Part shown: piece by piece, positions 1 to 64,000 of the stretch
How the letters are laid out: each line of letters begins with the position of its first letter
How positions within the stretch are numbered: the stretch's first letter is position 1
Source: Piromyces finnis finn
Lineage: Eukaryota; Fungi; Neocallimastigomycota
Direction: 5' to 3'
Assembly: GCA_002104945.1 (NCBI GenBank)
Contig: MCFH01000077.1
Location: 152,874 to 216,873 of the forward strand
Length of the DNA stretch: 64,000 nt
The notes under the pieces: model-generated
Databases searched by the model: none
Seen by the model: the letters and a program-made list of their open reading frames with translations, nothing else
What the model was told of the DNA's origin: nothing
Made by a program: the position numbers and the translations under genes

Positions 1-804
1 GATAATAATGGATGGCATGTTAAAGATTATACTATGGAAAAACTTGATGAAGACCATAATGATCCAAACAAATGGAATTGGACTCACTTCAAGGAATTCA
101 GGGGATATACAAGGGTTTCTCCAGAAAGCCTTGAAGACTCATTAAATGATTATAAAGAAGTCAATCGTTACTTTAATAATAAATCATATAATCTTTTTTG
201 TAACAATTGCCATGATTTTGTAAAATGGTGTTTAGAGATTATTACTATGGGTAAACGTCTTGTAGAACCAGAATCCATTAATATTATAAAAGACAATTAT
301 ACATTTAATACAAATGAAATTGACAATAAAAAAGCAGCCGAAAATATAAATACTATTATTAGTGATATACATAAAAAATTTCGTGCAAAAGGAAGTGGTG
401 TAATAGATATTTTAAAGGTAGAATTAATTTACTATTTCCTTGTAAACATAGGATTTAAAAATAACGACATCATAAATATTAAATATAATGATCATGAAAT
501 ATGCGCTGGATTGGATTATATAAATCTTCTTAGAGAAAAGAATTACAATGACGTTTGTAAAAGCTATGATTATAGTGGACTTATAAATTCTAAAGCCACT
601 ATTAATGGTAAATTTATCACATCAAGTGAAAACTTTTCTAATTTTATTTTCGACAACGATTTATGTTTAGAATTAAATTCTAGCGATATAGTTGATAAAT
701 CCGATGATATCAATGGAACTGAAAACTTTAATGATATTACTTTCACAAACATTTTTATTATATTTACATCAGTCATATTCTTGGAATTATTCAATTTATA
801 CTAG
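1..804 (+). CDS. Partial ORF, permuted papain-like (LRAT/PPPDE/NlpC-P60) thiol enzyme-like C-terminal half with hydrophobic C-terminal tail
   Basis: Frame 1 is open from base 1 (DNNGWHVKDYT-MEK...), so the gene begins left of the window. The motif YNLFCNNCHDFV matches the Y-x-L-x2-NNC-x2-F catalytic-Cys motif of the LRAT/PPPDE families. It ends in the hydrophobic segment ITFTNIFIIFTSVIFLELF. The catalytic His was not located. Confidence 0.5.
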   Translation, partial: DNNGWHVKDYTMEKLDEDHNDPNKWNWTHFKEFRGYTRVSPESLEDSLNDYKEVNRYFNNKSYNLFCNNCHDFVKWCLEIITMGKRLVEPESINIIKDNYTFNTNEIDNKKAAENINTIISDIHKKFRAKGSGVIDILKVELIYYFLVNIGFKNNDIINIKYNDHEICAGLDYINLLREKNYNDVCKSYDYSGLINSKATINGKFITSSENFSNFIFDNDLCLELNSSDIVDKSDDINGTENFNDITFTNIFIIFTSVIFLELFNLY

Positions 805-1794
805 AAATCCTTAATTTCGTCAACTTTATAATATAAAGCCATTATAATTTCTACACATATATATAATTTTAAATAATCATCTATTAATATACACATTTCA
901 TAAAAATTACACTTTAATGTATTTATAACACATAATCTAAATTCTAAATTCATTTGATTTTATTACATACATAATATACTTGATTACAAATTATATTTAT
1001 CCTTACATAACATTATTATTTGTAATATTCAAATAAATCCTCATACATTGCACCAAGAAATACTTAATTCAACTACTTAGTTTGAAACATAAATAATTAA
1101 AATATATATTAACAAATTATACATAACAAATTAATTCGAATATATTTAATAGTTACTGCTTTTCTACAAAGCGGATATTCGAAAGAGGATGTCATTTAAT
1201 AAATTTACATAATAAATAAAAAATGCTAATACAAAAATAGCATATATAAGATATTACAATAATAGTAATAATAAAACAGACTCCTCATATACTTAATTAC
1301 CTATATGTTTCAACTACTATGATTTATACGCAACAATTATGAGTGCATTTAACTATTCAAATTACAAATCAAAATATTCTTAGAATAAAATATTTAGATT
1401 TGAGGGGGAAGAATAACCACGATAGTTAAATATAAAACATATATTAACAACTAGTCAATAAATACAAATAGTTAGGATAATATAGTACGTCACGTAATTA
1501 CTCAAAGAAATAATACAAGAAAACACAATAAGAAAAATTATCCAAAATAAACCAAATATTATAATACTACGAAAAACAATTAAAACACATAATTTACAAC
1601 TTTAAGTTGATAATAAATTAATAACAAATATTTTACTAAAATGCTAAGTTTATAATCCATAATATAAAACATATAAAATAATACCCAAAATTAAGGTTTA
1701 AAGTTTTATCCTAAGAAAAAACGAAATATAATAGGTTTAACAGTTTATCCAGAAAACTAAGTATAAAATCAAGTTTAATAAAATATAATTAAAT

Positions 1795-2005
1795 GACGTA
1801 AAACCAAAGAGTAGTCATAAATAATAAAGACGTAAAACCTATGAGTAAACCAAAGTGTTGTCACAAACAATAAAGACGTAAAACCCATGAGTAAACCTAA
1901 AGTGTTGTCATAAATTAATAATAGGATGATGTAAAACCATAAAAGTATTCAATCCTTAAAACATATAATAGGATGGTGTAAATCCAAATGAGTATCCAAT
2001 CCAAA
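1795..2005. repeat. Degenerate tandem repeat, about 5 copies of a 33-50 bp unit
   Basis: Units begin GACGTAAAACC or GATGTAAAACC at about 1796, 1829, 1875, 1928 and 1974 and share ATGAGTAAACC and GTGTTGTCA blocks. Confidence 0.7.
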
Positions 2006-3318
2006 TAATTATTTTAAACTTGAATTATTAAATTACATATTTTAAAGGTTTAGTTGTTTTATCCACTAAAAAGCAATATATAATATAACACATAAATATG
2101 GGTAATAATATAATTCTTGTAATTATATAAATTCAGGATATATCTAGCAAAATAGTAATAATATAGTTTAATCATTTAGAAATCAATCATTAAAATGGTG
2201 AATTAAAATTTTAATAGTATAAAATAGTTAGATAATATAGAACATAATAATAGTAGCACATATTCACCAGTAAACCAAATTATTCCTGAAGAATAATTAG
2301 GTTTAAGGGGGAATGTTAGAATATGTGTAACGTGATAAGTTTATAATATACTATGTAATATGTGTCAAACACATTGAAATTTATTTGTACTACATTAAAT
2401 ACATAAGCCATAATTGTAAATCATATAAATACATGTAATTTCACATAATGTAAACATTAGAGTCTTTAGAACAAATATCCTCATGTAATTCTTAATAATA
2501 AAATACATTAATAAAGTTGACATATTCATAAAACCCAATTAACCAAAATGTTAATAATAAGAAACATTATATATTTTATTTTACGTTTGTATTTTATATT
2601 TTTGTATCGTATCTTGAAATAACTTATAGAAACAATTAGAAAATATAAATACATATTAGGACAATCGGATATTAAAGTTTTTCCGAATTTTAATCGGTTT
2701 TACTTAATATTACGATGATTGATATATTAGTTATCAATCGAATATCTTTTTAGGTTTTTCTTCTAGTCTTTTCCTAAAAAGATTATTTGTTAAGATTAGA
2801 AATTCTTTATTAAACTTTAAATTATCAAAAAATTATAAATATAAGGACTCTGGAATTCCACTAAAGAATCCAGAGTTATTATTTTAAGACAATTATAATA
2901 AATAACCCTTTCAAAAACTATATTCATAAAAAATATTTACATTAAAGATAGTCTTAATATTTTGTGCTTGTTATTATAATTCACTTATAATAAACTCTTT
3001 AAGATAAGTATTCATTTTTATTTACTATTAAGAAACTTCTCAATTTAATAATACATATTACGATTTGTATTATTATGTTAAGTTTTTGGATTTGGTTATG
3101 CGACCAGGTCAGAATGTTATCAATTATATAGTAAATATGTTTTTAAGAAATTAAATTTAAATATAAAATAACTCTTTAAACTTCCAAATGAGAAATTAAT
3201 ATTTATTCTTTAGAATAACTTTTTTATAAAATTTTATTTATTTAGTAATAATAATATAAATGATAATATATTTAATAACTATATAATTAAGATTATAACT
3301 ATAATCTTTACAAAGAAT

Positions 3319-4072
3319 TAAAATCGAATTCAATTCATTCTATTTTATATTCTTTGTTCAGATTATTAAATTGATAAAAATAAAGTATTACATGTAATAT
3401 GTTAATAATATAATAAGATTGTTTGTTTGTTTGTTTGTTTGTTTTGTCATGACATAAAATAAAATAAACATATGATTAATCATTTAAACACTTGATCCAT
3501 TAACCTATTTTATAATAATTAAAATTATTTAATTTATAAATGTTAACCGTTACACCTAAATGGTTTAGTTCTATTTTTAGTAACAGTCACTATCATTAAT
3601 TAAATTAATATAATTAGAATTTCTATTGATATCTTTTTAATTTTCGTCAAGTCATAAGAAATGTCTATGATCCATACTTGATATCATATTGATTTTAATT
3701 TACTTATTAAAATCTTCAAATGATCATATCTTCCTTAAATGACCAGTTAGAAGGACCGCGATTGTACCAAAATGTAGCTTTTTCCTTAAGCTTTCTAATA
3801 AACCTGGTTTCACAACCGTAGCACTTACAGCCGTAGCGATCGTTTTTGGCGAGTTACACCTTGTTTCGTGTTTGTTTATTTTTGGTTAAGGGTTATAGTG
3901 TATTGATATTAAATTTTTTGAAATCATAACCCTTTCACTGAACCAAAATTTAAAAGGTGACTTTTAAAGGTGTTTTAAAATAATTATTGGGATTATTTAA
4001 TTCTAATTATTATGTTTAATTAATTATAGATATTATCTGAATTTGTTTTAAATCCAGTTAATATCTTCACAT
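3319..4072. repeat. Duplicated non-coding block (tRNA-locus upstream flank), copy 1; copy 2 at 59773-60469
   Basis: Collinear similarity from TAAAATCGAATTCAATTCATTC to TTAATATCTTCACAT in both places, including the GC-richer island GACCAGTTAGAAGGACC...TTTTTGGCGAGTTA. Confidence 0.85.
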
Positions 4073-4745
4073 ATTATATTGTAGATAATAATTATTATTA
4101 AATATATAATAATTATTACATTGAAAATTGTCACAATAACATATATAAAAATTTAAAAAATTTGGACACATGGAAAAAATTAAAAATTTTTTTAAAATTT
4201 GAAAATTTGAAAATTTGAAAAAATTTATTTTTTAAATTTTTATTAAAAAATTTCAAATTATAAAATTTCTAATATTTGAAATTATTAAATTTTTAAAATT
4301 ATTAAAATTTTATTATTAAAAATTTTATTTTAAATTTATTAACTATTTACAATAATTATATTAATTATTAATTTATAAAAATTAAATATTTTATAATTAG
4401 ACAATAATTAATTAAAATTAAAAAATGTAATAATTAAAATTGTTCATGTATAAAAAGAACAAAAATTGACAAAAATTACGAAGCTTTAGCGTTAGTAATT
4501 TTTTAACCTAAAGTTAATAAAATTTATAAACTCCTATAAAACCTAAAACTTTAAAAATTTTAATATTTTTAATAACTTAATATATGCTGATATTAAGTTA
4601 TTGCTAAAATAAAAATATTATTTAAATTTCTTTATATAAATATTATTAGCTTTACGCCTTCAATAGGAAAGCGTATTATATTTATTAATTAATATAACTA
4701 GTGTGCTTACCACACTTTTCTTTAATAAAAAATCGCTTTTTGACA

Positions 4746-4756
4746 TTACTAACGCT
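4746..4756 (+). promoter_or_regulatory. Self-priming PBS of family A (TTACTAACGCT)
   Basis: It abuts the LTR end and is the exact reverse complement of AGCGTTAGTAA at 4488-4498 inside the LTR, about 35 bp downstream of TATAAAA (4449-4455). There is no TGG tRNA-type PBS. Confidence 0.85.
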
Positions 4757-4826
4757 TATTATAAAAGTGCGCTAAGCACCAATTAGTTAGTAATTATTAA
4801 TAACTAAATATAATAATTAAAGTTTA

Positions 4827-7800
4827 ATGGAAAAATCTCCACTTACACCTATTAAAGTGGATACAAAAGAATTTTTTAACCGCCTACAAACTACCAAGAG
4901 AGAACGTTCCCCAGGAAATACTCCCGTAAGAAAATCAAAGATGCCTAATCATTCCGGACAAACTAATGCTTCTACGAGTAATCCTACTCAGAAGCCAACT
5001 ACTAATGAGGATCTCAAGGCCCTCATTGAGTCTTTAACTGCTACCTTAACTGGGAATATCAATCAGTTAAAGGTTGATATTCAAGCTACCAGAAGGGAAA
5101 ACGAAAGTCTCAATGATCGTTTGACTGTTTTGGAAAACTCTACTCAAGTTATTATGGGTAAGATGACTACCTTAGAAGTCAACGATGCTAGGAAAGACAA
5201 TCAACTCGCTGATATCAAAGCTCATATCAGCAAAGCTACTCAAAGAGTTGATGAGTTGTCTACTCCCGTTACTCCTTCTGCTGCTACCCCTCACGAACCT
5301 GACGGTGACGTCATCATGGGAGATGCTTCGCCTCCAAACGTCGCTGAAAAAATGCTTTCTTACTCAGGAGAAAGTATTCAACTACGCAGATTCATCCGTC
5401 GATGCGAACACCACTTCTTAAGACACATCAAGTTCTATGGAAACAATGAAGCTATGAAAGTAAACTTCATTGAAGATTGTCTTACTGGTGATGCTGCAGA
5501 TTGGTACGATGTTGAACAAGCAGACTTCCAGGAATCTCATCCGAATAGAAAGGTTCTTTACGAAGCTTTGAGTAAGAGATTCCTTAACCCGAAGGATATC
5601 AACATCACCAAAATCGACCTGATGAAGCTCAGACATAGTTGGGGAAAAGCTTCCGAATACTTAGGAAAATTCTCCCAATATGTCAAATTAATTGGATGTT
5701 CCGAAGACATTCAATTAACCATCATGCTTTTCCAAGTTAGACCTACCGTGAACCACGCCTTTAGTAAATTAACTTCGGATAGACAGACGTTAGAAGAACT
5801 GAAGAATCTTCTAATCAAATATGATGCTTCCAAGGATACTTATTACGATGATACTTTGGAAAGACAAGCTAACTACAAGGACAAAGAGCCCTTAATAGCT
5901 AATTTATTAGGTATTCATGGCAGTCTTTATTCCAAGAACCCTAACAAGACTAACAATCGTAATAACAACCAAAGGAATAACAATAACAACAACCGCCCGT
6001 CTAACCAAAAAGGAAAAGGCTCCAGTAACTTGGATAGCAAGTCTAGTACCCAAAATCCCAATAAAAGTACTAAACCTAATAATGGTACTTCATACTCCAG
6101 CTATCTCTGTGAAGTAGAAGAGCAAGATATCTTAGAGCTACCAAATCCTGATCCGGAGAAGTATCCCATCGTGAAGACTAGTGTAAAAACTTCTAAAGGA
6201 TCTAGACAGGTTATCACTTCGTCTCTCTTAGATTCCGGCTCTACTACCAATGTAATCCATATGGATTTAGTGAAGAAACTAGGAATTAAGACCATACCAG
6301 CTGATACTGTTGTAAAGGTCATGGGAGGTAATGTCCTAATGCATTACATCACAGAAGAGTTCAACATTGTAATGAACTTATCTTCTTTAGGAGGAACCCG
6401 AGAAGAGGTTCGTCAATACAAACTTCGATGCCACGTAGCTGATCAGCTTCCTTCTTCGATTCTCCTAGGTTCTAAGTTCATGAAAACCAACTTCTTCTGT
6501 ATCTTAACACAACCTGACCATTCCTTTACAGTTAAAATTGGTCCTGTTCCTTTCTCCAACCATAATGGATCTGAGATTAAATCTCCTAACTTTAGGAATG
6601 ATTTGAAGAAATCTACACCTCTTCATGAAGTTATGTTTATCACAGAACTCGAAGACTCAAATCTGGATAAATCAACTTCCATTCCAACAGAAACAGTCTT
6701 CATAGCCGATGATCAGAATCCTGAACTAGTAGAATCTATCAACGGTATACCTTTGGAATATGAAGATTTATATGAAGCCTTCAATGAAGAACGAGCCGAT
6801 GAACTTCCTGAACATCGTGTATATGATTGTTCTATCGATTTGAAACCTAATGCTTCATTATTTTATGGGCCAATTTATCCAACTACTCCTACTGAACGTC
6901 AATTTATTAAGGAGTATATTGAAGAAAACTTGAATAAAGGATTCATTAGAAAATCCCGATCTCCTGCTGGACATCCAGTTCTACTCCAAGATAAGAAGGA
7001 TGGTAGTCTCAGATTTTGCGTTGACTATCGCAAGCTCAACGACCAAACTATCAAGAATGCCTATCCGCTACCTTTAATCCTATCAGTCTTTGAATCAATG
7101 AAAGGTGCTAACTATTTCACTAAGTTAGACCTCAAGTCAGCTTATAATTTAATTAGGATTAAAGAAGGTGACGAATACAAGACTGCATTCAGGACGGCAT
7201 TTGGTCACTTTGAGTACTTAGTCATGCCTTTTGGACTAACTAATGCTCCTGCAGTTTTCCAAGCTTTCATTAATGATATCTTTAGTGATCAAATTAATAA
7301 GTACGTTCAAGTGTACTTGGATGATATCATTATCTACTCCAAGACCCTTGAAGAACATGTTCAACATGTTAGAAATGTTCTTCAATTAATCATTGAAAAC
7401 AACTTAGTTGCGAAACTCAAAAAATGTGAGTTTCACAAAGCTGAAATCGAATTTTTGGGTCACGTAATCAGTAAGGAGGGAATCAAAACTGATCCTCACA
7501 AAATTGAAGCAGTTAAGAACTGGCCTATCCCCACTACTGTGAAAGAAGTTCAGTCCTTCTTAGGGTTATGCAATTACTACCGTCGCTTTATCTCTAACTT
7601 TTCTAAAATTGCAAAACCATTATACAACTTAACTAAGAAAGGCGTCACTTTCATATGGACAGACGAGTGTAATAGAGCATTTAATCAACTTAAAGAATTT
7701 CTTACTTCAGCTCCAGTTTTACTTTGTCCTGATCACGATAAACCATTCATAGTTGAATGTGACGCAAGTGACTTTGCTATCGGGGGAGTACTTTCACAAA

Positions 7801-9710
7801 AAGGTGATGATGGAGACCTGCATCCAGTTTATTACTTTTCTAAAACCCTTCATGATGCAGAACTTAATTACTCTATCACCGAAAAGGAACTCTTAGCAAT
7901 TCGTCAAGCTTTTATCGAATGGCGTCACTTACTTCAAGGTGCAAAATATCCTATTACCGTTTATTCAGACCATCGAAACTTGCTTTTTGCTACCAAACCG
8001 CAACTTCTATCCCAAAGACAAGCTCGTTGGCAAGAATACTTTGCTACCTTTGATTTCAAGATTATCTATCGACCAGGAAAGAAAAATGGTAAAGCTGATG
8101 CTCTCTCTCGTAGATCCGACCATATGCTCACAGTTGGTAAGGATATAAGTGAATCATCCTTACTTAAACCAACTCAATTAGAAGGATTCAACGAAGATGA
8201 ATGCTACTTCTCTATGGAAACTAGCTTCATTGACGACATTAAGCAGTGCTACCTTCAAGATGAAACCGCTTGTCAGATTCTTAAGGATCTTGAAGTTCCA
8301 AATAGTGATCATCCTTGGATTCTTCAAGATGGCCTTTTAATAAGAACCAAACATCCGGAGCAAGTATATGTTCCAAGTCAACTAAGACTCTTAGTTATTA
8401 AGCTCAACCATGATGCACCCACTGCCGGTCACTTGGGAGTCGATAAGACTTATGACATTCTTAAACGTAATTTCTATTGGGTTAATATGCGTCAAGATGT
8501 CGAGTCTTATATTCGAAGCTGTAGTGTATGCAAGGCAATGAAAACCGATCACCATGCTCCTTATGGTAATATGATCCGTGTCCCTCTTCCGGAACTTCCA
8601 TGGCAACACCTACAAATGGACTTTATCACGGACTTACCATCAAGACCTTGTAACTCTACCTTACCATTCGACTCTACCAATCCGAACCACCATCAAGGTA
8701 CCATAATGGTTACTACTTGCTACTTAACTAAGATGATACACTTAGTTGGGTTCAAACATTTACCCACTGCTAAGGAAACTGCTACTGCTTTTCTTAACCA
8801 TATTTTCAAACTGCACGGATTCCCCTTATCTATTGTTACAGACCGTGGTACTCAGTTCGAAAGTCGTCTTTGGTCCCACTTGATGGAATTCTTTAATATC
8901 GATCACCACTCTGCTACTACTGGCCATCACCGCACTGTTGGACAAGTAGAACGTAACAACGACTACGTTGAAACTTATCTTCGTTGCTACTTAGCTCAAT
9001 TTGATGATCTCAGTTGGATGGATCATTTGTACTTAGCTGAATTTTGCTACAACAATTCCATCCATGCTTCCACCAAACAACCACCATTTCTCTCTGTTTA
9101 TAATTATCAAGTTCACGCAAACCCACAAGTTGCAGACCTTGTTTCTTCTTTAGGACTTCATCCCCTCATCGATAGCTTCTCCCATAACTTAGCTGACCTT
9201 AAGCATACTCTCGAAGTCAGTCGTACCCGTTATCTCGATGAAAAGGATAAGCACCTTTATCACAACTTTAAGCGCTTCAAGGTCCACGATCTTGTTTGGC
9301 TTCGCAAACCCGCTAATTATCATCCTCCATTAGCGTTCAAGCTCCAATCCCGCAAGTATGGTCCATACAAGGTCACTGGTGTCGATGAATCTAAGCTCAA
9401 CTACCGCCTTGATTTATCTACCTCACCTTTCCCTCGTGTCTACCCCGTATTCCACATCAGTGAACTCGAACCATATCATCCCACTCCTCACCATCTATTG
9501 CTCAACCATCCCAACTCCAATGAAATCACCAAGATCCTTAGTTCTCGTAAATCGGGTCATTTTTACGAGTACTTAGTCACTTTTACTGACTTATCTCAAC
9601 GTTGGATCAATGCTGACATCATTGATAAGGATGACTACTACAGCACCCTTTTAGCTGATTACCAATGTCGCGCTTACCAACAATTCACCAATTCCGTCCC
9701 AGATTCTTAA
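4827..9710 (+). CDS. Gag-Pol polyprotein (Gag-PR-RT-RNaseH-IN-chromo-like), family A1
   Basis: Gag capsid-like region with no CCHC. Protease LLDSGS, RT FCVDYRKLN...YLDDIIIYS, RNase H VECDASDFAIG, integrase H-x6-H/CSVC, VTDRGTQF and YGPY, then the chromo-like tail EITKILSSRK...EYLVTF...RWI. Confidence 0.97.
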   Translation: MEKSPLTPIKVDTKEFFNRLQTTKRERSPGNTPVRKSKMPNHSGQTNASTSNPTQKPTTNEDLKALIESLTATLTGNINQLKVDIQATRRENESLNDRLTVLENSTQVIMGKMTTLEVNDARKDNQLADIKAHISKATQRVDELSTPVTPSAATPHEPDGDVIMGDASPPNVAEKMLSYSGESIQLRRFIRRCEHHFLRHIKFYGNNEAMKVNFIEDCLTGDAADWYDVEQADFQESHPNRKVLYEALSKRFLNPKDINITKIDLMKLRHSWGKASEYLGKFSQYVKLIGCSEDIQLTIMLFQVRPTVNHAFSKLTSDRQTLEELKNLLIKYDASKDTYYDDTLERQANYKDKEPLIANLLGIHGSLYSKNPNKTNNRNNNQRNNNNNNRPSNQKGKGSSNLDSKSSTQNPNKSTKPNNGTSYSSYLCEVEEQDILELPNPDPEKYPIVKTSVKTSKGSRQVITSSLLDSGSTTNVIHMDLVKKLGIKTIPADTVVKVMGGNVLMHYITEEFNIVMNLSSLGGTREEVRQYKLRCHVADQLPSSILLGSKFMKTNFFCILTQPDHSFTVKIGPVPFSNHNGSEIKSPNFRNDLKKSTPLHEVMFITELEDSNLDKSTSIPTETVFIADDQNPELVESINGIPLEYEDLYEAFNEERADELPEHRVYDCSIDLKPNASLFYGPIYPTTPTERQFIKEYIEENLNKGFIRKSRSPAGHPVLLQDKKDGSLRFCVDYRKLNDQTIKNAYPLPLILSVFESMKGANYFTKLDLKSAYNLIRIKEGDEYKTAFRTAFGHFEYLVMPFGLTNAPAVFQAFINDIFSDQINKYVQVYLDDIIIYSKTLEEHVQHVRNVLQLIIENNLVAKLKKCEFHKAEIEFLGHVISKEGIKTDPHKIEAVKNWPIPTTVKEVQSFLGLCNYYRRFISNFSKIAKPLYNLTKKGVTFIWTDECNRAFNQLKEFLTSAPVLLCPDHDKPFIVECDASDFAIGGVLSQKGDDGDLHPVYYFSKTLHDAELNYSITEKELLAIRQAFIEWRHLLQGAKYPITVYSDHRNLLFATKPQLLSQRQARWQEYFATFDFKIIYRPGKKNGKADALSRRSDHMLTVGKDISESSLLKPTQLEGFNEDECYFSMETSFIDDIKQCYLQDETACQILKDLEVPNSDHPWILQDGLLIRTKHPEQVYVPSQLRLLVIKLNHDAPTAGHLGVDKTYDILKRNFYWVNMRQDVESYIRSCSVCKAMKTDHHAPYGNMIRVPLPELPWQHLQMDFITDLPSRPCNSTLPFDSTNPNHHQGTIMVTTCYLTKMIHLVGFKHLPTAKETATAFLNHIFKLHGFPLSIVTDRGTQFESRLWSHLMEFFNIDHHSATTGHHRTVGQVERNNDYVETYLRCYLAQFDDLSWMDHLYLAEFCYNNSIHASTKQPPFLSVYNYQVHANPQVADLVSSLGLHPLIDSFSHNLADLKHTLEVSRTRYLDEKDKHLYHNFKRFKVHDLVWLRKPANYHPPLAFKLQSRKYGPYKVTGVDESKLNYRLDLSTSPFPRVYPVFHISELEPYHPTPHHLLLNHPNSNEITKILSSRKSGHFYEYLVTFTDLSQRWINADIIDKDDYYSTLLADYQCRAYQQFTNSVPDS

Positions 9711-10832
9711 TCTGGACCCCACTTATTAGTATCCCACCTACTAGTGTCTACCACCCTTACTCCTTCACTACCCACCTATCGCCACTACCCCACCTACTAC
9801 CCACAACTCCGCTACCCACTAGTCGCCACCACTACAACTACCAACCACTATTCCGCTACCCAACCACCCTCTTTCGCCTTTGCCCTCAACCCTCAAATTT
9901 CGCAACCTTTTCCGCACCCCAAAATCCGCTTCCCCTCGAGTCATATCATTTCCCTAACCTTCACGTGTAGTCTCCATTTCTGAAGAATCCACGTGATTCC
10001 CTCTCAACTTTTCTTGAACACTTTTACACTTCACTTTTTCAACACTTAGATTTTTTCAAAAATTGAGAATTTTCAAAAAATGGAAATTCTCAAAATTTTT
10101 CTAAGTGTCGTGGAAGTGTCCATGTCCAAATTATTATGACGTGCCAGTGTCCATAATTTTTTGGGTCGTCCGGCGAAACGACCCTTAGGACGGGCAGTGT
10201 CACAATAACATATATAAAAATTTAAAAAATTTGGACACATGGAAAAAATTAAAAATTTTTTTTAAAATTTGAAAATTTGAAAATTTGAAAAAATTTATTT
10301 TTTAAATTTTTATTAAAAAATTTCAAAGTATAAAATTTCTAATATTTGAAATTATTAAATTTTTTAAAATTATTAAAATTTTATTATTAAAAATTTTATT
10401 TTAAATTTATTTATTAACTATTTACAATAATTATATTAATTATTAATTTATAAAAATTAAATATTTTATAATTAGATAATAATTAATTAAAATTAAAAAA
10501 TGTAATAATTAAAATTGTTCATGTATAAAAAGAACAAAAATTGACAAAAATTACAAAGCTTTAGCGTTAGTAATTTTTTAACCTAAAGTTAATAAAATTT
10601 ATAAACTCCTATAAAACCTAAAACTTTAAAAATTTTAATATTTTTAATAACTTAATATATGCTGATATTAAGTTATTGCTAAAATAAAAATATTATTTAA
10701 ATTTCTTTATATAAATATTATTAGCTTTACGCCTTCAATAGGAAAGCGTATTATATTTGTTAATTAATATAACTAGTGTGCTTACCACACTTTTCTTTAA
10801 TAAAAAATCGCTTTTTGACAAAAATTGAGAAT

Positions 10833-10904
10833 GGGGTGTTAGCTCAGCGGTAGAGCAATTGACTGCAGATCAATAGGTCTTCGGTTCAAATCCGGAACGC
10901 CCCT
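10833..10904 (+). tRNA. tRNA-Cys(GCA)
   Basis: Full cloverleaf: acceptor GGGGTGT/ACGCCCC, anticodon arm ATTGA-CTGCAGA-TCAAT, T arm TTCGG-TTCAAAT-CCGGA. A-box and B-box are intact and a T-run terminator follows at about 10919-10929. Confidence 0.97.
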
Positions 10905-10964
10905 TAATTTTAATTTTGGTTTTTTTTTTCGTTTTATCAAAGTAATAATTTTATTTTATTAAAG

Positions 10965-12520
<1,556 letters not shown>

Positions 12521-12759
12521 TAATAGTAAAATTTTGATCTTTGGCTCAATATCCCATTGGAAGTCAAATACAATTATTGTACTTTAATATAATAGTGGCC
12601 TTCTTACTTTAATTAAAATGACTCGAATACATTATACCCAATTTTTATTCATTTGTGTTTATTTAAACATATTTTTTTTATTTTTATTTTTATTTTTAAT
12701 TTTTTATATTACATATATTATAATTTTAATTAAATTAATAATAAAGTTTAAAAATATTT

Positions 12760-13869
12760 GTTAAAAAGAGTGTAAAAACAATAAATAAAAGAAAATATAA
12801 AAACGAAATTAAATTTGTCTAAATTGAAATTATTGTGTTGATAATAAATAATATTTTATAGAATAAATCTGGTATTATTATTCTATATAAATATTATAAA
12901 ATAATAAAACTATTAAAATTATAAAAACAAATTAAATTTATTTAATAAAACTAGTAGATATTGTTAAAGCTCATATAATAGCTGTCGAGATAAAACAATA
13001 TAAGATAACGAAGCAGTTTAAAAAGTTATAATATAACTAACAATCCGTTATTATTTTGAATAATGAAATTAATAAATATAAAATTGTTATTATACTTGAT
13101 TTTTAAGTTAACCTTAAAAGTAACTTAAAGTAAGTTATAGTTTAATTAATTACTTCACCAAAATTCTAAAATAAAATTAATCCTTAACAATGCATATATT
13201 TCGATTATTGAAAGAAAAATAATAAACTTTAATTAATCGATATTAAAATATATAACTTTTGTTAAATTAATTGTTAAATTAAATATTTAATAACTTCTTT
13301 AGTAAATTACACGTTAAAAGTAAACAAATATAGTAATTCATGTTATAAAATAATATAATTAAACACTTTCATTAAAATATTAAAAATAATTATTACTTTA
13401 ATTAATTGTAAAATAAACAACTTTTTATATTCTTTAACTTTTAATTGTTTCTTTTATTGTTATTTTTAATTAATTTTAATTACTTTTATTGTAAATAGTT
13501 ATTAATTTTATTATTTTAATGTAAATGGTTTAAACTTAAAAGAAAATATAAATACATGTAAATATTCTTATTTTAATAATTATTATTATTATTAATAAAA
13601 AAATATTATATAGTTTAATTGATATTTTTATAATTTTAATAATCACTTTTATAATTAAATGAATAAAATTTTAAATAATTAAATATTAGAAAAATGGATG
13701 TTTCTAATAAAACAATTTAGTGTTGTAACAAAACAATTTTATTAATTTTTATAAAAACATTTTTTCAAATTTTAATTCATATAACTTATATAGTTATAAT
13801 TAAAGATATAATATAATAATCACTTTTTGAAGCAAAATTCAAAATTAAGATTATTATCAAATTATATCA
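12760..13869. mobile_element. Two abutting LTRs in inverted orientation relative to the main stack (F-type partial 12760-13053, H-type 13057-13869)
   Basis: They are reverse complements of 24655-24960 and of the 33927/36458-type LTR. They are joined by TTT, and another TGATAAAG start follows at 13873. Confidence 0.75.
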
Positions 13870-15945
13870 TCTTGATAAAGAATGAAATTTATAAATAATA
13901 AATTAATAGAATAGCTGATTTTGGAATTATATAAACTTAATATAAATTAAAATAATAGTGAATAATTAAAATAATATAAAATAAAATATTTAATTAAATT
14001 TTAAAAATGTAAAACATAAACAATTCTTGTTTATAAACAAACTTAAATACAATTAAATAGTATAAATATAAATAGAAAATATTATTTTAAAACATGTTAC
14101 TAATTAGCCAGGAAAATTAGAATATTTTAATAATAAAATAACAAATTAATATATATATATATTTTATAATACATAACAAGATGTATTATATATTTATTTT
14201 AAATAAATAAACTAATATTATAAAACAAGATGATTTTAAAACTTTAAATTATATTTATTAATTATATAAAACTTGTAGAATGAATAAGTAAAAATAAATC
14301 ATTCAATTACACACAAATATACTACTTTCTAAGCCTATTTAGAAAAAAGGTATATTTGAACCTGTGCCATTCTAATAATATATGTAACCTTTCATTTTCT
14401 AGTTGTCTAAAAATTGATTTTTTTTTTGTCACGAATACTAGTGAAATCTGCAATTTCAAGATCACTTGAAATTGTGAAATTACTTATGAAATTTTCAAAA
14501 TCAATAATATTTTAATTTCAAATAAATTATAAAATTATATTAAGAAATATTTAAAAAATTTAGAAATGGTTAAGATATGACCTTAACCCTTAATAATTTT
14601 TATAATAAATAACTTTAACCCTTATCGTCAAAATTGAGTAAGGAAGAACACGCGTATCTTTTGGGAAATTACGGGTTCGTTAGAAAGCCACGCTCAAGAA
14701 CTACAACATATGTTAATATGAGCATAATATCTCTGCTGGTTCACGAGATATTAAGGTTTAAAGATGATTATGAACAAATGATTAATGAAAATTCAGAGAA
14801 TGATCACCCCTGATGTATCAATCATAAACCATTCTGTAAAACTAAATTATCTTTTCCCATTGATTAAAGCAAATTAAATTAAATTAAATTACATTGTAAT
14901 AATTCTCTGGAAGATATTTGAATTAAAAGATTATAAACATTATAATTATATTCAATGAATTATATTAGAATTAGATAATAATTAATATTATAAATATTAT
15001 TAACAATACTTAAATTTAATAATCATGAATAAGCTTTAAGTCTAGTTTTAATATTATAAAATGTATTATAAGTATAATCATGTATTGAAAAGTTACTTTA
15101 TTATTAAATATAAAATTACAAATAGTATAAATAGTTTAGAATAGTTTTAGGAATTAAATCTTTGTAAAGATTATTATCTTATTAATACTTAATAAGTATT
15201 ACTATTAAATAATCTTATTATTATATATATTCTTTAAATAAAATAAAAAGAAATTATTTTAACCATAATACATAATTTAATTATTCATTTATAAAACAAT
15301 TAAGATTATTTTAATAAAACATTTTTTCTAACCTAGTTATCTTTTAATCTTTTATTTAATTTAATATTTTAATATTAAATTATAAGTTTAGTAAAACTTT
15401 TACATTTTTTTTAATAAGTATTTATTACTTGAAATTGTTTTAACATCGTTTTTTTTTAACGACGTCAAATATTTTTAAACTAATTAATATTATAATACCT
15501 GCTATAAAAAAAAAAATAAAAACAAAAATTAAAAAAAAAAATAGTTTAAATAAGCACATTTTTTTTAAATATAAAAAATTATTTTTGTCTTTTAATTATT
15601 ATTATGTATTATTTAATTAACTATATTAATTATTATTAAAATTAACTTATTTCTTAATATTCTAAGTCTTCTTATTTTGTACTATTATTCTTTATATTAA
15701 TATTATTTTTATAATTTAACCCAATCAAATATATAAATTTATAAAATATTTGATTTTATGTAAATTATTTTCTTCCAATAATCAAAATATATGTAATGTT
15801 AAGGATTAATTTTATTTTAGAATTTTGGTAAAAGTAATTAATTAAACTATAACTTATTTAAATTACTTTTAGGGTTAACTTAAAATTTAGGTATAATAAT
15901 AATTTTATATTTATTAATTTCATTATTTATCAATTTCTCGGCCTT

Positions 15946-16637
15946 TTAAGAATTAACTTCGTCCCTTGAAGTTAAATTTTGTTCTGGTAGAACGTAAGGA
16001 AAAACATTTTTAATATATACATTTCTATCAAGTAGTTTTCCTGTATGTGAATCTTCAAGTACAATAGTATTAAATTTTTGTTTATTAACAACTTTATAAG
16101 GACCATAAAAATAAGGATCTAGTTTACTTCTTCCTATTAATCTCATTATAACATAATCACCCGGTTTATAAGTTTTCTTTAAAACTTTGGATAAACCTAT
16201 TCTATGTTCCCAATATTGATTAGCATGATTAGAATATTCAATAGCTTGTTTTACCCAATTTTGATGTCTTAAAAATCTTCTAAAAATATATTCTTCTTCT
16301 GTTTCATTAGGGTCTTTATAAATATCAGGAAACATTATTTCTAATGGCCATGTGTCTCTTCTACCATATAATAGTTCGAAACTACTAAACTTAGTTTTTG
16401 GATTTTTGGTAGTTCTAAGTGCCCAAAGTGCAGATGGTAAATATTCATCCCAATTAAAAGTCTTAAAGCTTAAAGTTTTTCTAATTTCTCTATTACGATT
16501 TTCAATCATACCGTTTGATTCTGGATGATGAGGAGAAACAAAATGCACCTTTGATCCATATAAACCAATCATCATTTTAGTAATGTCAGAAATAAATGAA
16601 CTTCCATTATCAGTAATAATAATTTCTGGAGGTCCAT
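15946..16637 (-). pseudogene. Integrase C-terminal fragment of element H
   Basis: HGPPEIIITDNGSSF...PHHPESNGMIENRN...YFYGPY...TSRDEVNS. Confidence 0.9.
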
Positions 16638-16789
16638 TATGAAATTAAAATCTTTGTAAAGATTATTAACAATAATTAATACTTAATGAGTATTGCTATT
16701 AAATAATCTTATTATTATATTCTTTATTAATATATTATTTAAATAAAAAGAAATTATTTTAAATCACAATATATAATTTAATTATTCAT

Positions 16790-17668
16790 TTATAAAACAA
16801 TTAATGAAAGAATTTCACTTTTTAAAATATCAGCATGTTCCTTAGATAATTTATAAGGTTTTAATTTTATTGGTTTATTAGTAGTAGTAATTATAGAATG
16901 AGGCTCTAAATCCGCAGTAGTTAATTGAGATATTGATGTAGCCATACAAATTTTATATTTATTTATAATATGTTCAAATTCTGATTTAATATTATCAGGT
17001 GTTGAATTTAAGATTTCTTTTAATGTATCTTGAAATTCTTGGTTTTCTTCTTTTGAAATAATTATAGAATTCATTATGGGAATATCATTAGTATCATTAT
17101 CATTACTATTGATAATGTTTGTAATTTTCTTTAAACCTTTTTTTGTTTTCTGGTATATATAATCATCATCGGGGTCAATAAATATGCGGTATTTCTTTTG
17201 AATACCTCTTCCAAAAATTATATCAAAGTATGGGTTACTTTGCTCAATAATATAAATTTTTTCTAAAATAGTACAATTATTAATATTTATTTTTAAAGTA
17301 GTAAAAATATTTGTAGGAACAGTAGTACCATTAGTAATAGTTATATTTTGTTCCTCATCACTTTTTTCAATATTTATATTTGATAATTTATTAAAACCAT
17401 TAGTAGTAATGATATTGACATTTGCGCCAGTACCACAAAGAATTTTTAAATATTTTCCATCTATATCACCAATTATTAATGGAATATTAGAGTTATTAAA
17501 AGAGTACATTACTTTTTCAACTTTGGGTTTACAACCTTGTTCTAATTCTTTCCTAAGTGATGGACTAGCAGAAAGTAATTGAGAAAGACTTATTTTTGGA
17601 TATAAGTTATTTGCTTCTTTAATTATACTAAATTTATCTTTAATTTTTAACATTTGTATTTCTGTCAT
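16790..17668 (-). pseudogene. Pol N-terminal/protease fragment of element H
   Basis: Homologous to 29956-31377 (ISLSQLLSASPSLRKEL; LCGTGANVNII versus LFDTGANVNII) and truncated at the start of RT. Confidence 0.85.
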
Positions 17669-18191
17669 ATTTTTTTGTAGTTACTTTGGGTTTGACAGAA
17701 TTTTTCTTTACTTTTACATTATTTGTTTCATTATTATTTTAAAAGTTTCTTCATTAGTAGAATTATTAGAGTCATTAATTTTAATAGGTTGGATATGCTC
17801 TTTTGTATTAGTAACTTCTTACAAAGATATTTCTTTGGTATTATTTTATTCTTCTTCACTTTCTATCTCTATTTCTTCATTTGGAATTTCTTCCATAACC
17901 TCATTTTTATCTTCACTAATTTTTCTTCTACGAGTATATCTAATAGCATTCTTTTGTTATTTTAAGTTCCTAATGTTAGGTTGGTTAAGTATTGAGGGCT
18001 TGACAATACACTTTTATTATTCGGTGATATTTTATTTTTATCTAGTATTTTAACATTTATTTTCTTCTTTTGAGCAGCATTTATAGAATAATTATTTTCA
18101 TTAGAGATATTAGAATTTATTTGTGCTTCTTGTACATTTTGTGAACTGTTTGCAATTTTAGTTTTTATGGGAGATTGCTTACTCCTATTAT

Positions 18192-19160
18192 TTAGTTTAA
18201 ATGATTGTATTCGTCATCTAATTCTGGACAATTATTCGTAGTATGACCTATTCTTTTACAATTCAAACAAACATTAATTTTTAGGTCAGCAAGCTTTTGG
18301 GTTATTTCTTTTAGTTCATCCTCATTATTTTGTGGATATCTTAAGGTACTTCTTCTTTGCTCAACATTTTGGTTAATATTATTAAATCTTGAATAATTAT
18401 TATTATCATTATTGTAGTTGTTATTTTGAATATTATTATTATAATTATTATTTCTGTGATTACTAATATAATTTCTATTATTATAATTTTTAAAACTATT
18501 TTGAGTAGTGTTATTGTTATTCATTCTGTTGTAACTATTAAAATTATTTGAATATGTTCTATCATTATTTTTTTGAGCATTATTATCATTTGAAGACCTT
18601 CTAGAATTAATGGAAGTCCTTATTTTAGGTCTATTTTCTTCAACTATATTATAAATTTTCTCTTTTTTAATAGTGATATTTCTGGCTTCTTCTAAGCTTT
18701 TTGATTCAGCTTCTAAAAGTGCCTCATAAGTTCTGGTAAAATTTCTAAAAGTATTAATGTAGTATGATAATATAATTTCATTTGACATTTTTAAATTTGT
18801 TTTATTTATTAAAGAGTCAAATTTAATATTGGAATCAGATACACTTTCATTTTTCTTTATTGTAATAGTAGATAATTCTAATAGTCTTGAATTCTTTGGT
18901 ATGGAACCTCTAAAATGACTTTTAAGGTTTTTGATGATGGTATAATAATCATCTGGTGTTTCTTTGTTTAATGCATTAACTACAATTGTTCTAGCTGTAC
19001 CCGTAGTTAATGATATAAGGTATTCTAACTTTTCTTGTTCTGGTACCTTATATTAATTACACCAATGTTTAAAAGAAAATTCCCAATCATCAAATTCAAC
19101 CTTTGTTGAACCCAAAATAGGTATTCTATTAAAGGTAATACCTTTAGTAGTATTATCCAT
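18192..19160 (-). pseudogene. Gag of element H with CCHC zinc knuckle
   Basis: It starts MDNTTKGITFNRIPILG, homologous to element I gag, carries an internal TAA, and ends CLNCKRIGHTTNNC...NHLN*. Confidence 0.85.
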
Positions 19161-19288
19161 TATTAATTTTTATTTTTATATTATTTTATTTGTTTTATTT
19201 CAATATTTTATTTTATATTATTTTACTTGTTTTATTTCAATATTTTATTTTATATTATTTTATTTAAAAGTTCTAATTTATAATAAGT

Positions 19289-19320
<32 letters not shown>

Positions 19321-20748
19321 TTTACAATGATTTTTATTTACAATAATATAATTTTATTTACAAGTATTTAGTATTATTTACAATAATGCTTATATAATTT
19401 TATTTACAGGTATTTAGTATTATTTATAATAATTTATCCACAATAAAATAATTTTATTTACAGATATTTTATATAAAAGATATTAGATTTTTTTTATTAA
19501 TAAAATATAATATGATAGGAAGTAAATAGTTGTTATGTATAAACAGTTATTTTAGTTTTATTGTTATTAGGGAACTTTATTCTTGAGAAAATTTTATTAT
19601 TATTTATTATATAACGTTATGAATATATTTTATTTATATCAAATCATTTTATATATTAGTATTGTTATTTATAAGGAATAGTTGTTTTAGTGTAAGATAT
19701 ATATTTTTTTTATTATTATAAAGCAGAAGATAATATTGATTATGTTGTTATAGTACCTTCAGAGTACCCGACAGTCTCGTCACCGTGTCTTTCGACCTCC
19801 ACTAACTAACTGTCATAAATATTAAGTGGTGTAATATTTACTTATTAGTTAGCGCTCTACTCCCCCATGATATGTGATAAAACTGCACTCTTACTAACTT
19901 ACTATAAAACACTTTAATTATCTTAGTAATTAATTAACCGAAAAGATAAACAAAAGTTATTTTTCGCTGAAAGTTAACTAAAAAGACAACTCAATATTAT
20001 TACTTTTAATTATTTAAAACTTATAACAATACTTTTTAATTTTATTTTATTTGACTGATGATTATATTTTGTAATTTTTATTGAATAATTTTTATTAAAT
20101 TATAATTATTATTTTATAATTACAATTTATGTATTTCTTTTTCTTAAAAAAAAATAATTAAATATAAAACTTTATTTACAGGATTTATTTTTCGCTTTTT
20201 AGTGCCTTACAACAATTTAATTAACCGGCAAAAGCTACTAACTAGAGGTGATATACTAGACCTCAAAATAAATTTAAACTATATATTTTTATGTCGCTTT
20301 ACCTTCACGACAAACCTTTAGCCTTCGGTGACTAAAGTTCCTTATTCGCCAGAGTTCACTAAAGTATTCAACTTGAGAGTCCTGTATTGCGTGCTTTTTA
20401 TCACACTAACAATCCCTTCCCCCAAGTAAGTGTGCTATTCACACTCGTCCTACTTATACAAATACTTCAGTGATTAACAGCTATAATTTCTAACCAACTG
20501 AAACTAGTTAATTATACACTGAAACTCTGTATATGAGCTCTATACGCTCCTAGTATATTTTTACAAGTATTTTTTTTTATTTATAAAGTTTTATATTTAT
20601 AATTTCTAAATATTATATAATTTCTAAGTATATAAATCATTTACTTTTATTTTCTTTATTTTTATTTATAAAATTTTAGATAAAGATAATATCACTTTCT
20701 ATATTCATTTATAGAATTAAGATAATATTTTATATTGTATCAATTAAT

Positions 20749-21308
20749 TGTCACAATAACATATATAAAAATTTAAAAAATTTGGACACATGGAAAAAAA
20801 TTATTTTTTAAATTTATTATAAAATTTCTAATATTTGAAATTATTAAATTTTTTTAAAAATTATTAAAAAATTTATTATTAAAAATTTTATATTAAATTT
20901 ATTAACTATTTACAATAATTATATTAATTATTAATTTATAAAAATTAAATATTTTATAATTAAACAATAATTAATTAAAATTAAAAAATGTAATAATTAA
21001 AATTGTTCATGTATAAAAAGAACAAAAATTGACAAAAATTACGAAGCTTTAGCGTTAGTAATTTTTTAACTTAAAGTTAATAAAATTTATAAACTCCTAT
21101 AAAACCTAAAACTTTAAAAATTTTAATATTTTTAATAACTTAATATATGCTGATATTAAGTTATTGCTAAAATAAAAATATTATTTAATTTTCTTTATGT
21201 AAATATTATTAGCTTTACGCCTTCAATAGGAAAGCGTATTATATTTGTTAATTAATATAACTAGTGTGCTTACCACACTTTTCTTTAATAAAAAATCGCT
21301 TTTTGACA
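20749..21308 (+). mobile_element. Solo LTR of family A (small internal deletion)
   Basis: TGTCACAATAAC...GCTTTTTGACA, near-identical to 4129-4745. Confidence 0.95.
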
Positions 21309-21309
21309 A

Positions 21310-22813
21310 TGATGCAATATATTTCAAAAACACCATAAATAAAATATAAGTTAATGAACGTTAGCAATAGGGAATGATAGTTGAATAATATATTAGATAA
21401 TATTGTATTTATTTCTATTTTATAATAATGAAAATAAAATGATAAAATGATAAATAATAAAAATAATAAATTTTATAATAATATAATTAAATAGATCTTG
21501 GTTTAAAGTTTCTTTATTTAATTATTATTATTATGATTATAACATTAATAACATTCAATACTAATAGAATCGAAAGTTATTATTTAATAAATATAAATAG
21601 TTAAATATAAAATGTAAATATAGAAATATGTTGATAAAATTATTATTAATAATAAAAATATAACTTCTCTGAAATAATAAACAATAAATATTCTTTTCTT
21701 TTATAATTAATATTTAAACCGAGTTACATATAATAAATACTAAATACATAATCATTAAACTAAAACTAAACTAAAACTAAACTAAACTAAAATAAAATAA
21801 AATAAAACTAATACTTAAAACTAAAATATCAAATATTATTTATAAATGAAAAGTTTTCTCTTCTTTAATATCTTATTCTTTATAACTGGGCTAGGGTTGT
21901 TATGTAACCTGGTCAGAATGTTTTGATATAATATAGCCTAATCTAGAATAAAATATTAAACTTGTTTTTAATAATATGAATTCATATGATAGATCTTAAG
22001 ATTAATTTTTTAAATTACTTTTAAATAAAAAGTATTGTTTTAATCATTTTAAATTGTAAATATTTAATATTATAAATTGAGAATAACAATTGCTGATACT
22101 AATTATATATTCTCATGATTAATTAATTAATAATTATAACTAATGATTTTTGATCCAAAGGTTTTTTGGTTTGATTATGATTGAGGTTATTAATCAAAAA
22201 TTATTTGAAGATTATTAATTAATTTTTATAATTGATTAGGTTTGGAATTAAGAATACTTATTATCTAACTTTATTTAGTAATAATGGAGAATTTTTTAAA
22301 TTGAAATATTTATAGAAAGTTGGATGACTTGAATAATGACTTTAATTATATAAATTAATATTGATCATTTTAATATATATTATTATATATTAATTGAAAC
22401 TAATTAAATCTTTAAATAGCTATATCTCAAGAACTAATAGTCTAAATTAGCTGAAAATTTGTGAGAATATAGATCTCAACTAGTACTTTCTAATAAAGTT
22501 GATTTGAAGTCTCTAGAAAAGGAAAATAGGACACGAGATTCAGAAGTTATCGCTAGTTTCGTATAGTGCATTTTCTTCTCAAGGGTTAATTTATTGAAAA
22601 TTAAATTTTTGTGATCCTTAACCCTTTTCAATATTAAATTTTTTCAAGTGATCTTTCAATTATTTTTTAAAAGTATTTTATAATTTTTGAAATATAAATT
22701 TGATTTTAAAATTGTTTATTTGAATATTTAATTTATTTTTTAATCGTCTTCTATTCTTGACATTATAGTTAATAATTCTATTATATAATAATTTATAGTG
22801 GAATTATTACACA
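21310..22813. mobile_element. LTR-like segment E (possibly two fused LTR pieces); a deleted copy lies at 60524-61161
   Basis: TG...CA bounded, flanked by stack linkers, and repeated at 60524-61161. Confidence 0.6.
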
Positions 22814-22817
22814 AAAA

Positions 22818-23957
22818 TGATGCGTTGACCGATATATTTTTGAATAATGTAATGTTTTTAATAAATAATAAATTCTATATTATTATGATGAAACAATAAA
22901 TTTAGAATAAAATAAAAATATGTTTTATAATTAACAAATAAATCACTTAAAAATCGAAAATAAACTCTTATTATGTTTTAAATTAAATATTTATTATATT
23001 TTATAATTTATTTATTATCTATTTATTGTCCCCTTTCTATGAAGAAGAATTTTATCTTCCTTTTATACATTTTCATTTATTACATGTATTATTATTTTTA
23101 ACTATTAAATATTATTATTACTATTGTTATTATTTATTAAAATTAAAAGAATAAATTAAAATTATGTCTTAGTATTATAAAATATTATAGAATATTACTT
23201 ATTTGATTTTCTTATTACTTCAAAATGTTTAAATTTAGAAAAATTATTATAAATTATCATTGACTATCATTAAATGTATAATACCTTGAATAAAATAATT
23301 AAAATTTAAAATTAAAATAATATTAAAATAAAATTAAAATAAAATTAAAATAAAAATTTAACAAAATTAAAATATTAAAAGTATCAATTATTATAAACAC
23401 TCATTTTATACAGAAACATAAAAGAGTTCTGTATTTTATCTTTGGAATTGTTATTATTGTTCTATTTCCAGGTTTTAAGTTTATCATTTTAGTAATAATT
23501 ACTCAATTAGCTATTTATTAATTTATAAGTTTAAGAGAATTTCTAAAGAACACTTGGATAAACACTGGAATTAATAATTTGATGTATACCATTTTATTTT
23601 TAGTTTATTTATTCATTTTTATTTATTTATTATTATTTTATTATTTTAGTACATTATTGGATTAAGTCGTTTTATTTTATTTAATAATTTATTTTATTTA
23701 ATAATTTATTTTATTTAATAATTTATTTTATTTAATAATTTATTTTATTATTATCACTATTAGGTCGTTTTTACTCAGAATTTATTATATAATAAAGAGA
23801 ATATTATTTATTTAAGAAAGGGTTATATTTCATAAAATTATTATTCGTTCATTTTTAAGGGTTATTATCGTTTATTTTTATTATTATAAGTTACTATGGG
23901 TTAAGTCGTGTTTATTCAGCTAGTTTTTTATTATGTTTTTATGTGAGTAGCGTATCA
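22818..23957. mobile_element. Solo LTR, family D
   Basis: TGATGCGTTG...TAGCGTATCA with AAAA on both sides. A second copy is at 35314-36452 and a 3' fragment ends at 60519. Confidence 0.85.
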
Positions 23958-23961
23958 AAAA

Positions 23962-24650
23962 TGTTACGGTTCGAGGAATTTACTTTTATTTATAAAATAT
24001 TAATAAATTTATTAATACTCAAAAATAATATTAAAGTGAAATAAGAAAAATTGTTTTATTAAGATATTAATATAAAATTATAAAATAAAATAAAAATAAA
24101 AATAAAAATATCTGTATATTCTCTAATTCTTATAATATACACCTTTTTATACTTTTTGTAAAAAATTAAGTAGTGTTAATTAAAAGAATTAGTCTTTAAT
24201 TATTTACATTAATTTTAGTATTTAAATTACTTTTAAATTAATAATAAGATTACATTACTATTATAATAAATATTTATACATATTATTAAATTGATTAACA
24301 TACATTAAAAGTTTACTTTAAATATATTTAACTAAAGAATTTTACTATTTTACAGAAATATTATTCATAATTTTAATTAATAAAAATTCATTAACTTGAT
24401 AAATTAAACTAAAAGTTCAATAAACTATAATTTTCAATATATTATTATTACTAAATTAATTTTTAAGTTTAATAAAATAAAATTTAAGTTCAATAAAAAT
24501 AATTATTAATAATTTTAAATATAATTTAAGTGTATACATTAATTTACAAATAAGAATATTGTAAAGTTTTCATACATTTAGGAACAATAATGGATTAGGT
24601 TATAATCATTAATTATGACAAGAATAACATTATTTGTTGGTTCCTTAACA
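23962..24650 (-). mobile_element. Solo LTR of family B
   Basis: TGTTACGGTTCGAGG...GGTTCCTTAACA, matching the LTRs of element B, with AAAA on both sides. Confidence 0.92.
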
Positions 24651-24654
24651 AAAA

Positions 24655-25275
24655 TGATAACGGATTGGTAGTTATATTACAACTTTTTAACTACTTCTTC
24701 TGTTATCTTATATTGTTTTATCTCGACAGCTATTGTACGAGCTTTAACAATATCTACTAGTTTTATTAATTTATTTTAAGTTATTTTATAATTTTAATAG
24801 TTTTATTATTTTAATAATATTTATATAGAATAATAACACCAGATTTATTCTATAAAATATTATTTATTATTAACACAATAATTACAAATTAGACAAGTTT
24901 AATTTCGTTTTTATATTTTCTTTTATTTATTGTTCTTACGCTCTTTTTAACAATAATTTTTATTATATAAAAACTTATTTTTGTCTTTTAAATATTATTA
25001 TGTATTCACTAATTAATTATATTAACTATTATTAAAATTTAACTTATTATTAGTAATCTAAGTCTTCTCATTTTCTACTAAAAATTATTATTATTCTTTA
25101 TATTAAAAATTATTTTTATAATTTAATCCAATCAAATATATAAATTTATAAAATATTTGATTTTATGTAAATTATATTTTTATAATAAACTATATAAAAT
25201 TATTTAATAATTATTTTATAATAAAATTTTCTACTAATATCAAATTTATAATATATTTATAATTATTATTTATCA
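24655..25275. mobile_element. Solo LTR, family F
   Basis: TGATAACGG...TTATTTATCA with AAAA flanks. Homologous pieces lie at 12760-13053 (inverted) and about 15575-15770. Confidence 0.75.
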
Positions 25276-25282
25276 AAAAAAA

Positions 25283-25314
25283 TGATAAATAATTAAATTT
25301 ATAAATTATGAATT

Positions 25315-25387
<73 letters not shown>

Positions 25388-25461
25388 TTAAAACACAGAT
25401 AGTTGAAAATTAAAATAATTAACATGTATAAAATTATTAAATTAAAAACTATAAATGTAAA

Positions 25462-25492
<31 letters not shown>

Positions 25493-26529
25493 TAAATTAA
25501 ATAGTTTATATTTGTTTATAATTATACTTTAAAATAATAATTTTGTATAAATAGTGATAGAATTATTTTATTTTAAAAGATGTTCCTAATAATCCAGTAA
25601 AATTAGATAATAATATTAAATTTTATTAAAATAATAGTTGTGATTATATTTACATACATTCAAGATGTATTAAACCATAACATATATATATTTAACAATA
25701 CAAGAGTTATTAAATATTAAAACTTTATAATTAAATAAAATAATTTTATACTTTAAACTAACAAAGACTTGCAAATGAACAAGTATAAAAATCATTTATT
25801 CTATTTTTATTTTCTTATTTATTTTTATTTATTAAATTTTAGATACAAATATTATCATGTTAAGGATTTCACTTCAGTTAGGTCGGAACGTACATATTTA
25901 CCCTAAGTTTATCAATTAATTAAATAATTGAATTAGTAAATTTTTAAATAAATAATATTTTATTAACTTTATTTATTAATAAATTTTTATTTAAAGAAAA
26001 ATCTTTATTTATTAGTTATTATTATAATTAGAGTAAATATTAAATGTAATGAACTCTCGAAATTCCTAATGATAGGAATTTTCTCGAGTATTTATACTAT
26101 CTCTAATATTAAGGAATACATTTTAAATTTAATACATGACTAATTATTTATATTAATTAACTATTCTATAAATTAATTATATATTAATTATATATGACTT
26201 TTCACTCGTGTTAAATTTAATAATTATAAAAGTCATATTATCAATCATTTGTAGAAGGAATGATTATTTTATAATTTAGTTTTAATTTCCTTCTTAATCA
26301 AATGAACAAAGAAATATTAATTCAAACTTTAATAAATATAAAATCTTAATAATTATAATTAATTAATATTTCTTAAAATATTATTTAATTATGTTTTATA
26401 ATAAAATATTTCTAATTAATTAAACGAATAAAACACTAATTAAATAAATAATCATGAATCCACTAATATTCATGACATATCACTTTCTATATTCCTTTAT
26501 AGAATTAAGATAATATCCTCTTCGTATCA
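25283..26529. mobile_element. LTR-like segment G/J
   Basis: TGATAAAT start. Its 3' end (ATATCACTTTCTATATTC...GTATCA) is shared with the LTR ending at 20742. It contains an (AAT)n tract at about 25317-25386. Internal composition is unresolved. Confidence 0.55.
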
Positions 26530-27140
26530 AAAATGATAAGTGTTTAATATTATCTTAATTTATAATTAAATAATTATAAAAGTGATAATATTCTTATCAA
26601 TTTATATAAAAAAAAAAGATTTAAAATAAATTTTTATTATAAAGTTATTTGAAATATTTTAATTCGACATAACGATTATTAACAAAATATAAAAGTTATG
26701 TTTTAAAAACACAATTTTAAAATATATTTTTGAATCAACTCTTTATTTAATACATTTATTAAAAGTATTGATTGATTTTTAAATTAGGAAATAATTACAT
26801 GTATTTATAATTTTCTTTCTGTTTTAACTTTTTAAAATAAAATATTAATATGTTTTAAAATAATAATGAATAATAAATAAAAGAAACAATTTATTTTAAA
26901 GTAATTAATTTAATTAATATAACCCTATTTTACTATTTAAAATGTTATTTATACTATGTTTATTTTATAACAAAAATATAATTTAAACTGAGTTTTAATA
27001 AATAATTTTTATACTTTTAATTAAACATTTAAATATTATTATTATTTATTATTTATTTTTAAGTTGTTTTGAGGGTTAGTTTATATCAAGATTATAATTT
27101 CATATTTATTAATTCCAATTTATATCAATTTCTCCCTTCT

Positions 27141-30100
27141 TTAAGAATGAACTTCGTCCCTTGAAGTTCCTAAAGATTCCTCTCTTATTGTGTAGGGATA
27201 GATGTTTTTGATATGAACGTTTCTTGCTAATAGTTTTCCGGTTTGTGGGTCTTCTAAAACGACAGTATTGTATTGTGGTTTCTTTACAACTTTGAATGGT
27301 CCATAAAAATAGGGTTGCAGTTTAGTTCTATTGATTAATTTTATCATTACGTAATCTCCTTCTTTATATTTCTTTTTAAGTGCTTTGGAAAATCCAATTC
27401 GATGTTCCCAGTATTTATTTGCGTAATCAGAGTATTCCATTGCTTCTTTTACCCATTTGTAGTGTCTTAAAAATCTTCTAAAATTGTACTCTTCTTCAGT
27501 TTCTTGTGGTTCTTTATATAAGTCTGGAAACATAATTTCCATAGGCCACGTATCTCGTCTTCCATATAATAATTCGAAGCTACTAAACTTTGTTTTAGTG
27601 CTTTTTGTGGTTCTTAGTGCCCATAATACTGATGGTAGGCACTCATCCCAATCCTGTTCATCTTCTATTAACATTCTTAATATCTTACCTATTTCCCGAT
27701 TGCGATTTTCTATCATTCCATTTGAAGGTGGGTGATGTGGTGATACATAGTGCACCCATGATCCGTATAAATCTATCATCATCTTAGTTACGTCCGAAAT
27801 AAAAGAACTTCCATTATCAGTTATTATTAATTCTGGTGGACCATGTCGAGATATTACTTCTGTTAAAAATTTAATAATTTCTTCTGATTTAGTATTTGGG
27901 ATTGCTTTGGCTTCAGGCCATTTTGTGAAATAATCTACTAAAGTTATTATGTAACTATTACCTGATCTGGTAGTTGGAAGTGGACCGATTATATCTAGTC
28001 CAACTCTTGTAAATGGTTTTTCCACTGGTGTGATATGGTCTTCTGTATATTTTGGTTGTGGTTTTGGTCTGAAGAGTTGACATTTCCTGCATGATTTTAT
28101 CCACATTTTTACATCGTTCCATATTCCAGGCCAATAATACGAATCCATAATTCTTCTAGTAGTTTTATCTGAACCTTCATGTCCTATGTTGTGTGCTCTG
28201 TTTATAATGTCTTTTTTATCACTCTCATTCTGTATAACTTTCAAAAACTTATCGTCTTTTACAAAATATAATGTATTGTCTAAAACTTTATAATTTTTAT
28301 TAAAATATTTAATTATACCTTCTGGGATATCTAAATCTTTTGGATTAATGTCATTCAAGATAGCGTTGATACTATTTATAATACCTTCATTTCCTTTTGA
28401 TGGTAGTCTTGATAAGGCATCTGCAAATACATTTCTTTTTCCTTTTTCGTATTTTATTGAAATATTGTATTTATTTATTTCTTCTATCCATCTTGCAATT
28501 CTTCCTTTAGTTGGTACATTTTTGTTGAAAAATCCAATTAATGGTTTGTGGTCAGTGATGAAAATGGTTTCATTTTTATTACTAATAATATATGGACTAA
28601 ACTTTTTTAAACAGTAAATTAAAGCTAAACCCTCTAATTCTGTTACTGAATAATTTTCTTCACATGGCTTTAAAGACCTGCTTACACAATAAATTGGATG
28701 TTCCAATTTATCTTCCTCCATTTGCAAAAGAACACCCCCGATACCTTTAGTTGAAGCGTCTGTTCTGACTATAAAATGTTTATTGAAATCTGGATAAATT
28801 AAAATAGGATCCACTAATAGGCAGTGTCTTAAATCTTCAAATGCGTTGTTACATTCTTCTGTCCATATGTAATCTACATTTTTCTTGAGGAGTTTAAATA
28901 GAGGACTGGCTCTTATTGAAAAGTTTTTAATGAATTTTCTATAGTAGCTAACAATACCTAAGAAGGATCTAAGTTCTGAGATGTTTCTTGGTTTTTCCCA
29001 TAGGGCAATACTTTGGACTTTGGATGGCGATGTTTTCAAACCTTCTGAAGTTAATACATGACCTAATACTTCTACTTTATCTTTAAAAAAAATGACACTT
29101 TTGAAGGTTAATAGATAAATTATATGTAGAAAATATTTCGAATACCTGTTTTAAATGACAAATGTGTTCTTTTAGATTTTTGGAATATATTACTATATCA
29201 TCAATATAAACAAATAAACATTTGCCAATTAAGGGCAAAAGTATTCTGTTCATTTCTCTTTGGAATGATGCCGGTGCATTGGTTAGACCAAAGGGCATCA
29301 CTAAGAAATTGTAGTTCCCGAATTTAGTTGTGAAGGCTGTTTTCTCGATGTCTTCCTTATTCATAGGTATTTGATGATACCCTGAAAATAGATCTAATGC
29401 AGAGAATATTTTCGCACCTTTTACTGAAGAGAAAAGTTCATCTATAAATGGGAGTGCATAGGAATCTTTTATGGTAATGTTGTTTAGTTTCCTGTAATCT
29501 ATGCACATTCTCCATTTTCCATTCTTTTTCTTAACTAGTAGAACTGGAAATGACCATGGCGAGTGCGATGGCTCAATCAATCCTTTGTCTAATTGTAATG
29601 AGGTATATCTAATGATAAGGGTTAGACTAGAAAATCATTAAGGTTAGATTAATGAAAATTTCATAATTATATTTTTATAACCAATCATTAAGTAATTAAT
29701 TCACTTATCAAATTGTATTAAAAAAAATAATTTTCATGTATAAAAGAGAGAATAAGAAAGATAAAATAGTTCTTTAGTGTTTTTATTAATAATTAATAAA
29801 AATTAGTTTTTTTTTGTTTCGTCTTTAGTTTGATAATACACTGACCTAGCGAGTTAGTCGTATTATAATAATAAATTTAATAAATAAACATTATTAAAAA
29901 AATACATATATATTTGATACATTAGAGTGTGTGTGTTTATTATTATAATATTTCGTTACACTAATAAAGATATTATTTCCTTTTTTAATATATCTGAATG
30001 ATCTTTCGAAAGTTTGTATGGCTTTAATTTTATAGGTTTGTTCGAAGTGGTGGTAATAGTATGTGGTTCCAATTTTGCGATTGTTAATTGTGATAATGAA

Positions 30101-31377
30101 GTAGCCATACACTTTTGATTGTTTATGATAAGTTCTTTGAATTCTTTCCGTACTGGGTTAGGTACACTTTCAATTATTTCTTCTATGGTTTGTTGAAATT
30201 CTTTTTCTTCTTCTTTCGTTACTATAACCGAGTTTAATAGTGGTGTATTTTGTCTATTATTTATTATATTTGTTATCTTTATTAAACCTTCTTCGCTCTT
30301 TTTATAGATTGCATCATCATCAGGGTCTATTAATAATCTATATTTCTTTTGAATTGTTCTTCCAATGATTATTTCATAAAAGGTATTATAATAATCAATA
30401 ATATAAAAATTCTCTTTAATATTTAAATTATTATCTATACTTATTTTTAATGGTATATATTTATTCGTAAAGATTATAGTTCCATCCGCTAGTTTTATTG
30501 TTAATTCTTCTTCTGTACTACAGATGTTTATATTTTTAATTTTACTTAATCCTTCTTTTGTAATAATGTTTACATTAGCACCAGTGTCAAATAATATTTT
30601 AAATGGTACGTTATTGATTTCCCCTATAATTATTGGAATATTAGTGTTGGTGATATTGCAAATAATTCTTTCTACTCTTGGTTTTAGTCCTATTTCTAAT
30701 TCTTTTCTAATTGCTGGGCTGGCTGCTAATAATTGTGATAAACTTATTTTTGGAAATAGGTTATAAGCTTCCTTTAATATATTGAACTTTTGATTTTTAT
30801 TAAGCATTTGGATTTCTGTCATATTCCTCTTAGTTATCATTTTTTTACTATTATTTTCTATATTATTTGGTGTTTCCATAATAGTTTCTTTTTGCTTAAG
30901 AGTTTTTGAAGTTTCTTCTATTTTATTAATCTTTGTATTTCCATCATCTTCATTATTTTCCTCCTTTCTATTAATGTTTCCTTTATTGCCTCCATTATTT
31001 TTATTGTTTTCCTCATTTATTTTATTTTCATTAGTTTTGTTACTTTTATTATTTTTGTTGTCATTTTCTTCTCTGCTTTCTTCAACATAGCTTATTTCAT
31101 TTTGGTTATCATTATTGTATTCATTATATTCACTTTCTTCTTCTGAGTCGATATCCATTATTCTTCTTCTTCTATCTCTGATTTCTTTCTTCTTTTGCTT
31201 TAATATATTAATTTTTGGTTGGTTCAAAATGGAAGGTTTTATTATTGACTTATTAGTATTATTTATTTTATTTTTATCTAATAGTTTAATAGATGTGTTT
31301 TTATTTTTGTGAAGCACATTTATTGTATTTAGATTTTGATTTGGACGTGCAATTTTGTTTATATAGGGAGATTGCAT
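27141..31377 (-). pseudogene. Pol (PR-RT-RNaseH-IN) of element I, interrupted
   Basis: LFDTGAN protease, CIDYRKLN/YIDDIVIYS RT, VRTDASTKG RNase H, HNIGH/CRKC and YFYGPF integrase. It is interrupted at 29594-29960 and frameshifted at about 29085. Confidence 0.95.
29594..29960. mobile_element. Solo LTR (367 bp) nested in pol of element I
   Basis: TGTAA...TTACA termini and a 5-bp TSD CTAAT (29589-29593 and 29961-29965). Removing it restores KEIISLL-DKGLIEPSHSPW. Confidence 0.93.
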
Positions 31378-31388
31378 ACTCCCATCAA

Positions 31389-32536
31389 TTAGTTTAAATA
31401 ATTTTCTTCATCATAACTTTCAGGACATTCGAAGTCTTGATGACCAATACGTAAGCAATTTGCACAGAAGTTTATCTTAAGTTCTGACAATTTTTGCGTT
31501 AACTCTTGAATTTCGTCGTTGTTGTCAGCATTATTTTTAAGTATATTTCTTCTTTTTTCCATTCTGTTATTGAATTGATTTCTATTATAATAATTACTTC
31601 TTTGTTCATTATTAATTATCTTATTATTGTAATTATTATTTAAATTATCATTGTTGTTGTTATTTTGATAATATTTATTATAACCGTTTTTATTGTTAGG
31701 ATAATCATAATTTGGTATATTATTATAAATTCTGTAATTTGGATTATTATTTGGATTATTGAAGTTAGAGACATATCTGTTACTATTATTATAATTTCTA
31801 TATATGTTGTGATTATTATTGTACATCTTCTTAATTCTATCATTGTTGTCACTTGTATTTGGTAGTAAATAAGATGTACTAGTTTTATTCTTTGTGTTGT
31901 ACATAATTTCACTATGATCTGTATTTTCTTGAAATTTGCTAAACTTATTTAATTTATTGAATTTTTCTTTGTTTGTTCCAGAGGGTATTGCCTTTCCTTT
32001 ATTTTCTTTCATTAGGTTCATTATCTTCTCTTTCTTCGAAGTTATCTTCATGGCGTCTTCTAGGGTTGTTGGTTCTTCTTCCATAAGATTTTCATATATT
32101 TTTTCCCAGTTCCTGAAAGCATTAATATAATAAGACGTTATAATTAATTCTGATAATGTGACGGTTTTATTTATTTGATTTAATAATTCCGTGAATCTTA
32201 AATCAAATTCAGAGATACTTTCATCTTTTTTATTGTAATAGAAGAGAGTTCTAAGATTTTTGAATTCTTGGAGGATGTTTTCTTGTAATGTTTACTGAGA
32301 TTCTTTAAAATTGTCTCATAGTTATCTGGACTGCTTTTGTTTAAGGAATTATATACAATTGTTCTGGCCACATTCGCAGTTATTGCTAGTAAATAATCAA
32401 TTTTTTCTGCTTCTTCAATGATTTTGAATGTAGAACACCAATGGTCAAAGGAGAATTTCCATGAGTCAAAAGATATATTTGATTCGCCTAATATAGGTAA
32501 TCTATTGAAAGTAATAATTTTTGTCTGGTTGTCCAT
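31389..32536 (-). pseudogene. Gag of element I (one frameshift), CCHC knuckle
   Basis: MDNQTKIITFNRLPILG...; CANCLRIGHQDFEC; the frame breaks in an A-run near 32205. Confidence 0.88.
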
Positions 32537-33218
32537 TTTCTGTACTATTATTATGTTATTTCTTATATATTTTATATTTAAATAATTTCCTATTTTATTA
32601 ATTATTATTATTTCTTATTTTTGTTTATTAATTAATTATTGTTGATATTATTGATAATAATTATTGTCTATACTATTATTAAATGATAAATTTTTATTAT
32701 AATTTATTATTATTATCTTAGAATATTATCGTCAAATATTTGTATTTTTAATATTATTACTAATTATTATTAATTATTACTAATTATTAATCATTAATTA
32801 TTTATTATTTATTATTTATCCTTTTATATTTATTATTATTATTATTCAATGTTTAGTAATATCATTATTTGTGATATGTTATTTACTAGTGTTTTAACTA
32901 TTTTATTTATGATTATATATTTCAATTTATATATATATATATATTTATATTTTTTTTTATATTTTTATTACTTTAATATATCTTGCATAATATAATTTAT
33001 TTTATTGTTAATTTTAATTTAATTATTATATCAAGTCACATAACAATTTATATATTTAAAATATTATTTATTATTATTTGTATATTTTATATTCAATTGC
33101 TCGATTGATGTATATAAATCACTTTATGTAAATGTATTTATATAATTTCATATGTTTTATTATAATTGTTATTAAATATTATTATTCACTATTAATATAT
33201 ATTTTATTCAATAACATA

Positions 33219-33249
<31 letters not shown>

Positions 33250-33310
33250 GTTTTATATATATATAAATATATGAAGTAAATATTAATACTTAGCTTCACC
33301 GGCCTTTAAA

Positions 33311-33323
33311 GGATTCTCCACCA
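33311..33323 (-). promoter_or_regulatory. PBS of element I, complementary to a tRNA-Ala 3' end
   Basis: The minus strand reads TGGTGGAGAATCC 4 nt after the 5' LTR. The implied tRNA end ...AUUCUCC-A-CCA has U70 and A73, the Ala identity elements. Confidence 0.8.
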
Positions 33324-33926
33324 AATTTGATAAGTGTTTAATATTATCTTAATTTATAATTAAATAATTATAAAAGTGATAATATTCTTATCAATTTATA
33401 TAAAAAAAAAAAGAATTAAAATAAATTTTTATTATAAAGTTATTTGAAATATTTTAATTCGACATAACGATTATTAACAAAATATAAAAGTTATGTTTTA
33501 AAAACACAATTTTAAAATATATTTTTGAATCAACTCTTTATTTAATACATTTATTAAAAGTATTGATTGATTTTTAAATTAGGAAATAATTACATGTATT
33601 TATAATTTTCTTTCTGTTTTAACTTTTTAAAATAAAATATTAATATGTTTTAAAATAATAATGAATAATAAATAAAAGAAACAATTTATTTTAAAGTAAT
33701 TAATTTAATTAATATAACCCTATTTTACTATTTAAAATGTTATTTATACTATGTTTATTTTATAACAAAAATATAATTTAAACTGAGTTTTAATAAATAA
33801 TTTTTATACTTTTAATTAAACATTTAAATATTATTATTATTTATTATTTATTTTTAAGTTGTTTTGAGGGTTAGTTTATATCAAGATTATAATTTCATAT
33901 TTATTAATTCCAATTTATATCAAAAA

Positions 33927-35312
33927 TGATATAATTTGATAATAATCTTAATTTTGAATTTTACTTCAAAAAGTGATTATTATATTATATCTTTTGTTAT
34001 AACTATATAAGTTATATTGATTAAGATTTAAAATCGTTTTTATAAAAATTAATAAAATTGTTTTGTTAAAACACTAAATTGTTTTATTAGAAACACTTGT
34101 TTTTCTAATATTTAAATATTTAAAATTTTATTTATTTAAGTATAAAAGTGATTATTAAAATTATAAAATATTAATCTAACTATATAATATTTCTTTATTA
34201 ATAATAATAATTATGATTAAAATAAGAATATTTACATGTATTTATATTTTCTTTTGAATTTAAACTATTTACATTAAAACAATAAAATTAATAACTATTT
34301 ACAATAAAAGTAATAAAAGTAATTAGAAATAACAATAAAAGAAATAATTAAAAGTTAAAGAATATAAAAAGTTGTTTATTTTACAATTAATTAAAGTAAT
34401 AATTATTTTTAGTATTTTAATAAAAGTGTTTAATTATATTATTTTATAACATGAATTATTATATTTGTTTACTTTTAAAGTGTAATTTACTAACGAAGTT
34501 ATTAAACATTTAATTTAACAATTAATTTAACAAAAGTTATATATTTTGATCTCGATTAATTAAAGTTTATTATTTTCTTTCAATAATCAAAATATATGCA
34601 GTGTTAAGGATTAATTTTATTTTAAAATTTTGGTAAACTATAACTTATTTTAAGTTACTTTTTAGGGTTAACTTAAAATGTAAAAGTTTTACTAAACTTA
34701 TGATTTAATATTAAAATATTAAATTAAATAAAAGATTAAAAGATAAATAGGTTAGAAAAAATGTTTTAGTAAAATAATCTTAATTGTTTTATAAGCGAAT
34801 AATTAAATTATATATTGTGATTAAAATAATTTCTTTTTATTTTGTTTAAATAAAATATTAATAAAGAATATAATAATAAAATTATTTAATAGCAATACTT
34901 ATTAAGTATTGATTATTGTTAATAATCTTTACAAAGATTTTAATTCCATAAACTATTCTAAACTATTTATACTATTTGTAATTTTACATTTAATAATAAA
35001 ATAACTTTTCAATACATGATTATATTCATAATATATTTTATAATACTAAAACTATACATTAATTATTATTATAGTTACTAATTTACTTTAATACTAACGC
35101 TAAAGTATTTAACGTTAGTTTTAACTATACTATTTAACTATATTAGTTTATTTTCTTTACCACTTGATTGGGTAAAGCAAATAAACTTCCTATTTAATTA
35201 ATAACCATTAATATATGGTTATACATATATCTGGCCAATAAATGGGGACCAGAATATATGGTTTCAATTGAAATATTTGTGGGCAAACTTATGGCCACAA
35301 ATATTTCTTACA
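33927..35312. mobile_element. H-type LTR (33927 to about 34680) fused to a K-type LTR segment ending TCTTACA at 35312
   Basis: The first part matches 36458-37269. The second part is the reverse complement of about 15040-15410. Confidence 0.7.
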
Positions 35313-35313
35313 A

Positions 35314-36452
35314 TGATGCGTTGACCGATATATTTGTGAATAATATAATGTTTTTAATAAATAATAAATTCTATATTATAATGATGAAACAATAAATTTA
35401 AAATAAAATAAAATATGTTTTATAATTAACAAATAAATCACTCAAAACTCGAAAATAAACTCTTATTATGTTTTAAATTAAATCTTTATTATATTTTATA
35501 ATTTATTTATTATCTGTTTATGGTCTTTTTATTCTCTATTTATTGTCCGCCTTTATAAAGAAGAATTTTATCTTCCTTTTATACATTTTCATTTATTACA
35601 TGTATTATTATTTTTAACTATTAAATGTTATTATTACTATTGTTATTATTTATTAAAATTAAAATAAATTAAAATTATGTCTTAGTATTATAAAATATTA
35701 TAGAATATTACTTATTTGATTTTCTTATTACTTCAAAATGTTTAAATTTAGAAAAATTATTATAAATTATCATTGACTATCATTAAATGTATAATACCTT
35801 GAATAAAATAATTAAAATTTAAAATTAAAATAATATTAAAATAAAATTAAAATAAAATTAAAATAAAAATTTAACAAAATTAAAATATTAAAAGTATCAA
35901 TTATTATAAACACTCATTTTATACAGAAACATAAAAGAGTTCTGTATTTTATCTTTGGAATTGTTATTATTGTTCTATTTCCAGGTTTTAAGTTTATCAT
36001 TTTAGTAATAATTACTCAATTAGTTATTTTTTTAATTTATAAGTTTAAGAGTATTTCTAAAGAACACTTGGATAAACACTAGAATTAATAATTTGATGTA
36101 TATCATTTTATTTTTAGTTTATTTATTCATTTTTATTTATTTATTATTATTTTATTATTTTAGTACATTATTGGATTAAGTCGTTTTATTTTATTTAATA
36201 ATTTATTTTATTTAATAATTTATTTTATTTAATAATTTATTTTATTATTATCACTATTAGGTCGTTTTTACTCAGAATTTATTATATAATAAAGATAATA
36301 TTATTTATTTAAAGAAAGGGTTATATTTTCATAAAATTATTATTCATTCATCTTTAAGGGTTATTATTGTTTATTTTTATTATAAGTTACTATGGGTTAA
36401 GTCGTGTTTATTCAGCTAGTTTTTATCATGTTTTTATGTGAGTAGCGTATCA
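35314..36452. mobile_element. Solo LTR, family D (copy 2)
   Basis: Similar to 22818-23957 and flanked by ACAA on both sides (35310-35313 and 36453-36456). Confidence 0.85.
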
Positions 36453-36457
36453 ACAAA

Positions 36458-37269
36458 TGATATAATTTGATAATAATCTTAATTTTGAATTTTACTTCAA
36501 AAAGTGATTATTATATTATATCTTTTGTTATAACTATATAAGTTATATTGATTAAGATTTAAAATCGTTTTTATAAAAATTAATAAAATTGTTTTGTTAA
36601 AACACTAAATTGTTTTATTAGAAACACTTGTTTTTCTAATATTTAAATATTTAAAATTTTTATTTATTTAAGTATAAAAGTGATTATTAAAATTATAAAA
36701 TATTAATCTAACTATATAATATTTCTTTATTAATAATAATAATAATGATTAAAATAAGAATATTTACATGTATTTATATTTTCTTTTAGATTTAAACTAT
36801 TTACATTAAAACAATAAAATTAATAACTATTTACAATAAAAGCAATAAAAGTAATTAGAAATAACAATAAAAGAAATAATTAAAAGTTAAAGAATATAAA
36901 AAGTTGTTTATTTTACAATTAATTAAAGTAATAATTATTTTTAGTATTTTAATAAAAGTGTTTAATTATATTATTTTATAACATGAATTATTATATTTGT
37001 TTACTTTTAAAGTGTAATTTACTAACGAAGTTATTAAACATTTAATTTAACAATTAATTTAACAAAAGTTATATATTTTGATCTCGATTAATTAAAGTTT
37101 ATTATTTTCTTTCAATAATCAAAACATATGCAGTGTTTAGGATTAATTTTATTTAAGAATTTTGGTAAAGTACTTAATTAAACTATAACTTATTTTAAGT
37201 TACTTTTAGGGTTAACTTAAAAATCAGATTTAATAATAATTTTATATTTATTAATTTCATTATTTATCA
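36458..37269 (-). mobile_element. Solo LTR, H-type
   Basis: TGATATAATTTG...TTCATTATTTATCA. Its 3' end matches the LTR adjoining element H at 15932. Further copies lie at 33927 and 61166. Confidence 0.85.
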
Positions 37270-38005
37270 AAATGTTACGGTTCGAGGAATTTACTTTTAT
37301 TTATAAAATATTAATAAATTTATTAATACTCAAAAATAATATTAAAATGAAATAAGAAAAATTGTTTTATTAATAAAATTGTTTTATTAAGATATTAATA
37401 TAAATTTATAAAATAAAATAAAAAAAAAAATAAAAATATCTGTATATTCTCTAATTCTTATAATATACACCTTTTTATACTTTTTGTAAAAAATTAAGTA
37501 GTGTTAATTAAAAGAATTAGTCTTTAATTATTTACATAATTTTAGTATTTAAATTACTTTTAAATGAATAATAAAATTACATTACTATTATAATAAATAT
37601 TTATACATATTATTAAATTGATTAACATACATTAAAAGTTTACTTTAAATATATTTAACTAAAAAATTTTACTATTTTACAGAAATATTATTCATAATTT
37701 TAATTAATAAAAATTCATTAACTTGATAAATTAAACTAAAAGTTCAATAAACTATAATTTTCAATATATTATTATTACTAAATTAATTTTTAAGTTTAAT
37801 AAAATAAAATTTAAGTTCAATAAAAAATAATTATTAATAATTTTAAATATAATTTAAGTGTATACATTAATTTACAAATAAGAATATTGTAAAGTTTTCA
37901 TACATTTAGGAACAATAATGAATGGATTAGGTCATAATCATTAATTATGACAAGAATAACATTATTTGTTGGTTCCTTAACAAGTGCCCCCACGAAGACT
38001 CTTGC

Positions 38006-41000
38006 TTACGCAAAAGCAGAGTTAAACTTTACAATATTCTTAAGATGAACATTTCGGTTCATCTGAATTCCAGTGGATATATCAGCTAAAGTAACAGTAT
38101 TGAATTGTTTCTTGACAACTTTGAGTGGTCCAACGAAATAAGGCTCTAACTTCGTTCGATTAAAATTTCTAACTAATACTAGATCACCGATATGGATATT
38201 TTTGCCCTTAGTCATACTTTGTTTTTCTTCCCTTCTAGTAGCCCAGTATTTATTCGCATTTTTAATATTTTCACAAGCTTCCAACGTCCACCTGTAATGA
38301 TTAATAAACTTCTCAAGTAAGATTTCATCCGAAGACTGATTAATACCCTTAGTAGGTCTGGCGGCAATATCAAAGGGTTGCTGATCTTCTCTTCCATAAA
38401 CCAATTCAAAACTAGAATGGTTTGTGACAGTATTTTTAGTAGTTCTGAGCGCCCAAAGAGCAGAAGGCAAAATTTCATCCCAATCCTTGTTTTCTTTTCC
38501 AAGCAGTCTTAGAAGCTTTCCAATTTCTTTGTTTCTATTTTCAGTCAAACCATTACTTTCAGGATGATAAGTTGAGACAAACTTGACATAGACATCATAT
38601 AAGTCCAGGAAAACTTTGGTCATATCTGAGGTAAATTGGACACCGTTATCGGTTGTAATGACTTGTGGTACTCCATGCCGAGAGAAAACATTGATTAAAA
38701 ATTTTATGACATCCTTTGAAGTGATATTTTCGGTGGGTTCTGCTTCGACCCATTTTGTGAAATGATCCACTGCAACTATAATATATTGGTTATTGTTACG
38801 AGTTTTTACCAATGGACCAATGATATCTAAACCCAGATGAGTGAAAGGAGCTTCAACCTCAGTTGGAAGATTTTCCGTAGGTTCTGGATATGGTTGAGGG
38901 CGATTAAGTTGGCATTTTTCACATTTGGCTACAACTCTTCGAATATCATTAACCATGTCGTTCCAATAATAGCTTTTTCTCAGACGTTGATAAGTTTTAT
39001 AATATCCTTCATGTCCAATGTTATGAGCTTCCAAAATCAATTTCAGCTTTTCATTGGTTTCCGTGATCAGTTTTCGATAATTCCTTCCATCAATAAAGTA
39101 ATCCACCCCATCTATTTTGGTGAACTTTTCTTCAACAAATTCTTTAATTACCTTAGATAGCATGGTTTCTTCTATACCTTTATTAATTTTAGTAGCTAAC
39201 ACTTCCTTATCTTTGTCATTTCTCATTCGAGACAGTGCATCTGCTACAACATTCTTTTTACCTTGTTCATAACGAATATCAACTCCTAGCATACTAGCTG
39301 TTAAACACCATCTTGTTTGTCTTGCATTGTTTGGCTCCTTATTTTTAAATAATCCAATTAATGGTTTATGATCAGTATAGACGATAGTCTTGAATGGACT
39401 TCCCATTATATAAGGCTTTAATTTAGTAATGCAGTAAAATAAGGCAGTCCCTTCCAAGTCAGTAATTCCATAATTTTTTTCTGCTTTCGTCAGACTTCGG
39501 CTAATATAATGAATTGGATGTTCAATATCTGTGCCTTCCTTTTGTAATAATACTCCTCCGATTCCTTCATACGATGCATCTGTTCGGATTATAAATTCTT
39601 TCTCAAAATCAGGGAATTTCAGAATAGGCGCATTAATTAACTTTTCTTTCAATATAATAAAACTCTCTTGTTGTTCATTACACCATTTGAAAGGAACACC
39701 TTTTCTAAGCAGCTTACACAAGGGAGCAGTAAGTTTAGCATAATTAGGAATAAAATCTCTATAATATCCAATTGAACCTAGGAATGATCTTAATTCATGG
39801 ATATTCGAAGGAGGTTTCCAATTTTTTATAGCTTGGATTTTGTTATCTAATGGTTTAAGACCTTCTGTAGTTAAACGATGGCCTAACACGTCAACTTCAG
39901 TTTGCATAAAATGACATTTTTCAATATTGATTTTTAGTTTGTTTTCCCGGAAAATTGCTAAAACTTGATTTATATGTTCAATATGTTCTTCAATACTCTT
40001 TGAATAGATCAGAATATCATCAATGAAGTTATAAACACACTTTCCAATTAACGGAAACAGAATCCGATTCATCTCCCTCTGAAATGTAGCGGGTGCTCCA
40101 GTGAGACCAAAAGGCATAACCTTGAATTGGTAATTTCCAAACTTAGTTGTAAAACTTGTCAATTCAACGCTTTCTTCATCCATAAGGATTTGATGATAGC
40201 CGGAATATAAGTCCATAGTAGTGAATATAGTTGCACCATGTAAACTATCAAATATCTCATCTATAAAAGGAATTGAATAGGCATCCTTTTCAGACAAATC
40301 ATTAACTCTTCGATAGTCCACGCACATTCTCCATTTCCCATTATGCTTCGGGACCAAAACCACCGGAGAAGACCATTCCGAGTACGATGGCTCAATTAGC
40401 TTTTTATTAATCAATTTAGACAATTCTTCCTTAAGTATATCAGATTTGAACTTGGCTAACCTATATGATCTTTGTTTAATTGGCTTTGCTCCTGGCTTTA
40501 AATTAATCTTATGGGGAGTTAAATTCGAAGGTGTTAGTTCTTCAGAAGAAGTAGCAATAATTTCAATATTCTCTTCCAATATCCGAACAATTTGTTCTCG
40601 ATACTTTTCATTAAGAGTCTCAGTAAAATTTTTATTGTGAATATATTCTGAAGGTGGTAAACCTTCAATATTTTTCAAATCACTTTTAAAATCTTCATCA
40701 CCGACTCTACGTATCATACACATAATCTTTTCTTCATCATCATATTTGTTATTAATTGGAGCAATATCTTCAATAAATCCATTTGAATTAAATCTGCAAA
40801 GACTATAGCGAAGTGGGTGGATAAATAAGTTGTTATCCATTTGGGTTTTCAAATTAATTAACATATCATAAAAGGGGTCTTCTTTATCCACCACTCTAAA
40901 ATCAGCAGTGATTGTAAGATCATTTATCTGGACCGGTACTCTAATAATTATGCCTTCCGAATAGTCATCATTTTTAGTAGCTAAACGTATTCTTCTACAA

Positions 41001-42061
41001 CTCAATCCAATAGATTCATATTGATGGGGAAGTTTATCTAAATATTTTTTTGTTATAATACTTAAGTTGCTACAGGAATCAACTAATAATTTACCTGGTA
41101 CCCCATCAACCGTTGCATCTACCATAGCGATATCTTCTTCTGATACTTCTTTACTTTTGCTTACATACGAATGATCTACATTATTTACTAATACCGAAGT
41201 AGCATTAAAATTCTCCAGAGCTCCCACAATTTTTGTGTTGTTCTTTTCCAGTTTAAGACCTTGTGACACTTGCGTTCGTAACTTTGGAGCCGAGTTAAGT
41301 AATTGACCAAAAGTAATATTGCATTTTGTTTCGTTAAGATCTTTAACTACATTATATTCTTCCGTATCTGCTATCATTTGAATATTTCTAGCAGTTTTCT
41401 TAACTTTCGATTCTGCAGGTTTTTCTTTCTTTTGCTCTTTCATTAATTTATTTTGAGTTGAATTAGAAGTAGATTTGGTTGATTCACTTGTGTTATCTTT
41501 CTCTACCACCTTAGCACCTTTCTTATCTGTAATTGCAGATAACATTTCTTCTTCATCATAGTCGATAATAATAGGATCTTCCTTAGAACTTGCCAATTCA
41601 TTCTTTTCTTCTTCCTTTTGTTCACTACTACTAGCACGCTCTTTATCCCGAAGTTTTCTTTCTTTTAGTTTTTGTTCTCTGATATTCGGTTGAGCAATAA
41701 TAGAAGGATGCAGTTGCTTAGGAGAAACATCTATTGGTATATTTTCTAATTCTTGTGCTTTACGTTTCCTAAGAGCAGGTGTAAGAATAGGTCTAGGATC
41801 ATTTTTCAAGTTTTTGTGAAGTCGTTTTTCTTTATTATCATCTTGTTCTTTGCTTATTTTATCCAACTTCCTTTTATTAGCACATACAAAGAACTGTTCA
41901 TTAATATCAGTATCTTCAAAGTCACTTTCGATTCCTTCATCATATTCTTCTTTCGACCAATCACTCTGGCTTGTTGTTTCTTCACTTGGCATTGACTGAT
42001 ACTGAGCTGAAGCTATTTTATTGACGATGGGAGTGCTTCTTCTCCCACTTAATGATTTAAA
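38006..42061 (-). CDS. Pol (PR-RT-RNaseH-IN) of element B, expressed via -1 frameshift
   Basis: The frame is open from the slippery site (42061) through MPSEE to the stop. LVDSCSN protease, CVDYRRVN/FIDDILIYS RT, IRTDASYEG RNase H, HNIGH/CEKC and YFVGPL integrase. No chromodomain. Confidence 0.95.
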   Translation of the reverse strand, partial: FKSLSGRRSTPIVNKIASAQYQSMPSEETTSQSDWSKEEYDEGIESDFEDTDINEQFFVCANKRKLDKISKEQDDNKEKRLHKNLKNDPRPILTPALRKRKAQELENIPIDVSPKQLHPSIIAQPNIREQKLKERKLRDKERASSSEQKEEEKNELASSKEDPIIIDYDEEEMLSAITDKKGAKVVEKDNTSESTKSTSNSTQNKLMKEQKKEKPAESKVKKTARNIQMIADTEEYNVVKDLNETKCNITFGQLLNSAPKLRTQVSQGLKLEKNNTKIVGALENFNATSVLVNNVDHSYVSKSKEVSEEDIAMVDATVDGVPGKLLVDSCSNLSIITKKYLDKLPHQYESIGLSCRRIRLATKNDDYSEGIIIRVPVQINDLTITADFRVVDKEDPFYDMLINLKTQMDNNLFIHPLRYSLCRFNSNGFIEDIAPINNKYDDEEKIMCMIRRVGDEDFKSDLKNIEGLPPSEYIHNKNFTETLNEKYREQIVRILEENIEIIATSSEELTPSNLTPHKINLKPGAKPIKQRSYRLAKFKSDILKEELSKLINKKLIEPSYSEWSSPVVLVPKHNGKWRMCVDYRRVNDLSEKDAYSIPFIDEIFDSLHGATIFTTMDLYSGYHQILMDEESVELTSFTTKFGNYQFKVMPFGLTGAPATFQREMNRILFPLIGKCVYNFIDDILIYSKSIEEHIEHINQVLAIFRENKLKINIEKCHFMQTEVDVLGHRLTTEGLKPLDNKIQAIKNWKPPSNIHELRSFLGSIGYYRDFIPNYAKLTAPLCKLLRKGVPFKWCNEQQESFIILKEKLINAPILKFPDFEKEFIIRTDASYEGIGGVLLQKEGTDIEHPIHYISRSLTKAEKNYGITDLEGTALFYCITKLKPYIMGSPFKTIVYTDHKPLIGLFKNKEPNNARQTRWCLTASMLGVDIRYEQGKKNVVADALSRMRNDKDKEVLATKINKGIEETMLSKVIKEFVEEKFTKIDGVDYFIDGRNYRKLITETNEKLKLILEAHNIGHEGYYKTYQRLRKSYYWNDMVNDIRRVVAKCEKCQLNRPQPYPEPTENLPTEVEAPFTHLGLDIIGPLVKTRNNNQYIIVAVDHFTKWVEAEPTENITSKDVIKFLINVFSRHGVPQVITTDNGVQFTSDMTKVFLDLYDVYVKFVSTYHPESNGLTENRNKEIGKLLRLLGKENKDWDEILPSALWALRTTKNTVTNHSSFELVYGREDQQPFDIAARPTKGINQSSDEILLEKFINHYRWTLEACENIKNANKYWATRREEKQSMTKGKNIHIGDLVLVRNFNRTKLEPYFVGPLKVVKKQFNTVTLADISTGIQMNRNVHLKNIVKFNSAFA

Positions 42062-42930
42062 TGATTATCATAATAACGCTTCTTGTTTCCTTCAATAATG
42101 GCTTGAAGTTTTGGGCAATTTTGTTGATAATGACCAGGTTCACTACAGAAGAAGCAAGCTTTAATAGTTAAATTCTTCATTTTCTTGACTAGGTTATTCA
42201 TTTCATCATCTTTATTAGGCTTTTTGGCTTCAGTAAAAGAAACTTTTCTCTTGTATGGTTGAAAATTATTATAACTTTTGGTTATTGCAGTAGTCGTTGG
42301 TAGATTACCATCATTATCTATTCTAGTAGATAACCTATCTACCTTCTCAGCTATCTTAAAGGCCTTTTCTAGAGTGATATCATCTTTTAAAGATACTTTT
42401 CTCCATGCTTCTTTATTATTTTGTAAAGAATCTGCATAATCTAACACACTAATCTGCTTCTTCTTTTTCTTATCCAACTTTAAATATAAAGATCTATATC
42501 TTCTATTGAAATCTTTAACTGATTCATTTCTTCTTATACGTAGTCTTCTTAGTTCCCGTAATAACATACTTTGATCTTCTTTTAACCCATAAAATGTTTC
42601 AAGGGCATTGATAATTTTCCCAAGTGAGGGATAATCTTCTTCATTAGATTCATTTTTCTGATTCTCTTCTTCATTTTCACTTTCATATTCATCTTCACTA
42701 TCACTGTCTTTATCTTCCAACTCTTGGATTACCTTTCTTGGTTCACCCTTAGAAGTAAGCACACATGCCATGTAAATTTTCTTGGCACTAGTGATATCTT
42801 GAAGTTCAATCCATAAACTTATTTCAGAAGCCCAGGATCTTATGTCCAAATTATCTTTGGAAAGTTTTTCTATATCCTTGAGTTCCTTCTTCAACTCCTT
42901 GAAATCTATCCTTGTAGTAGAATTGCTCAT
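42049..42930 (-). CDS. Gag of element B
   Basis: The first ATG gives MSNSTTRIDF. It has capsid-like LRRLRIRRNESVKDFNRRY and the CCHC knuckle CFFCSEPGHYQQNC. Confidence 0.92.
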   Translation of the reverse strand: MSNSTTRIDFKELKKELKDIEKLSKDNLDIRSWASEISLWIELQDITSAKKIYMACVLTSKGEPRKVIQELEDKDSDSEDEYESENEEENQKNESNEEDYPSLGKIINALETFYGLKEDQSMLLRELRRLRIRRNESVKDFNRRYRSLYLKLDKKKKKQISVLDYADSLQNNKEAWRKVSLKDDITLEKAFKIAEKVDRLSTRIDNDGNLPTTTAITKSYNNFQPYKRKVSFTEAKKPNKDDEMNNLVKKMKNLTIKACFFCSEPGHYQQNCPKLQAIIEGNKKRYYDNHLNH

Positions 42931-43560
42931 TTTCTTGTATTTTCCTTGACCGAATTTATTGCAGTACAAGATGACACAGTATAGACTCAAAAATACCTTT
43001 GATAGTCTAAAAAAAAATTATAAGTTCGAAATTCCTTTATCGACCACTTATTAGTTGTAACCAAGCTCGAAATTCCTTTATCGACCACTTGACAGAATGA
43101 GATACAAATAATCTAGCACAGCACGTACTACCAATTATTTATTTAAATTTTTAGTATCACTCCTTACTATCTTAGTTCAGTCAGAAAAGATGAAATTATT
43201 ACTTTTGTTTTCTGTTTTTCTTATAGTTAATTATTATTTGTTTTCAATTTACTAGCAAGAATTTTAATTTAATATTGTTATTACTGATTCAAGTTACCGA
43301 CCAAATTATATATAATAGACTATTAACTAAGAGTCTTTCGTCCAATGGTAAATGTTGCCGTCACCTTATTCACACGATCTAAGTTCCGTCACGTGCTTCA
43401 GGATCTTTCTACCACCCCTAGTATACCTCTGTTGATTAGTTAATAAGGCTTGTCTATGCTGATATAACTTGTTTAACTTAAAACAGTAAGAAAAGAATAT
43501 TTCAATTAGCAATATTAAATTACTCGAAGAGAATCAACAAAAAGAATAGATATATATATC

Positions 43561-43607
<47 letters not shown>

Positions 43608-44543
43608 AATTATTATTTAAAAACTTATTTCTTTTTATAAAAATATAGGCCAACCTATATAATGTTAAACCATCAAGTATTATAGGTTGTGTAATTCTAA
43701 GTGAAAATCCCTCGTAGCTCTTTGATGATAAGCCACAAATATACCCGATGGTTAATATTAAATATAATTTAATAAAAGGAAGTAACGTAATTAATTTCTT
43801 TATTATCACTAACTTAATTAGCGGAAAGAAAATAATTGATTATCTTCCCCAATTATCAGATATAATTGAACACCAAAGTATTACGTACAGCAGTTTAACT
43901 TGCCACGCTAAGGGTCACTTTCGAATTATTTATTTATTGTAAAGATATCAAACGCCTCTGTTTGATATCTTTAATGTAACTTAAGCCACAAGTATTATTG
44001 TTTAAGTTACACAAATTATATTCAGAAAAAGAAAATGAGACATAATTTATTTATTAATAATTAAAGTTTAAAACAAAATAAATTATTAATTTATTTTTAA
44101 TGTTTAACAAGCAAATTAATATTCTCAATTTAAATCCCTAGTTTTAGTATTGTTTTTTTATAGAAATAGATAAATAATAAATGATTAATATATCAATAAT
44201 ACATGGGCACATATTCAAATTAAATAGTACTTAATTTGAATTGCCAATTGTATTTTACTAAAAATAGTTATAGTTTAAATATTTATTAATAATTAAGATT
44301 TTAGTGTAGATTTTAAATAATAATATATAAGAAATAAATAGTTATAATATAATATAAATGTATTTAGGAAAAATATAAATAGAAGATATTTTTCATCATT
44401 TTATCGATGTAATTGTTATTATTAAAATTCTATTATAATAAAAGATATTTTATAAAACAATTTTTTATTTTATTTTTTCAAAATCTTGTGTTATTGTAAT
44501 AGAATAGATATCCTAATCTATTCTTTCAGTGTTCAACATTACA

Positions 44544-44554
44544 ATAACAATTAC
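44544..44554 (+). promoter_or_regulatory. Self-priming PBS of element C (ATAACAATTAC)
   Basis: Exact reverse complement of GTAATTGTTAT at 44409-44419 in the LTR, 35 bp downstream of TATAAATA (44374-44381). Confidence 0.85.
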
Positions 44555-44579
44555 CTAACATACAAATAAGAGTACGTTA

Positions 44580-44718
44580 GGATATCTTGGATAACTACTG
44601 ATAACTTTGGGAACTACCAGGTATTTTGGATAACTACTGATATCTTTTGAAACTACCAGATATTTTGGATAACTACTGATATCTTTTGGAACTACCGGAT
44701 ATCTTGGATAACTACTAG
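44580..44718. repeat. 39-bp tandem repeat (about 3.5 copies) in the leader of C
   Basis: GGATAACTACT recurs at about 44589, 44628, 44667 and 44706. Confidence 0.9.
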
Positions 44719-44832
44719 TGTCTTTGTGAGCTACCATTTTTATAAATTTATTCTATTATCTTGCTCGACACTGTAACATACAGAGAGAGTCTGAAGCAAC
44801 GTTTTAGTATAGATTTTTCTTTAGTTACTTTG

Positions 44833-44879
<47 letters not shown>

Positions 44880-44948
44880 ACTTGCTTGTAATAGTAGCAG
44901 GAAACAATCGGTAATCTTAATTTTTTCATTTAGTGTCTAGTTGGTGAA

Positions 44949-47900
44949 TTGGAGGAATTAATAAATATATTTGATAATTGGAATTTGGAGGAAATGACGG
45001 ATAGAATGGAGAATGCTGCTGGGAATCATGGAAGCATTATTAATGCTCCACCATTATTCACTGGTAGGCAAAGGGAATTAGATGGTTTTTTAACCAGAGT
45101 GGAATTGGTTTTCCGAACTCGACCGGCACTGTATAATACAGATCGCGTCCGGGTTGACTTCGTTATTTCCTACTTCTCTGGGAAACCGTTGGAATGGGCT
45201 TCATCACTAATGCGGAATAATAGTGGGATATTAAACAATTATGATGAATTTATAGATCGTTTGAGGGCTAATTTCGGATGTGACCGTTATGATACTGTTG
45301 TTGCGAATGGTAAATTAGACAACATCCGACAAAAAAAACTTGGATATGTTGTTGATTATATTACCGAGTTTCAAAGAATAAGCCAAAATTCAAACTTTAA
45401 TGAAAGTGCAAAGATCTATATGTTTCTGAAAGGTTTAAACCCACAGTTAAGAGAAAAGTTGGCTTTTGTTGAAACCAATCCAAATTCAATGGAACAGTTA
45501 ATATCTTCAACAATTTTGGTTGAAGATATGATGAAAAGAAATTCTTTAAGTGAATTCTATTTTAACAATAGGATTGCGGGAGATCCTATGGATGTTGATG
45601 TTTTTAAAATTAGTGCGGATAGGAAACGTAAGCGTTATATCAACATTCAAGGATCCAGCGGTCGTTATGAGGAGAGATCAAATAATTTTGAAGAAGAAAG
45701 AAAAAAGGGTGTTTGTTTTCTTTGCAAGAAACCAGGACATTTGAAATTCAATTGTCCTAATAGAGTTAAACCAAAAAGAGTATTCCGGATTATTAAGGAA
45801 AAGACTCCTAGAATTGCTAATCCAAGGATTTATAAAGTGGGAGTCATGGATAGCAAAAAAGACGTAAATATTATCGATTTTTATTTAAGTACAAACAATA
45901 TTCCGGAAGTTAAAGTTAGAGTGTTAGTTGATTCAGGATCCGAATTAAGTTTTATTAATCCTGAACTTGCTAAAGAAATTGGAATTCATTTTGAAACTGT
46001 TGAGCCTTTCCGAGTTTCAGGAGTTAACGATGGGATTTCTTGTGTAAAGGAACGGAGTGAAAAGTGCATATTAAGATGTAGAAATCATTTTGAAACTATT
46101 CAATTATATAGTTTAAAGGTTCCTGGTGTCGACGTAATTCTTGGACTACCATGGATTAAAAAGCACAATCCTGAGGCTTTTTATGATTCCAAGAAAATCA
46201 ATTTTAGTTCGGGATATTGCGCTAGACACTGTAACCATGGGAAAAGAAATAGAAAAAGTAAGAAGAAATCTAAGAAGGACGAATTAGACCATGAAGTCCT
46301 CGACAAAAGTATTATGAAAAAATCGGCTAAATCCATCGGTCTCTCGGATAATGCAAACACCTCGAATAATGAAGACAAGGAGTACGTTAGAGGACGCCTA
46401 GTAAGAACTATTAATGATGAAGAAGACAGCGAAGATGACGGAGACAATTATAATAAAAAAGTTAAATGTATAATTAGTAAAATTAGTGAAACATGTAATA
46501 GTAATAATAAATGTAATTATGAATGTAATGAAAATAGTCTTAGTTTAATAGAAACAAAGATTAAGAATAATGAATTAAATAAAGAAAAAATGGTCACCGT
46601 ACCATCCGAATATATTGAATTTTTAGAAGTGTTTAACGAAAAAAATTGTGAAGTGTTACCTCCTCATAGACCTTATGATTGTGAAATCAAGCTTAAGGAT
46701 GATTCAACTTTATTTTATGGACCCTTGTATCCATTAACTGAAGTTGAAAGAGAGGAACTTAAAAAATATATAGATGAAAATTTAAATAAGGGTTTTATTA
46801 GGAAATCATCGTCTCCTGCAGGGGCTCCAATTTTGTTTGTTAAAAAGAAGGATGGCTCCCTGAGACTTTGTATTGATTATAGAAAGTTGAATGACATTAC
46901 CATTCGTAATTCATATCCTTTACCTTTAATTAGTGACCTTCTGGAAAGAGTGAAAAATGCTAAAATTTTCACTAAATTAGATCTCAAATCTGCTTATAAT
47001 CTTATTCGTATTAAAGAAGGTGACGAATACAAAACAGCTTTTCGTACTAGGTATGGTCATTATGAATATCTAGTTATGCCTTTTGGATTAAAGAATGCAC
47101 CTGCAACTTTTCAACACTTTATTAACGATGTTCTCAGTGATTACTTAGACGATTTTGTTATCTCGTATATTGATGATATCCTTATTTATTCTAATAATAT
47201 CGAAGAGCATCATGAGCATGTTAAAAAGGTACTTAAGAAACTACTTGAAAATAATCTTTATGTTAAATTAGAAAAATGTGAGTTTGATGTTGAGAAAACC
47301 ACTTTTCTTGGTTATGTCATTTCAAAGGATGGATTGCAAATGGATGAAAATAAAGTTAAAGCAATTCTCGATTGGCCGGTTCCCAAGAATGTTAAAGAGG
47401 TTCAGTCTTTTATTGGTTTATGCAACTATTACAGAATTTTTATTAAAGACTTTGCTAAAATTGCAAACCCTCTTCACAAACTCACTAGAAAGAATGTTGC
47501 TTTTAACTGGGTGAAAGAAGATCAGGACGCTTTTATTTTATTAAAATCTCTGTTCACGTCAGCTCCTATTCTGAAACATGCGGATAGTAATAAACAATTT
47601 ATTGTAGAAACTGATGCTAGTAATTATGCTGTCGGTGCTATTCTCTCTCAAGAATTTGATGGCAAATTACATCCTATTGCATTTCTTTCTAAAAGTTTGA
47701 CGAGTTGTCAAAGAAACTATCCTATATATGACAAGGAACTTTTAGCTATTGTAATTGCTCTTGAAGAATGGCGTCATTATTTAGAAGGTGCACGCCATCC
47801 GTTCATAATTTATACTGATCACAAGAATTTAACATTTCCTAGAAAACCTGAAATGTTATCTCAGAGACAAATTAGATGGAATTTGTTCTTATCCAGATTT

Positions 47901-49592
47901 GATTTTAAACTCATTTATAGAGCTGGAAAGAAATCCGGTAAGCCTGATATCCTGTCTCGTAGAAGTGACCATTTAGAGAATAATATTAATTCTGATGTTT
48001 CTTGTCTTACTATTTCGTTTCATCATAGCGATAACAAACCGTTAATCGATTCTATTTTATTAGAACTTAAAAATGACGATTTGTATAATTCTATTGTCCA
48101 ATTTAAAATGAATGGTTCTGCATGTAATGCACCTATTAAAAATATTGATAAAGTTATTATTGATAATGAAGGATTTTTGTTATATAATAATCTTATTTAT
48201 GTTCCTAAATCTCTTAGGACAAGAGTTTTGGAACTTCATCATGATTCTGTTGCTGCTGGTCATTTCGGTATTAAGAAAACCACTGAACTGATTTCCAGAA
48301 ACTTTTGGTGGCCAAGGTTTCATTCAGACGTTAAATCTTTTATCAAATCTTGCGTGACTTGTTGCAAATCCAAAGTCCCCAGACATAAGCCTTATGGACT
48401 ATTATCCCCCTTGGGCACTCCCAGTAGGCCCTGGTCTGATATTTCTATTGATTTTATTGTTGATCTTCCTAAGTCCAGAGATATGACAACTCTCATGGTT
48501 GTTGTCGATAGATTTACTAAATTTGCTCACGCCATTCCTTTACGTTGTCTTCCTACTGCTTCGATTGCTGCTGATGCTTTTATTGCTAATGTCTTCCGTT
48601 TGCATGGTCTTCCTGATTCCATCATTTCTGATAGAGGCTCGCAATTTACTTCTGACTTTTGGTCAAGACTTTGTGACCTTCTTAATATCAATCATTCATT
48701 ATCGACTGCCAACCATCCGCAGACAGATGGTCAAACGGAGAGGGTGAACGGCATATTAGAACAATATTTCCGTTGTTTTATAAATAAAAAGCAGAATAAC
48801 TGGGTTGATCTTATCCCATTTGCTGAATTTGCATATAATAATACTTTACAACAATCTATAAATCAATCCCCATTCTTTGCTAATTATGGTTTTCATCCAA
48901 AGTTCAGCTTAGAAATTCCAGCTAATGATAGACCTAGTAGAGCTGAACAAAGAGTAATTGATATGAATGAAAACTTTAAATTATTAAAAGAAAACTTAGA
49001 AAAAGCAAAAGAAACATATAAGAAATATGCCGATATGAAGAGAATGATTCCCCCGGAGTTCGAAGTAGGAAAGAAGGTATGGTTATTGAAAGATTCTCCT
49101 GGAACTAACCTAAAGAGAAAATTAGCACCTCAAATGCTTGGTCCATTTGAGATAATTGAAAAAGTTAGTTCTCTCGCTTTCAAATTGAAACTTCCAAAGA
49201 CAATGAGATGTCATCCAGTCTTTCATGTTTCATTGTTAGAACCATATTTTGAAAACAAGTTTAACGACAGGTCTAATCGTAGGAAGAGGAACATTCACCT
49301 TAACACAGATTTAATTGAAAAAATTCCAGAGAAAATTGAAAAGATGAAATCTGTTAATGGTGAAACATTTTATAAGTTATCATGGAAAGGATTTGACAAA
49401 TCCACTTGGATTTCTGAAGATCAGATTCCAGATAAACAATTAATACAAGAGTTTGAAAGAAACTCTAAAAAGTCAAAATATAAGTCGAACGACTCCTCCA
49501 TGAAAATTAGAGAGAATAAAGTTGGTAATCTAATCAAGCATAGATACCAACCATTTGTAATTGAAATTCCTTCGAGAAAAGATTCCTTATAA
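44949..49592 (+). CDS. Gag-Pol polyprotein with chromodomain, element C
   Basis: Gag PPLFTGRQRELDGFL, CCHC CFLCKKPGHLKFNC, LVDSGS, YIDDILIYS, VETDASNYAVG, integrase HDSVAAGH/CVTC/ISDRGSQF, chromodomain PEKIEKMK...YKLSWKGF...TWISE. The first ATG is about 45 nt into the ORF call. Confidence 0.97.
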   Translation: MEELINIFDNWNLEEMTDRMENAAGNHGSIINAPPLFTGRQRELDGFLTRVELVFRTRPALYNTDRVRVDFVISYFSGKPLEWASSLMRNNSGILNNYDEFIDRLRANFGCDRYDTVVANGKLDNIRQKKLGYVVDYITEFQRISQNSNFNESAKIYMFLKGLNPQLREKLAFVETNPNSMEQLISSTILVEDMMKRNSLSEFYFNNRIAGDPMDVDVFKISADRKRKRYINIQGSSGRYEERSNNFEEERKKGVCFLCKKPGHLKFNCPNRVKPKRVFRIIKEKTPRIANPRIYKVGVMDSKKDVNIIDFYLSTNNIPEVKVRVLVDSGSELSFINPELAKEIGIHFETVEPFRVSGVNDGISCVKERSEKCILRCRNHFETIQLYSLKVPGVDVILGLPWIKKHNPEAFYDSKKINFSSGYCARHCNHGKRNRKSKKKSKKDELDHEVLDKSIMKKSAKSIGLSDNANTSNNEDKEYVRGRLVRTINDEEDSEDDGDNYNKKVKCIISKISETCNSNNKCNYECNENSLSLIETKIKNNELNKEKMVTVPSEYIEFLEVFNEKNCEVLPPHRPYDCEIKLKDDSTLFYGPLYPLTEVEREELKKYIDENLNKGFIRKSSSPAGAPILFVKKKDGSLRLCIDYRKLNDITIRNSYPLPLISDLLERVKNAKIFTKLDLKSAYNLIRIKEGDEYKTAFRTRYGHYEYLVMPFGLKNAPATFQHFINDVLSDYLDDFVISYIDDILIYSNNIEEHHEHVKKVLKKLLENNLYVKLEKCEFDVEKTTFLGYVISKDGLQMDENKVKAILDWPVPKNVKEVQSFIGLCNYYRIFIKDFAKIANPLHKLTRKNVAFNWVKEDQDAFILLKSLFTSAPILKHADSNKQFIVETDASNYAVGAILSQEFDGKLHPIAFLSKSLTSCQRNYPIYDKELLAIVIALEEWRHYLEGARHPFIIYTDHKNLTFPRKPEMLSQRQIRWNLFLSRFDFKLIYRAGKKSGKPDILSRRSDHLENNINSDVSCLTISFHHSDNKPLIDSILLELKNDDLYNSIVQFKMNGSACNAPIKNIDKVIIDNEGFLLYNNLIYVPKSLRTRVLELHHDSVAAGHFGIKKTTELISRNFWWPRFHSDVKSFIKSCVTCCKSKVPRHKPYGLLSPLGTPSRPWSDISIDFIVDLPKSRDMTTLMVVVDRFTKFAHAIPLRCLPTASIAADAFIANVFRLHGLPDSIISDRGSQFTSDFWSRLCDLLNINHSLSTANHPQTDGQTERVNGILEQYFRCFINKKQNNWVDLIPFAEFAYNNTLQQSINQSPFFANYGFHPKFSLEIPANDRPSRAEQRVIDMNENFKLLKENLEKAKETYKKYADMKRMIPPEFEVGKKVWLLKDSPGTNLKRKLAPQMLGPFEIIEKVSSLAFKLKLPKTMRCHPVFHVSLLEPYFENKFNDRSNRRKRNIHLNTDLIEKIPEKIEKMKSVNGETFYKLSWKGFDKSTWISEDQIPDKQLIQEFERNSKKSKYKSNDSSMKIRENKVGNLIKHRYQPFVIEIPSRKDSL

Positions 49593-50758
49593 ATTAATCT
49601 CGCAGGAGCTCGACTTAGAGAGAGAGATTGTAAAGATATCAAACGCCTCTGTTTGATATCTTTAATGTAACTTAAGCCACAAGTATTATTGTTTAAGTTA
49701 CACAAATTATATTCAGAAAAAGAAAATGAGACATAATTTATTTATTAATAATTAAAGTTTAAAACAAAATAAATTATTAATTTATTTTTAATGTTTAACA
49801 AGCAAATTAATATTCTCAATTTAAATCCCTAGTTTTAGTATTGTTTTTTTATAGAAATAGATAAATAATAAATGATTAATATATCAATAATACATGGGCA
49901 CATATTCAAATTAAATAGTACTTAATTTGAATTGCCAATTGTATTTTACTAAAAATAGTTATAGTTTAAATATTTATTAATAATTAAGATTTTAGTGTAG
50001 ATTTTAAATAATAATATATAAGAAATAAATAGTTATAATATAATATAAATGTATTTAGGAAAAATATAAATAGAAGATATTTTTCATCATTTTATCGATG
50101 TAATTGTTATTATTAAAATTCTATTATAATAAAAGATATTTTATAAAACAATTTTTTATTTTATTTTTTCAAAATCTTGTGTTATTGTAATAGAATAGAT
50201 ATCCTAATCTATTCTTTCAGTGTTCAACATTACATTTATATTTTAAAAAGAATAATTTTTAAAAATCGTTCAATTAAAAAAAAATATTTTTTTTTTTTTT
50301 TAAAAAATTATAAATACTAAAATAATATTTAATTTATTAAAAATTTGAATTACAATAATAAGTATAGTAGAACAGCATTTCACAGCAATTTTCCAATACT
50401 TATTTAGGGTGCTTAAGTAGTTCACAATTGCCCAGCTTACCGTATTACCAGTGTCATGTAGCAATTATGCGAGGCACTTCTATTTCTCTAGCAAAATAGA
50501 AAGGTTCAGCGCTTTCCAGTATCCTACTGTGAAAGATAAACTAGACCTAAAAACTTAACCACTAATTCCTAAATAAGTACTGCTTCTAAAGCGTACTAAT
50601 TCAGTTCTACTAAAATATTATACCTTAAAGCTTCAACAGTAATATAAATATTACCTATAACTTTGAAGGGTAATAAATTTTTAAGAAATTTATATAATAT
50701 TTTAGTAATATTTTAATATTACTTTATCCTATGTATTAATAATTTTTATTAATATTAT

Positions 50759-50776
50759 TCCCCGATATCTCCACCA
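50759..50776 (-). promoter_or_regulatory. PBS of element B, complementary to a tRNA-Ala 3' end
   Basis: The minus strand reads TGGTGGAGATATCGGGGA. The implied tRNA end ...CCCGA-UAUCUCC-A-CCA has U70 and A73. It lies 7 nt from the LTR. Confidence 0.82.
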
Positions 50777-52201
50777 ATTTTTATGTTACGGTTCGAGGAA
50801 TTTACTTTTATTTATAAAATATTAATAAATTTATTAATACTCAAAAATAATATTAAAATGAAATAAGAAAAATTGTTTTATTAATAAAATTGTTTTATTA
50901 AGATATTAATATAAATTTATAAAATAAAATAAAAAAAAAAAATAAAAATATCTGTATATTCTCTAATTCTTATAATATACACCTTTTTATACTTTTTGTA
51001 AAAAATTAAGTAGTGTTAATTAAAAGAATTAGTCTTTAATTATTTACATAATTTTAGTATTTAAATTACTTTTAAATGAATAATAAAATTACATTACTAT
51101 TATAATAAATATTTATACATATTATTAAATTGATTAACATACATTAAAAGTTTACTTTAAATATATTTAACTAAAAAATTTTACTATTTTACAGAAATAT
51201 TATTCATAATTTTAATTAATAAAAATTCATTAACTTGATAAATTAAACTAAAAGTTCAATAAACTATAATTTTCAATATATTATTATTACTAAATTAATT
51301 TTTAAGTTTAATAAAATAAAATTTAAGTTCAATAAAAAATAATTATTAATAATTTTAAATATAATTTAAGTGTATACATTAATTTACAAATAAGAATATT
51401 GTAAAGTTTTCATACATTTAGGAACAATAATGAATGGATTAGGTCATAATCATTAATTATGACAAGAATAACATTATTTGTTGGTTCCTTAACAAAAAAA
51501 CTGTCACAATAACATATATAAAAATTTAAAAAATTTGGACACATGGAAAAAATTAAAAATTTTTTCAAAATTTGAAAATTTGAAAATTTGAAAAAATTTA
51601 TTTTTTAAATTTTTATTAAAAAATTTCAAAGTATAAAATTTCTAATATTTGAAATTATTAAATTTTTTAAAATTATTAAAATTTTATTATTAAAAATTTT
51701 ATTTTAAATTTATTAACTATTTACAATAATTATATTAATTATTAATTTATAAAAATTAAATATTTTATAATTAGATAATAATTAATTAAAATTAAAAAAT
51801 GTAATAATTAAAATTGTTCATGTATAAAAAGAACAAAAATTGACAAAAATTACGAAGCTTTAGCGTTAGTAATTTTTTAACTTAAAGTTAATAAAATTTA
51901 TAAACTTCTATAAAACCTAAAACTTTAAAAATTTTAATATTTTTAATAACTTAATATATGCTGATATTAAGTTATTGCTAAAATAAAAATATTATTTAAT
52001 TTTCTTTATATAAATATTATTAGCTTTACGCCTTCAATAGGAAAGCGTATTATATTTGTTAATTAATATAACTAGTGTGCTTACCACACTTTTCTTTAAT
52101 AAAAAAATCGCTTTTTGACATTACTAACGCTTATTATAAAAGTGCGCTAAGCACCAATTAGTTAGTAATTATTAATAACTAAATATAATAATTAAAGTTT
52201 A

Positions 52202-55200
52202 ATGGAAAAGTCTCCACTTACACCTATTAAAGTGGATACAAAAGAATTTTTTAATCGCCTACAAACTACCAAGAGAGAACGTTCCCCAGGAAATACTCCC
52301 GTAAGAAAATCAAAGATGCCTAATCATTCCGGACAAGCTAATGCTTCTACGAGTAATCCTACTCAGAAACCAACTACTAATGAGGATCTCAAGGCCCTCA
52401 TTGAGTCTTTAACTGCTACCTTAACTGGGAATATCAATCAGTTAAAGGTTGATATTCAAGCTACCAGAAGGGAAAACGAAAGTCTCAATGATCGTTTGAC
52501 TGTTTTGGAAAACTCTACTCAAGTTATTATGGGTAAGATGGCTACCTTAGAAGTCAACGATGCTAGGAAAGACAATCAACTCGCTGATATCAAAGCTCAT
52601 ATCAGCAAGGCTACTCAAAGAGTTGATGAGTTGTCTACTCCCGTTACTCCTTCTGCTACTACCCCTCACGAACCTGACGGTGACGTCATCATGGGAGATG
52701 CTTCGCCTCCAAACGTCGCTGAAAAAATGTTTTCTTACTCAGGAGAAAGTATTCAATTACGTAGATTCATCCGTCGATGCGAACACCACTTCTTAAGACA
52801 CATCAAGTTCTATGGAAACAATGAAGCTATGAAAGTAAACTTCATTGAAGATTGTCTTACTGGTGATGCTGCAGATTGGTACGATGTTGAACAAGCAGAC
52901 TTCCAGGAATCTCATCCGAATAGAAAAGTTCTTTACGAAGCTTTAAGTAAGAGATTCCTTAACCCGAAGGATATCAACATCACCAAAATCGACCTGATGA
53001 AGCTCAGACATAGTTGGGGAAAAGCTTCCGAATACTTAGGAAAATTCTCCCAATATGTCAAATTAATTGGATGTTCCGAAGACATTCAATTAACCATCAT
53101 GCTTTTCCAAGTTCGACCTACCGTGAACCACGCCTTTAGTAAATTAACTTCGGATAGACAGACGTTAGAAGAACTGAAGAATCTTCTAATCAAATATGAT
53201 GCTTCCAAGGATACTTATTACGATGATACTTTGGAAAGACAAGCTAACTACAAGGACAAAGAGCCCTTAATAGCTAATTTATTAGGTATTCATGGCAGTC
53301 TTTATTCCAAGAACCCTAACAAGACTAACAATCGTAATAACAACCAAAGGAACAACAATAACAACAATCGCCCGTCTAACCAAAAAGGAAAAGGCTCCAG
53401 TAACTTGGATAGCAAGTCTAGTACCCAAAATCCCAATAAAAGTACTAAACCTAATAATGGTACTTCATACTCCAGCTATCTCTGTGAAGTAGAAGAGCAA
53501 GATATCTTAGAGCTACCAAATCCTGATCCGGAGAAGTATCCCATCGTGAAGACTAGTGTAAAAACTTCTAAAGGATCTAGACAGGTTATCACTTCGTCTC
53601 TCTTAGATTCCGGCTCTACTACCAATGTAATCCATATGGATTTAGTGAAGAAACTAGGAATTAAGACCATACCAGCTGATACTGTTGTAAAGGTCATGGG
53701 AGGTAATGTCCTAATGCATTACATCACAGAAGAGTTCAACATTGTAATGAACTTATCTTCTATAGGAGGAACTCGAGAAGAAGTTCGTCAATACAAACTT
53801 CGATGCCACGTAGCTGATCAGCTTCCTTCTTCGATTCTCCTAGGTTCTAAGTTCATGAAAACCAACTTCTTCTGTATCTTAACACAACCTGACCATTCCT
53901 TTACAGTTAAAATTGGTCCTGTTCCTTTCTCCAACCATAATGGATCTGAGATTAAATCTCCTAACTTTAGGAATGATTTGAAGAAATCTACACCTCTTCA
54001 TGAAGTTATGTTTATCACGGAACTCGAAGACTCAAATCTAGATAAATCAACTTCCATTCCAACAGAAACAGTCTTCATAGCCGATGATCAGAATCCTGAA
54101 CTAGTAGAATCTATCAACGGTATACCTTTGGAATATGAAGATTTATATGAAGCCTTCAATGAAGAACGAGCCGATGAACTTCCTGAACATCGTGTATATG
54201 ATTGTTCTATCGATTTGAAACCTAATGCTTCATTATTTTATGGGCCAATTTATCCAACTACTCCTACTGAACGTCAATTTATTAAGGAGTATATTGAAGA
54301 AAACTTGAATAAAGGATTCATTAGAAAATCCCGATCTCCTGCTGGACATCCAGTTCTACTCCAAGATAAGAAGGATGGTAGTCTAAGATTTTGCGTTGAC
54401 TATCGCAAGCTCAACGACCAAACTATCAAGAATGCCTATCCGCTACCTTTAATCCTATCAGTCTTTGAATCAATGAAAGGTGCTAACTATTTCACTAAGT
54501 TAGACCTCAAGTCAGCTTATAATTTAATTAGGATTAAAGAAGGTGACGAGTACAAGACTGCATTCAGGACGGCATTTGGTCACTTTGAGTACTTAGTCAT
54601 GCCTTTTGGACTAACTAATGCTCCTGCAGTTTTCCAAGCTTTCATTAATGATATCTTTAGTGATCAAATTAATAAGTACGTTCAAGTGTACTTGGATGAT
54701 ATCATTATCTACTCCAAGACCCTTGAAGAACATGTTCAACATGTTAGAAATGTTCTTCAATTAATCATTGAAAACAACTTAGTTGCGAAACTCAAAAAAT
54801 GTGAGTTTCACAAAGCTGAAATCGAATTTTTGGGTCACGTAATCAGTAAGGAGGGAATCAAAACTGATCCTCACAAAATTGAAGCAGTTAAGAACTGGCC
54901 TATCCCTACTACTGTGAAAGAAGTTCAGTCCTTCTTAGGGTTATGCAATTACTACCGTCGCTTTATCTCTAACTTTTCTAAAATTGCAAAACCATTATAC
55001 AATTTAACTAAGAAAGGCGTCACTTTCATATGGACAGACGAGTGTAATAGAGCATTTAATCAACTTAAAGAATTTCTTACTTCAGCCCCAGTTTTACTTT
55101 GTCCTGATCATGATAAACCATTCATAGTTGAATGTGACGCAAGTGACTTTGCTATCGGGGGAGTACTTTCACAAAAAGGTGATGATGGAGACCTGCATCC

Positions 55201-57016
55201 AGTTTATTACTTTTCTAAAACCCTTCATGATGCAGAACTTAATTACTCTATCACCGAAAAGGAACTCTTAGCAATTCGTCAAGCTTTTATCGAATGGCGT
55301 CACTTACTTCAAGGTGCAAAATATCCTATTACCGTTTATTCAGACCATCGAAACTTGCTTTTTGCTACCAAACCGCAACTTCTATCCCAAAGACAAGCTC
55401 GTTGGCAAGAATACTTTGCTACCTTTGATTTCAAGATTATCTATCGACCAGGAAAGAAAAATGGTAAAGCTGATGCTCTCTCTCGTAGATCCGACCATAT
55501 GCTCACAGTTGGTAAGGATATAAGTGAATCGTCCTTACTTAAACCAACTCAATTAGAAGGATTCAACGAAGATGAATGCTACTTCTCTATGGAAACTAGC
55601 TTCATTGACGACATTAAGCAGTGCTACCTTCAAGATGAAACCGCTTGTCAGATTCTTAAGGATCTTGAAGTTCCAAATAGTGATCATCCTTGGATTCTTC
55701 AAGATGGCCTTTTAATAAGAACCAAACATCCGGAGCAAGTATATGTTCCAAGTCAACTAAGACTCTTAGTTATTAAGCTCAACCATGATGCACCCACTGC
55801 CGGTCACTTGGGAGTCGATAAGACTTATGACATTCTTAAACGTAATTTCTATTGGGTTAATATGCGTCAAGATGTCGAGTCTTATATTCGAAGCTGTAGT
55901 GTATGCAAGGCAATGAAAACCGATCACCATGCTCCTTATGGTAATATGATCCGTGTCCCTCTTCCGGAACTTCCATGGCAACACCTACAAATGGACTTTA
56001 TCACGGACTTACCATCAAGACCTTGTAATTCTACCTTACCATTCGACTCTACCAATCCGAACCACCATCAAGGTACCATAATGGTTACTACTTGCTACTT
56101 AACTAAGATGATACACTTAGTTGGGTTCAAACATTTACCCACTGCTAAGGAAACTGCTACTGCTTTTCTTAACCATATTTTCAAACTTCACGGATTCCCC
56201 TTATCTATTGTTACAGACCGTGGTACTCAGTTCGAAAGTCGTCTTTGGTCCCACTTGATGGAATTCTTTAATATCGATCACCACTCTGCTACTACTGGCC
56301 ATCACCGCACTGTTGGACAAGTAGAACGTAACAACGACTACGTTGAAACTTATCTTCGTTGCTACTTAGCTCAATTTGATGATCTCAGTTGGATGGATCA
56401 TTTGTACTTAGCTGAATTTTGCTACAACAACTCCATCCATACTTCCACCAAGCAACCACCATTTCTCTCCGTTTATAATTATCAAGTTCACGCAAACCCA
56501 CAAGTTGCAGACCTTGTTTCTTCTTTAGGACTTCATCCCCTCATCGATAGCTTCTCCCATAATTTAGCTGACCTTAAGCATACTCTCGAAGTCAGTCGTA
56601 CCCGTTATCTCGATGAAAAGGATAAGCACCTTTATCACAACTTTAAGCGCTTCAAGGTCCACGATCTTGTTTGGCTTCGCAAACCCGCTAATTATCATCC
56701 TCCATTAGCGTTCAAGCTCCAAACCCGCAAGTATGGTCCATACAAGGTCACTGGTGTCGATGAATCTAAGCTCAACTACCGCCTTGATTTATCTACCTCA
56801 CCTTTCCCTCGTGTCTACCCCGTATTCCACATCAGTGAACTCGAACCATATCATCCCACTCCTCACCATCTATTGCTCAACCATCCCAACTCCAATGAAA
56901 TCACCAAGATCCTTAGTTCTCGTAAATCGGGTCATTTTTACGAGTACTTAGTCACTTTTACTGACTTATCTCAACGTTGGATCAATGCTGACACCATTGA
57001 TAAGGATGACTACTAA
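52202..57016 (+). CDS. Gag-Pol polyprotein, family A2 (premature stop removes the last 23 aa)
   Basis: Nearly identical to 4827-9710, with TAC>TAA at 57014-57016 in the chromo-like tail. Confidence 0.96.
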   Translation: MEKSPLTPIKVDTKEFFNRLQTTKRERSPGNTPVRKSKMPNHSGQANASTSNPTQKPTTNEDLKALIESLTATLTGNINQLKVDIQATRRENESLNDRLTVLENSTQVIMGKMATLEVNDARKDNQLADIKAHISKATQRVDELSTPVTPSATTPHEPDGDVIMGDASPPNVAEKMFSYSGESIQLRRFIRRCEHHFLRHIKFYGNNEAMKVNFIEDCLTGDAADWYDVEQADFQESHPNRKVLYEALSKRFLNPKDINITKIDLMKLRHSWGKASEYLGKFSQYVKLIGCSEDIQLTIMLFQVRPTVNHAFSKLTSDRQTLEELKNLLIKYDASKDTYYDDTLERQANYKDKEPLIANLLGIHGSLYSKNPNKTNNRNNNQRNNNNNNRPSNQKGKGSSNLDSKSSTQNPNKSTKPNNGTSYSSYLCEVEEQDILELPNPDPEKYPIVKTSVKTSKGSRQVITSSLLDSGSTTNVIHMDLVKKLGIKTIPADTVVKVMGGNVLMHYITEEFNIVMNLSSIGGTREEVRQYKLRCHVADQLPSSILLGSKFMKTNFFCILTQPDHSFTVKIGPVPFSNHNGSEIKSPNFRNDLKKSTPLHEVMFITELEDSNLDKSTSIPTETVFIADDQNPELVESINGIPLEYEDLYEAFNEERADELPEHRVYDCSIDLKPNASLFYGPIYPTTPTERQFIKEYIEENLNKGFIRKSRSPAGHPVLLQDKKDGSLRFCVDYRKLNDQTIKNAYPLPLILSVFESMKGANYFTKLDLKSAYNLIRIKEGDEYKTAFRTAFGHFEYLVMPFGLTNAPAVFQAFINDIFSDQINKYVQVYLDDIIIYSKTLEEHVQHVRNVLQLIIENNLVAKLKKCEFHKAEIEFLGHVISKEGIKTDPHKIEAVKNWPIPTTVKEVQSFLGLCNYYRRFISNFSKIAKPLYNLTKKGVTFIWTDECNRAFNQLKEFLTSAPVLLCPDHDKPFIVECDASDFAIGGVLSQKGDDGDLHPVYYFSKTLHDAELNYSITEKELLAIRQAFIEWRHLLQGAKYPITVYSDHRNLLFATKPQLLSQRQARWQEYFATFDFKIIYRPGKKNGKADALSRRSDHMLTVGKDISESSLLKPTQLEGFNEDECYFSMETSFIDDIKQCYLQDETACQILKDLEVPNSDHPWILQDGLLIRTKHPEQVYVPSQLRLLVIKLNHDAPTAGHLGVDKTYDILKRNFYWVNMRQDVESYIRSCSVCKAMKTDHHAPYGNMIRVPLPELPWQHLQMDFITDLPSRPCNSTLPFDSTNPNHHQGTIMVTTCYLTKMIHLVGFKHLPTAKETATAFLNHIFKLHGFPLSIVTDRGTQFESRLWSHLMEFFNIDHHSATTGHHRTVGQVERNNDYVETYLRCYLAQFDDLSWMDHLYLAEFCYNNSIHTSTKQPPFLSVYNYQVHANPQVADLVSSLGLHPLIDSFSHNLADLKHTLEVSRTRYLDEKDKHLYHNFKRFKVHDLVWLRKPANYHPPLAFKLQTRKYGPYKVTGVDESKLNYRLDLSTSPFPRVYPVFHISELEPYHPTPHHLLLNHPNSNEITKILSSRKSGHFYEYLVTFTDLSQRWINADTIDKDDY

Positions 57017-57109
57017 AGCACCCTTTTAGCTGATTACCAACGTCGCGCTTACCAACAATTCACCAATTCCGTCCCAGATTCTTAATCTGGACCCCACTTA
57101 TTAGTACCC

Positions 57110-57285
57110 CACCTACTAGTGTCTACCACCCTTACTCCTTCACTACCCACCTATCGCCACTACCCCACCTACTAGTGTCTACCACTCTTACTCCTTCACT
57201 ACCCACCTATCGCCACTACCCCACCTACTAGTGTCTACCACTCTTACTCCTTCACTACCCACCTATCGCCACTACCCCACCTACT
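57110..57285. repeat. 56-bp C-rich tandem repeat x3 in the 3' UTR of A2 (single copy in A1)
   Basis: AGTGTCTACCAC recurs at 57118, 57174 and 57230. Confidence 0.92.
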
Positions 57286-58319
57286 ACCCACAACTCCGCT
57301 ACCCACTAGTCGCCACCACTACAACTACCAACCACTATTCCGCTACCCAAGCACCCTCTTTCGCCTTTGCCCTCAACCCTCAAATTTCGCAACCTTTTCC
57401 GCACCCCAAAATCCGCTTCCCCTCGAGTCATATCATTTCCCTAACCTTCACGTGTAGTCTCCATTTCTGAAGAATCCACGTGATACCCTCTCAACTTTTC
57501 TTGAACACTTTTACACTTCACTTTTTCAACACTTAGATTTTTTTTCAAAAATTGTGAATTTCCATTTTTTGAAAATTCTCAAAATTTTTCTAAGTGTCGT
57601 GGAAGTGTCCATGTCCAAATTATTATGACGTGCCAGTGTCCATAAATTTTTGGGTCGTCCGGCGAAACGACCCTTAGGACGGGCAGTGTCACAATAACAT
57701 ATATAAAAATTTAAAAAATTTGGACACATGGAAAAAATTAAAAATTTTTTCAAAATTTGAAAATTTGAAAATTTGAAAAAATTTATTTTTTAAATTTTTA
57801 TTAAAAAATTTCAAAGTATAAAATTTCTAATATTTGAAATTATTAAATTTTTTAAAATTATTAAAATTTTATTATTAAAAATTTTATTTTAAATTTATTA
57901 ACTATTTACAATAATTATATTAATTATTAATTTATAAAAATTAAATATTTTATAATTAGATAATAATTAATTAAAATTAAAAAATGTAATAATTAAAATT
58001 GTTCATGTATAAAAAGAACAAAAATTGACAAAAATTACGAAGCTTTAGCGTTAGTAATTTTTTAACTTAAAGTTAATAAAATTTATAAACTTCTATAAAA
58101 CCTAAAACTTTAAAAATTTTAATATTTTTAATAACTTAATATATGCTGATATTAAGTTATTGCTAAAATAAAAATATTATTTAATTTTCTTTATATAAAT
58201 ATTATTAGCTTTACGCCTTCAATAGGAAAGCGTATTATATTTGTTAATTAATATAACTAGTGTGCTTACCACACTTTTCTTTAATAAAAAAATCGCTTTT
58301 TGACAAAAACAACAAAAAT

Positions 58320-58391
58320 GGGGTGTTAGCTCAGCGGTAGAGCAATTGACTGCAGATCAATAGGTCTTCGGTTCAAATCCGGAACGCCCCT
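58320..58391 (+). tRNA. tRNA-Cys(GCA), identical to 10833-10904
   Basis: Same 72-nt cloverleaf, followed by T-runs. Confidence 0.97.
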
Positions 58392-58444
58392 TAATTTTAA
58401 TTTTTATTTTTTTTTTATCAAAGTAATAATTTTATTTTATTAAA

Positions 58445-59328
58445 GAAATAATTTTGCCATTACCCTTATGTTTGATGAATAAGATACCAGCCAAGATATT
58501 AGTAATGATGAAGTTAAGTTGGCTTTCCTCTTTTCTCCTAATTATAGCTGGTGTTCATAAAGCTGTATCGTTTATATCTATATATTCTATTTCAAAAGAT
58601 TTGAATATTCATTCATTGTTAGCAAAATGCACATTAGCTCAGATTAGATGTTTTAACAAGTAGAAAAACTCAAAATATATTATTTCATACCTTGTCAATT
58701 ACATTCCTAAATTTAGAAAATATACATGGTATACATGGTGAAAATTATGTAGGACTCTTGATAAAAAATTAAAGAAGCATGGAGATGCTAAATCAGTTAA
58801 AAACTTTTATTGGAAAGATCTCAAAGGAAATTCAATCAAAGCGTAATATTATGATGATAATAAATTTATTGAAACTAAAGATTTTATTAAATTATATTAT
58901 GAGTACTCAAAGTTTGTCTTGGGTTTCTACTTGCCTATTGAAAGCAAGAAGTGGATATAAGTTGGATGCTAGAGTTGCAAAGTCTGCTAATTTTGTTGAT
59001 CCAGTTTGACCAAACTACTGTCCATGTTGCAAGAGTGGTTATCAAAATATTAAGCATTGGTTATTAGATTGTCCAACATTTAGAGATATCCATATTAAAT
59101 ATTACAAATCCATAGTCCAAATTATTAAATTTTTTAATCAATGTAATTCCAACAGTCCTATCAATAATAATCATAGTAATAGTAATAGTAATAGTAATAG
59201 TAATAGTAATAGTAATAGTAATAGTAATAGTAATAGTAATAGTAATAGTAATAGTAATAGTAATAGTAATAGTAATAGTAATAGTAATAGTAATAGTAAT
59301 AGTAATAGTAATAGTAATAGTAATAGTA

Positions 59329-59376
<48 letters not shown>

Positions 59377-59770
59377 GTTTTATAATAATTTTAATATATT
59401 ATTAATAATAGTAATAGTTCTAATAATTATACATATTATTAATTATACACATGAATATTAATGTGTATAATTATTTTAATGTATGCAATAAAATATTTAA
59501 ATTCCTTCTTGGGAGAAGAAACTTTAACAATATCAATTTCAATTCAAGGGAATGGAAAGAACTTTGCAAGTGTCAAATTCAATCGGGCACTTACGAAGGA
59601 ACACCATTCTTGACGGTAACAGCGGAACTTCTAACCAAAATAATGTCTTATGTTATTGGCTAGCAATGGTCAATGTTCAAAAGGTTTGAAGCAACAGTTA
59701 AGAGCGTCAATGCTGAAGAAACAGTAAGACAGACCAAGAGGGCAAGCGCAACCAATGGAGACCATAATTT
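58445..59770 (+). pseudogene. Decayed LINE ORF2 3' fragment, copy 2
   Basis: Collinear with 10965-12520 and sharing its stops. It has the intact knuckle CPCCKSGYQNIKHWLLDC (59019-59072) and an (AGTAAT)n(AAT)n tract at 59175-59376. Confidence 0.65.
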
Positions 59771-59772
59771 TA

Positions 59773-60469
59773 TAAAATCGAATTCAATTCATTCTATTTT
59801 ATATTCTTTGTTCAGATTAGTCAATTGATAGTAATAAGAATAAAGTATTACATGTAGTATATTAATAATAATATACTTAAATAAGTAATAAGATTTTTTG
59901 TTTGTTTGTTATGACAAAAAAATAAAATAAGCATATGATTAATCATTTAAACATTTGATCCATATTTTATAAGAATTAAAATTATTCAATTTATAGGTGT
60001 TAACTGTTTCATTATCATTAATTAAATTAATATAACTAAAATTCCTATTGATATTTTTAGTTTTAGTCAAGTGTTTATGATCCATACTTGATATCATACT
60101 GATTTTAATTTATCTCTTAAAATTTTTAAATGATCATATCTTACTTAAATGACCAGTTAGAAGGACCAAAATGTAGCTTTTCCTTTAAGCCTTCTAATAA
60201 ATCTAACCTTAAAGCCGTAGTACTTACAGCCGTAGCTCGTTTTTGGCGAGTTAAGCCTTGTTTTGTATTTATTTATTTTTGGCTAAGGGTTATAGTGTAT
60301 TGATATTAAATTTTTGAAGTCATAACCTTACACTCAATCAAATATCAAAAGGGGTGACTTTTAAAGGTGTTTTAAAATAATTATTGAAGTTATTTAATTA
60401 TAATTTTTATATTTAATTAATTATAGATATTATCTGAATTTATTTTAAATTCAATTAATATCTTCACAT
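59773..60469. repeat. Duplicated non-coding block, copy 2 (of 3319-4072)
   Basis: Collinear similarity with 3319-4072. Confidence 0.85.
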
Positions 60470-61576
60470 CGTGCTTATTCAGTTAGTTTTTATTATGTTT
60501 TTATGTAAGTAGCGTATCATAAATGATGCAATATATTTCAAAAACACCATAAATAAAATATAAATTTTGAAAAATTATTAATTTTTATAATTGATTAGGT
60601 TTGTAATTAAGAATATTTATTATCTAACCTTATTTAATAATAATGGAGAATTTTTAAATTGAAATATTTATAGAAAGTTGGATGACTTGAATAATGACTT
60701 TAATTATATAAATTAATATTAATCATTTTAATATATATTTATTGGAACTAATTAAATCTTTAAATAGCTATATCTCAAGAACTAGTGGTCTAAATTAGCT
60801 GAAAATTTGTGAGAATATAGATCTCAACTAGTACTTTCTAATAAAGTTGATTTGAAGTCTCTAGAAAAGGAAAATAGGACACGAGATTCAGAAGTTATCA
60901 CTAGTTTCGTATAGTGCATTTTCTTCTCAAGGGTTAATTTATTGAAAAATAAATTTTTGTGATCCTTAACCCTTTTCAATATTAAATTTTTTCAAGTGAT
61001 CTTTCAATTATTTTTTAAAAGTGTTTTATAATTTTTGAAATATAAATTTGATTTTAAAATTGTTTATTTGAATATTTAATTTATTTTTTAATCGTCTTCT
61101 ATTCTTGACATTGTAGTTAATAATTCTATTATATAATAATTTATAGTGGAATTATTATACAAAAATGATATAATTTGATAATAATCTTAATTTTGAATTT
61201 TACTTCAAAAAGTGATTATTATATTATATCTTTTGTAATAATTATTTTTAATGTTTTAATAAAGGTGTTTAATTATATTATTTTATAACATGAATTATTA
61301 TATTTGTTTACTTTTAAAGTGTAATTTACTAACGAAGTTATTAAATATTTAATTTAACAATTAATTTAACAAAAGTTATATATTTTGATCTCGATTAATT
61401 AAAGTTTATTATTTTCTTTCAATAATCAAAACATATGCAGTGTTTAGGATTAATTTTATTTAAGAATTTTGGTAAAGTACTTAATTAAACTATAACTTAT
61501 TTTAAGTTACTTTTAGGGTTAACTTAAAAATCAGATTTAATAATAATTTTATATTTATTAATTTCATTATTTATCA
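60470..61576. mobile_element. Stacked LTR remnants: D 3' end (to 60519), deleted E (60524-61161), deleted H-type (61166-61576)
   Basis: Same families as in the main stack, with linkers TAAA, AAAA and AAAA. Confidence 0.82.
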
Positions 61577-61580
61577 AAAA

Positions 61581-64000
61581 TGTTACAATGTTATATATTT
61601 CTTATATAATAACTTATTATTATCTTAATTTAATAACTTGAAGTTATTAAAAGTGATAATAATTTGTAACAAAAAAAAAATAAATAATTTGTTTTATTAA
61701 AACACAAAATCTATAAAAAAAATATAATGTTTTATTAATAACTATTTTATTAGTTAAATTTTATTAAAAAATAATGTGTTTATGATTATTAACTATACTA
61801 ATAATAATGTTTAAATAAAGGAATTAAAAGATTATTTATATTTTTCTATTAATATAAACTTTAATTTATCTTCTTTAATTATGTTTTGTTATAAACAAAT
61901 ATTTAATTATAAATATCTAATTATTAATTACATTATAGTTTATTTACATGTTAATAATATCGGAATTTTAAAAATAATTATTTGTTTATTTATTTATTTT
62001 TTACTTAAATACTAATTAATTATAACTAAATTTAACTTTGTTTTGAATTATTATTTTAATATTTATTAATTTATTTCTACATTTAATTTTATCTTATTTA
62101 TTTATTTATTATAAATTTGTTTTTAAGTTTAATATTAAATTGTTAATTAGAACTTACTTATATAATTTTATTTCTTCATTAATAATTATTGTTGTTTTTA
62201 TAATCATTTAAGTTTGCCTTATATCAATACCTTGGCGGCTAAGATTTGACTTCGTCCCTTGAAGTCAGATTTTCTTCTTGTATTACATATGGATAAATGT
62301 TCTTTATATGTACATTACGATTTAATAGCTCGCCTGTTTGAGGATCTTCTAGTACAACAGTATTAAATTTTGGTTTCTGTACTACCTTAAAGGGGCCGTA
62401 GAAATACGGATCTAATTTGCTTCTTCCAATAAGTCTTATCATTACTAGATCGCCAGGTTGATATTTCTTCTTGAGTGCTTTCGAAAAACCCATTCGATGT
62501 TCCCAATATTTATTTGCTTTATCTGAGTATTCAGTCGCTTCTTTAACCCATCTCTGATGTCTTAAGAATCTTCTGAATATATATTCTTCTTCGGATTCTT
62601 CAGCGTCTTTAGGGAAATCTGGAAACATTATCTCCATTGGCCAAGTATCTTTTCTACCGTATAGCAATTCAAAACTGCTAAATTTTGTTTTAGAATTTCT
62701 GGTAGTACGTAAGGCCCAAAGTGCGGAAGGAAGACATACGTCCCATTCTATTTCATTTTCAATTAAGAGTCTTAATGTTTTTCCGATTTCGCGATTCCGG
62801 TTTTCTATCATTCCATTAGATTCTGGATGGTGAGGTGATACATAATGAACCCATGAACCATAAAGATCTATCATCATTTTGGTTATTTCAGATATAAAAG
62901 AACTTCCATTATCTGTTATTATGATTTCTGGGGGTCCGTGTCTAGCTATTACTTCAGTTAGAAATTTAATCACTTCTTCTGATTTGGTGTTAGGGATGGC
63001 TTTAGCCTCGACCCACTTGGTGAAATAATCTACTAGGGTAATAATGTAAGCATTACCTGATTTAGTTATGGGTAGCGGTCCTATTATATCCAAACCTACC
63101 CGTACGAACGGTCTTTCAATAGGTGTAATATTGGTAGCGGTGTTTTTTGGTAATGGCTTAGGTCGGAATAGTTGGCATTTGTGGCAAGATTTTACCCACA
63201 TTTTTACATCGTTCCATATTCCTGGCCAATAGTAGGATTGCATGATTCTATTTACTGTCTTCTCTGCACCTTCATGGCCTACTTGGTGTGCTCTATTTAT
63301 AATGTCTTTTTTATCTTCATCTTTGATTATTACTTTTAGGTAGAGTTCATTCTTTTTATAGTATAGTGTATTATCAACGACTTGATAATTTTTCTTGAAG
63401 TACTTTATTATTCCTTCTGGAAGGTCTAAGTCTTTGGGATTAAATTCACTGAGGATAGCATTTATACATAAGGTAACTTCATTGTTTTTAGATGGTAGCC
63501 TTGATAGAGCGTCAGCAAATACATTTTGTTTTCCTTTTTCATATTTAAGATCGACTTTATACTTATAGAATTCTTCTATCCATCGTGCATGTCTGCCCTT
63601 GGTTGGGATACCTTTCTTGAAGTAACCTAATAATGGTTTATGATCAGTTATTATGATTATTTTTTCTTTACCACTTACTATATAAGGTCTGAAATTCCTT
63701 AGACTATATATTACTCCTAGTCCTTCTAGATCGGTTACAGAGTAATTCTTTTCAGAAGACGAAAGTGTTCTACTAATACAGCATATTGGATGTTCTACTC
63801 CATCTTCTTCCCTTTGAAGTAGAACACCTCCGACTCCTTTAGTAGAGGCATCTGTTCTTATTATAAAATCTTTGTTAAAGTCCGGATATGCAAGTATAGG
63901 ATCTGAAAGTAAGCATTGCTTTATTTCTTCGAAAGCATCGTTACATTCATTGTCCCATATAAATTTTTTATCCTTTTTCAGTAAGTTAAAAAGTGGTTTG
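61581..64000 (-). mobile_element. 3' part of Ty3/gypsy element M (3' LTR 61581-62226 plus RNaseH-IN), running off the window
   Basis: The LTR resembles the element I LTR. The minus frame is open from 63999 to 62239 (RTDASTKG, HQVGH/CHKC, YFYGPF, TSRDEVKS*). Confidence 0.92.
62239..63999 (-). CDS. Pol (RT end-RNaseH-integrase) of element M, partial
   Basis: I translated the frame upstream of the ORF-track ATG and found RNase H motifs homologous to element I with no stop in the part read. Confidence 0.9.
   Translation of the reverse strand, partial: KPLFNLLKKDKKFIWDNECNDAFEEIKQCLLSDPILAYPDFNKDFIIRTDASTKGVGGVLLQREEDGVEHPICCISRTLSSSEKNYSVTDLEGLGVIYSLRNFRPYIVSGKEKIIIITDHKPLLGYFKKGIPTKGRHARWIEEFYKYKVDLKYEKGKQNVFADALSRLPSKNNEVTLCINAILSEFNPKDLDLPEGIIKYFKKNYQVVDNTLYYKKNELYLKVIIKDEDKKDIINRAHQVGHEGAEKTVNRIMQSYYWPGIWNDVKMWVKSCHKCQLFRPKPLPKNTATNITPIERPFVRVGLDIIGPLPITKSGNAYIITLVDYFTKWVEAKAIPNTKSEEVIKFLTEVIARHGPPEIIITDNGSSFISEITKMMIDLYGSWVHYVSPHHPESNGMIENRNREIGKTLRLLIENEIEWDVCLPSALWALRTTRNSKTKFSSFELLYGRKDTWPMEIMFPDFPKDAEESEEEYIFRRFLRHQRWVKEATEYSDKANKYWEHRMGFSKALKKKYQPGDLVMIRLIGRSKLDPYFYGPFKVVQKPKFNTVVLEDPQTGELLNRNVHIKNIYPYVIQEENLTSRDEVKS

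Follow-up and report, generated by a model that had tools for sequence, protein, structure and literature searches.

Stacked Ty3/gypsy elements and solo LTRs anchored upstream of a tRNA-Cys gene in the anaerobic gut fungus Piromyces finnis

The retrotransposon Ty3 carries no chromodomain, inserts in either orientation within a few nucleotides of the RNA polymerase III (Pol III) start of tRNA genes, and generates a 5-bp target-site duplication. Targeting of tRNA genes is the textbook safe-haven strategy of retrotransposons in compact genomes, and the known cases so far come from budding yeasts, fission yeasts, and social amoebae. DGLT-A of dictyostelids is a Ty3/gypsy element that inserts in either orientation 13–33 bp ahead of tRNA genes (PMC5911963), and Tyl3, Ylt1, and Tyl6 of Yarrowia lipolytica and Beta/Tca8 of Candida albicans lie ~5 bp upstream of tRNA starts or 6–30 bp upstream of the mature coding sequence (PMC5911963, Table 1). 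In S. japonicus, ten Ty3/gypsy families, Tj1–Tj10, cluster with tRNA genes; the clusters are centromeric or telomeric, and the one family tested, Tj1, makes a 5-bp duplication and inserts 1–10 bp before the tRNA start (PMC4600332). Spaller et al. noted in 2016 that a single tRNA gene can receive repeated integrations, upstream of an element already there (PMC5006619). With this and the clustering of Tj1–Tj10, the principle has precedents; a preliminary description of the present locus had named none for a multi-family, base-precise stack of ~37 kb.

The window—the whole stretch of 64,000 nt that was analyzed—features between 20749 and 58305 a stack of 13 TG...CA units placed end to end with A-rich linkers of 0–7 nt. 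Three of the units are full-length Ty3/gypsy elements, and the other ten are LTRs that stand alone or are truncated; a putative chromovirus is nested in one of the full-length elements. The LTRs in series belong to nine families (A, C, D, E, F, K′, U2, U5, and U6), and a tenth family, G, is nested in C. The features, with the strand where it is assigned, are the following:

4129–10820, plus strand: A1, an independent full-length element of family A, 12 nt before a paralogous tRNA-Cys gene (10833–10904)
12749–20742: degraded distal pile with reversed U5 and D LTRs, an H-type LTR, and a reversed K′ LTR
20749–21308, plus strand: solo LTR of family A, first unit of the series, starting with TGTCAC
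21310–22813: composite unit U2, a U2-type start and end enclosing ~840 bp of other repeat material
22818–23957: solo LTR of family F, 1140 bp, AAAA on either side
23962–24650, minus strand: solo LTR of family C, 689 bp, with 96% identity to that of the full-length C element
24655–25275: solo LTR of family U5, 621 bp
25283–26529: solo LTR of family U6, 1247 bp, linker A7 to the left and AAAA to the right
26534–33922, minus strand: E, full-length, 594-bp LTRs ~99.3–99.7% identical, AAAA on either side
33927–34678: solo LTR of family D lacking its final 47 bp
34679–35312: solo LTR of family K′, 634 bp, joined straight to the truncated D with no linker
35314–36452: solo LTR of family F, 1139 bp, with the duplication ACAA, which is formed by the terminal 3 nt of the K′ LTR and one A
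36458–37269: solo LTR of family D, 812 bp, linker ACAAA to the left and AAA to the right
37273–51494, minus strand: C, full-length, 710-bp LTRs 99.86% identical, host of the nested G
43938–50234, plus strand: G, putative chromovirus inside C, identical 606-bp LTRs, duplication TTTAT, outside the tRNA series
51502–58305, plus strand: A2, full-length Ty3/gypsy element of family A, two identical 619-bp LTRs, duplication AAAAC
58306–58319, plus strand: spacer AAAACAACAAAAAT, 14 nt, its first 5 nt being the right-hand target-site duplication of A2
58320–58391, plus strand: tRNA-Cys(GCA), found by ARAGORN and by Rfam (RF00005, 67.9 bits), the anchor of the stack
60470–64000: second abutting series of an F end fragment, TAAA, U2, AAAA, D, AAAA, a further TG-starting unit, and an E-like interior

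The TG...CA ends of the units are true repeat boundaries, the points where homology to other copies stops, both within the window and at 20 other loci. The linkers are AAAA at 22814–22817, 23958–23961, 24651–24654, 26530–26533, and 33923–33926; A7 at 25276–25282; ACAAA at 36453–36457; AAA at 37270–37272; a single A at 21309 and at 35313; and AAAAAAC at 51495–51501. All of these had been listed in the preliminary description, and each indeed has ...CA to its left and TG... to its right. The gene found by ARAGORN and Rfam likewise bears out its placement of the stack end 14 nt from tRNA-Cys, and its count of at least six LTR families is exceeded by the nine in series and the nested G. Its extent of 20742–58391 stands in that an older LTR does end at 20742, but the first unit starts at 20749 and not at 20746, and a degraded pile continues to ~12749. 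Two units had been drawn differently: 33927–35312 is not one unit but the truncated D followed by the K′-type LTR—a small deletion took the end of D together with its linker—and 21310–22813 is composite rather than simple. The degraded distal pile also holds the end of a U6-like LTR (20626–20742) and an E-like element with 65–75% identity to E; its linkers are TCT and ATTAAT, with no AAAA. The unique upstream segment X (3319–4072) was sought at the distal end of the stack and not found there. The second series, beyond the tRNA gene, meets the contig end at 64000, and its anchor is therefore out of sight.

A2, C, E, and G feature the Pfam domains PR–RT–RNaseH–IN in the Ty3/gypsy order. A2 has a single intact Gag-Pol ORF of 1604 aa (52202–57016), and the top PDB match of its integrase is that of Ty3 (7q5b, E 1e-21). 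The ORFs of C are intact on the minus strand (38006–41992 and 42049–42990), and its 4-nt duplication AAAA borrows the terminal A of the neighboring LTR; the pol frame of E is split into several ORFs. A1 is the sole unit at its locus, with the duplication AAAAT and LTRs 98.4% identical, and the tRNA-Cys gene next to it is identical to that of the stack. Identical LTR pairs are found in A2, in the K element of locus L002, and in the C element of locus L003; together with the intact ORF of A2, they are an indirect sign that the elements may have been active recently. The C-terminus of the predicted G integrase is chromodomain-like (Chromo PF00385, E 2.7e-5, 24.4 bits against a cut-off of 25.1), and a search of the A, K, C, and E integrases with the Chromo profile, at E up to 1, detected no chromodomain. 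The uninterrupted C copy in L003 displays the empty site of G, whose insertion site was examined in the nested copy; two more G solo LTRs lie in L004 and L015.

Comparison of the predicted integrases shows two lineages with one and the same target. A and K, which have 60% identity over pol, are closest to Ty3 and make duplications of 5 bp. Identity is 48% between C and E and ~30% between either of these and A and K. By its similarity to C, E is placed in the 4-bp lineage—to which C belongs, the solo-LTR families D, F, and U5 also having 4-bp duplications—since the AAAA flanks of E itself are uninformative.

The sample used to study targeting comprises 20 loci picked solely by Rfam tRNA score and is centered on tRNA genes, mostly tRNA-Arg(TCT); with the two genes of the window, it yields 21 non-redundant tRNA genes, and several of the loci are near-duplicates of each other. 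LTRs were annotated by BLAST against those taken from the window and L002; finding the termini by exact 14-mers had been dropped as too strict and noisy. In 14 of the 19 other tRNA loci, the same LTR families end 10–17 nt upstream of the mature tRNA 5′ end, from which all distances are measured, and with the genes of the window the count is 16 of 21; random positions in the same DNA have such a terminus at 10–17 nt in 10 of 5000 cases (0.2%). The preliminary description had proposed to tabulate tRNA–LTR distances and linkers genome-wide, and the present tabulation covers this tRNA-centered sample and one flanking region, so that these families may have further copies away from tRNA genes. The spacers are 11–16 nt long and depend on the family: 11–12 for K, 12–14 for A, 14 for D, U5, and U6, and 14–16 for C, F, and U2. 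At other loci, U5 lies 14 nt from a tRNA-Arg and 16 nt from a tRNA-Ser gene. The proposed fixed offset is hence a family-dependent window rather than a single base, so that a newcomer may land as much as 3 nt inside the LTR before it or leave a 7-nt linker. Insertion occurs in both orientations: For D and U5, either end can be the one that faces the tRNA gene, and in the window A2 is in sense and C and E in antisense orientation. At the paralogous tRNA-Arg loci L017 and L019, which share the spacer, the tRNA, and a left flank identical at 120 of 121 positions, a K solo LTR sits at one and the same nucleotide, reversed in the former and forward in the latter.

The tRNA-proximal duplications of A and K are 5 bp long in seven of seven cases (AAAAT, AAAAC, AAAAT, AATTA, AAAAT, AAAAT, and TATGA). 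Those of C, D, and U5 are 4 bp long (TATT, AAAA, ACAA, and TATT), as is that of F. A duplication of 4 bp, as proposed for all units in the preliminary description, therefore holds for C, D, F, and U5 but not for A and K; its length belongs to the integrase lineage and not to targeting. In other stacks, the linkers equal the first 4–5 nt of the spacer of their own locus (TATT, ACAA, AATTA, and TATGA): L003 has the linkers TATT and TATT and the spacer TATTAAAAATTATTAA, and L020 has the linker ACAA and the spacer ACAAAAAGTAGGAGTA. Because the linkers copy the start of the local spacer, they are target-site duplications and do not reflect a preference for AAAA. Peeling the stacks from the proximal side yields perfect duplications in the informative cases: ACAA, ACAA, and, appearing after peeling, the K duplication AAAAG in L020; TATT and TATT in L003; and AAAAC, AAAA, and ACAA in the window. 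Once A2 and one copy of AAAAC are taken out of the window, the distance from the tRNA to the next LTR is 16 nt, as had been stated. The informative cases were used since poly-A linkers make the automatic peel of the window ambiguous and errors spread to the steps after a failed one. In the proximal-first order, the duplications of U2, of the distal A solo LTR, and of D at 36458–37269 (off by one base, CAAA against the expected AAAA) fail to match. L020 also features the order K-A-F-ACAA, which is similar to F after K′ in the window, the K subfamily being related.

The stack is polarized. Identity within LTR pairs drops outward from 100% in A2 over 99.86% in C to ~99.3% in E; A2 and C are intact, E is broken, and the distal part at 12.7–20.7 kb is degraded. 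Full-length elements occupy position 1 in 5 of 18 cases and deeper positions in ~2 of 40 (hand count, Fisher p = 0.025). Median pairwise divergence, an age proxy that is confounded by subfamilies in C, F, and K′, grows with distance from 2.8% for the A2 LTRs to 7.0% for the A unit at 20749–21308 and from 5.5 over 7.3 to 8.0% for D; C and K′ break this gradient. Because the linkers of the window are mostly AAAA, the order of insertion is not provable from them alone. The junction A/A/U2 is common to the window and L014, with 88.8% identity across it over 900 bp, and L007 holds an inverted duplicate of an A/U5 pair, so that some adjacency stems from duplication or exchange and not from integration. 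Of the chronological record that the preliminary description had proposed, the polarity of LTR identity and ORF decay stands, but the order is blurred by the 47-bp deletion, the composite unit, the shared junctions, and the inverted duplication in L007.

We interpret the stack, with a probability of roughly 85%, as the product of repeated position-specific Ty3/gypsy integration into a narrow window 11–16 nt upstream of the mature tRNA-Cys 5′ end, a window that probably coincides with the Pol III start site. Each integration copies 4 or 5 nt of the target and leaves the tRNA-adjacent sequence unchanged; since the target is duplicated, this sequence is the same as before and still a target, so that a newcomer inserts between the previous element and the gene. 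One copy of the duplication stays behind as a short linker while older elements shift outward. Over time, full-length elements turn into solo LTRs, and small deletions, duplications, and exchanges between stacks blur the order. As with Ty3, the initiation complex of Pol III (TFIIIB/TFIIIC) may serve to tether the integrase. The core of this scheme—serial integration near the tRNA, a regenerated target, and older insertions pushed out—had been put forward in the preliminary description and is supported by the 14 of 19 loci, the spacer-matching linkers, and peeling.

An array that owes its growth mostly to segmental duplication, to unequal or ectopic recombination, and to gene conversion among LTR-rich regions, with few true integrations at this site, is improbable. 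Such events have left traces, namely the junction shared with L014, the inverted A/U5 duplicate in L007, the near-duplicate loci of the sample, and the deletion and composite unit within the stack. Recombination does not, however, make matching 4–5 nt duplications equal to the local tRNA spacer, and the stack holds nine different families, most of its junctions are absent from all sampled loci, and each of the proximal elements A2 and C features a duplication of its own and a pair of near-identical LTRs.

Elements that target resident LTR termini or each other, with the tRNA gene as the first landing place only, would account for the frequent contact of newcomers with the preceding LTR end, or overlap with it by 1–3 nt, as in F after K′ with ACAA and in C after D. 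These overlaps are, however, predicted by the family offsets from the tRNA (K 12, F 16), and the linkers vary from 0 to 8 nt while the spacers hold at 11–16 nt. Moreover, A1 lies alone, 12 nt from its tRNA, with no adjoining LTR, and across the 16 of 21 tRNA genes the distance is constant per family regardless of the distal content; targeting of LTRs is therefore very unlikely. Least probable is an artefact in which a long-read assembler strung repeats together at the end of a contig, although the window is the final 64 kb of its contig and several small contigs are near-duplicates. Chimeric joins occur within repeats and not at exact TG/CA termini with matching duplications, and the same architecture is found on many contigs, megabase-sized ones (C1, C156, and C176) included. 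In addition, 40–57% of the sampled words of 20700–26600 are present in 2016 DNA runs, 57% in one of them, possibly from the source sample.

Position-specific integration next to tRNA genes bears on several further points. As the linkers are locus-specific duplications, stacks can be peeled for the relative order of insertion, which is a practical way of dating transposon invasions where subfamily structure confounds ordinary dating by divergence. tRNA-anchored stacking also accounts in large part for the repeat structure of the assembly and for its contig breaks. The case from Neocallimastigomycota broadens the phylogenetic base of tRNA-gene targeting by at least nine LTR families and two lineages, some members young and intact, on a shared target of a few nucleotides, and it allows a natural test of a single versus a repeated origin of Pol III tethering. 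A joint reading, which we hold only tentatively and consider rather doubtful, is that two distantly related integrase lineages, the Ty3-like one with 5-bp and the other with 4-bp duplications, independently gained the same Pol III start-site targeting; that, with their non-autonomous LTR families, they might turn many tRNA genes into ordered, layered invasion records readable by peeling; and that piles of tens of kilobases may act as heterochromatin islands attracting chromoviruses such as G.

A literature search for tRNA-targeted elements in anaerobic fungi found none, and no new mechanism is revealed here. The Yarrowia and Candida elements resemble the present ones as Ty3/gypsy families just upstream of tRNA genes; they occur, however, in ascomycete yeasts in few copies, and deep multi-family stacks are unreported in PMC5911963. 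DGLT-A, compared by insertion habit, shares the position upstream of tRNA genes and an AT-rich host, whereas the range of insertion is narrower here (11–16 nt) and the elements are young and intact. For a genome with many families on its tRNA genes, Tj1–Tj10 are the nearest precedent; the accessible part of that report describes no serial stacks of base precision whose linkers are locus-specific. Ty3 is matched by A and K in the lack of a chromodomain, the 5-bp duplications, and the position 11–14 nt before the mature tRNA end, and the A integrase is nearest to that of Ty3. Its contact with TFIIIB serves here as an analogy only. In contrast to Ty3, the host P. finnis is an early-diverging anaerobic gut fungus, at least nine LTR families and two integrase lineages—one with 4-bp duplications—take part, and the stacks in this genome reach at least 12 layers and ~45 kb. 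The principle is known from Ty3, Tj1, and DGLT-A; new are the host, the two lineages, and the depth.

The window forms the final 64 kb of its contig in an assembly of 56,455,805 bases and 232 contigs. Its G+C content per 2-kb bin ranges from 12 to 43% and is mostly near 20%. The plus strand carries two tRNA-Cys(GCA) genes of identical sequence, at 10833-10904 and 58320-58391. Comparing the window with itself and, by BLAST, with LTRs excised from it and from L002, a sampled tRNA locus elsewhere in the genome, resolves the DNA before the second gene into abutting TG...CA units of lettered LTR families. All linkers named in the preliminary description are present in the sequence, each between ...CA and TG.... 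Read outward from the tRNA, the order is as follows.

Units of the stack upstream of tRNA-Cys, each with the linker that separates it from the next
Spacer, next to tRNA-Cys: AAAACAACAAAAAT
51502-58305: A2, full-length; linker AAAAAAC
37273-51494: C, full-length, with nested element G; linker AAA
36458-37269: D solo LTR; linker ACAAA
35314-36452: F solo LTR; linker A
34679-35312: K' solo LTR; joined to the next D LTR without linker
33927-34678: D solo LTR minus 47 bp; linker AAAA
26534-33922: E, full-length; linker AAAA
25283-26529: U6 solo LTR; linker A7
24655-25275: U5 solo LTR; linker AAAA
23962-24650: C solo LTR; linker AAAA
22818-23957: F solo LTR, distal; linker AAAA
21310-22813: composite U2; linker A
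20749-21308: A solo LTR; linker ATTAAT
Ending at 20742: older LTR end

Beyond 20742, the pile continues as degraded LTRs and an E-like element, 65-93% identical to other copies, to about 12749, so that it measures about 45 kb rather than the roughly 37 kb first proposed. A further abutting series, from 60470 onward, is truncated where the contig stops. The segment 3319-4072, which precedes the first tRNA-Cys locus, has an 84% identical counterpart at 59773-60469, downstream of the second; the homology stops exactly where the third LTR series starts, a position that would lie some 63 nt before a tRNA-Cys, and the contig ends before any tRNA is reached. Downstream of both tRNA-Cys genes (11570-12500 and 59163-59484), repeats of 9 and 12 nt form long arrays, and similar arrays occur within LTR U6 and inside element E. 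U2-type LTRs elsewhere stop at ...CTTGACA (window position 22762); the window copy has 51 bp more, ending in CA. These tails, at 22763-22813 and 61111-61161, may be what is left of an older LTR that was interrupted by an insertion some 51 nt short of its end.

The association with tRNA genes extends beyond the window. Whole-genome Rfam scoring gives 63 tRNA genes, and 10 kb around the first 20, picked by tRNA score alone, was studied; counts take the first gene per tRNA cluster at non-redundant loci, plus the two genes of the window. A terminus of one of the window's LTR families lies 10-17 nt upstream of 16 of 21 tRNA genes (14/19 excluding the window), compared with 10 of 5000 random positions in the same DNA. 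The other five genes show a terminus farther out, at 22 nt, a truncated tRNA-Glu that a K terminus precedes by 12 nt, or degenerate ends. Both orientations are found. The offset is 11-12 nt for K; 12-14 nt for A; 14 nt for D, U5, and U6; and 14-16 nt for C, F, and U2. The fixed offset proposed earlier hence holds as a narrow window of 11-16 nt and not as a single base, since it differs by family. Among the sampled loci, tRNA-Glu(TTC) and tRNA-Arg(TCT) form tandem pairs separated by 9-10 nt (L004:8919-9074, L006:8920-9074, and L008:901-1055). In L009, L010, and L011, the tRNA-Glu is internally truncated, yet a K LTR lies 12 nt upstream.

The precision of the site can be appreciated in two paralogous tRNA-Arg loci, L017 and L019, 30 kb apart on one contig. 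Their left flanks are equal at 120 of 121 positions, and they have the 8-nt linker, spacer, and tRNA-Arg in common; the downstream sequence differs. Both carry a K solo LTR (L017:3897-4392 and L019:8494-8988) at the same nucleotide and with the same 5-nt duplication, in opposite orientations—most likely two independent hits on one position. A1, the full-length family A element 12 nt before the first tRNA-Cys of the window, and A2 are likewise independent insertions because their duplications (AAAAT versus AAAAC) and spacers differ and no other LTR lies beside A1. An alternative target, the ends of resident LTRs instead of the tRNA, is all but ruled out by this independence and by the solitary position of A1.

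The linkers behave as target-site duplications. For tRNA-proximal A and K units, the flanks match over exactly 5 nt in 7/7 cases (AAAAT, AAAAC, AAAAT, AATTA, AAAAT, AAAAT, and TATGA). For C, D, and U5, the match is exactly 4 nt in four of five (TATT, AAAA, ACAA, and TATT), the sole exception being a degenerate D LTR in L015. The 4-bp duplication originally suggested thus applies to C, D, and U5, and not to A and K. Linkers of other stacks are not AAAA and copy the start of their own local spacer: L003 has TATT twice beside the spacer TATTAAAAATTATTAA, and L020 has ACAA beside ACAAAAAGTAGGAGTA. Removal of units from the tRNA side in L020 reveals three perfect duplications: ACAA for U5, ACAA for F (the three terminal bases of K followed by A), and AAAAG for K. 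The last is seen only once the two younger units are peeled off, which shows directly that units nearer the tRNA arrived later. In the window, the same procedure gives AAAAC for A2, AAAA for C (borrowing the terminal A of D), and ACAA for F (here the three terminal bases of K' followed by A). Farther out, the units show AAAA, which is uninformative; D misses by a single base, and neither U2 nor the distal A solo LTR agrees with this order.

These junctions show a cycle in which elements integrate 11-16 nt before the mature tRNA end, the 4- or 5-nt duplication restores the target, earlier elements are displaced outward, and full elements decay to solo LTRs. The insertion window probably corresponds to the Pol III start site, with integrases presumably tethered by TFIIIB/TFIIIC as for Ty3; this part leans on established knowledge reviewed in PMC5911963. 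The preliminary interpretation was right in its core, and its observation is confirmed at the sequence level.

The reading of the stack as a chronological record stands for the proximal layers and wherever duplications peel, and not throughout. LTR-pair identity drops outward from 100% in A2 to 99.86% in C and about 99.3% in E; ORFs are intact in A2 and C and split in E. Median pairwise divergence within a family grows toward the distal end in A (2.8%, then 7.0%) and in D (5.5, 7.3, and 8.0%) and shows no such gradient in C and K', where subfamilies confound the measure. Full-length elements make up 5/18 units in the first layer versus about 2/40 deeper (hand count; Fisher p = 0.025), and degradation is strongest in the distal 8 kb. 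The order is also disturbed: 47 bp and one linker are lost at the D/K' join, the U2 unit is composite, and the A-A-U2 junction recurs in L014 with 88.8% identity across it. In L007, a pair made of an A LTR and a U5 LTR with one base between them is present in two inverted copies (1358-2594 and 7243-8486), which is a rearrangement and not two integrations. Several small contigs are near-copies of one another. The contigs of L010, L011, L012, and L013 (18-33 kb) nearly duplicate parts of larger contigs, with the same stacks and few differences; they represent alternative assemblies or else segmental duplications of very recent date.

In A2, C, E, and G, the coding domains (protease, reverse transcriptase, RNase H, and integrase) follow one another as in Ty3/gypsy elements. 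Matches to the Gag-Pol of the element nearest the tRNA include proteins from rumen-type metagenomes, at up to 86% identity, and one from Orpinomyces. As judged by sequence comparison, the elements of the tRNA series fall into two deep lineages, A/K and C/E: A shares 60% identity with K, and the two reach 39-46% against G; between C and E the figure is 48%, and against A, K, and G it is about 30%. The best solved relative of the A integrase is Ty3; for the C integrase, that of prototype foamy virus (PFV) outscores Ty3. A chromodomain was sought in A, C, E, and K and none was detected; the G integrase carries a chromodomain-like tail just below the Pfam cut-off. G (43938-50234, identical LTRs) stands outside the tRNA series because it sits inside C, flanked by a separate duplication, TTTAT, and its empty site is visible in L003, where C is uninterrupted. 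What attracted G may have been the pile, as heterochromatin, and not the tRNA. At L002, a U5 LTR (761-1381) has a primer-binding-site-like sequence (TGGTGGAG...) on its far side, in L002:1-760, and some U5 copies therefore still have internal sequence.

Among about 8.4 million openly available papers and preprints, no report of tRNA-upstream integration in Neocallimastigomycota or P. finnis was found. What appears to be new is the host lineage, the number of families using one site, the use of two integrase lineages with differing duplication lengths and slightly differing offsets, and the depth and base precision of the stacks. Ty3/gypsy elements tabulated just upstream of tRNA genes include Ty3, Ty3p, Tj1, Tyl3, Ylt1, Tyl6, Beta/Tca8, and DGLT-A (PMC5911963), and PMC4600332 describes ten Ty3/gypsy families clustered with tRNA genes in S. 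japonicus. Given such targeting, a self-regenerating target is an expected consequence of a known mechanism, and the novelty originally claimed narrows to scale, host, and lineages: the scale of the stack is unusual, and the mechanism itself is of known type.
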